Assembly: GCA_003990765.1 (NCBI GenBank)
Contig: RBNJ01000061.1
Coordinates: 1-45,468 of the forward strand
Direction of reading: 5' to 3'
Source: Jimgerdemannia flammicorona
Lineage: Eukaryota
DNA length: 45,468 nt
Numbering within the stretch: the first letter of the stretch is position 1; every line of letters begins with the position of its first letter. This document shows positions 1 to 45,468 of this stretch, piece after piece. The notes beneath the pieces were generated by a model. That model had not been told where the DNA came from, made no database searches, and was given only the letters and a program-made list of their open reading frames with translations. The position numbers and the translations under genes are program-made.

Positions 1-1256
1 TTTTTTTTTGTTTTTTTTGGCGTCTTTGGACTTACGTGTGAGTAGAAATTTGAATCTTAATCAAGCCGTTATGAAACCTCATGCCTCGCCTCGCCAGCGG
101 CCACCGAATACTAACCGTCGTTGCGAATTGGGCCGCTTTCGAATTCGTCGTCATCAAGCTGTTTCTGTAGCTCACAAAGGATTGTAAACAACTTCATTTG
201 TTTCACCTCTCTATCGCAGAGCATAACGTATAAAATATTCAAACAAGCGCGTGTGCAGTTGCGGAATTGTTGCTCAGAACTAAAAATTAGCGTAAGTTCA
301 CTAAATACATATTGTTGTTTGAATGTTTATTTGGCCAGGATTGACACCTTATGAGTCACGTTGCTGCCATTTAACAACCTACATTGACGTAAACGCTCTA
401 TTAATAATCGCACACTTCCATTCCTTGAAGTGCATCGAAATCCACGTATGATTGCCAATCCTCTTTTACGTTGTGGCGAAGAGGAGGGACCAAACAGACA
501 GGCAACGGAATAGAGAACCGACTCCCGCTGGACAAGCGGTTAGATTAAAAAAAAATTGCAAGACATGCTGGATCGTCTGATCTTGACTTTTGCCATGCCA
601 GTCAAGACTAATACCAAAAAATGGGGAAATATAGATGGCTTGCACCTGGTACCGTTGGGTGATTGGATTACATATATAGGCTATTCTGTACAAATTGAGC
701 AGCAAATTATGGGATGTGGACAAACCCCTTATGAGTGGAAATGTTTCTTCGACTGCACAATTAAAACGGTTATCTGCGTTTCAGAGGGAATCCTAGGATT
801 TTCTATTGATATTATGCGGCTGAAACAATGATTTCAAACTATTTATATTGGTCGGTTAGAATATCCGATACTAGAGGAATGAGAGACATTTGCAACAACG
901 GATTCCTTCAATTCCGCACCAAATCGGAGATCAACAGGCAATATTCCAAGAATTTTTTTTTTTTTTCTTTCTTGCGTAGCATCTTGAGCACTCATGTTGC
1001 ATTAAACGTGAGGAATTTAGTTTAGATCATAATACTTGGCAAGTGGCTCGTTTGTTTAGTTAACATTAAACATGCTAGAACTTGAAATGGCGCGTATGGG
1101 TGATTTTATCTCAAATCGATATTTGGATATTATTGTGATTTCGTTAATAAGCATTTGAGAGTTGTCAAGAGTTAACCGGTGAAATTGGTATGGTTGAATT
1201 CTACCAGCTCAATGACATTTGAAGACTCGTGCTTTAAGATTCTTCCCGATCTACTA

Positions 1257-1897
1257 CTACTCCTGTACAGTCACTTCCAGCCAACCATCGTCCCCTATCC
1301 CCACCTGCACATCCGACAAATCCCTCACAATCACATCCGCCTCCACCTCCATCATTTGTTCCTTCCGATGTGTTGTCAACAGCCCGATCGAGTGCATCCC
1401 GCTTGCCTTTGCAGCCCTCACCCCCACCGTAGCGTCCTCCACCACAGTACACTCCTCAGGCAGAAATACTAGCTCCCGTCCAGCCCCGGTATACCCCTCG
1501 GGATCCGGTTTCCCCAGTTTAACCATATCCCTGCGTGGTATCGGAACGTCGCATTAATTCAATCGCGCTTCGGCCATGAACGTCCGCCGCCCGTGCATAT
1601 TGCCCAGCAGTCCGAAGGTAAGGTGTTGAGAATGGCGCAGACGCCCGGCAGTAGAGCCACGCCGTCGCTCTACGGCGCCAGGGCCTGCTCATATATATTT
1701 ACAAGCTCCTCGGTGGCAATGTGCGGAACATGCTCACGGATTAAGTCGATGGTACGTCGGCCGTGTGACGTTGCGAGGATGACGGAAGTGTCGAGATTGT
1801 GTCCTGCCGCGAAGTTGCGCCAGTGGGCTTCGACCAAGGGCGTGGCGTCAAGATCGAAGATGAAGCATTTGGTACGGAAGGTTTTGGAGACGGTCAT
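1257..1897 (-). pseudogene. HAD-superfamily sugar/glycerol-phosphate phosphatase pseudogene (Gpp/Dog/YfbT-like), intronless
   Basis: Joined frames read MTVSKTFRTKCFIFDLD-ATPLVEAHW...ILATSHGRRTID...ALAP*SDGVALLPGV...WAICTGG (frameshift) MAEARLN*CDVPIP...VKLGKPDPEGY...CTVVEDATVGVRAAKASGM. HAD motifs I (truncated DxDGT), II, III (GKPDP) and IV (ED) are recognisable. Lesions: in-frame TAG at 1670-1672, a frameshift near 1580, a TAA near 1555, and short deletions. Confidence 0.85.
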
Positions 1898-2149
1898 GTT
1901 CGTACTATGTGTGAGGAAACTCCAGAAATGAGATGTGTAGAAGGATTTTTATAAGGTCGATTCGAATTTGTGAATTACATTGAGACCGCCCAACCACATG
2001 AATCCAAGTTACTGACGTTCATCGATTGAACTCTAACACGAATTTATCAGCCTGTCAGATTGCGATGCCAAATATGGAGTAGTCCTACCGCTACGCATTC
2101 GATAGATCGATTGATACGTGTCATACAACTGCATCACGTGCCCCGCCTG

Positions 2150-2414
2150 CAGCATGACGACATGCTGTCAATGGGTCGAAAGCCTGCTGGCCACGCTCTT
2201 CGAAATCTTTATTCGCCGAGTTTCATTGTCCTATGAGCTTTTTGGTTTTAATTTTACACACCTCATAAGCCAAAGTGCGTCTCATGATACTTTCAACGGA
2301 GCTTTGTATTCTAAACCTATAGGAAATTTTGGCACACTTGATAGAACATATTGACTTTGTAGGACAAGGTGTCCACCAAAAGCCAACTTGTTTGACCATT
2401 TGTTTGATCACTTG

Positions 2415-2457
<43 letters not shown>

Positions 2458-2875
2458 GCGGAGATCCGTAATATAAAGAGAATGCGGCGTTTTAAAGTGA
2501 CCAATGTACCCCAACGATTACAAGGAAAAATATGTCCTCTCCAATGAAACGTTCAACAGAGTTTTGGGTCATCTGTTAAGGGACTCCGACCTGTGCCTCT
2601 ATTTGGTAAATTTAAGCATCAAACTGTCGTGTTCGTATAGGCCTGAGAGAAATTGATACTTTCCAGCAAAAGAGATGCTCAAACCAATTAATGAAACACC
2701 TAAATGTACCGCACTTCTGTTTCAAAATCACATCGCTCCGGCCGTTCTACAATCTGTGTTCTGTAACACGCCGAACTCAACACGTCTTGCGCGTTAACTA
2801 TGTGGTCTGACATCTAGACACACTTCCAATTTTTGGGCTCAGGATGTGTTGTGCATTGGTGCTTTGTAGATTAGA
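2150..2875. repeat. Dispersed non-coding repeat, copy 1 (contains T19-A24 tract at 2415-2457)
   Basis: Colinear with 14152-14958 in the same orientation. Shared blocks include AAATCTTTATTCGCCGAGTTTCATTGTC, GAGAATGCGGCGTTTTAAAGTGAC, GAGTTTTGGGTCATCTGT and CTCAACACGTCTTGCGCG. Confidence 0.9.
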
Positions 2876-4399
2876 TTAGACTTATATCTTGTCATTGAGA
2901 TGTGCCTAACCAATGTTGAAAAAAAGGCATCCCCTGAAAAACTGATGGATATAGATTGTATATTACGAGCGCCCTATCCGTAATCTGAGATGGTGGCAAC
3001 CAGACTTAACAGCACTAAAAACCTTTCTTTATTCATTCACCTCCTTGTATACCTTCAAAGGTTTATACTGTGCCATTCAGTAATGATGGCTAATAGTCCC
3101 TTATGGCTATCGATGGATTGATGATCAATATACTCATATTGTTCTTTGTTCTCTTGTATTGCTCCTTTTTTTCTTGCCTTGCGTTTCTCCTTATAATTTT
3201 GTAAGGTATCACTCCTTTCCATCTTGCCTCGCATTGTTCTATTTCATCTTGCCTTGCCTTGTTCCTTTTTGTCACGAGATATTATAAAAATTCTCTCCCA
3301 ATGGCTCTTCTTTCTCATCAAACATACTTTGTCGCTGGCACAGCAGCGTCCATCCATCTCTATAATGTCAAACATACCAACCCCCACCTCCCTATACCCC
3401 ACCTTCATCGAAGCCTCCACCAAGAGCCGCCTCCCCAAGCCCTATGTCACATGAATCTGAAAAAATGGACATTCATCTGAATCTAAGAAGGACGTGATTG
3501 CCTCCTGCGAACCCAAACGAAAGGCCTCAACGTCTGCTCCCTGGCGTCCACTGTCTCAACCAATGTCCATCAATGTCAAGTATGCGAACTTGCATCGACC
3601 GTGATTACAATGGAACTCGTGGGATCCTCCTACGGTCATTGTTGATGGAGCCATTGTCATGCTTTAGAGCATGGCAATGTTAGCCGTACTAGTGATTGCT
3701 AAGAGTTACTTGAAATTACCTAGTATTGATGTAATAAAATACATCCGAATTATTTGTATGGTTACCTGACACTGAATATAACCAGGACCATGTCAATTGT
3801 GCTACGTTTTGATGTCTTGTAGAAGGCTTTCATTGGATTTGCATACTTGGATGACATGAAAATATGCACGGTTTTGTTTTAAATTGACATACGTTGTTCC
3901 ACTAACGGGTCGTTCGGAACTGTGGCGTTGGTCTTGAGGCGGGTTAAATGCGTGTGAATATTTTTTGCACAAGTCAACAAATATCAAATATGAGGTCAGC
4001 AAGCATTGCGACCTGACCTTAATTAATGAATTTAGTTCCCACAGATCCAAATTGATCATCAGACCACCAAATTACAAGTTCTTGAAGACGAGCATAAGCG
4101 CTGGGGTATTTGAAACTTGAAATGATATTGCTTGACTGATCGACAGTCCAAAGAAAACAATTGATTACATTTCCGGGATAAACCTGTTCCTTTTGTTTGC
4201 GTTTCGCATGCAAAGGTTGCAAGGTTTGATTGCTCAACGAAAGTGTTAGTCAATATTGGAATGATTAACAATCTGCGCACACGAATGCACGTTACTTGAG
4301 AAAATCTGAGCATTCACTTTTTGATGACATCCATCGGCGGAGTCAAAATTGCGAAACAGCTCCACTCGTTTTCTCAGTACTGCTACAACCATAAACAAA

Positions 4400-5794
4400 A
4401 TGGTCAACACCAAAACTAGTTCAAACCATTCTAACGCCAGCATTTATCTCCCACCGGAGATGTTGGAGCACATCTTCAACTTCCTCCCGAACCCGTCTTC
4501 CGACCCATCGCACTTGCTGGCGCTTCTAGCCAGCTCCCTCGTCTCAACCGAATGGCGGGCAGCCGCATTCCTAAAAATCGCCAAACTCGACGAGATCCTG
4601 GTCGACCACTACACCGTCGCCGACGTCGCCAGATTCCGAAACCTCGTCGCCAAATCCGTGGAGCTCAGTCTACCTGTGCCCGTCATAGAGATAGTCTACC
4701 TTGCCAGCCTCCATCGCGTCGTCGCTGACGACAATGTCGACGAGGATGCCAAATATCACGGCGAGGCAATCGTAAATCTTTGCGACGCTCTACCCGCAAG
4801 GTGTTTTGTTTTTGGTATCCTTGGTTCCCGGAGCCTTCACTACTGTTTGGACGGTCCGATAATGCCAATCCTGCCACCGCATGTCGCTCGTATCGACGTG
4901 TTGTTTGAAAGATTGGCTGCAGGTTCGAACCGTTTGAAGGCATTGATAATTTACGATGTTTTTGTTACGGAAGCCGCCATCACACAGTCGTTAATGGAAT
5001 TCGCGAGAAAGATGGCCCCACGTCTGTACCACCTCAATTTAAACGGCGTCCATTATCTTGAAAATATTGAGAGTAACAACAATGCCCTAAGGGCATGCCG
5101 AAACCTCACATCACTTACCCTCACACCTACTGTTCATCACTCCGACATGCTTGCCACTGCCCTCCCTTTGTTACCCAACCTAATTGAACTCTTCTTCTCG
5201 GCCGAGGCCCCAGCTTCGTCAAATTACGACACCCAGCAAGTGCTCTTTGCCGTGTCGAAGTCATGCCCGCACCTCGAAAGTCTGACGATTAGTGACTGGC
5301 ATCGCCGAGACGATGGATTTGAAACAGCCGCCGCCGCTCTCGCCAACGTTCTTTACAACTGCCAGCTTCAGAGCCTCGAAATGACTTGCTGCGACGTCGC
5401 CGACGACTTCCTGTTCGAATACCTCCTCACATCCGCGCCAAACCTTATGCAACTGGAGTTCCTATATTGCAACAAACTCACCGGGAGACGCGTTACTGAC
5501 TCTGCGCAATCCGCCGTACTGGCCCAACTGTGCGCGTCGACAACCCAGCTCCAAGGGCAGGCGGGACCTGAAAACATTGTTCACTCTCGCCTTGAGGATC
5601 TTCGCATGTATGGCTGTAGTCGTCTGGCGCCCGAGATTATCACGCACGTCCTGACCAGGTGTCCTGACCTCTGGAGGCTGGCAAGCACCCTACCTGATGG
5701 CCAAGATATGATGACATTCTTCGCCCCATTATCCGCCGCGAATTTTGAGCAGGATCAAGTTACAACAAATTGTTGGGTGTGGGTGCACAAGTAA
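4400..5794 (+). CDS. F-box / leucine-rich-repeat (RNI-like) protein, 464 aa, intronless
   Basis: Long uninterrupted ORF with first ATG at 4400 in AAAATGG context. It has an N-terminal F-box (LPPEMLEHIFNFL...LLASSLVSTEWRAAA) followed by LRR-like units (CRNLTSLTL, LPNLIELFF, CPHLESLTI, APNLMQLEFLYCNKLT, LEDLRMYGCSRL, CPDLWRL). Confidence 0.9.
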   Translation: MVNTKTSSNHSNASIYLPPEMLEHIFNFLPNPSSDPSHLLALLASSLVSTEWRAAAFLKIAKLDEILVDHYTVADVARFRNLVAKSVELSLPVPVIEIVYLASLHRVVADDNVDEDAKYHGEAIVNLCDALPARCFVFGILGSRSLHYCLDGPIMPILPPHVARIDVLFERLAAGSNRLKALIIYDVFVTEAAITQSLMEFARKMAPRLYHLNLNGVHYLENIESNNNALRACRNLTSLTLTPTVHHSDMLATALPLLPNLIELFFSAEAPASSNYDTQQVLFAVSKSCPHLESLTISDWHRRDDGFETAAAALANVLYNCQLQSLEMTCCDVADDFLFEYLLTSAPNLMQLEFLYCNKLTGRRVTDSAQSAVLAQLCASTTQLQGQAGPENIVHSRLEDLRMYGCSRLAPEIITHVLTRCPDLWRLASTLPDGQDMMTFFAPLSAANFEQDQVTTNCWVWVHK

Positions 5795-7949
5795 TGGCCC
5801 AGCAGGTGGATCCTTGTAATAATCGATTTACAAGACAGGAAGTACGCTACAAGCGTGTTTTTCCTAGAATCTTTCTAAATTGTACTGCAAGAATAATTCC
5901 TTGAAGACAATGTTTAGAGGTGATGGCAAATGTAACAGTTCAATATTAGTGAATGAATCCCTAAATTTGAGAGAATTAATAAAGGATTGACGCTTTGAAC
6001 TATATGAATAATAGAATTCAACTATAAACGATATGTTTCCTTGCAAAAGCGCATCAGATTGAAAATTTTCAAGACTAGGCAATGAAGAGAAAAATAGTAT
6101 AACACACTCGAGACACAAAGCCAACAGTTTAAATCGTTCGGTAAAGAAGTTTGGTGAAGATCATGAAACGTTTTTTCAATCGAGAACCTTTTATATATGA
6201 CAAAGAGGATATATATAACGGTTGATATTCGGAGCCCTTCCTATTTTTATATTTTTATATCTGATCATGACGATTCCAATGTAAAGTTACTTTGTGAAGC
6301 ATGTAATCAAGACCCACTCCACGGCCAATCAGCCGTCAGCCAAGGAAATTTTACCAAAGAGGAGATGCATTCTCATAGTGGCAACTGGTGGAGCGAACAT
6401 GGCTTTTGTCTTGATTCTGGGGCTGTGTCATATTATACATTACTTGACGATTAATTATTGTGCTAATAAATATATAGAAATATGCTGTTCAATTTTACCC
6501 GTTTATCCAGCCTTGTGACCGTCAAGTTGCTTGGACATTGCCGCCATTCTGAATATAGTCTCCACACCTTGACCCATACATGCCAAACCCATGAGGATCC
6601 ACCTGAGACTGACCTCTCCGTTCTCCTTCGTGCCGAGTCAAGGCTTCCGCCCCCACACTATCGGCCGCTCGCTGCGCCACAGGCCGCCCATCTCTTGGAC
6701 GCCCAGGAAGAGAGGAGGACAATCGTACCTCGTTCTCCGATGCTGCAGCAGCCTCAGCAGGAGCGTGAGGACGCGGCGATGACGAAAACAACCCCATGGA
6801 TGCCACTGTTACGTAGGAAGAGGCGTAGCGGGCGTGATCCAGTACGGACGTTCGACCTCAGGCGCGCCGGCGACCTCGCGTCGTCACAAGTTCCCGTTCG
6901 ATGATGACGCGCTGGAATCGGGAAGGAGTTGGACAGGATGGGAGAGGGAGAGGGAGGAAGGGTTGCGCCGGCGACGTGAGTGTCCAGTTTATTTTGTGGG
7001 AATCAGAATCTCATGGGCGAGCTGGCAAGGGAGAGAGGGGGGGAGAAGGCGAGCATGGAGGAAGGACAAAGAATGGGAGGTTAAGGTGATATGTATTGTG
7101 TGGCATATATTGATTTTGCTGTGTTTTGGGTGAGATGGCGGAACACGACTTTACGTCTATTATATTCTTACCCATATCCTTATGCCATTCCATCACCCAT
7201 GCGCAAGACAATTCACGAAGTTAACTGCCGCGATGGCACCGTCATCGGCCTAATGGAAGGGCTCAACGTCCCTGCCACCGACAACATTGTTGTCATGTAC
7301 TGGGAGGACGAAGTGGGTTTCGTTGACTTGTGTGAGTTGAGGATTTGTAGACGTGTCGTGGTGTGTGTGGTTAGGGTGAAATGTGGCGTTTTCGCTTCGT
7401 GCGGGACTCGGTATTACTATTTCCCTCCACCGTATCTGCTTCCTGAAACTTCTGTCTTAATCTATATCATCCTTCTTCCCTGCCGTGCCGCAGATCGTCG
7501 ACTCCATCAACCATGTCCTGTGGACCAACAACTGGGAGGCAGACAAGGGGGACGGACATGAAGCACTGGAAGCTATTCGAACCGTTCGTAGGGACAGATG
7601 ATCGACGGTGGGTTGGGGTGGATGGTTTCCTATTCTGTCTCTGTCTCAGGTTCCGCGGGCTCCTCACGTTCGGCATCATCAATGTGGTGCTGCTGCCATC
7701 ACCGGTATCAATGTCCATGTGGATTCTGCTGAGGAGTACTTGCCTGTATCATTGGCGACAGATCTGGGTACGGGGATAGAAGCAGACATACTGGACGCCA
7801 TGACGGAAAGGATGGCTACGTGTAGGATTGATAGAAGTCGTGAGAGAGGAGGGTGTAAAAGGAATTTGTTGGGGCTGCAGTCCATTTTCGTTTTTGCCAT
7901 GCATTGTCATTCTGTGCGTCCTGCAGTCTCATCCCCACTCTGCAATCCA

Positions 7950-8190
7950 TCGTTAACCATTATTGCTCTGACGGTTAACCATCATTGTGGGTTAACCATT
8001 GGTTTAACCATCACTTGTCGCTCTGCAGTTAACCGTCGTTCTGTAGCTAATCGCCGCCCTGAGTTCAATCATTGTTCTGCAATTAATTGTCAATTGTCAT
8101 TAGTCACTCATTGATTGACAGGTAATCGCCATTCTGTATTTTGCGTTTAATCGTCGCATGACATTTAATCATCGTGGCATTTGACTATTG
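7950..8190. repeat. Degenerate ~18-21 bp minisatellite
   Basis: Recurrent GTTAACCAT / GTTAACCGTCG / TAATCGCCG / TTTAATCGTCG units. Confidence 0.55.
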
Positions 8191-9285
8191 CCCTTCATCA
8201 TGTATTTAATAATTCTTTCGTGGCTGTGGTATTCGGATTACCTGGGTAGCCTGAATATATTTGGAGTCCTTGTATTGCAATATTAGATATGAATAATAAA
8301 CACCATTTACGGATATATCGGAGAGATGGAGATTCGCTGAATAGAACCCGAGACGTATCTAGCTCCAATATCGTAAAGTGGATGCTTCTCGTAAGACGAG
8401 AGCGTGCTGTTTATCGACTCGAACGATACAAATGGAGATAATTGTTCTAGTTTTTATTCATTTTGTTTTGTTTCTTAAGATTTGTGGTTTCATGTCTTGT
8501 CCCCCACCGACACCGAATGAACGAACCACTGGCTAAAAAAAAATTCACGCCAACAGACACAGCAAGTGAACCTTCACCTATAATCCAGGCCACAACGCCC
8601 ATGCACCTCATCACCGTATTCGAAATACAATAATGTAAAATATTCAGTAAAATTTGTGCTCTTTCCGAAGAGTTGATAACAATGTCGGGCGTGGAATTCT
8701 GTTTTGCAACATCTCACGAAATGTCGTTGTGTGATATTTATATTGTATTTTTGGAAGGTGCTATATGAACATTTGAATCTGCGCCTGTATAGTAATTTTG
8801 GACGTATATACCGTTTTTAGATTGGTGCGCCACTTTGCAACCATAGAGGTAACAGGTGCAAGGAGGTTACACTGTGGCGATGCATATGCCTTGCCTTCGG
8901 AGCCCACAGAAATCCCTACACAAAGGCCACAACCTAAGAACGAATCTCATACAGAGCTATCAGAAATACTGACAAAAGCCATTTCCTGCATGACCATACG
9001 CAAGTGCGTTGCTGGTGGGGTTTGTTCATGTTTTCCAAGGGTGAAATAGTGCCACGCAGGTTGGTGTTGAGCCTTCGTGGTGGTATGTATTTTTGGGCCT
9101 CAATTTTGGGATAAGCGAATATTGATGGGTGGTAGTTGAACTCACATGCACTGTTTCAGAGACTTGCTTGGGGTGCTGATCACCTCGCTGCTGATTTTAT
9201 ATATGAAGATGAATGGAGGAAGAGCGAATACATACACATCGCGAGCTTCATTCCATTACGTAGCTGCACACAATGCTTCACATAG

Positions 9286-9369
9286 TTCCGAGATTCAGCT
9301 CGGTCAAGGTCACGTTCTGCTTCATAGACTCGGCTAGGGCTCGTTTCCCCTCATCGCTAATTCTATTCC
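9286..9369 (-). pseudogene. Isolated 84-nt exon encoding one 28-aa ribonuclease-inhibitor-type LRR (relic of an RI-like LRR gene)
   Basis: AAG acceptor followed by exactly 84 nt encoding NRISDEGKRALAESMKQNVTLTELNLG. The donor reads CTATGTGA instead of GTATGTGA. The intron-start sequence is duplicated upstream (9262-9290 vs 9432-9458). Confidence 0.6.
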
Positions 9370-12060
9370 CTTTAAAATTAACAGGGAATGGGCGAACACG
9401 AACAGACGTAAGCATAATTTCATCACGCAACTGCACACAATCCTTCACATAGTTCTGACATACTGAGGAGTTCTTGGTCCCATTGGGAATAATTTTTCTT
9501 CCAGGCCGAGATCTCAGTTTGGTGGACTCTGTGCAGGTGTTCGAAGGGCTTGAGTCGGGCTAATAGACCCTGTAGGCGCTGTTGGCGGGTTAGGGCGGAC
9601 ATGGCTTTTGTAATGGTTCTTCGCCAGATGATGGCGCTGTCATATTATACATCACATGACCATTTAATAAATAACGCCTGCATGCATTAGGAACCTCCCG
9701 TTTCAATCGTTCCCTGCAGTCCAGCCTAGCTTAGTTCGGACTCAGTTAATGTACGCGCGCTATGCAGTAGTCGTCGTTTTCTTTGCCGTCCACCCCAGCA
9801 CATAGTCGTACGATATTTAGCAATTAGTCGTTAGTAATTTTGTATCTTCAGTTGCGCCCCTCCCACCCATCCCTCTTGGTTGAAGGACAACAACGGCCAC
9901 CTTCGCATATGAATGCGAATGGCGGGCCTTGCTTCCATATAGCCAAACCCATTACATTACATTTCTTCGCAACACGAATTTCGTTTACAATTATTTCACG
10001 ACCACTTATATCGTTTTTACGCGACGAGACACTTTGCCATGCGAAATTGAAATGTCTCCCGGTCACGAGAATAGATTTATACTTAACGCCAAGTCAGCTC
10101 TTGTGCTGGGTGTTGAATGAAGGGAGCAGAAGAAGTATCCGGGTGGTTTTGCTCTGTATAGGCTCTTTGATGGGTTGTAAGTTGCAAGTGGAGCAGTCAG
10201 TGATGCGAGCTTATCCCGTGAATGATGTCGAAGCACAAAAGGCTTTTCCTCTCCCGTGCAGCAACACTGCTGGTGTAACCTTGCATCTCTACCTCCAACC
10301 AATTCTGGAGTGCCCTCCCTTCTGCACCCCGGCTGCCATCCCACACCGTCCTGATACCGAGGTCTCATGGTTGACTATAATGATACCAACAGGTCAAGGA
10401 AGAAATGAAACAGCTTGGATATCCATATAATTTTTAAACTTTAGTTATCGCACGATTTGTCACAGATATGGGGGGACAAGGATCCCAAAGTCCGGTTTCG
10501 ATAAGTGGATGACCTTGAAATTACGTCGTGCGTCTCTTCCCGTTACCGTGACCATGCTTCATACCATAAGTATATATCACATTCCATTTATGTGATTATG
10601 GATTTATTCGCCGTCCTGTAGTGTATCATAATGTAGTTTTTCGAACCTTTCTTTTTCTTTACCATCAGGACCCGAAATGTCATGTGGATTTGGGGGAAGC
10701 ACGAATCCTGAAAGTCGCCTTCGTAGTGTTGTCATGTAAAATCAATGCTTTAGTTCATTGTAATTACCGCTGGCCATGCTAACCGTCCTTATTAAGCATC
10801 AATAAAGAAGAAATATTTTTCCATGACCGGTCTGAAATGTTTGCTCTACATCCTTCAGGATTCAATCTTTAGTTATCAGATCGCATAACATTTGTGTCGG
10901 TCCAGTCCCATAATCCCCTACTACTGGGTTCGAATAACTGCAGACCAGTTCTCGTGTTTTTTATAGGTTCAAAGGTAGACCATGGAAAATTTTACATTCG
11001 CGTAACTGAACCATTTAATCCACGGAGCATCCCGATCTCTTCCTCGGTTCGTTGGGAGACTAGTCGACTTCACCTTGCACGCTTCGAAACCTACGTGACA
11101 ACCAAGAGGATTTATGCGGAGTAAAAGGATGGCTTATACCGGGCATGCTACAAATACTCATACCCGTCAATTGTATTGAAAGAGAGTTTGGATTGAAGTT
11201 CACCACGATGGCATAAGACGTACCCCGCTTTAGGGTCTCTGAGTAACGGCCCCAAATCTGTTCTTCCGACAGCTCAACGCGTGTGTGGCGCGTGCCATAC
11301 CGTTCATGTAATAAGGTGTGTCCTATGAAGGGTCGACAAACGGAACGCAAGGAACCAATTTTCCGCAGGTAAATTGATTATCCCATTGTCAAATTTGAGT
11401 TGCCCGCTATGTCATCCCGTCCTCTCCTTTTTTTTTTTTTTGATAGCGCATAATTATTCTTCTGCTTACCGACATAGTGTCGTCGACGTGCCACACGGTT
11501 CACCGGAGACATTAACTTCCATCGCGCAGATCTGGTCCGTGGGAAAACATGAAGCTGTTGTTTCTTAAAATTTGGACCTTACTGCAGGTCATTTTATATT
11601 GGTTTCCGGCAAGCGGTTCTGACTCGCAGAGGAAATGCGCGGTGAACGATTTGAAATCGGCGTGTGGTCTGTGATGACATGCCCGCATTTTGAGGCAACT
11701 GTCAGCCAGCGCGGTCCTACTAACTGAATCGGAAGCCTATGTGACGAGATTTCCAGTTATTGAGGGCATGCTGTTATAACTTTGACAATTTAAAGGGATA
11801 TGATCTTTCAGTATATAGTTCATATGACTGCCACAGTAGTTCTCTCTTTTATATTATTGTCATTCCTTTTATAGTATCTATGTTTCTCAAAAGTTACCTT
11901 TGAATAGTTAGCTGCTCTTTTGACCTTATTGGCATTTCTTTCCTTTCATAATGGTGATTGTGTGATTTTCCAAGTATTTTTTTTCTTTATATTTGAAACG
12001 GTTCGACATCGACATTTACTTGGAACACACAAATCACATTGAAAGCGTGCGCATTCTTTC

Positions 12061-13167
12061 CTATTTGACTATCTCTACAGGCTTTCTTTCTGCCGACTCA
12101 CTATTCGCCCTAAAACCCCCTCCTCCCTCGAATTGGAATCCCCATCGGGCCATCTCATTTCCAGCCTTATCCACCAAATGTTTCGGTATAACGACCTCGA
12201 CGAACCTGGTCGCTTGCCTCACCGTCTCTATCACAGACTTTATCTCAATCTTCGTGCACGTCTGCAGCGACAATTTCTCCAGGGCCGGCAACGCTCCAAG
12301 GCAATCTTCGCGGATGCGATACAATACACATCGGTAGAGCCTAGACATGCTGCTCGTCAGACGGAGACATTCGAGCCAGTGGAGACGCGTGAGTAGCTCG
12401 AAGCTGGGATGGGCCGCGTCGATGAAACGGCGCGAGGTCTCGAGCCTGATCGTGTGGAGAAGCGAGCGGGATTCGGACAGAGTACGGATAATCTCGCTGA
12501 AAATGCGGAACTCCATGTTGCGGAGAGCAACTCGAAAGTTGCGGAGCTCGTGTAAATTGGCAATTGCAAGGGCGAGGGCGGAGAGCGAAGCTCGAGTGCT
12601 CAAGTGGGCGTCGAGGTGGTTTAGGTCTAGCTCGTGTAGGGTCGAACACTGAGAAAGTGAGGAGAGTGCATTTTTATTCAAGGTGACGCGGTTGAGGATG
12701 AAAGAGACCAAGTGCGGCAATAAGCTCAGGCATGGGGCGGCTGTCCACATTGTAGCCTTGGCAGGCGGGGAGGATGCGTGGGAAGAGCTCTGCCGTGCGG
12801 TGAGAGAGTACAAGGTTGACTCCATGGTAGGTAGTGTGGCCAATGTTTAGGTGGAACTAGGTGAGAGCTTGAGAATGGTCTGGATGGCGCCGACGGTTTC
12901 ATCGATCGTAATGCGGTTAACGTTCCGAGAGAAGGTTGGCGATCTGGGGGATGTTACTGAGGTTGTAGAGTGGTTCGTTGAAAAGTGAGCGGAGGAGAGG
13001 GCGGTAGTCAACATATGGTCTAAAAGCGGGCGAGTCCCCTGGTACTAGAATTTGCAGACCAAGGAGCTGGGGAAAATGTCCCAGGGTAAGTTCTGGGGTG
13101 TAGGAGTCTGCGGAAGGAGATATTTGAAGATGACGCGCAGAACATCAGGGATAAGGTGGACGGCCAT
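12061..13167 (-). pseudogene. F-box / LRR pseudogene
   Basis: ATG at 13167 gives MAVHLIPDVLRVIFKYL...DIFPSSLVCKF*Y, an F-box with TAG at 13045-13047 where Trp is expected. A second stop lies at 12847-12849, with probable compensating frameshifts between. The C-terminal LRR-like part (CSTLHELDL, LHELRNF, LHTIRL, LPALEKLSLQTC) is ORF 12061-12843. Confidence 0.8.
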
Positions 13168-13489
13168 GGTTCAAAAATTCGATAGGTTCGCTGAGTAATG
13201 GAGATCGTCGTTTAGTAATGAAATAATGTGTTTGTAAATAAAAACATGTTGATCTGGTCAAGCACAAATCATAATTATGACGTAAACCCATTAATATTTA
13301 TATCCGGTTATTTTTTTCTTTTTAAAAAAACAGCCGAACATTAGAAAATAACTATGAAACTATGAACGACGCAGAATCAGAAATTATGTTGATGAGATAT
13401 GTCTGGATATCCTTACTTATAGAATATAACTTAGTTTTCGCCCGTTCGTCGAGACCCTGCTAATTCAAAATCTTTGTTCAACGGCGATG

Positions 13490-14026
13490 TCAATTCCATC
13501 CACTCACCCATACCCACCCCGACAAGCAAATCCTAGCATTCACCCCGCTTGTGGCCTTGAACTCCTGCGGGGAGCACCGCACGAGAGATCTAGAGTACCC
13601 TCCACCGCCCAAAAAGAATTGGTTGAGGTAGAACGGAACGACGGCATACTCAATCTCCTGTCCGTTGTTGAAGAGGTCAAAGTGTATGTTGTACTGGCCC
13701 GCAGTGACGTATACATTCGGGTCTAGGTAATAAAGGTAGCACCACTCGTTGGCGATTGATGGAAGCAGGGACAGGATGGTGGTTTGACTCGGGCCGGCGT
13801 CGGCGGTCGAGCTGGACACGGTGACGTTGAGGAGCATGCTCAGCGTCAACTGCTGCGGCATGTTTGCCAATGTTGACGCGGATATGGAGCGTAATGACGT
13901 CGCCACGATTGTAGACCGCGTGGAGGAGACGGACAAGATTGTTGCGTGGCTGAGGTTGAGGAAACATGCTAAAATAAAGATGGTGCAAATGTAAATATAT
14001 CGGGGGCGGCAAGGAGTCAAGCGCAT
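13490..14026 (-). CDS. Putative secreted protein of unknown function, 178 aa
   Basis: ORF with a signal-peptide-like N-terminus (IYICTIFILACFLNLSHA|T), a Ser/Thr-rich segment, then an aromatic-rich globular part. GC-rich, coding-like composition. No family recognised. Confidence 0.55.
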   Translation of the reverse strand: MRLTPCRPRYIYICTIFILACFLNLSHATILSVSSTRSTIVATSLRSISASTLANMPQQLTLSMLLNVTVSSSTADAGPSQTTILSLLPSIANEWCYLYYLDPNVYVTAGQYNIHFDLFNNGQEIEYAVVPFYLNQFFLGGGGYSRSLVRCSPQEFKATSGVNARICLSGWVWVSGWN

Positions 14027-14151
14027 TTTGGATAAATATTATTATGAAGAGTTTCTCCGACGATGAGATTGAAAACAAAATAAAAAACATTTGAGATTTA
14101 TGGCAACGCTGAGGGGAACCAGAGTTACGTTTACTGGTTGCGTATCACATA

Positions 14152-14958
14152 CAGCATGACGACATGCTATCAATGGGGTCGAAAGCCTTTCATGTCTGAA
14201 ATGCTGGCCACGCTATTCCAAATCTTTATTCGCCGAGTTTCATTGTCTCGTGAGCTCTTTGGTTTTAATTTTACACACCTCATGAGTCAAAGTGCATCTC
14301 ATGATACTTTCAACAGAGCTTTGTATTCAAAAAGTATGACTTTGTTGGACAAGGCGTCCGCCGAAAACCAACTTGTTTGATAACTTGTTTTTTTTTTTAA
14401 AAAAAAAAAAAAACCGGAATTCTGTAATTTATGGAGAATGCGGCGTTTTAAAGTGACTTATATGTAGCCCAAGATCACAAGGCAAAACCTGTCCTCTCCA
14501 TGAAACGGTCAACTGCCTGTGATAGAGTTTTGGGTCATCTGTCAAGGGGCTCTAACTTGTGCGAATTTAAGCGTCAGACTGTCATGCTCGTATGGGCCTG
14601 ATATCAATTGACGCTTTACCCCAACGATCACAAGGCAAACCCTGTCCTCTCCATGAAACGTTCAACTAGCTGTGATAGAGTTTTGGGTCATCTGTCAAGG
14701 GGCTCTGACTTGTGCCTCTATTTGAATGAAACTTGGCGAATTTAAGATCCAGACTGTCGTGCTCGTATGGGCCTGATATCAATTGACGCTTTACAGCAAA
14801 AAGATGCTCAAGCCAATTAAGGATACACCTAGTTTCTGAATCACATCACTCCGGCCATTCTACAATTTGTGTTTTGTACTCAACACGTCTTGCGCGATAA
14901 CTATGTAGATGTGCTGGGCCCAGAATGTATTGGGCGTTGGTGTTGGGTAGGTTAGATT
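14152..14958. repeat. Dispersed non-coding repeat, copy 2 (T11-A15 tract at 14388-14413; internal tandem duplication 14468-14619 / 14620-14794)
   Basis: Aligns with 2150-2875. The block CCCAA(C)GATCACAAGGCAAA...CAATTGACGCTTTAC occurs twice in tandem here and once in copy 1. Confidence 0.9.
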
Positions 14959-16360
14959 CGTCGCATTGCAGGTAAACCCATAATATCTACTTCTAGTTGG
15001 TTGGTTGGCATTAATATTCGCCTCGTAATTATGATTAGACCTTCCTCCTCATCTTTGAAACCCATACGTATTAGCCTTTTGGCGCGTCTTCCGGGCAACA
15101 GTAGGTTCCGCGACTCGGAGTGAATCTATCCCAATCCGTACACAATATTTTCATTCATCCCTTGATTTTTTTAGCTCAATGATACCAAACCCTCCGGGTG
15201 CAAACGAAATTCGGCGTCATGCAAAGGCATTGTTATGAAGAGGTAAGTGGCACCTAGTACGAGAACTTGGTGGTTTCCTTGTATTTTAGTGAATCGGCGT
15301 GCATGAGAAGCGATTCGTACTCAAGTATATACGTGGTTGATAATTGAACCCAACAAGGTATGAGTGAGGCCTAGCTCACAAACTTCCTTTTGCGTATGTC
15401 ATCAAGCGCACTGCATCTCAGGTGCTCTAACTACTTGAGCCACGTCGAAATATATCGTTATACTCGCCGAATCAGGGCATTGAGAACAAAATTGAATTGA
15501 GATAAGGTGAAAAAATATCCCACAACTGTTTGGCGCCTCGTTGTATTTGAATTTATAATCTGATCGAATGATAGAGAGAATAGAAGCTAGGTCGATATGT
15601 TTTGCCTCTCGTGTTCGGGACGACACGCGCAGCAAAGCATGACGCTTATTCGTACGGTGGTATGTCGGGTCCCATAAAGCTTAATATCAAACTGTAACCA
15701 AAATCCAGGCGGCAAGAAAAAGTCTCTAAAGGCGAGAAAATATGTATATACGGATACGTTTAAATGAAAGACGTGATATTGCGGTAACAGTCAGCTTTGT
15801 ATTTGCTCCACTTGCCGATGTGCCTCATCTTGAGGAAATTTGCGTATGATCAAATATTTGGACAGTTCATGAGTCGAAATACAAAGGTTCATAACACTTT
15901 TATATTAAGAGTGGAGTTGGGAGTCGGAAATGTTTGCATTAAATCTGATCACTCATATTAATATCCGATTCAAACGACTTTTTGCTTTCAACTATTTCGG
16001 TTTCGTGCATATAAGATTAAAAAAAAAAAAAAAAAAAAAAAAGAACCAACAGTAATTGCACGTCAAATAAAGAATATAGAGCAATTGTACAATTCGATCT
16101 GGTTGAACACATGTAAAATATAAACTAATCTTGGGACAAATGTCCAATTCTTTTATGGGTTTCTTATGCGCGCTGGAAAAGATAAGATATTACTTACTGT
16201 CCATTTGCAACGATATTAAAAGCACAAGGACTTTCAGCCCATCTTAATCAATGTGTCGGTGAATATGTCTGATTGTATCTCAAGTTATCTGTGATTCATC
16301 CCTTTTAATTTCATCTGCAATGTCTATGCAAAGGAAGTGTTCGTGGTGGTTTGGCATGTT

Positions 16361-16367
16361 TATAAAA
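16361..16367 (+). promoter_or_regulatory. TATA box of the cysteine-rich secreted protein gene
   Basis: TATAAAAG 60 nt upstream of ATG 16421. Confidence 0.55.
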
Positions 16368-16420
16368 GGCGTGCCCCGCGTGTGAAGGCGGAAGTCCAAT
16401 CACCTCCCTCAAACCCTGAA

Positions 16421-17278
16421 ATGAGAAACACCGCCGTCGGAATCTGCACTATTATCTTGTACTTATGTTTCGTCTCCTGTCTTGTGTTCGGCCAGTCTGC
16501 GTTCAAGCCAGAGGCGCTTGGTAGGTTCTTCTTGAACGCACCCTGAAATCGGTTTTGATGCCAGCGGTCATTCATTCTGATCTATAAAAATTCTGATGGA
16601 ACACAGCGAATACAGAGAACTCCAAGACGGCTTCCCGCAATCGTTATGAACGCGGTGTACCCATAGGTTCGAAGGCTCTCCATTGGTCAATTCTCAGTGC
16701 GCTACAACATACCAACTTGACGTGTACTTGCACATACCCCGTTTCATTTAGTGCCGACCCCGCTGCCAAAGTGTAATAAGCCGCGCCCCATTTGCCCGTT
16801 TTCCCTGTCGCTATGCCCGAAGAAATGTCCGGATGTTTGCTATCTGCGTGGTAATTTTTTATTTTATGTGTGGCGTGGGGCTATTGAAACAGCTTGTACA
16901 AACGGATTCATCTAACATCTGTTTTTCACTCTCTTTTCTAGTCGAGGATTCATGCTGCCCAGAGTAATGAACAAATTCTATTTCGTATGCTTTATTCTCG
17001 CGATTCGACAATCGCAAATACCAGTAACGCAGTAATTCGTTAACTTCGACGTCCGTCTTGACCCCCGTCAATCAACCATCTTCATAAAAATCACCACTCC
17101 CTTTTATCATTGCAGCATCGGCACCCCGTACTGCCCCGACTGCTCGAAACCTAGAGTGTGTCCTAAAGCCGGCGCCGTCTGTCCGCGCAAATGCAAGGGC
17201 AAATGCTTCTACAAGAGCAAGTTCCGATTCCCGTGCTGTCCTGGGTTCGGGTTAGGGACGTGCCTGGAGAATAGGTAG
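16421..17278 (+). CDS. Small secreted cysteine-rich protein (143-147 aa, 5 exons) with two tandem 8-Cys domains
   Basis: Exons are 16421-16520, 16607-16654 (or -16666), 16752-16850, 16942-16963 and 17116-17278. All introns are GT..AG, 85-152 nt, with consistent phases. Product: MRNTAVGICTIILYLCFVSCLVFGQSAFKPEALANTENSKTASRNRYER(GVPI)VPTPLPKCNKPRPICPFSLSLCPKKCPDVCYLRVEDSCCPDIGTPYCPDCSKPRVCPKAGAVCPRKCKGKCFYKSKFRFPCCPGFGLGTCLENR*. Confidence 0.88.
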
Positions 17279-17855
17279 TGAGGTGTTAAGTTAGAGCAAT
17301 TATCGTGAAGAAAATGTACATGTTGGATGCCCTGTACTAGAATTCGTGGCGTGATTGGATTGAAGATACTTAAATCCTATAAAATGTCAGTTAGTTTCTT
17401 GGCTCATCCACACGAACGTTTGTCGTTTGCATGCAATCTTCTAAAAATGAGATTGTGAGGAAAAAACATCGAAATAGTTACGCAAGAGAGCCTCAGGGCA
17501 TTTTATTTACGGCTCGAGAATCGGCAATCTCAGACGGACGTGTCGTTACCGTCATTTTATATTTCGACCATAGCATCACGTACGCCTACACATTTTGGCC
17601 GTGAAATTTTCACCCACGGCGAAGATCTCACTCTTGATGCGATAGTAGGAAAATGAGGAGAAGCCAGTTACATTGACTATGAGAGGGGGGTCATCATAAA
17701 TGCAAGGTCCCATATGTACCTAAGAAGTATAATACATACTGATATATGATTTTGGGTTGATGGTATTGAATATGATGTCTGGTACCAAATTTTGATACAA
17801 TGTGATGTATGATCTGGATTAGGCACAAATTGAGGAGATAGACATTTGATTGTAG

Positions 17856-19141
17856 TGTAATGTGCCAGTTCAATAGAGGCAAATTACAAGGTTGGGGGTT
17901 GATGTAGTTTGGCTTGAGCCCCCAGTTACTTTGTTAAAAAGCAACAAAATGTTCAATGATTTCTGGTATCCTTGTTAGTGTTTAGCAGTATAATAGTCAA
18001 GTCTAGATACAATGGTTGATTTTGGTGATTTCCTTATTGAGATGGTTCTTGGGAGTAGTGATGATTTCATATGACAGTCTCTGAGAGTTCCTTATATATG
18101 TGATTTCTGCATAATAATTATATGTAGCATAATGATCTCCAAAAGTAGATAATTTCTGCATGATGATCTCTATGAATAGATTTTCTTCTTAGGTAGTAGA
18201 TAATTTCTATATAATATAATGATTTTAGTGGCCATAACATGGATGATTTGGCAGTATTCCTTAATAAGTAGCAGACAACTTAGTTTGGTGTAGATTCTCC
18301 TGAATCAGCAGACTTTTTGAATAATTTAGATAATAGATAACTTGATAACTCAGATAGTAGATTCTTAAGCAAAGTTATATTAAAGACTGACTTTGTTTGT
18401 ACAGAGTTATGTCAAAGAACTGACTCTACTATAAAGTTGTATCAAAATAGACTAGTTTTGTGATAAGATTCCTATAGTGACTTTTCTGAAAATAGTAGAT
18501 AATGTGGATTCTTTCTAAATTGGTAGGCTTCTGAAATGATACAGATTCTCTTCTTGGTAAAGTTATATCAGAGACTGGCTTCATTTGTACAAAGTTACAT
18601 CAAGAGACTGGCTTCACTATAAAGTTGTATCAAATAGACTAGTTTTGTAGTAAGATAGATTTCTCTTAAAAATGACAGCTCTTTTTTTGAGCAGTAGATT
18701 TAGCTTTTCTTTAAGTGGTAGATTTCTTTTCAAGATAGTAAAGTTCTTTACTCAAACTTGGGTGGCAAATCTTCAAGCAATCTTTGTATTGAAAAGTAGA
18801 TCAGAGTGAGAAAAAGGAAGCTTTCTGTTTTTTTTTTTAATTTTCAGACTGAGGTTTATTTACTCTTATCTCTGAGGTATTTTATACAGATTGGTTACTA
18901 TCTGATTATTATATGGCTAACTATAGATTACTATATATAAGAAGAGGTGACCTTCATAGTCTCATAGTAACCTTTAAGATCTTAGAGTGATCTTCAAGAT
19001 CTTAGAATAACCTTCAAGATCTTAAAGGATTTATAATATTTTCTTTTTTACCTATCTGAGTTATTTATATAAGTTGGTATAGTAGAGCAATCCTGGTTGC
19101 CTGATATACTTAATATGATATTTTTCTACTGGCTTACTATA
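17856..19141 (-). repeat. 3' LTR of element A1
   Basis: Begins TGTAATG on the + strand, aligns with 24113-25411, and abuts the PPT-like tract. Contains 20-bp repeats (ACCTTCAAGATCTTAGAGTG-like) at ~18950-19025. Confidence 0.88.
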
Positions 19142-19961
19142 TCAGCCCCTACTAAAGAATGGTCTGTCTCCAGACTGTTCTTTAGTTATCATTTCATTAT
19201 TTATAGACATCTTTTTCTATAACTGAGTTGAGCTTTCTATAGTCTATACAGAGTCTCCATTCTCTTTTATTTAGTATAATAAGTATAGAGCTGACCCAGA
19301 GACTAGTAGAGGGTCAGATAACTTCATTGTCTAAGAGTTTTTAAATATATTCTTTTTTGAATATCTTTAAGTAATAGGATATTCTATAGATTTCTACTAG
19401 ATGGGTATTGTATTTCTTATATTTATACTATAATAATATAATAGATTATATAGCAGATTATTATAGTTGGTAGTAAAGATATCTTAATATTTGTAAAAGA
19501 GTTCTACTAGTTGTTACTATTACTGAAGTATCAATTCTTCTTCAATATTAGTAGAAGGCTTCTAGGTTACAGAGGAACCTTTTCTTTCTTCTAAAATCTT
19601 TTGCCATTTTTCAATAGATTTAACTTATTGACTTCTCTATAGATTCAGTTGAGATAGGACATCAGATGTCCTATAATAGTTCCTTTCAGTAAGATGATGC
19701 TTTTCTAGCTTTAGTTGATTACTCGGAAGTATACAGAATTCATCTTATTAAAGAATATATATTCTTTAATATTCAGATTCTTAATATCTTCATTGGGTTC
19801 AAAGAAGAGATTTCTTGGATCAGATGGTAAAATATTTCGAAAATAGTTTACTCTTCTGGTTCCAGAATAAGGTCCTTATATAGCTTGACTGATTGGTAAT
19901 ATATTTGCTGAGGAGCATTCTTCTTAAAGTAGTTAATCTGGAGGAGATGTACTTCTTTTCT

Positions 19962-20370
19962 GTCTGAGCTTTCAAATCCTTTGGTTTATCTTGCACCTTG
20001 GGTCAGCTTAGAGACCTCTTATAGCTGGGGAGTATCTCTCTGAAGATTGCTTGTATAATTTTTTATCTTCTATAGATTCAGTGCTATTTTATACTACTAT
20101 TATTCAAGATGACCATGATTTCACCTATGTATCCTGGGTCTATAATTCCTCCTTCTATAGTTATTTCTTGTCTGACAAGTTCAGACCTTGAGTTCAGCTA
20201 GATATAAGTTCCCTTAGATGACTATATAGCTAGTTCTATTTTAAGTATCATTGTTCTTTTAAGTTTAATAGATTTATTCTCTAAACTTTAAAGATTATAC
20301 TTTATATCTTTCTGATGAGCTTTGATCAGAGGTTTAGCCTTAAATATAGCAAGATATACTGGACAATATC
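19962..20370 (-). pseudogene. dUTPase domain of A1 (between protease and RT), decayed
   Basis: Reads AKPLIKAHQKD...LNSRSELVRQEITIEGGIIDPGYIGEIMVILNN...R*TKGFESSD, matching trimeric dUTPase motifs 2, 3 and 5. Confidence 0.85.
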
Positions 20371-23300
20371 TTTACTGAGTTCAGATTATCCTTAAACTGA
20401 GGCTTTATTAGAGATAAGTCTCTAGACTCTGAGATTGAGATATAGTTATCTGGCTTCAGTAGAGAGATCTTGGAGATAATTAATTCTTCTTTTTTTCTAT
20501 AGGATCTAGGACTTTCATGAAGTTGGTGGTATCCTCTATCTATCCTTAGTAGGTTATATGTCTAATGAGGGCTAGGATATCTTCTCTCAAATCATAGATC
20601 TTGAGCATCTTCTTTTTGATTTCTTGGCCTAATTTCTTCAGATCTGAGTTCTGTTGTCTCCTTTCTTTAATGTGTGAAAAATAATATCTTGGCTAAGATA
20701 AATCTTCTGATTTTGACAGTCTCAGCAGTCTGGATGTATTTTATAATTATAGTATTCCATTACTCAGAAATATAACTCTTAGTTATTGATCTCTTATTAT
20801 CTTTGAAATTAGTTTTCATCTCTATCATAAGTTGGAAAAAGAGTAGCTAAAAGCTGTACTTCTGTTCAGATAAAGTGGCCTGGTTTATTGGTACACTTTT
20901 TTAATATTGTAGTGATTTCTTAGAAGTTAATTATCTGAGTAATTGTAATTGGGGCCTCTGGCCTATAGGGTCTCTATCTTTTTTGTTAATCTAATAGATA
21001 GTACTGATAGCAGTAGTCTTGAGGAGAGTGAAAAACTATTTAGTACTGATATCTTTTTAGCTAAAAGTCTCTTTTCTGATATGTTTCTTATCTTGAGATA
21101 ATAGTGACTATACTTGGTCCTTCTTCAGTATTCCAAGAGCCATCATCTTCTAGTAGTATCTAATAAGAATTATCTTAGAGAATAAGTTCAGAGAGCTTCT
21201 CCTATTCAGAAACCTCTTGTTTAGAGGTTTTTTCTTTAGATGTTTCTTAATCCTAAATTGCTTGTACTTCTGCAACTTTGATCATAGGTGTCTTTGAAAT
21301 GTGTTTATATTTCTTCTTTCTTTTTCTATACTTAGAACAGACTATATCAATGAATTTCTTATTTCAATAATCTTGGAGAAGTATTTAGGATACTTGTATC
21401 TTTTGAGATAAGTGGGGCATTCTTTAATTTGTTCTACAATGGCTTCAATTATGATAGAGATGATATTTTTAGACCAAATATTGTCTTCTGGCCTATTGTC
21501 TACCAAGTTGATTTGAGAGTTAAGTCTGGGGTCATTTTCATCTTCATATTCTTCTTCTTCTATAGTGGATTCTTTACTACTAACATACTCTTTCTGGATA
21601 GTGATCTTTTTTTTTTCTTTAACTACTTATAGCTGGTCACCTTGATTCTATACTTCTTTCCTCTATAGTTGAATTTAAGCATCTATTGGCCAATATCAAT
21701 AACTGTATTCATTTTCTTCATCCAATTAATATTAAGAATTATGTCATAAATGATAGCTTTAGTGATAATAGCTTTTAGAATAGAAAACTGAATATATCTC
21801 AGAGAGATAGTGATGTTTTATACTTCTCCAAGAGGTTGAGTTTGGGCTCCATCTGTTACTATAATACTAAGGTTTAATGATCTATCAATAGGCTATTGGA
21901 GGGTGTCTAGAAATTATTTGGCAATAATACAGACAGCTGCTCCTATATTAATGAGAATTTTTGCCATTTGTTCTCTAATATCTCTATATAGATATGTGCT
22001 GATATATCTTTCTGCAGCCTGAATAGTAGTTAGGGCTAGTTCTTATTGGGGATTAGGACTCAGCCAGTACTGGATCTGATAGTTCTCAATAATTTATTCC
22101 AGACTCCAGTAGATATCAGTTGTAAAAACTACTAGAGAGAGACTTCTATCTTGGCTTCTTGAATCTTTTACCAGACTTCATTATAGATATCTCTGGACAT
22201 GGTCTTTGGGGTATACGTCTTCTTGGGCTTTAGAACAACAGACTCCTGTTCTTCTTACTCTATTTCTTTATCCTTTAAAGGTAGGTTTATTTATTTTGAG
22301 AACAAAAGGTAAGAAGGTATTTCCACTTGCTCTTTTTCATGTTCTTTGTCCTCTTTCTAGATAATTCTCCTACTGGTATTTCTGGATGATCTTTCTATGA
22401 GTCTCTTCCTTTTCTATACTAGATAAACTGTCTTTCTAATAATAACCTTGGCTTAAAATAGGTCTAGATCACTGTAATCTTCACTATTACTTTCTTCTTC
22501 AAAGTCTTCAACTGAGTGAGCTTCAGTCTTCTTATACTGGATTTTATTCTTTCAATTTAGTAGTTCTGAGTCTCTTTGGTCACCTTTTCTATTATTATAT
22601 TCTGTGATATAGTGTCCAAACTATCTATAGTAAAAGCATTGAACTTGAGCTCTATCTCAGACAGAATACTTTCTTTCTTCTTATAGCTGGTAGCTTCTAT
22701 TATTTCTGGATAGATAATCTTGATTTCTCATTAATATATATCCTCTGTTGTCATATGAGTAGTCCCAATTTTCTCATATAGTGAGTTTTTCAATTTGGCT
22801 AACCAATTGATCTAACTTGTAATTGAGATCTTAGATTTCATTTCTCTCATTCTTTTACTTCTTGGCTGGCTTTCCTTCTTCCAATTTTCCATGTTTTTAA
22901 AGGTGTTCTTGCAGAGTTTTGACCAAGATGTCTTCTTTATCATCCTTCTTGTCATAATTACTCTAGATAGTTTCTTGTCTGATATCAAAAAATCCTTAGG
23001 CTACATCAACTTGCTCTTTAGATCCTCTGATATCTAAAGTGCAGATATACTGGGTAATATTTGGAAGAATTCCATTCATAAAATTATTAGTCCTATGATG
23101 TCTTAGTTGGTGGTATTGAATCTGGCTATATATATTCTTTTTTAAATTCTGATAAAGAATATCCTAGATAATTCTCTGATATTCATATTTATTCCCATGA
23201 TTGATTCTTGAGCCTTGTGGTGGGATTTATTTTTTATATACTTCTCAATAAATTAGTGGATCATATATAGCTTCATATTCTGCTTTCTAGATTACTGTTA

Positions 23301-24112
23301 TATAGATGACTATTCTAAGGTCTGAATGTGCATCAATTCTTGCTTAGTTGAAAATTTCCCTAGCTGGTTCTCTGAGTTGGGCCTTATAAATGACAATTTT
23401 TCTTTCAGCAGAGAGATTCTTTAGAGCTGTAATTTCTTCCATTCTATTAAGGAATTCTCTTAAGTCTTTTTCTGGATATTCTGCAAAGGTTTGGCATTAG
23501 AGTAGCTATATTGTTATTACTGTTTTCTGATTCTAATTCTGGTTCTAATTCTGGTTCCAATTCTGGTTCTGATTCTGGTTCTGATTCTTCTTCTGAATTA
23601 TTACTAAAACTTGAGATACTTAAGTATCCTAAGAATGGTGTTGCTAGTCTTAAATGAGGTGTAATAGGTTTGGGTAATCTTGAAGAGGCTATTCTTAGTT
23701 CTTCTAGTTCTGTAATAGCTAGTTCTGATAGTGGTTTAATGAGAGAGACTGGTGGAACTTCTAAAGAAAATCAGGTCCATATATTGAGGTCTTTAAGTTT
23801 TTATATAAGTTTATTGAAGTTTCTAGTAAAGCTATCTATATTATCTGGTTTATCAGATTAATCTGGTGGTAAGTCTGTTGGTACTAACTGAGGATTCTAT
23901 ACTATACTAGCTTCTGTTTGAGATTCTTCTAATATAGGGTAGTTGGTAAGTCTTGAGATGATTATTTCTCTTTTTATTCAAATACTGGTAATAACTAGTT
24001 CTTCTATAATATTAGAGGTTGGTATTGTATCAAATATATCCTGTTTGACTTTAAGTTCTTATGAGTTAAAAAGTTATATAGATTTTAAAATCTTTCCAGT
24101 TGAGTCTCCAAA

Positions 24113-25411
24113 TATAATATACTAGCTCATAGAGGTAAATTACAAAATTGAGAGTTAGTGTAGTTTGACTTAAACCCTCAGTTACTTTGTTAAAAAGTAA
24201 CAAAATGTTCAATAATTTCTGATATTCTTATTGATATTTAATAGTATAATAGTTAAGTCTGAATATAATGGTTGATTCTGATAATTTTCTTATTTGAATA
24301 GTTTTTTGGAAGTAGTAATGATTTCATATAATAGTCTCTGAGTAATATGATAGATTTCTTATATATGTAATTTCTATATAATAATTGTGTATAATATGAT
24401 AATTTCCAAAAATAGGTAATTTCTATATAATGATCTCTATGTGTAGATTTTCTTCTTAAATAATAGATGATTTCTATATAGTATAATGATCTTAGTAACT
24501 ATGATATAGACAATTTGATAGTATTTCTTAATAAGTAGCAGACAACTTAGTTTGGTATGAATTCTTCTGAATCAGTGAGCTTCTTGAATAATTTGAATAA
24601 CAGATAACTTAATAACTCAGATAGCAGATTCTTGAGTAAAGTTACATTAAAGACTAACTTTATTTATATAGGATTATATCAAAGAACTGGCTTTACTGCA
24701 AAGTTACATTAAGATAGACTAGCTTTATAGCAATATTTCTATAGTAGACTTTTTTAAAAATAGTGGATAATATAGATTCTTCTTAAATTGATAAGTTTCA
24801 TAAATAATATAGATTCTCTTCTTAGTAAAGTTATATCAATAGACTAGCTTTATAGTAAGATGGACTTCTCTTGAAAATAGTGACTCTTTCTTAAGTGGCA
24901 GATTTACTCAAATGGTAGCTTTTTCTTATTGATTGGTTTCTCTTCAAGATAGTAAAGTTCTTTACTCAAACTTAAATAGTAAACCTTCAAGTAATCTTTA
25001 TATCAGAAAGTAGACTAGAGTGGAAAAAGAAAGCTTTCTACTTTTCTTTGACTTTTTAGACTGAGGTTTATTCACTTTTATCTCTGGGGTATTTTATATA
25101 GATTGGTTACTATCTGGTTACTATATGGCTAACTATAGATTATTATATATATATGAGAAGAAGTAACCTTCATAGTCTCAGAGTAATCTTTAAGATCTTA
25201 GAGTGACTTTTAAGATCTTAGAGTAATCTTCAAGATCTTAGAGTGACTTTTAGAGTTTGTAATATTTCCTTCTTTAGCTATTTAAGTTATTTATATAAGT
25301 TGGTACAGTAGGGCAATCTTGGTTATCTAGTATACTTGATATAGCATGTAGCTAAATTATAATAACTAATTCAGATAGTAACTTAGTATATTTTCCTGCT
25401 GACTTATTACA
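24113..25411 (-). repeat. 5' LTR of element A1
   Basis: Ends ..TTACA at 25411 and is separated from the PBS by AA. A more AT-shifted copy of 17856-19141. Confidence 0.88.
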
Positions 25412-26089
25412 GTAGTAATTATCTAAATCTGATCTCTAAATATAGTATAGCATATATTATAGTAGTAGTTACTAATTCAAAGATATGAAATAGATTTATA
25501 AATGTAAAATAACTCACTCTAAAGTCATAATTTAATTACTCTATAGCTAGTAGACTTATATAAATATATAATCTCAGTATTTAGAGTAAATAAATCCCAG
25601 ATTGAAATAGTTTAAAAGAAAAGAACTAAGTAGTCTATAGATAGATATATCTTTTAAACTCTCTATATTCTATAACTAACTCTAAGGAGTCAAAAATATA
25701 AAGAATTCAAAATAAAGAAATTCAATATATTTTCTAAGTTAAGTGTTTGCTATATTATAACTTATTTAAAAATTGTTATATATCTATAAGCCACTAGAAA
25801 TTCTGATGAAATTTTTAATGGAAATTTTTATAGAAATTCCTATAAAATTTCCAACTAGCAGTCATAGATACTGAATATAGTATAACTATATAGAGATAGT
25901 CTAAAGCACTATCTGATTTTTTTATCATCTGATTTTTTTATATAATTTTTTCATTCTATATTTAGAGATCCTTATGAGAATTCTTACATTTATTTATCTC
26001 TTTCTTAGATATATTATATATTTCTTTCTTTGTTTTTATACACTTCTAATTAAAACACCAGTTTATTCTTATATATTTTTTCAATATAG

Positions 26090-26500
26090 AGACCATTAAT
26101 CAAGACTCTGCATATGTATCTATAAGTCTCTAACTACTATTATTAGCTTTATTAAGGCAGAGGTCTAGAAAGAATACTGAGCTCCAGTCATCAAGAGAGT
26201 AGCCAATAGCCAGTTCAAGAATAAAGAGCTTAGTATTGAGTATATATCTCTCAAGACTATACTCAATATATAGTATAAGATATATAATAGACTTGATATA
26301 TCCTTTATTAGTATTAATAATTTGAAATAAAAGATCTAAAGAATACTCTTGAGTGACTAAAATTGAGTGGCTATAAAGTGAAAGAGTTTGAAGAACCCAA
26401 CTATTATAAATTTACATTTGTAGCTACTAAAGACTTAGATATACTTCAAAAATCTGATTATCTTACTCTTATAGACTTAATATATAAAATCAATAAATAC
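26090..26500 (+). mobile_element. Decayed Mutator-like (MULE) transposase fragment, truncated by the A2 3' LTR
   Basis: Translates ...FTFVATKDLDILQKSDYLTLIDLIYKINKY. Reverting C>T/G>A changes gives LTL(I/M)DSTHKTNKY, the first catalytic-Asp motif of fungal MULE transposases. Confidence 0.65.
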
Positions 26501-27647
26501 TGTAATATATATGCCTGACTCAATACAGAAAAATTACAAGATTGAAGGTTGATGTAGTTTGGCTTGAGCCCCCAGTTACTTTGTTAAAAGCAACAAAATT
26601 TTCTTAGTGTTTAGTGGTATAATTGTCAAAACTGGATATCTGTAAGTGATTTCCTTATTGAGATAGGTTCTTGGATATAGTAGTGATTTATATATAGTGC
26701 AGACATTCCTTATACATAATGGTCTGGCAATTTGGCAGTTCTCCTTATATAATTTCTGCATAATAATTATATTCTAAAAGTATGTAATTTCTGACTGATG
26801 TGATGATCTCTTTATATAGTATGATAATTTTAGTAGTATTCCATATTTGGCAGAGAACTCAATTTGGTACAGATTCTCTTGAATCAGTAGCTTACTGGGA
26901 ATAATACTGGTGCAGATTCTTCTCACTAGAAATAGATGGATAACTCAGATAGTGTGAGTAACTCAGATAACTCAGAAGGTAGATAATTCAATAACTTAGA
27001 TAACTCAGATGTTATGGACTCTTTCTGAATTAGCAGACTTCTTGAATAATAACTTAGATTCTTAGCAAATTTATGTCAAAGACTGGCTTTATTTGTATGA
27101 ACAGATTACTGCAAAGTTATTTTGTAGACTGACTTGTGCCAAGGTTCCTTAAGAGTAGGTTCTCTAGGAATTTGGGTTTCTCTTCAAAAGGCAGCAAAGC
27201 TCTTCCTTGAACTTGGCAGATTTCTTCAGGCTTATCTGGTAGATGAATCAAGGCTTTGTATCAGAAAGTGGACTAGAGTGGAAATGGAATAACAAAGCTT
27301 ACAATCTCCTAGTAGTAGCTGTAAAGTTTCTCTTGAAGTATGGTAGGCAGACTTGTCTTTTGCTTTGAGTTTAAATTTCAGACTGAGGTTTATTCACTCT
27401 TGTCTCTGGAGTATTTTATATATTATAGTTACTATCTGGTTACTATGTTGCTAATTATAGATTGCTATCTATGGTAGGTGTACTGATTCAGCACAGATAT
27501 GCAGGTTCAGCACAAATATACCTTATCTGATAGTCTGGCTATTTATACAGTTTTCTGCAGCAATAGTTACTATATCTGATTACTATGCTATGTATTCATA
27601 TCATCTAGCTAAGTTATAATTTGGGTGGTACATTTTGGTTTGTTACA
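26501..27647 (-). repeat. 3' LTR of A2
   Basis: TGTAAT...TGTTACA termini; preceded on the element strand by TTTAGTGGAGGCTGA; homologous to the other three family-A LTRs. Confidence 0.88.
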
Positions 27648-27885
27648 TCAGCCTCCACTAAAGAATGGTCTATCCTCAGACTGTTCTTTAGTTATATCCC
27701 AGTATGAATAAGCATCTTCTATATCAATATCTATTCCATCATCTTCATCATCTGTATCATGGTTACTCCATTCTAGGGATTCTTCTTCTTCTTCTAGGAA
27801 CAGGATTTTGATAGCATTAATGATGCTCAGGTAGGTGGCTAGGTTCATTCCTTATATATTATACTAGGAGAATTATACCTGTATC

Positions 27886-28309
27886 TAGTGCTCCCAATGA
27901 ATCAAATCAAATCAAATTTGGCCCAAACTCAATTCAATTCGATCAAATCAAGGGTCCAATTTGATTCAATTTGAATCGAATCAAAGCTCCAATTCAATTC
28001 AAAGTTTGATTCAAACCTTAATTTTCAAAATGTAATAACTTGACGAAAACTCATCAAAATTTAATGTATTTTAGCTTGTTAGATTTACCGTATTAATGTG
28101 ATTCTAACAAGCTAAAGTACATTAGATTTGGATGAGTTTACGCTGAGTTATTGCATTTTGAAATTTAGAGTTCGAATCAGACCCTCAATTCAATTCAACT
28201 TTTGATTTGATTCGAATTGATTTGAATTGAAAAATCCCCAATTCGATTCGACTCATTTAACCCTTAATTTGATTCAATTCAAATTGATTTGACTCATTTG
28301 GGAGCACTA
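27886..28309. mobile_element. hAT-superfamily MITE, 424 bp, near-palindromic
   Basis: TIRs TAGTGCTCCCAATGA / TCATTTGGGAGCACTA and a perfect 8-bp TSD CCTGTATC (27878-27885, 28310-28317). Subterminal AATCA/GATTC/AATTC pentamer arrays and an internal ~60-70 bp inverted repeat (28022-28083 vs 28103-28163). Confidence 0.93.
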
Positions 28310-29311
28310 CCTGTATCAGGGCTGCAGGGTTTCATTCATAAAAGGTATAGAGCCTGTCTGCAGTAGTTATATCTCTCCTTGATTGTTCTGTGGTATTTCT
28401 GATATATATTTATTCTGGGACTGGGAGGTTCTGCAATTGTTCTCCAATTGCATAATGGGCCTGAAGTTGATGGACCTGTAATAATCATCTGATCAGGATA
28501 AGATTCTCTTAATAAATCTAAATTCTCTGGAGGATATTTCCATTGACTTCTCAGAATTGGAGTAGGGGAACTAGCAGTGATTGAAATGAGCTAAGAACAA
28601 GAGTCTGAAGGTAGTTGTTAACTCTCTGATTTATAATATGGGAAAAGATATATCTTGAGATAATTGATATATACTGGTATCCTCAGGGTTTATCCATTCA
28701 TGCTTCTTAAATAGATATTAGTTCCTTTGATATTGTGTATAAGATAAAATCCTTCTCACTTGGGCTCCAACTTAGTGGCAAAGTTTGTTTCAATCATACT
28801 TCTCTAGACTAGTACTTGATCTTCAATCTTGATCTCCTAATCCTTCTGCTTCTAGTCATAGTACTTCTTTTATCTCTCTTAAGCTTTGGTAATCTGAACT
28901 TGAGCCTGATTATATAACTATTCTGTCTTCTTGAGGAGGTCTCTGAGATTCTCATAGTCAGCAGTTTTGGTTTTCTTAGCAAATATTATTTTGAATGACT
29001 TTTGTTTGGTGGAGACAGTAGGGGTATTCTGAATTTTCCATAGGATCTCAGATAAGCAGAGGTTCCAGTTGGTAGGATTGACTTAGGCAAGTCCTTTCTT
29101 GATGGTCTGGTTTATTCTTTCTGTCATACCATTGGTCTGAGGGTAGTATGATGTGGTCTATTTGAGATGGATCTTGTGAATTTGAGTATAACTTGTGACT
29201 ATATTATTGATGAATTCTGTGCCTCAGTCAGAGATAAGTTCTTCTGGGGGTCTATATCTGAGTGTGAGTCTATGGAGAAGGCCTATAATGGTTAAGATAT
29301 CTGTGATTTCC

Positions 29312-29713
29312 TGTAATGGTTCTAGTTTCTAAATGAGGAAGCAACTAAGTCTGGTAGTCCTAAGTAGCTTGAAGAGATACTAAGGATTCAAGTGTTCTCG
29401 AAGGATTTCTGGAAAAAAATATTCTGAGACTTTATTTATAAGAACAAGGGGATATTTATATAAGATCTGAAAGAAGAATCCGGAAGGATCTGAGAAATCA
29501 AAGGAAAATGCCAAGAGGAAAGTTCTTGGCAAAGATGATAAATGATGACAAATAAAGTTCTACAAGTTTCCAGGACATTCAGTGACTGACTAAATAAGTA
29601 CTAGTTAATGCTTGGTACCAAGAAAGGATTTCTAAGCATTCGGAAAGTACCAGAAGGTCATAGAATATTGAAGAAAGACAAAGAAAAGGAATAAACTATG
29701 CTAAAATATTACA
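29312..29713 (-). repeat. 3' LTR of element B
   Basis: About 95% identical to 34738-35139 by eye. Confidence 0.95.
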
Positions 29714-29726
29714 TCTCCCCCTCCTT
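29714..29726 (-). other. Polypurine tract of element B
   Basis: AAGGAGGGGGAGA immediately before the 3' LTR on the - strand. Confidence 0.9.
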
Positions 29727-30026
29727 AAGAATCAACATCCTTGTTGAATTCTCAAAGTTACACATGATAAACAATAAGACTAAAAGAAACTTCAAATTAA
29801 ATATACTGACTCATTGGCAAGGATTGGCCATCCTTATATAAGGCGAGGGCCAAAGTATCATCTTGATCAGATGAGAACTAGTTCAAACCTCATTGGTTGC
29901 AGAATTTATAGGGTTCTCCTATATCTCTTACTTCTGATGCTATATCCCTTAGAGAGCCCTGATGCATAATGTACCTGATCAGTACAGTAGGTTGTCTACT
30001 ATGTAAGGGGAGAATCTCACAGGCAG

Positions 30027-33000
30027 TCAATGAGTTCCTTTTTGCTTGAACTCTTGGATAAGATCTTGGGAGTTCTTGAGATTGGCAGCAGGTTCCCAGG
30101 TGGTGTCATATTCAGAATAACCCATCCACTTGACTAGGTATTCTGTGTGACGGTATCAGACTTGTTTGTCTAAGATTTTCTCAACTTCATACTCAATGTG
30201 GTCTTCAACTATGACTAGTACTGATGGTGTCGGAATTTGACCAGGGTATGGGGGTGACTGGTTCTAGGCCTTGAGTTGTAACACATGGAATACTGGGTAT
30301 ATACACATGGTTGTTGGTAAGTTGAGATGGTAAGACCAGGTAGAGACTTGCTTAGTGATCTTGAAGAGTCCAAGGTACTTGGGCTGGAATTTGGCTAACT
30401 GGTGGTTGACTTGAGATTGAGCCTTGATGTTGTCAGCTTTGAGTAGAACCATATCACCAATGTTGTATATGATATCTTGCCGCTTCTTATCTGCATACTT
30501 AGCTTAATGTTGCTGAGCCTTTTGCAGGTTCGTAGTGGCGATCTTGAGAAGGGAATCCATTTTGTTGATAAGGTTCTGGGCTGTGGGGACTTGTGTATGA
30601 CTGGATTACTAGAATTGGACTAGACTTGCAGGGGTCTCAGGGTTTTGACCATAAAGTAACTGAAATGGGGAAAGACCAGTTGATGATTAGTTGGCATTGT
30701 TGTAGGCAAACTTGGCATAGGTCAGATAGTGGTCCCAATCATCTTGCTCATAAGACATATAGTTTCTGAGCATTTGTTCAAGTGTTCTGTTCATTTGCTC
30801 TGTCTGTCTATCAGTTTGAGGATGAAAGGCAGTGGACATAGCAATTTGGGTTCCAAGGGTCTTGAAGAGTGCTTGCCAGAAGTGGCTTGTGAACTTGGGG
30901 TCATGGTTGGAATTGACAAGAGTTGTAGAAGACTGGCAGATGCTTGGTTGCTTGACTTGTTTCTTTGGCAAAGATCACAGCTTTGGATATACTCCTTGAT
31001 TTCCTTGAGCATGTTTGGCCAGTAGTAGTCTTGTTGGATATTCTTGATGGTCTTCTCAGTTCCAAGATGGCCAGCTAGTGGGGAGTCATGGTGTTCATGA
31101 AGAATCTTGTACCATAGTTCAGGGTTGGCAGGAATATATACTTTGTCTTGATAGTACACGAGGTTGTCCTTGATGGTGTACTTTTCCTTGAATTCCTTGG
31201 TGTTCCTTTGTAGAACCAGAGAGTCTTGTTCATATGCCTTCTTGATCTGGTTGAGGAATTCAGGTGCTACAGTGACTTGTAAAATCATAGCAAGGTCAGG
31301 TCTCCTTGAAAGTACATCTGGTACAACTAGAGTTTTGCCAGGCTTATAGATGATGTTTGGGGTAAAAGTCTGAAGTAGTTGGCTCCACTTGGCTTGTTGG
31401 CGAGAAAGGATTGGTTGAGTGTTGATGTACTGAAGAGACCTGTGATTGGTGATCACGTCGAACTCAACTCCTTCTAGATAGTGTCACCAGGTCTTGAGGG
31501 CATGTATGATTACCAGGAGTTCCTTTTCATAAGTAGCCAGCTTTTGTTCTGCTGGGGACAATTTTCTTGACTCAAAGGCAATAGGTCGGTGTCCTTGACC
31601 ATTATCTTGAGAAATGACTGCACTGATGGCAAAGTTAGATGCATCTGTAGTAACTGTGAACTTCAAGTTTGAGTCCATGTTTCTAAGGACAGGTGCATAG
31701 GTCAGGTAGTTCTTGAGTTCTTGAAAAGCTTGTTGACAGAAAGCATCTCAGATGTAGGGGATATAGAGGTCAGAGTTGGGTTCCTTTTGCAGGAGATTTG
31801 TCAAAGATTCTGTAATGCCAGAGAAGTTCTTGACAAATCGATGGTAGTATCCAGCCAGACCAAGGAAGGACCTGAGTTCAGTGAGGTTTGCTGGTACAGG
31901 CCACTGTTCAATAGCTTATATTTTCCTTAGGTCTACTTGAATTCCTTTGGCTGATACAATATGTCCAAGGTATTTGACTTGATCCTTGAAAAATTCACAT
32001 TTCTTGAGCTTTGCATAGAGCTTGTTCTTATGGAGGATCTTGAGGACTTATTCGATATACTTGAGGTGTTCTTCTTCAGTGCTACTGAAGATCAGAATGT
32101 CATCAATGTACACAAGTATAAAGATATAGAGCTGATCCTTGAAGACAGTTTGCATGAGGTCTTGAAAGGTTGCTGGTGCATTGGTGAGACCAAAGGCCAT
32201 GACTAGAAACTTGTAGAGTCCAAAGGGTGTCATGAAGGCAGTCTTGGGTATGTCTTCTGGCTTGATTTGAATTTGGTGATACCCAGAGGTAAGATCAATC
32301 TTGGTGAAGTACTTTGCATTCTTGAGAGCATCAAAGATTTGATCTATGAGTGGTAGTAGATAATGGTTCTTGACTGTGATCTTGTTGAGTGCTCGGTAGT
32401 CTATGTACATTCGCAGAGTATCATCCTTTTTCTTGACAAATAGGACTGGGGAGCCAAAGGGTGACTTGCTTGGCTGAATGGCTCCTTGCTCAATAAGTTC
32501 ATTGAGTTCCTTCTTGACTGCTTCAATTTTAAGTGGAGACATACAGTACATTTTCTTCTTAGGTATAGCTGTATCAGATACCAACTTGATTTCATGGTCA
32601 TGGTCTCTTGAAGGTGGTAGGCCAGGTAGTTTGTCTGAGAAGACATCCTTATACTTGTTCAGCAGTAACTTGATGCTTTCATCAATTGATAGCTTCTTGT
32701 CTTCTTTCTTTAGTCAGATTAGTGCCACAAAGGCACAGATAGCTTTCTTGAGGGCCTTCTTGAACTGAATTGCTGAAAGGGTCACAATTGGAGTTCTTGT
32801 CTGAGTCTTGTATGGCTTGATGGTAATGCTGGCTCCATCTTGAATCAAGGTGACTTCATTCTTAGTCCAATCAATCTAAGGGTTGTACCATGTAAGCCAG
32901 GGTTTGCCTAGGATCAGGTCATGGTCTCCTAGTGGTACTACCTCGAAATCTAAATGTTCCCAGTACTTCTGGATCTTGAGGGGAAGTTTAGCAGCAATTG

Positions 33001-34669
33001 AGTCAATTGGTAAGGTGGTGCCATCTGCAGTGACAATCCTACCATTCTTACCAGCTGATTTGGTGAGAATCTTGAGCTTGTCAATGAGGTTCTTGTTGAT
33101 AAAGTTCCCAACAGCTCCACTGTCTATGAGAACATCTAGTTCTTGTCCCTTGACTAGACCTTTGAAAATGAGCATTGAATTGGCTTGGTTTTCAGCTATG
33201 CTTGCAACTTTGTCAGTGCTGCCAAAGCCTTTCTGATCTCGCTTAGTTGAAGACAGCTTGGTGACTTCTTTGACAACTGATAGGGTGGCTCACTCCAGAA
33301 TGAGCTGTGCAATTCTATCTCCTTCATTGACAGTATATGGCTGGTTCTTGTGGTTGACTAGCAGGACTTGTATTTCATCTCAGAAGTCAGGGTCTATGAC
33401 TCCAGTACCAACATCTAATGAGTACTTGAAGCTGAGGCCAGATCTTGGTGCAATTCTTGCATAATGTTCCTTGGGGATTTCGACTGAAAGGCCAGTTGGA
33501 ATGAGCCTTCTCTTATGTGCCAGAATAGTGACTTGTTGTACTGCTTGAAGGTCCAAACCAATGGCTCCTTCTGACTGTGCTTGAGAGATCTGGGCCTTGG
33601 GGTTGACTTGTATGAAATTGAGTACAACTTCTTGTTTGACTGGTTGACCTTGAGTGTCTTTGGACAGGACCAGGATCCTCTTTGGTTCCGCAGTTTTCTT
33701 AGGACATTTGTTTGCAATGTGACCAGGCTGATGGCAAAAGAAGCAGACTCTAGCCTTCTTGAGGTACTCCTTTTCCTTGGGTGTAAGCTTGCCTTTCTTG
33801 CTCTTATTGATGGTGTCTAGGTCCATAGGGGCAGGTCCAACAGTTCTGACTTTGGGTTCCTCCCTTCTGTGGTTATTGTTGTTGTTGAAAGGCAGTTTCT
33901 TCTGTTTGAAGCAGTGACCATAGGTGATGACATCAAACCTATCAGCAATTTTCATTACTGTATCTAGGTCCTTGGGTTCTTCTAGTTCAACATGAACTTG
34001 GGTTTGACCTTTCAGGTCTCAGATGTACTTGTCGACCTTCTCATCTTCAGTGACATGTGGTAGTTTTAGCAGGATTGATAGGAATTGTGTATTGTATGCT
34101 TGCACAGACTTGAGTTGTTTGACATTTGCCAGACAGTCTCATGCAGCCTTGGTGCTATTGACTGGTTTGAATTAGTCTTGAATAGCATCAGAGAATTTGC
34201 CCCAGGTCTTGATTCGGCCAGAGAATCTGGTATTCTGGACATGATTTCACCACCAGATTGTAGCATTTCTTTGGAGGAGTGTGGTGGCAAATTGGACTAG
34301 TGTTGTTTCTTCCAAATTGGTCAGTTCTCCATATTGCTCCAATTGGAAAAGCCAGGCATCAGTAGACAGTCCTCCTCTTTGACCATCAAAGGTATCAGGC
34401 TTCTGAGGCTTGATAGTGACTGCTGTTGGATGTATTGATATCAGTAGAGGTGCGGAGGTATGAGTGGGGGCCTTGCTTTCCTTTCTTTCTACACATTCTT
34501 GAAGTTGTGCAATCTGAGCTAATGTGGTCTGCAAAAGACTCTCGATGGACCCGGTTGACTGGGTGGGGATTGGCTGTTCTTCTTCTTCTTCTTGCTGATA
34601 GTACTGATTATATGAGGCATTGCCTGGACTATAGGTACTGTATGAAGGGTTCCACCCATTGTTCTCCAT
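30027..34669 (-). pseudogene. gag-dUTPase-pol polyprotein of element B, broken by nonsense transitions and an integrase deletion
   Basis: Gag KPQKPDTFDG...WLFQLEQY and CFFCHQPGHIANKC; protease [41 protein letters not shown]; RNase H TTDASNF, YEKELL; integrase HDSPLAGH..CDLC, HPQTD..TE.MN; chromodomain EYEVEKIL...YLVKWMGY..YDTTWEPAANL (30045-30195). Confidence 0.93.
33212..33630 (-). pseudogene. dUTPase domain of element B (between Gag zinc knuckle and protease)
   Basis: All five motifs are present in the Gag/PR frame: GLDL, IAPRSGL, GVIDPDF*DEI, GDRIAQLI, RDQKGFGST. Two TGA stops occur at likely CGA positions (33380, ~33289). Confidence 0.95.
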
Positions 34670-34726
34670 AGTGTTGTGACTGATATCTTGAGAGGTATCT
34701 TGATAAGGCGAGGTGTAACTTCACCA

Positions 34727-34735
34727 CTGCTACCA
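34727..34735 (-). other. Primer-binding site of element B (tRNA-iMet-like)
   Basis: TGGTAGCAG, 2 nt after the 5' LTR. Confidence 0.8.
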
Positions 34736-34737
34736 AG

Positions 34738-35139
34738 TGTAATGGTTCTAGTTTCTAAATAAGGAAGCAACTAAGTCTGGTAGTCCTAAGTAGCTTGAAG
34801 AGATACTAAGAATTCAAGTATTCTTGAAGGATTTCTGAGAGAAAATATTCTGAGACTTTATTCATGAGAACAAGGGGATATTTATACAAGATCTGAAAGA
34901 AGGATCTGGAAGGATCTGAGAAATCAAAGGAAAATGCCAAGAGGAAAGTTCTTGGCAAAGATGACAAATAATGACAAATAAAGTTCTACAAGTTTCCAGG
35001 ACATTCAGTGACTGTCTAAATAAGTACTAGTTAATGCTTGGTGCCAAGAAAGGATTTCTAAGCATTCGGAAAGTACCAGAAGGTCATAGAATATTGAAGA
35101 AAGACAAAGAAAAGGAATAAACTACACTAAAATGTTACA
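34738..35139 (-). repeat. 5' LTR of element B
   Basis: Direct repeat of 29312-29713, followed by the TSD. Confidence 0.95.
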
Positions 35140-37337
35140 TTTCCATTGAGAAAGCCTCAGGCCATTTGGTCAGATGTTCCATGAATATAAGGATATACTT
35201 GTTTCTTCCTAATATAACTGATAGAGGTCTAATTATATCTACTCTCTATCTCTGAAAAATATTGTCTGGTAGTACAATTGGTTGCAGTTATGCTTGGTAG
35301 TTCTTTCTTTCTTGATACTTCTGACAGATGTCATATTTCCTGAGTATGTCCCAGACCTATATTCTGAGGTTGGGCTAATGTTGGTATATTGTTTGCAGCT
35401 TTTCTTCTATGTTTGCCTGTCCTTGGTAGACTTTCTGATGTTCTTTTTGGATGAGATCTTCTTATGCCTTAGTGGTCTGAGAAACTTCCTTTAGGGTATA
35501 GTTCCTTGGGACACCCTTCTTCTGGTTTATTGGAGCTGATGGAAAAGTATATTAATATTGTTGTAAGCTTTCTCTGCTTTATGAATAATGGTGATTTTGT
35601 AATCTTGGAGGATAAGAATCCAATAGGCTAGAATTCTGGTAGATTCTTTATAGTTGAATAGCCATTTGAGGGCTACATAGTCTGTGATCAGGGTGAACCT
35701 TTTTCCAATAAGGTAATACTTGAATAAGGTGATCACCTATATAACTGTAAGATATTTCAGTTTGGTACTACCATAGTTCATCTGCTGCTAATTGGTAGCT
35801 TAACTTATATAAGCTATCATATGATGTTATTGGTCAGAACCTTCTTGGGCTAGAAATACTCCTAGGCTATCTTTGGAGGCAACTGTATATAAGATGAATA
35901 GCTTCTATAGATTGGGGCATATAAGGATTGGTGTTGTAGTCATGCAGTTCTTGAGTTCCTTGAAGGCTTTCTCCTGTAATTCTGTTTACTTATAAGGTAC
36001 TTCTTTCTTGAGAAGGACTCAGATTGGAGCAGTGATTTGGGCAAAGTCTTTAATAAATCTTCTGTAGTAGGATACTAGCATCAAGAATGATAGTGTTTCC
36101 TTTGGGTCTTGGGTACTGGCCAATTGTTGATCTTCTCAGTTTTCTTTGGATCTGTATGGGTTTTTTCTTTTGAAACTATAAATCCAAGGAATTTAAGTTT
36201 CTGTTTTCCAAAATAGCATTTCTTAGCATTGAGTCTCAGGTGGTTCTTATGGGTAAGCTTGAAGAATTCTTCTAGATGTATAGATATTCTTCAAAATTTG
36301 CTGAATAGATGTTGGAATTATCTATATATACAATTAGGCAGTGGTGGATCAGGAGGGCATAAACTGAATTCATCATCCTCTAGAAAGTGGGGGGTATATT
36401 GCAAAGTCCAAAGAGTATTCAGAGGTATTCAAACAGTTTTCCTAAAGCAAGAAAAGCTGTCTTTTGAATATCCTTAGAGTTTATGGGGATCTTGTAGAAT
36501 TCTGTGAAGAGGTCCATATTGCTGAAGTATCTGATATCTTATAACTGATCTAAGAGGTCATTGATTCTGGGCAAAGGATAAGCATCCTTTTCAGTAAATG
36601 AATTGAGTTTTCTGTAATCTATGTAGAGTCTTCATCCTTCTTTCTTTGGTATAATAAGTATAAGGCTGGCCCAAGGGCTGGTTGAGGGTTGGATGACTCC
36701 ATTGTCTAAGAGTTCTTGAATATACTCCTTTTTAAATGTCTTTAGATAATGAGGTATTCTATAGAGTTTCTGCCAAATGAGTGTTGCATTTCCTGTATTT
36801 ATGCTGTAGTGATATGATGAGCTATATAATAGGTTGCCATAATCAGTAGTGAAGATATCTTGATATTTGTTGAGAAGTTCTACTAGTTGTTGCTATTACT
36901 GGAGTATCAATTCTTCTCCAATATTAGTAGAAGGCTTTACTGTCTCCTGGGTCGCAGAGGGGTCTTTTTTTTCTTCTGGAATCTTTTGCCATTTCCTGAT
37001 AAGTTTAATTCATAAACTTCTCTATAGGCTTAGTTGAGAAAAGGCACCAGATATCCTATGATGGTTCCTTTTGGCAAGATAATGGTTTTCCAACTTTGGT
37101 TGATTACACTGAATTCATCTTATCAAGGAATGTGTATTCTTCTATATCTAGGTATGAGATATCTTCATTGGGTTTAAAGAAGAGGTTTCTGGGATCAGGT
37201 GGTGCAAAGTTTTCGAAGGTGGTTTGTTCTCCAGGCTCCAGAATGAGGTTCTTGTGCAGTTTGACTGACTGGCAGTATACTTGCTGGGGAATATTCTTCT
37301 TGAGGTAGTTGACTTAAAGGAGATATACTTTCTTCTT

Positions 37338-37745
37338 ATCTGAACTTCCAAATCCTTTGGTTTGTCTTGTTCCTTCAGTTAGTTTAGGAACTTCTTATAA
37401 TTATGGGGTCTTGACCTTCATGAAGACTGCTTGGATAATCTTCTGTCCTCTAATGATTTGGTACTATTCTGTACTACTATTGAATAGGATGATCTTGATT
37501 TTGCCTGTATATCCTAGATCAATGGTTCCTCCTTCTATAATTATTCTTTATCTGGTAAGTCCAGACCTTGAGGTCAGTTGGATATAAGTTCCTTGGGATA
37601 GCTGCATAGCTAGTTTAGTTCTGATCATGAATGTTTTTTCAGGCTTGATAGATTCATCCTCTAGACTGTAAAGATCATATCCTATATCTTCTGGGTGAGC
37701 TTTGGTTGAAGGTTTGGCCTTGGAATATAACAGGGCATACTGGGC
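37338..37745 (-). pseudogene. dUTPase domain of A2
   Basis: Reads AKPSTKAHPEDIGYDLYS...LTSRSGL...EGGTIDLGYTGKIKII...GQKIIQAVF...RQTKGFGSSD, with motifs 1-5 and several nonsense codons. Confidence 0.92.
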
Positions 37746-40130
37746 AATATCTTTGCTGAAGCTCTACTAGCAGAGAGCCTCTAGGCTCTAAGGTTGAGGT
37801 GTAGCCATCTGGCTCCAGTAGAGGGATCTCAGAGATAATTGATTTCTCTTTTTTCTATAGGGTCTAGGGCTTCTATGAAGTTGGTAGCATCTTTTATCTA
37901 TTCTTGGTAGGTTATATATCTGATGAGAGTTAGGATGTCTTCTTCTAAATCATAGATCTTAAGAGTCCTTCTTTCTGGCTTCTTGGTCTGGCTTTTTTAG
38001 ATCTGGCCTCTGTTATCTCCTCTTTTCAAGATATGGATCACAACATTATAACTGAGGTAAATCTTCTGGTATCTACAGTCTCAACAGTCTGAGTATAGGT
38101 AGATGCTGACATATCTTTCAGCTGCCTGAACAGGGATAGGAACTGGTTCTTGCTGTAGGATTGGGACTCAGCCAGTGCTAGACCTGGTGGTTCTCAGCAA
38201 TTTATTTTGGACTCCAGCTGGTATCAGTTGCAAGAACTACAGGAGGGGGACTTCTATCTTGGCCTCTTGAATCTTCTGCCAGGCTTCATTGTAAATGTCT
38301 CTAGATATAGTCTTCAGAGTGTACTTCTTCTTGGGCTTTGGAGTGGCAGGTTCCTGTTCTTCTTATTCCATTTCTTTATTTTCTAGTAGTAACTCATTTG
38401 TCTTAGGAACAAAAGGTGAGGGGGTTCAGAGAGGTGTTTCTACATGTTTCTCCTCATGTTCTTCATCTTCTTCTTGGATGATTCTTCTGCTGATGTTCCT
38501 GGATGGCCTTTCTACAGATCTCTTCCTCTTTTCTGCTGAGTAGACTGTCTTTCAGGTGGTAACCTTGGTAGAGTACAAGTCTAGGTCACTATAGTCTTCA
38601 CTGTTACTTACTTTCTTGAAATCTTCAATAGGATGGGCTTCAGTCTTCTTGTACTGAGTGTCATTTCTTTGGTTTGATGGTCCTGAGTCCCTTCGGTCAC
38701 TTCTTTTGTTGTCACATTTAGTGGCATAGTGCCCAAATTGTCCATAGTGAAAACATTGGACTTGGGCTCTGTCTCAGACAGGATACCTTCTTTCTTCTTG
38801 CTGGTAATTCCTGTTATCTCTTGGTGGATAACCTTAGCTCCTCTGTAGTGGGTATTCCCTGCTGTCTTGGTAGCCCCAATTTTTACATATGGTAAGTTTT
38901 TCAATCTGTCCAATCAATCAGTCCAACTTGGAGCTGAGGTCTTGGATTTCACTTCTGTCCTTCTTTCCTTCCTTGGCTGGCCTTCTTTCTTCAGATTTTT
39001 CTTTTCCTTGAAGGAGTCCTTGTAGGGCTTTGACCAGAATGTCTTCTTTATCTTCTTTCTTCTCATGATCACTCCAGGTAGTCTCTTGTCTGATATCAAA
39101 GAATCCTTGGACTGCATCTACTTGCTCTTTGGACCTTCTGATGCCTAGAGTGTGGACATGTTGGGCAATGTTTGGAGGAATTCCATTCATGAAGGTCATT
39201 GGACCTATAATGTCCTAGTTGATGGCATTGAACCCAGTAGTATGCATTCTCTTCTGGATTCTTGTGAAGAAGGCTCTGGGTAATTCTCCAAGATTCATCT
39301 TTATCCCTATGATAGATTCTTGAGCCTTGTGGTGGGTTTCATTTCCTGCATACTTTTCAATGAGCTAGTGGACCATGGCCACATATTCTAGCTCATCAGA
39401 CATTGCTGCTTATATCTGTCTTGCCAGTTCTAAATCTTGGTTACCTACTGTTTGATGGAAAATTCCTCTGGCTGGTTCTCTGAGCTGAGCCTTGTAGATG
39501 GCGATTTTTCTTTTATCTGAGAGGTTTCTTAGGGCTGCGATTCCTTCAATTCCATCAAGAAATTCTCTGGGGTCTTCTTCTGGATATCTTGCAAAGGTTG
39601 GCAATGAGATGGCCATTTCATTGTCACTTTCTTCTGATTCCAGTTCTGGTCCAGATTCTGATTCTGATTTACTTTCTGAGCTGTCACTGGAAATGGAGGT
39701 ACTTGGGTATCCTGAGGATGGTGTTCTGGGCCTTAGACAAAATAGAATGGGCCTAGGTATTCTTGTAGGAGCTACTTCAGATTCTGCAAGGAGTTGTAGT
39801 AAAGGTTCTATTGGGGAAATTAGTGGGATGGGTATGGGGTGTCTGGCTGTAAGATCTCAGGCTTATATAATAAGATCTTCTAGTTCTTGTACAAGTTCTT
39901 CAAAATCTCCAGCAGGGCCATCTGTATTGTCTGATTGATCTGGTTGGGGATTTTGGCCTGTACTGCCTCCTGCTGGATAGTCAGCAAGTCTTGATGTGAT
40001 TACTTCTCTTCCTGTCCAAATGCTAGTGATAACTGGTTCTCCTATAGTAGCAGAAATTAGTATTGTATCAAATATATCCAGTTTGACTGTGGGTTCTTGT
40101 GAGCTGAAAAGTTACATTGATTTGAAATCT

Positions 40131-40147
40131 TCCCAGTTGAGCCCCCA
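40131..40147 (-). other. Primer-binding site of A2 (tRNA-Pro-like)
   Basis: TGGGGGCTCAACTGGGA, 2 nt after the 5' LTR. It matches the tRNA-Pro PBS TGGGGGCTCGTCCGGGA allowing two CpG-decay changes and one mismatch. Confidence 0.75.
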
Positions 40148-40149
40148 AA

Positions 40150-41462
40150 TATAATATACTCAGCTCAATAGAGGCAAATTACAAGGTTGGGGATTGATGT
40201 AGTTTGGCTTGAGCCCCCAGTTACTTTGTCAAAAAGCAACAAAATGTTCTAAGATTCCTGAGGTCCTTGGTGTTTAGTGGTATAATAGTCAAAGCTGGAT
40301 ATCTGCAAGTGATTTGTGTGTCAATTTCCTAATTGGGATGGTTCTCTGGGTATAGTAGCGATTCATGTGTGTGAATGGGTTTCCTTCTTGGGTCAACTGA
40401 GAATGGCAGAATTTATATATAGCACAAGCAGTTTCCTTCTTGAGTAGCAGGTGATTTCTTTGTATAGTATGATGATCTCCTTGTGCATGATGGTCTGGCA
40501 ATTTAGCAGTTCTCCTTATGCAATTTCTGTATGATGATCTTGTGTAGCATAATAATCTTTGTGTAGTATGACAGGTTTCCAAAAGTATGCAATTTCTGAC
40601 AAATGACTCAATTTGGCTCACTGAGAACAATGGATAACTCAGATGGCTCTTCTGAGAATACAGATGACTAGAAAATGGTAGATGATACAGATTCTCCTGA
40701 ATTGGTGGGTTTCTAGAGAATAACTCAGATGGTGCAGATTCTTCCTGAATCAGCTTCAACTGGAAATACAAACAACAGGCAGCGAATTCTTTGGAAAATA
40801 TAACTAATAGCTTGAAAAGGGTCTCTTGGCAAAGTTGCATTAAAGACTGGCTTTATTTGCATGATGGATCACTGTGAAGTTGCATCAGAAACTGGCTTGT
40901 GCAAGGCAGCTTTTTCTGAGAATGCAGATAACTTAGAAATGGCAGCTTATTTCTTAAATGGCAGATTACTCAAAAGGTGGCAAAGTTCTCCTTGAACTTA
41001 GGTGGCAAATCTTCAGACTTATCTGGCGAGTGAACCAATAATAATAATTCCAAAGACAGCAAAGTTCTTCCTTAAACTTAGGTGGCAAACTTGAATTCTT
41101 CAGACTTATCTGGCAAGCAAATCAATCAGTCTTTGTATTGGAAAGTAGAACAGAGTGGGGAAAAGAGACCAATGCTCAATCTTTAGAGGCTTCTTTAATT
41201 TGTTTCAACTTTTTGGACTGAGGTTTATTCACTCTTATCTCTGAGATAATTTATATATTGTGGTTGCTATCTGGTTACTATGTGGCTAACTATAGATCTG
41301 CTATTTATGGCAGGTGTACAGAGTCTGTATAGGTAAACAGACTCTATCTGGTATGTTTAGCTAATTATGCAGTTTCTGTAGCAATGTTTGCTGGTTACTA
41401 TGCTGTTTGTTCACATCATCTAGCTAAGGTATGATTCAGGTGGTATGTCTTGGTTTGTCACA
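40150..41462 (-). repeat. 5' LTR of A2
   Basis: Ends ..TTTGTCACA at 41462. Shares the U3-side sequence type with 26501-27647 but with many indels. Confidence 0.88.
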
Positions 41463-43077
41463 CTATGCTAACTTCAAAGGTAAGTAAAATAACTTCTATA
41501 TCTAGAACAGTAGTTAAAATTCCAACAAAGATATCTCTAGCACCTATACCAGTACTAGCACAGTCTATATATATATTAATGAGGCTATCAGAGTAAGAAT
41601 TATAGAAATTATAGATAAGAATGATAAAGAAGATATCTCTATAAAGGGCAAAAAGAAGTATAGATCAAGGCTGAATAGTAAAATTCAAGTAGATTTAGGA
41701 GATTATTAGGATCTATCTAAGATATTCTATTGTAATAGCAAATATTATATAAACTATATCTATAAGTATGTCTATATAGTAATAACTAGTGAGCTAGTAA
41801 ACCTATAATGAAGCCATTTATTCAGATAATAAGAAAAAGTAGAAAAAGGCTATAAATGAGAAGTATAGTTTACTCATTAAGAATGATATATAAGATTTAA
41901 TCTCTCTTTTAATAAATTGATAAGCAATAGAATCTCACTGAGTATATAAAATTAAATATAATAGTAATAGTAGTATAGAGCAGTATAAAGTCTGATTTGT
42001 AATAAAAAGGTATTCACAAGACTTTAATATTAACTATTATGAGACCTTCTCTTTAATATTCAAGCTTACTTTACTTAGAATACTTCTTATAATCAGAGCC
42101 AAATATGACTATAAAATCTACTAAATAGATATGTATCAAAACAGTATTCCTAAATAGAGATGTAGATACCAAACTATATATATATTAACCATAAGGATAT
42201 AAACTATACAATAATAAGTAAAAGGAACTTATATATAAATTACATAAAGATCTCTATAGCATCAAATAAGTAACAAGATTGTGGAACTGAAAAATTGATA
42301 AATATCTTATAGAAGATAATAAATTCAAATATTGTGAAGTAGATTCATACATATATACTCATCATATATTCTCAGAAATAATATATCTAGGAATTTGAAT
42401 TGATAATATCATTTTAGTCAAAATGATAAGTAAAATTAATAAAGTAAAGACAGTGTTATATAAAGAGTTCAAAATGATGAATATATATAAGTGATATATC
42501 TTTTCTTTTAAAGATATCTATTATATATAATAGAAGCATATATACTATATACTTGAGCCAAAGAATCTACATTTAGACTATATTTAAATAATTTGATATA
42601 AGCAAATACAAACCTATTGGAATCTCTATAGAGATATCTATGAGGCTAAAGAAGTTTAGTGATACTATATCCAAAACTATATCTAGAACTAATGATATTC
42701 TCTATTAGTAGGTAGTGAGAACACTCATATATCTTATATTTGGAATAAGATCTGATATATTATATATAGTCAACAAAGTAGCATAATACTTATTCTGCTA
42801 TGAGAATATATATATTAGATAACAATTAAGTGTACATTAAAGATATGATATACTATATATTCAGTTTGGACAGCAATAATAAAGAATAAAGCAGGAGCAC
42901 TATAAGGTTATCTAATATATGTGATATTAATTAAATCAGTGACCTGGATAATAGATAGTCTATAACTAGATATCTTTTTAAAATTAACAAAGAAGTCATT
43001 TTATAGCAAATGTGCAAGTAATCTTTAGTGATAATATCATCTATATAAGTAGAGTACCAAGTATTATCTATAGTGAC
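41463..43077 (+). mobile_element. Decayed Ty1/Copia pol fragment (RT and start of RNase H)
   Basis: Reads TYNEAI...KAINEKYSLLIKNDI*DL...*VYKIK...YKV*FVIKRYSQDFNINYYETFS, KTVFLN, DLYSIK*VTRLWN, GI*IDNI and ..SDLDNR*SITRYLF..VEYQVLS. These are Copia motifs (YKAR.V.KGYSQ..GIDY.ETFSP, LYGLKQ, VDD, D.RSTTGY) altered by transitions. Confidence 0.85.
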
Positions 43078-45275
43078 TAGTACTTCTAATAAATTAAATC
43101 AAATCAAATTAGAGTCAAACTCAATTTGATTTAAATATTTTAAATTGAATTGAGCATCAATTCAATTCAATTTAATTCAACTTGAATCAAGTGCTAATTC
43201 AATTCAATTCAAATCAAATTAAGTTATAATTTGAATCAAGTTACAATTTAAATCTAAATATAGTAATTCACATATGCAGTTTAATTCACAACAATATATA
43301 CTCTCTCAAAGTAATCAAGTATATCCAATGTACTTTTTATACCACTATCTATAGAGAATACTATAATAACAGCCTCAATATCAGATATAGCTTCAACAAG
43401 TGTAGTTACAAGTGCAGTCTCATTATAGTCTGAGAAAGAAAAAGAAAAAGTACAAGAATGCTCTGGTATTTGAAAAGAGTTTACAAAGGAGCATAAGGAA
43501 AATAGAGATGTTCAAATCAAATATAATCACTATAAAGTATCATATAAGACTATTGGTAGTTCAATAATGAATTTGTGGGTGTATTTTGACAAATATTATA
43601 AGAGTCATCAAGAAGGAGGAGGGATAGAGTTATTTTTTTCATACATAAGTATATTTTTATATAACTTATCTGCTTTGTTTTTTTTTTTTGGTTTTTTTCT
43701 TATTAATTTATTGTTACTTTATATTATTTGAAATAGCCAAAATTCTCCATATTATTATTTTGAAAAAAGCTTGTTTGCTGGATAATCCATGATAGCTAGC
43801 CTTTTATAGTTATTGAGAATTTGGAGCTAAAAGATCTCTTTTATCTTCTGAAACTAGACATTACTATTTCTTCTACTGAAACTATATGAAATAAAATTAA
43901 ACTGGTCTTTAAACAGAACTATAATACTGTCAAAATTATGCTATAGGTAAGATCTAATATTTTAATATTGAATACTAATTTGAATATTTCTAAGTTGAAT
44001 ATCTATTTAAATTAATCTTATTTCAATTTAATTTATTCAAAAATAGAATATACTAGATTGAATATCCTTCACTGTTGATATATGGATATTACCAAATATA
44101 TATATATTTCTTGAAATTAATATATATTGGATCTGTCAGAATTGGCAACTCAACTGTATATTAATTGATTTTGTCAAGCTATCAAGATCTCATTTAGATA
44201 AAAATCTTGCTGATATCTTTGAAAGATATATTTGAGATTTTAGTATACAGACAAAGATACATAGAGAGTGAGTCTTAAGGTCAGATTTTTAAAAAAGGTC
44301 AGGATTTTTGAAAAAGATTGGAATTTTCAAAAAAGGTTGGGATTTTTAAAAAGATCAGGATTTTCAAAAAAAAGGTCAGGATTTTTAAAAAAACTGTTAT
44401 CTTATATTTCAAATTATTAATTTTTTACTCTAGATATTGGCTATAATAACAGATAATATATCCAACAACAATACATTTTTTCAAGCAATCAGAATAGAGT
44501 TTGATACTGACCTCAACTATCAGTCAATATAATATATTCACTGTCTAGCTCATATCATTAATCTGACTGCTCAGGCCTTTTTAGTCTATATGAAGGCTGA
44601 TAATGATAGAGAAATAATGTCAAGACTCCAGATAAGTATTATTAAGATCTGGTCATCACTATAGTATTTTGAGTGATTTAAAGTGCAATATAAAGCTTTT
44701 GAAATCAGTGATCCAAAAGAACTTATTTTGGATATTAAGACTTAGTCAAACTTAACATATTTTATGATTGAATAGGCCTTAGAATTATTAGAGGTAAGCT
44801 TTATATTATTATATTATATTATATTTATTAATAAATTAATTTTTATTAATAGCCCTTAACCTCAACAGTTATAGCTAATAAAGATTTGCAAAAATATATC
44901 ATTGAAGATGAATATACTTGGCAGATGCTAAAAGATATCATTTCTGTTCTAAAGAGCTTTCAAAAAGTAACAAATCTTGTAGCTTAGTATAAATATATAA
45001 TGATTTATGCAGCTATTCTGATTTACAACTTTCTACTGAATATATTAGAGGATAATAACAAAGATATTGACAAAGACAGGAGAGCCAGATACCATTCATT
45101 GGGCAATAATAGCAGCTATTAATAAGTTGAAGACATACTATTCAATGACAGACAGTCTTTATTATATTGGTACTAGTAAGTAATTTCAAAATTTATTTGG
45201 TACTAAAGATAGCATATATCTATTTCAAAATTCAAAATTTGCTTGATTGGTTGGTTACTATAAATCTATTTCAAA

Positions 45276-45319
<44 letters not shown>

Positions 45320-45468
45320 GAATGAAACCAGTTCTTAATTCTAGGATTAAACTAGAATATTATTCATCTATAACAAAAACTATGCCCCTCCATCTGGATC
45401 AGTTTATTATATAAATTCCGAAGTAGATGATACTGATACTACAATTGATTTTTTTTTTTTTTTTTTTT
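43078..45468 (+). mobile_element. Decayed hAT DNA transposon with intron-containing transposase; runs off the window end
   Basis: The left end TAGTACTTCTAATAAATTAAATCAAATCAAATT is a transition-mutated version of the MITE terminus. It has a decayed BED finger (~43460-43600), ISFTVDIW..PN, ITTDNISNN, CLAHIINL and LILDIKT*SNLTYFMIE*AL. GT..AG introns start near 43650, 43947, 44268, 44793 and 45177. Confidence 0.88.
44278..44393. repeat. ~20-bp tandem repeat (AGGTCAGGATTTTTAAAAAA-like, about 6 copies) inside a transposase intron
   Basis: Directly visible tandem units between donor GTGAGT and acceptor CTAG (~44433). Confidence 0.85.

Follow-up and report, generated by a model that had tools for sequence, protein, structure and literature searches.

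Canonical RIP, the premeiotic repeat-directed mutation of the Pezizomycotina, prefers CpA, affects homologous copies alike along their homology whatever their surroundings, and leaves strand-coordinated clusters of changes that arise from single events; its methyltransferase, RID/Masc1, carries an EQT/EET motif and has no BAH region. Several related systems have been described, and the following holds for the sections of the accounts cited. In Zymoseptoria tritici, transposons undergo Dim2-dependent methylation and mitotic C-to-T mutation, the latter restricted to methylated repeat regions and requiring no sexual stage (PMC8016269). Neurospora crassa DIM2 methylates all sequence contexts (PMC11315935). 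In Phycomyces, which has DIM2 and DNMT1, 5-methylcytosine (5mC) in transposons stands at 3.4% in CG, 0.9% in CHH and 0.5% in CHG (PMC11258239), and in P. blakesleeanus the methylation is repeat-limited, following the order CG > CHH > CHG (PMC11258239, PMC7862722). A kingdom-wide survey of 1,239 genomes places RIP-like signatures in ascomycete classes only and scores this Jimgerdemannia species as no_rip (PMC12543289). In a literature search whose scope left aside the species' original genome paper and Clutterbuck 2017, the pattern described below was unreported in the Endogonales. Clutterbuck 2017 reportedly deals with CG deficiency in lower fungi.

The locus comes from Jimgerdemannia, an early-diverging mycorrhizal fungus of the Endogonales (Mucoromycota), so that the first-pass annotation was right to suspect a non-Dikarya host. 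The genome measures 231 Mb and its assembly is fragmented. The window, meaning the whole stretch of 45,468 nucleotides analysed, includes a nest of dead transposons of about 27 kb in which erosion is almost solely C-to-T and weakens toward the gene border. Its features are as follows:

1..17640, no strand: gene-rich unmutated control (CpG o/e 1.02, GC 0.45), including two F-box/LRR-type genes
17641..17855, no strand: strip with no CpG, on the outer side of the first LTR and in part a low-copy repeat; the last CpG is at 17640
17856..25411, minus strand: Ty3/Gypsy element A1, TSD GTAG, heavily mutated (GC 0.30, 3 CpG)
17856..19141, minus strand: A1 left LTR, adjoining gene-rich DNA, 62 derived changes
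24113..25411, minus strand: A1 right LTR, within the transposon island, 121 derived changes
25416..26495, no strand: very old relic, GC 0.23, no CpG
26501..41462, minus strand: Ty3/Gypsy element A2 (family A), containing the MITE and B
27886..28309, no strand: MITE of 424 bp, TIR TAGTGCTCCCAA, 8-bp TSD CCTGTATC
29312..35139, minus strand: Ty3/Gypsy element B, TSD TTTCC, youngest LTR element in the window
29312..29713, minus strand: B left LTR, 402 bp
34738..35139, minus strand: B right LTR, 402 bp, differing from the left LTR at 19 sites, 18 of them by transition
37554-37721: A2 dUTPase relic
41463..43050, plus strand: Copia RT relic, GC 0.24, no CpG, many stops
43051..45468, no strand: old relics of MITE-like elements and DNA transposons, GC 0.25

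The erosion is confined to repeats: CpG counts are 907 at 1-17850 versus 50 at 17851-45468, and a duplicated stretch within the gene-rich part has a transition/transversion (ts/tv) count of 35:21 (1.7). The CpG-free strip has four other matches in the genome (74-84%) and, being partly a low-copy repeat, does not represent clear leakage into unique DNA. The F-box gene of the window is single copy at the DNA level. For strain comparison, one sequencing run set against 1-20000 gave mostly diverged or paralogous contigs, which are uninformative for unique DNA.

Within the nest, both GC and CpG o/e place the elements in the order B (0.41 and 0.12), A2 (0.34-0.39 and 0-0.03), A1 (CpG o/e 0.02) and the oldest relics (0.23-0.25 and 0). 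Severity had been said to track nesting age; the order stands, but not the nesting, as A1 and A2 stand next to each other and nesting is limited to B and the MITE within A2. Element B has coding pieces for zf-CCHC, dUTPase, protease, RT, RNaseH and integrase and retains YIDD and DSG, and A1 is without most of RT-RNaseH-integrase. Motif losses read by the first-pass annotation are present, with YIDD changed to YIDN at 36328 (A2 RT), a DTG-type motif to NIG at 21952 (A1 protease) and the LTR-terminal TGTAAT to TATAAT at 24113. A2 may be chimeric, because its two LTRs have no common TSD and align poorly. Among the element labels, Copia is supported by Pfam RVT_2 (E 3.8e-9); the pieces called MULE (25416..26495) and hAT (43051..45468) have no Pfam match, and the latter region holds an HCLAHIINL stretch that is taken here to resemble a hAT motif. 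The MITE, with at least 40 genomic copies, shares the mutation spectrum of the retroelements and has not kept its CpG sites as had been supposed, since 27 of 73 family-variable CpG positions have decayed in the window copy.

The spectrum can be read from sister LTRs aligned without gaps. The A1 pair has a ts/tv of 200:13. The B pair differs at 19 of 402 sites (ts/tv 18:1), and the counts and contexts first read by eye proved correct: 9 CpA, 4 CpG, 3 CpC, 1 CpT and 1 unassigned. Per site, CpG changes three times as often as CpA; the CpA excess survives normalisation over CpT (9/43 versus 1/65, p=0.001) but hardly over CpC (9/43 versus 3/26, p=0.51; 88/447 versus 37/271 over 12 pairs, p=0.042). 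Nine TSD-verified B pairs (L127, L133 and L134 were dropped from the 12 for want of a matching TSD) contain 190 transitions versus 3 transversions in 3,616 bp, with per-site C/T differences of 0.60 at CpG, 0.20 at CpA, 0.14 at CpC and 0.03 at CpT. Because of these rates, the mutation is neither CpG-only decay nor CpA-specific RIP: the annotation rightly judged CpG-only loss of 5mC insufficient, given the substantial CpA and CpC changes, and the CpA-to-TpA hallmark of RIP that it saw gives way to the order CpG >> CpA ~ CpC > CpT. Averaged by site across three 30-copy families, the figures repeat this order (0.374, 0.118, 0.102 and 0.049), CpA being scored only at sites where no copy has a following G. 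A pyrimidine is favoured at +2 (CAY > CAR, CCY > CCR), there is no consistent preference for the 5-prime base, and the Phycomyces-like sparing of CHG is seen at CCG only (p=0.03), not at CAG or CTG. The direction is clear: among B LTR copies, non-CpG C>T reaches 118/3776 versus 17/7429 for T>C, with 18 transversions. Both strands are affected, as had been claimed, C>T and G>A both being raised on the plus strand (0.028/0.039 in B, 0.029/0.016 in the MITE, 0.083/0.119 in A), and the changes postdate insertion. Retroelement cDNA edited by an APOBEC-type enzyme is excluded as the source by the mutation of both strands, the differences between sister LTRs and the identical MITE spectrum.

Mutation load seems to depend on chromosomal neighbourhood. 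LTR halves adjoining CpG-normal DNA have 47 versus 115 derived changes (only three edges, in two elements), and island-flanked halves have 259 versus 247, scattering as 52/38 and 36/51. The outer ~0.5 kb of the A1 left LTR is spared, its first three sixths carrying 6, 12 and 19 changes versus 36, 29 and 24 in the sister LTR. The spared part has no transversion excess; gene conversion was rejected as its cause, with one transversion in each of these sixths. A gene-flanked element on C455 shows 0.29 at CpG and 0.03 at CpA versus 0.77-0.84 and 0.20-0.22 in island copies whose numbers of transversions are similar. Two copies were not spared despite one CpG-rich flank, a MITE (L051, 28/73) and a B LTR (L029, 9/22 and 7/127). 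A flank test on 30 MITE copies, none of them gene-rich on both sides, gave no correlation, and among 10 further contigs a full TSD-verified pair occurs only on C457, where it is island-flanked. Heavier inner than outer loading also fits the linker preference reported for DIM-2-dependent RIP (10.1101/115501, in the part cited).

The genome has three DIM-2-like methyltransferase genes with PCQ and ENV motifs; each of the enzymes has ENV and BAH-type regions and is without the EQT/EET motif of RID. P0122 finds N. crassa DIM2 (9BAP, E 4e-47) as its best PDB match, with DNMT1 at 6e-31, and its closest named homologue is from Phycomyces nitens. P0124 matches DIM2 and DNMT1 at 9e-35 versus 1e-32; in an eight-row tree P0122 and P0124 fall among the DIM-2-type rows and separate from two DNMT1 rows, P0124 on a long branch. 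For the third gene, on C11271, the score is 590 with P0122 versus 103 with DNMT1. One exon searched in a representative library returned P0124 and an unrelated match only. A search for DNMT1 with P0123 returned the DIM-2-like genes and, besides these, only a BAH-PHD gene that is unrelated, and no RID occurs among the methyltransferase genes found with PF00145 and P0123 (the PF00145 search overlooked the C11271 gene). An HP1-like gene on C3142 encodes chromo and chromoshadow domains. A TDG/MUG-type glycosylase gene is also present, and missing T:G repair was rejected as a cause on that ground.

The pattern resembles a scar left by DNA methylation of transposons more than it does classical RIP. 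It is probable that heterochromatin-limited 5mC, laid by the DIM-2 paralogues, is cumulatively converted to T. The transposon islands would be packaged as HP1-type heterochromatin, in which the expanded DIM-2-like set would methylate cytosine in every context, CG foremost, CA and CC next, and CT least, favouring a pyrimidine at +2. Once an element has inserted, its methylated C would become T within chromosomal DNA, on both strands and cumulatively over time, in proportion to the methylation of each context and locus, and the mark, hence the mutation, would taper over about 0.5 kb at gene-rich borders. Both the 5mC of this profile and its writing by DIM-2-like enzymes are predictions from the genome sequence, and conversion would presumably proceed by deamination, either chemical and poorly repaired or enzyme-assisted. 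CpG and non-CpG loads correlate across copies (rho 0.72, 0.47 and 0.77), as do transition and transversion densities (rho 0.79, p=7e-4) across 14 LTR pairs, a set that leaves out the A pairs whose LTRs are partial, namely C639, C1736, C1471, C3379 and the window's A2. The first-pass annotation had proposed either an uncharacterised repeat-directed mutation system or heavy non-CpG methylation, and this pair of options stands, the host being non-Dikarya and the mutation repeat-confined and not CpG-only. Non-CpG methylation by DIM-2-type enzymes fits better because of the context order, the apparently neighbourhood-dependent load, the lack of evident strand runs and the weak RIP indices: of 54 one-kb windows, one passes the usual thresholds (product >=1.15, substrate <=0.75) and 10 have a composite above 0.

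A rate this high would allow for a RIP-like step assisted by an enzyme. In the nine verified B pairs, transversions stand at 0.0008 per site (upper 95% 0.0024) versus CpA differences of 0.20. The CpG effect in mammals is roughly tenfold, and the CpA rate here is far above it; because of such extreme rates and the glycosylase gene, plain chemistry may not suffice. Other observations that tell against the methylation reading are the overdispersed non-CpG loads, the strand bias of the C32 pair, the two copies with a CpG-rich flank that escaped sparing, and a CHG deficit limited to CCG. A possible but rather doubtful reading is an active, RID-independent mutator in Endogonales, in which the diverged, expanded DIM-2 paralogues themselves convert C to T in heterochromatic repeats under the code CG > CA, CC > CT with a +2 pyrimidine. 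Mutagenic genome defence would then be older than the Dikarya, and RIP surveys based on CpA would not see it.

A true RIP-like defence seems unlikely. It would involve sexual-stage homology recognition and active mutation, carried out either by a DIM-2 branch or by a RID-like enzyme that was not seen, in a broader context than in Neurospora and with weak rounds accumulating over many cycles. The transition excess of the verified B pairs would suit it, as would the tendency of sister LTR loads to match (rho 0.61, p=0.08), the overdispersed non-CpG loads (2.7, 1.3 and 3.6) and the report that DIM-2 alone can mediate RIP and favours DNA between repeats (10.1101/115501, in the part cited); a RID gene may also have been missed in the fragmented assembly, given that the PF00145 search missed one gene of three. 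Yet the top target is CpG, and both DIM-2 RIP and Zymoseptoria Dim2 mutation are strongly CpA-directed in the sections cited (10.1101/115501, PMC8016269). Strand runs are not evident (same-type neighbours 405/828 versus 388 +/- 12 shuffled, p=0.085; 102/202 versus 101 in a further test), and strand bias occurs in one of 14 LTR pairs (C32, p=0.007 of 14 tests), although multiple rounds could blur strand-coordinated clusters. Every young LTR has a modest load (3-19 changes), none being untouched or saturated, many repeat copies remain 92-98% alike, LTR halves of perfect homology are spared beside genes, and the three enzymes have ENV and BAH-type regions rather than the RID motif.

Less probable still is a dedicated cytosine/5mC deaminase or oxidising enzyme that acts at heterochromatic repeats and sets the context while the methyltransferases only silence. 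The rate far above background and a +2 pyrimidine preference that could be the enzyme's would accord with it, and a two-step model is discussed for RIP (10.1101/115501, in the part cited), but there is no consistent 5-prime base preference and cDNA editing is excluded. Ordinary CpG decay with AT-biased drift or alignment artefact, needing no special non-CpG process, is very improbable and already largely refuted, for although CpG is the strongest context, the RIP indices are weak and the published survey scores the species no_rip (PMC12543289), it is contradicted by the directional non-CpG changes with few transversions, the scoring of CpA, the gap-free alignments and the low ts/tv of the gene-rich duplicate.

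Either DIM-2-type methylation alone can erode transposons tens to hundreds of times faster than transversions accumulate, or the Mucoromycota possess a RIP-like mutator, and both alternatives bear on how C5-methyltransferases yield C>T in RIP and on when RIP arose. Three enzymes emerge as candidates, and both a context code and a spatial taper are predicted. Dating from LTRs will give ages that are too high in this lineage unless only transversions are counted.

As in Zymoseptoria, a DIM-2-type enzyme is present and C>T is confined to repeats; unlike there, where CA accounts for >98% of changes and CG is spared, the leading context is CG, with CC almost level with CA, the host is a Mucoromycota and the enzyme link is presumptive (PMC8016269, sections cited). 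N. crassa RIP is likewise repeat-confined C:G>T:A change with very high ts/tv, stops and AT enrichment, and homologues of DIM-2 and HP1 from its DIM-5/HP1/DIM-2 branch are present, whereas Jimgerdemannia shows no specificity for CpA, lacks clear strand runs, has graded loads and no RID seen, and keeps very similar copies in its 231-Mb genome (10.1101/115501, PMC6709928, sections cited). The CpG-centred transposon C>T of the Pucciniomycotina, a RIP-like TpCpG hypermutation, also lies outside the Pezizomycotina, but non-CpG contexts carry a large share here (PMC3318451, section cited). The RIP-like claim for Zoophthora radicans (Entomophthorales) is likewise outside the Dikarya; its signal consists of dinucleotide indices with stated caveats, whereas here the indices are weak and the signal comes from sister LTRs and multi-copy alignments (PMC11105155, section cited). 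Phycomyces blakesleeanus belongs to the same phylum and has a DIM2-type enzyme, but it has one DIM2 plus DNMT1, and the sections cited report no hypermutation, whereas Jimgerdemannia has three DIM-2-like genes and no DNMT1 was found (PMC11258239, PMC7862722).

The 231 Mb Jimgerdemannia flammicorona assembly (35,354 contigs, the window being contig C61) carries an RPB2 exon that matches a protein labelled J. flammicorona at 100% identity; identity drops to 93% with Endogone sp., 82% with Basidiobolus and no more than 78% with Mucorales. The host is therefore placed in the Endogonales, Mucoromycota, and the non-Dikarya origin suspected in the first-pass annotation is borne out. The window is laid out as follows:

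1-17640: gene-rich part, CpG o/e 1.02
17856-45468: nested transposons, CpG o/e 0-0.12, the MITE excepted
17856-25411: Ty3/Gypsy element A1, TSD GTAG
26501-41462: A2, of the same family; no TSD common to its LTRs, possibly chimeric
27886-28309: MITE (DNA-type element) within A2, TSD CCTGTATC
29312-35139: B, the youngest Ty3/Gypsy element, within A2, TSD TTTCC
beyond A2: Copia RT relic, then older pieces

There are 907 CpGs in 1-17850 and 50 across the remaining 27.6 kb, and GC content falls from B (0.41) through A2 (0.39-0.34) and A1 (0.30) to the oldest relics (0.23-0.25). A1 has lost most of its RT-RNaseH-integrase and A2 about 1.25 kb including the protease; the A2 LTRs, with unmatched TSDs, are alignable only in parts. 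Both Ty3/Gypsy families encode a dUTPase (33383-33613 in B, 37554-37721 in A; ~30% identity between them), located between zinc knuckle and protease in B and upstream of RT in A. The gene-rich part contains two F-box/LRR-type ORFs (4328-5794, single-copy in DNA searches and with a match to the F-box, and 12061-12846) and a short repeated unit (9224-9461) matching many contigs of one sequencing run.

The two LTRs of an element are identical when inserted, so the C>T changes now separating them arose in the chromosome. The LTRs of B differ exactly as first described, at 19 of 402 sites with 18 transitions, and the YIDN and NIG motif changes are likewise present. Per opportunity, the B changes amount to 9/43 at CpA, 4/8 at CpG, 3/26 at CpC and 1/65 at CpT. 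The A1 pair shows 200 transitions and 13 transversions (per-site CpG, CpA, CpC and CpT rates of 1.0, 0.63, 0.67 and 0.20), against 35 and 21 in a control duplicate from the gene-rich part. This duplicated intergenic element (2150-2803 and 14152-14906), CpG-normal and with a T-run/A-run junction, is a repeat spared the heavy mutation. The changes fall on both strands, and the spectrum of the MITE matches that of the retroelements; cDNA editing is thereby excluded.

Independent counts come from twelve pairs of sister B LTRs, 11 from 20 genomic stretches and the window's own, with matching TSDs in nine (one with a single C/T mismatch). These nine hold 3 transversions in 3,616 bp, and C/T differences at 67/112 CpG, 69/340 CpA, 28/203 CpC and 20/580 CpT sites; each of their 18 LTRs carries 3-19 changes, none being untouched or saturated. 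Four young A pairs give per-site rates of 0.60, 0.22, 0.18 and 0.03 in the same order. Copies of the B LTR, the MITE and the A gag region were compared as the best 30 of 40 scored copies each, a choice that tilts the sets towards less mutated copies. Rare alleles among the B LTR copies are directional (non-CpG C>T 118/3776, T>C 17/7429, 18 transversions). Over the three families, mean C>T per site is 0.374 at CpG (n=176 sites), 0.118 at CpA (358; restricted to sites followed by G in none of the copies), 0.102 at CpC (365) and 0.049 at CpT (391), with CpA differing from CpC at p=0.003 and from CpT at p=6e-34. In the A family rates are higher where the +2 base is a pyrimidine, both at CA (CAC 0.20, CAT 0.15 vs CAA 0.09, CAG 0.11) and at CC (CCT 0.15, CCC 0.13 vs CCA 0.08, CCG 0.07), and old elements are depleted in CAT and CAC. 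The refuting condition set in the first-pass annotation, disappearance of the CpA excess once dinucleotide availability is normalised, thus applies by half: the excess holds against CpT and background, but barely against CpC, and CpG ranks first.

The left LTR of A1 adjoins genes; by sixths, left/right LTRs have 6/36, 12/29, 19/24, 13/13, 10/17 and 14/14 derived changes, the first three sixths with 1 transversion in each. An A element on contig C455, with CpG-normal DNA on both sides, has outer versus inner changes of 7 vs 21 and 6 vs 13. Its load is low (CpG 35/122, CpA 5/156, 3 transversions) beside A elements on C32 (72/86, 47/239, 4) and C501 (43/56, 47/218, 4), and it may simply be a younger insertion. 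In its gene-rich surroundings its LTRs retain CpG (o/e ~0.8) and its internal region is CpG-poor (0.02-0.12). Pooled gene-bordering halves, from only two elements, give 47 vs 115, and seven halves flanked by transposon-rich DNA, which scatter in both directions, 259 vs 247 (Fisher p=8e-7). Two counter-cases, MITE copy L051 and B LTR L029, are not spared although each has CpG-rich DNA on one side. Across 14 pairs the density of transitions rises with that of transversions (rho 0.79); within families, non-CpG load is overdispersed and does not track transversions (B rho -0.07, A rho -0.21).

It is probable that the changes stem from DIM-2-type 5mC, which would be deposited on transposons and confined to heterochromatin, its methylated cytosines turning to T cumulatively. 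This origin is preferred because the context order, the way CpG and non-CpG load increase together and the border taper resemble a methylation map, and because the CG to non-CG mutation ratio is similar to that of 5mC in Phycomyces (PMC11258239). The size of the CpA excess is a difficulty for it. CpA differences in the nine B pairs occur at ~240x the transversion rate per site, or at least ~80x at the upper bound, and the mammalian CpG effect on mutation is much smaller than ~240x. Such an excess may be too large for plain decay, unless replication errors are unusually rare, and therefore leaves room for an active step. Homology-triggered RIP-like mutation is a rather unlikely candidate for that step. 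Strand runs are not evident: same-type neighbours number 405 of 828 against 388 +/- 12 when shuffled (p=0.085), and 102 of 202 against 101 among private changes, with strand bias in one of 14 pairs (C32, p=0.007). A dedicated deaminase would draw on the same excess and is more doubtful still. Decay at CpG only, set beside the directional C>T outside CpG, is rejected as highly improbable.

Candidate enzymes for DIM-2-type methylation are encoded in the assembly. A PF00145 profile search has four hits, of which two are DNMT2 exons and the other two are genes of the DNMT1 superfamily. For the predicted methyltransferases P0122 (C8187) and P0124 (C3657), N. crassa DIM2 (structure 9BAP; PMC11315935) is a better match than DNMT1. 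In an 8-row tree they join the DIM-2-like rows (Phycomyces nitens, Basidiobolus and ascomycete-type), apart from two DNMT1 rows, P0124 on a long branch. A third DIM-2-like gene, on C11271, came from a search with P0124 and not from PF00145, making three paralogues (L039, L040, L111), of which P0124 is strongly diverged; all have PCQ and ENV motifs without the RID EQT/EET. The DNA-intercalating R1175 of DIM2 is apparently not conserved in the P0122 and P0124 alignments, which would be compatible with a different context preference. Despite near-complete CpG loss, no DNMT1 was found in the contigs by searches that miss some genes. Both an HP1-like gene, with retroelement relics on either side (L214, C3142), and a TDG/MUG-type glycosylase gene, a fragment at a contig end (L213, C34337), are present.

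The literature compared includes the reviews PMC13297926 and PMC7862722, and also PMC7928374. DIM-2-linked mutation in Neurospora (10.1101/115501) and Zymoseptoria (PMC8016269) is described as CpA-specific, whereas CpG comes first in Jimgerdemannia. The Entomophthorales claim of RIP-like mutation is made from indices alone (PMC11105155), and Pucciniomycotina have a TpCpG pattern (PMC3318451). In the survey of Badet and Croll (PMC12543289), RIP-like signatures belong to ascomycete classes and J. flammicorona is entered as no_rip, an entry explained by the usual index thresholds, which only one of 54 one-kb segments passes here. No published report of such hypermutation in Endogonales was found in literature outside subscription papers, the genome paper being among the latter. 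The outcome in Jimgerdemannia is like that of RIP, but because the CpA, index and strand tests fail, the pattern is filed as methyltransferase-linked repeat mutation of a new type and not as RIP.
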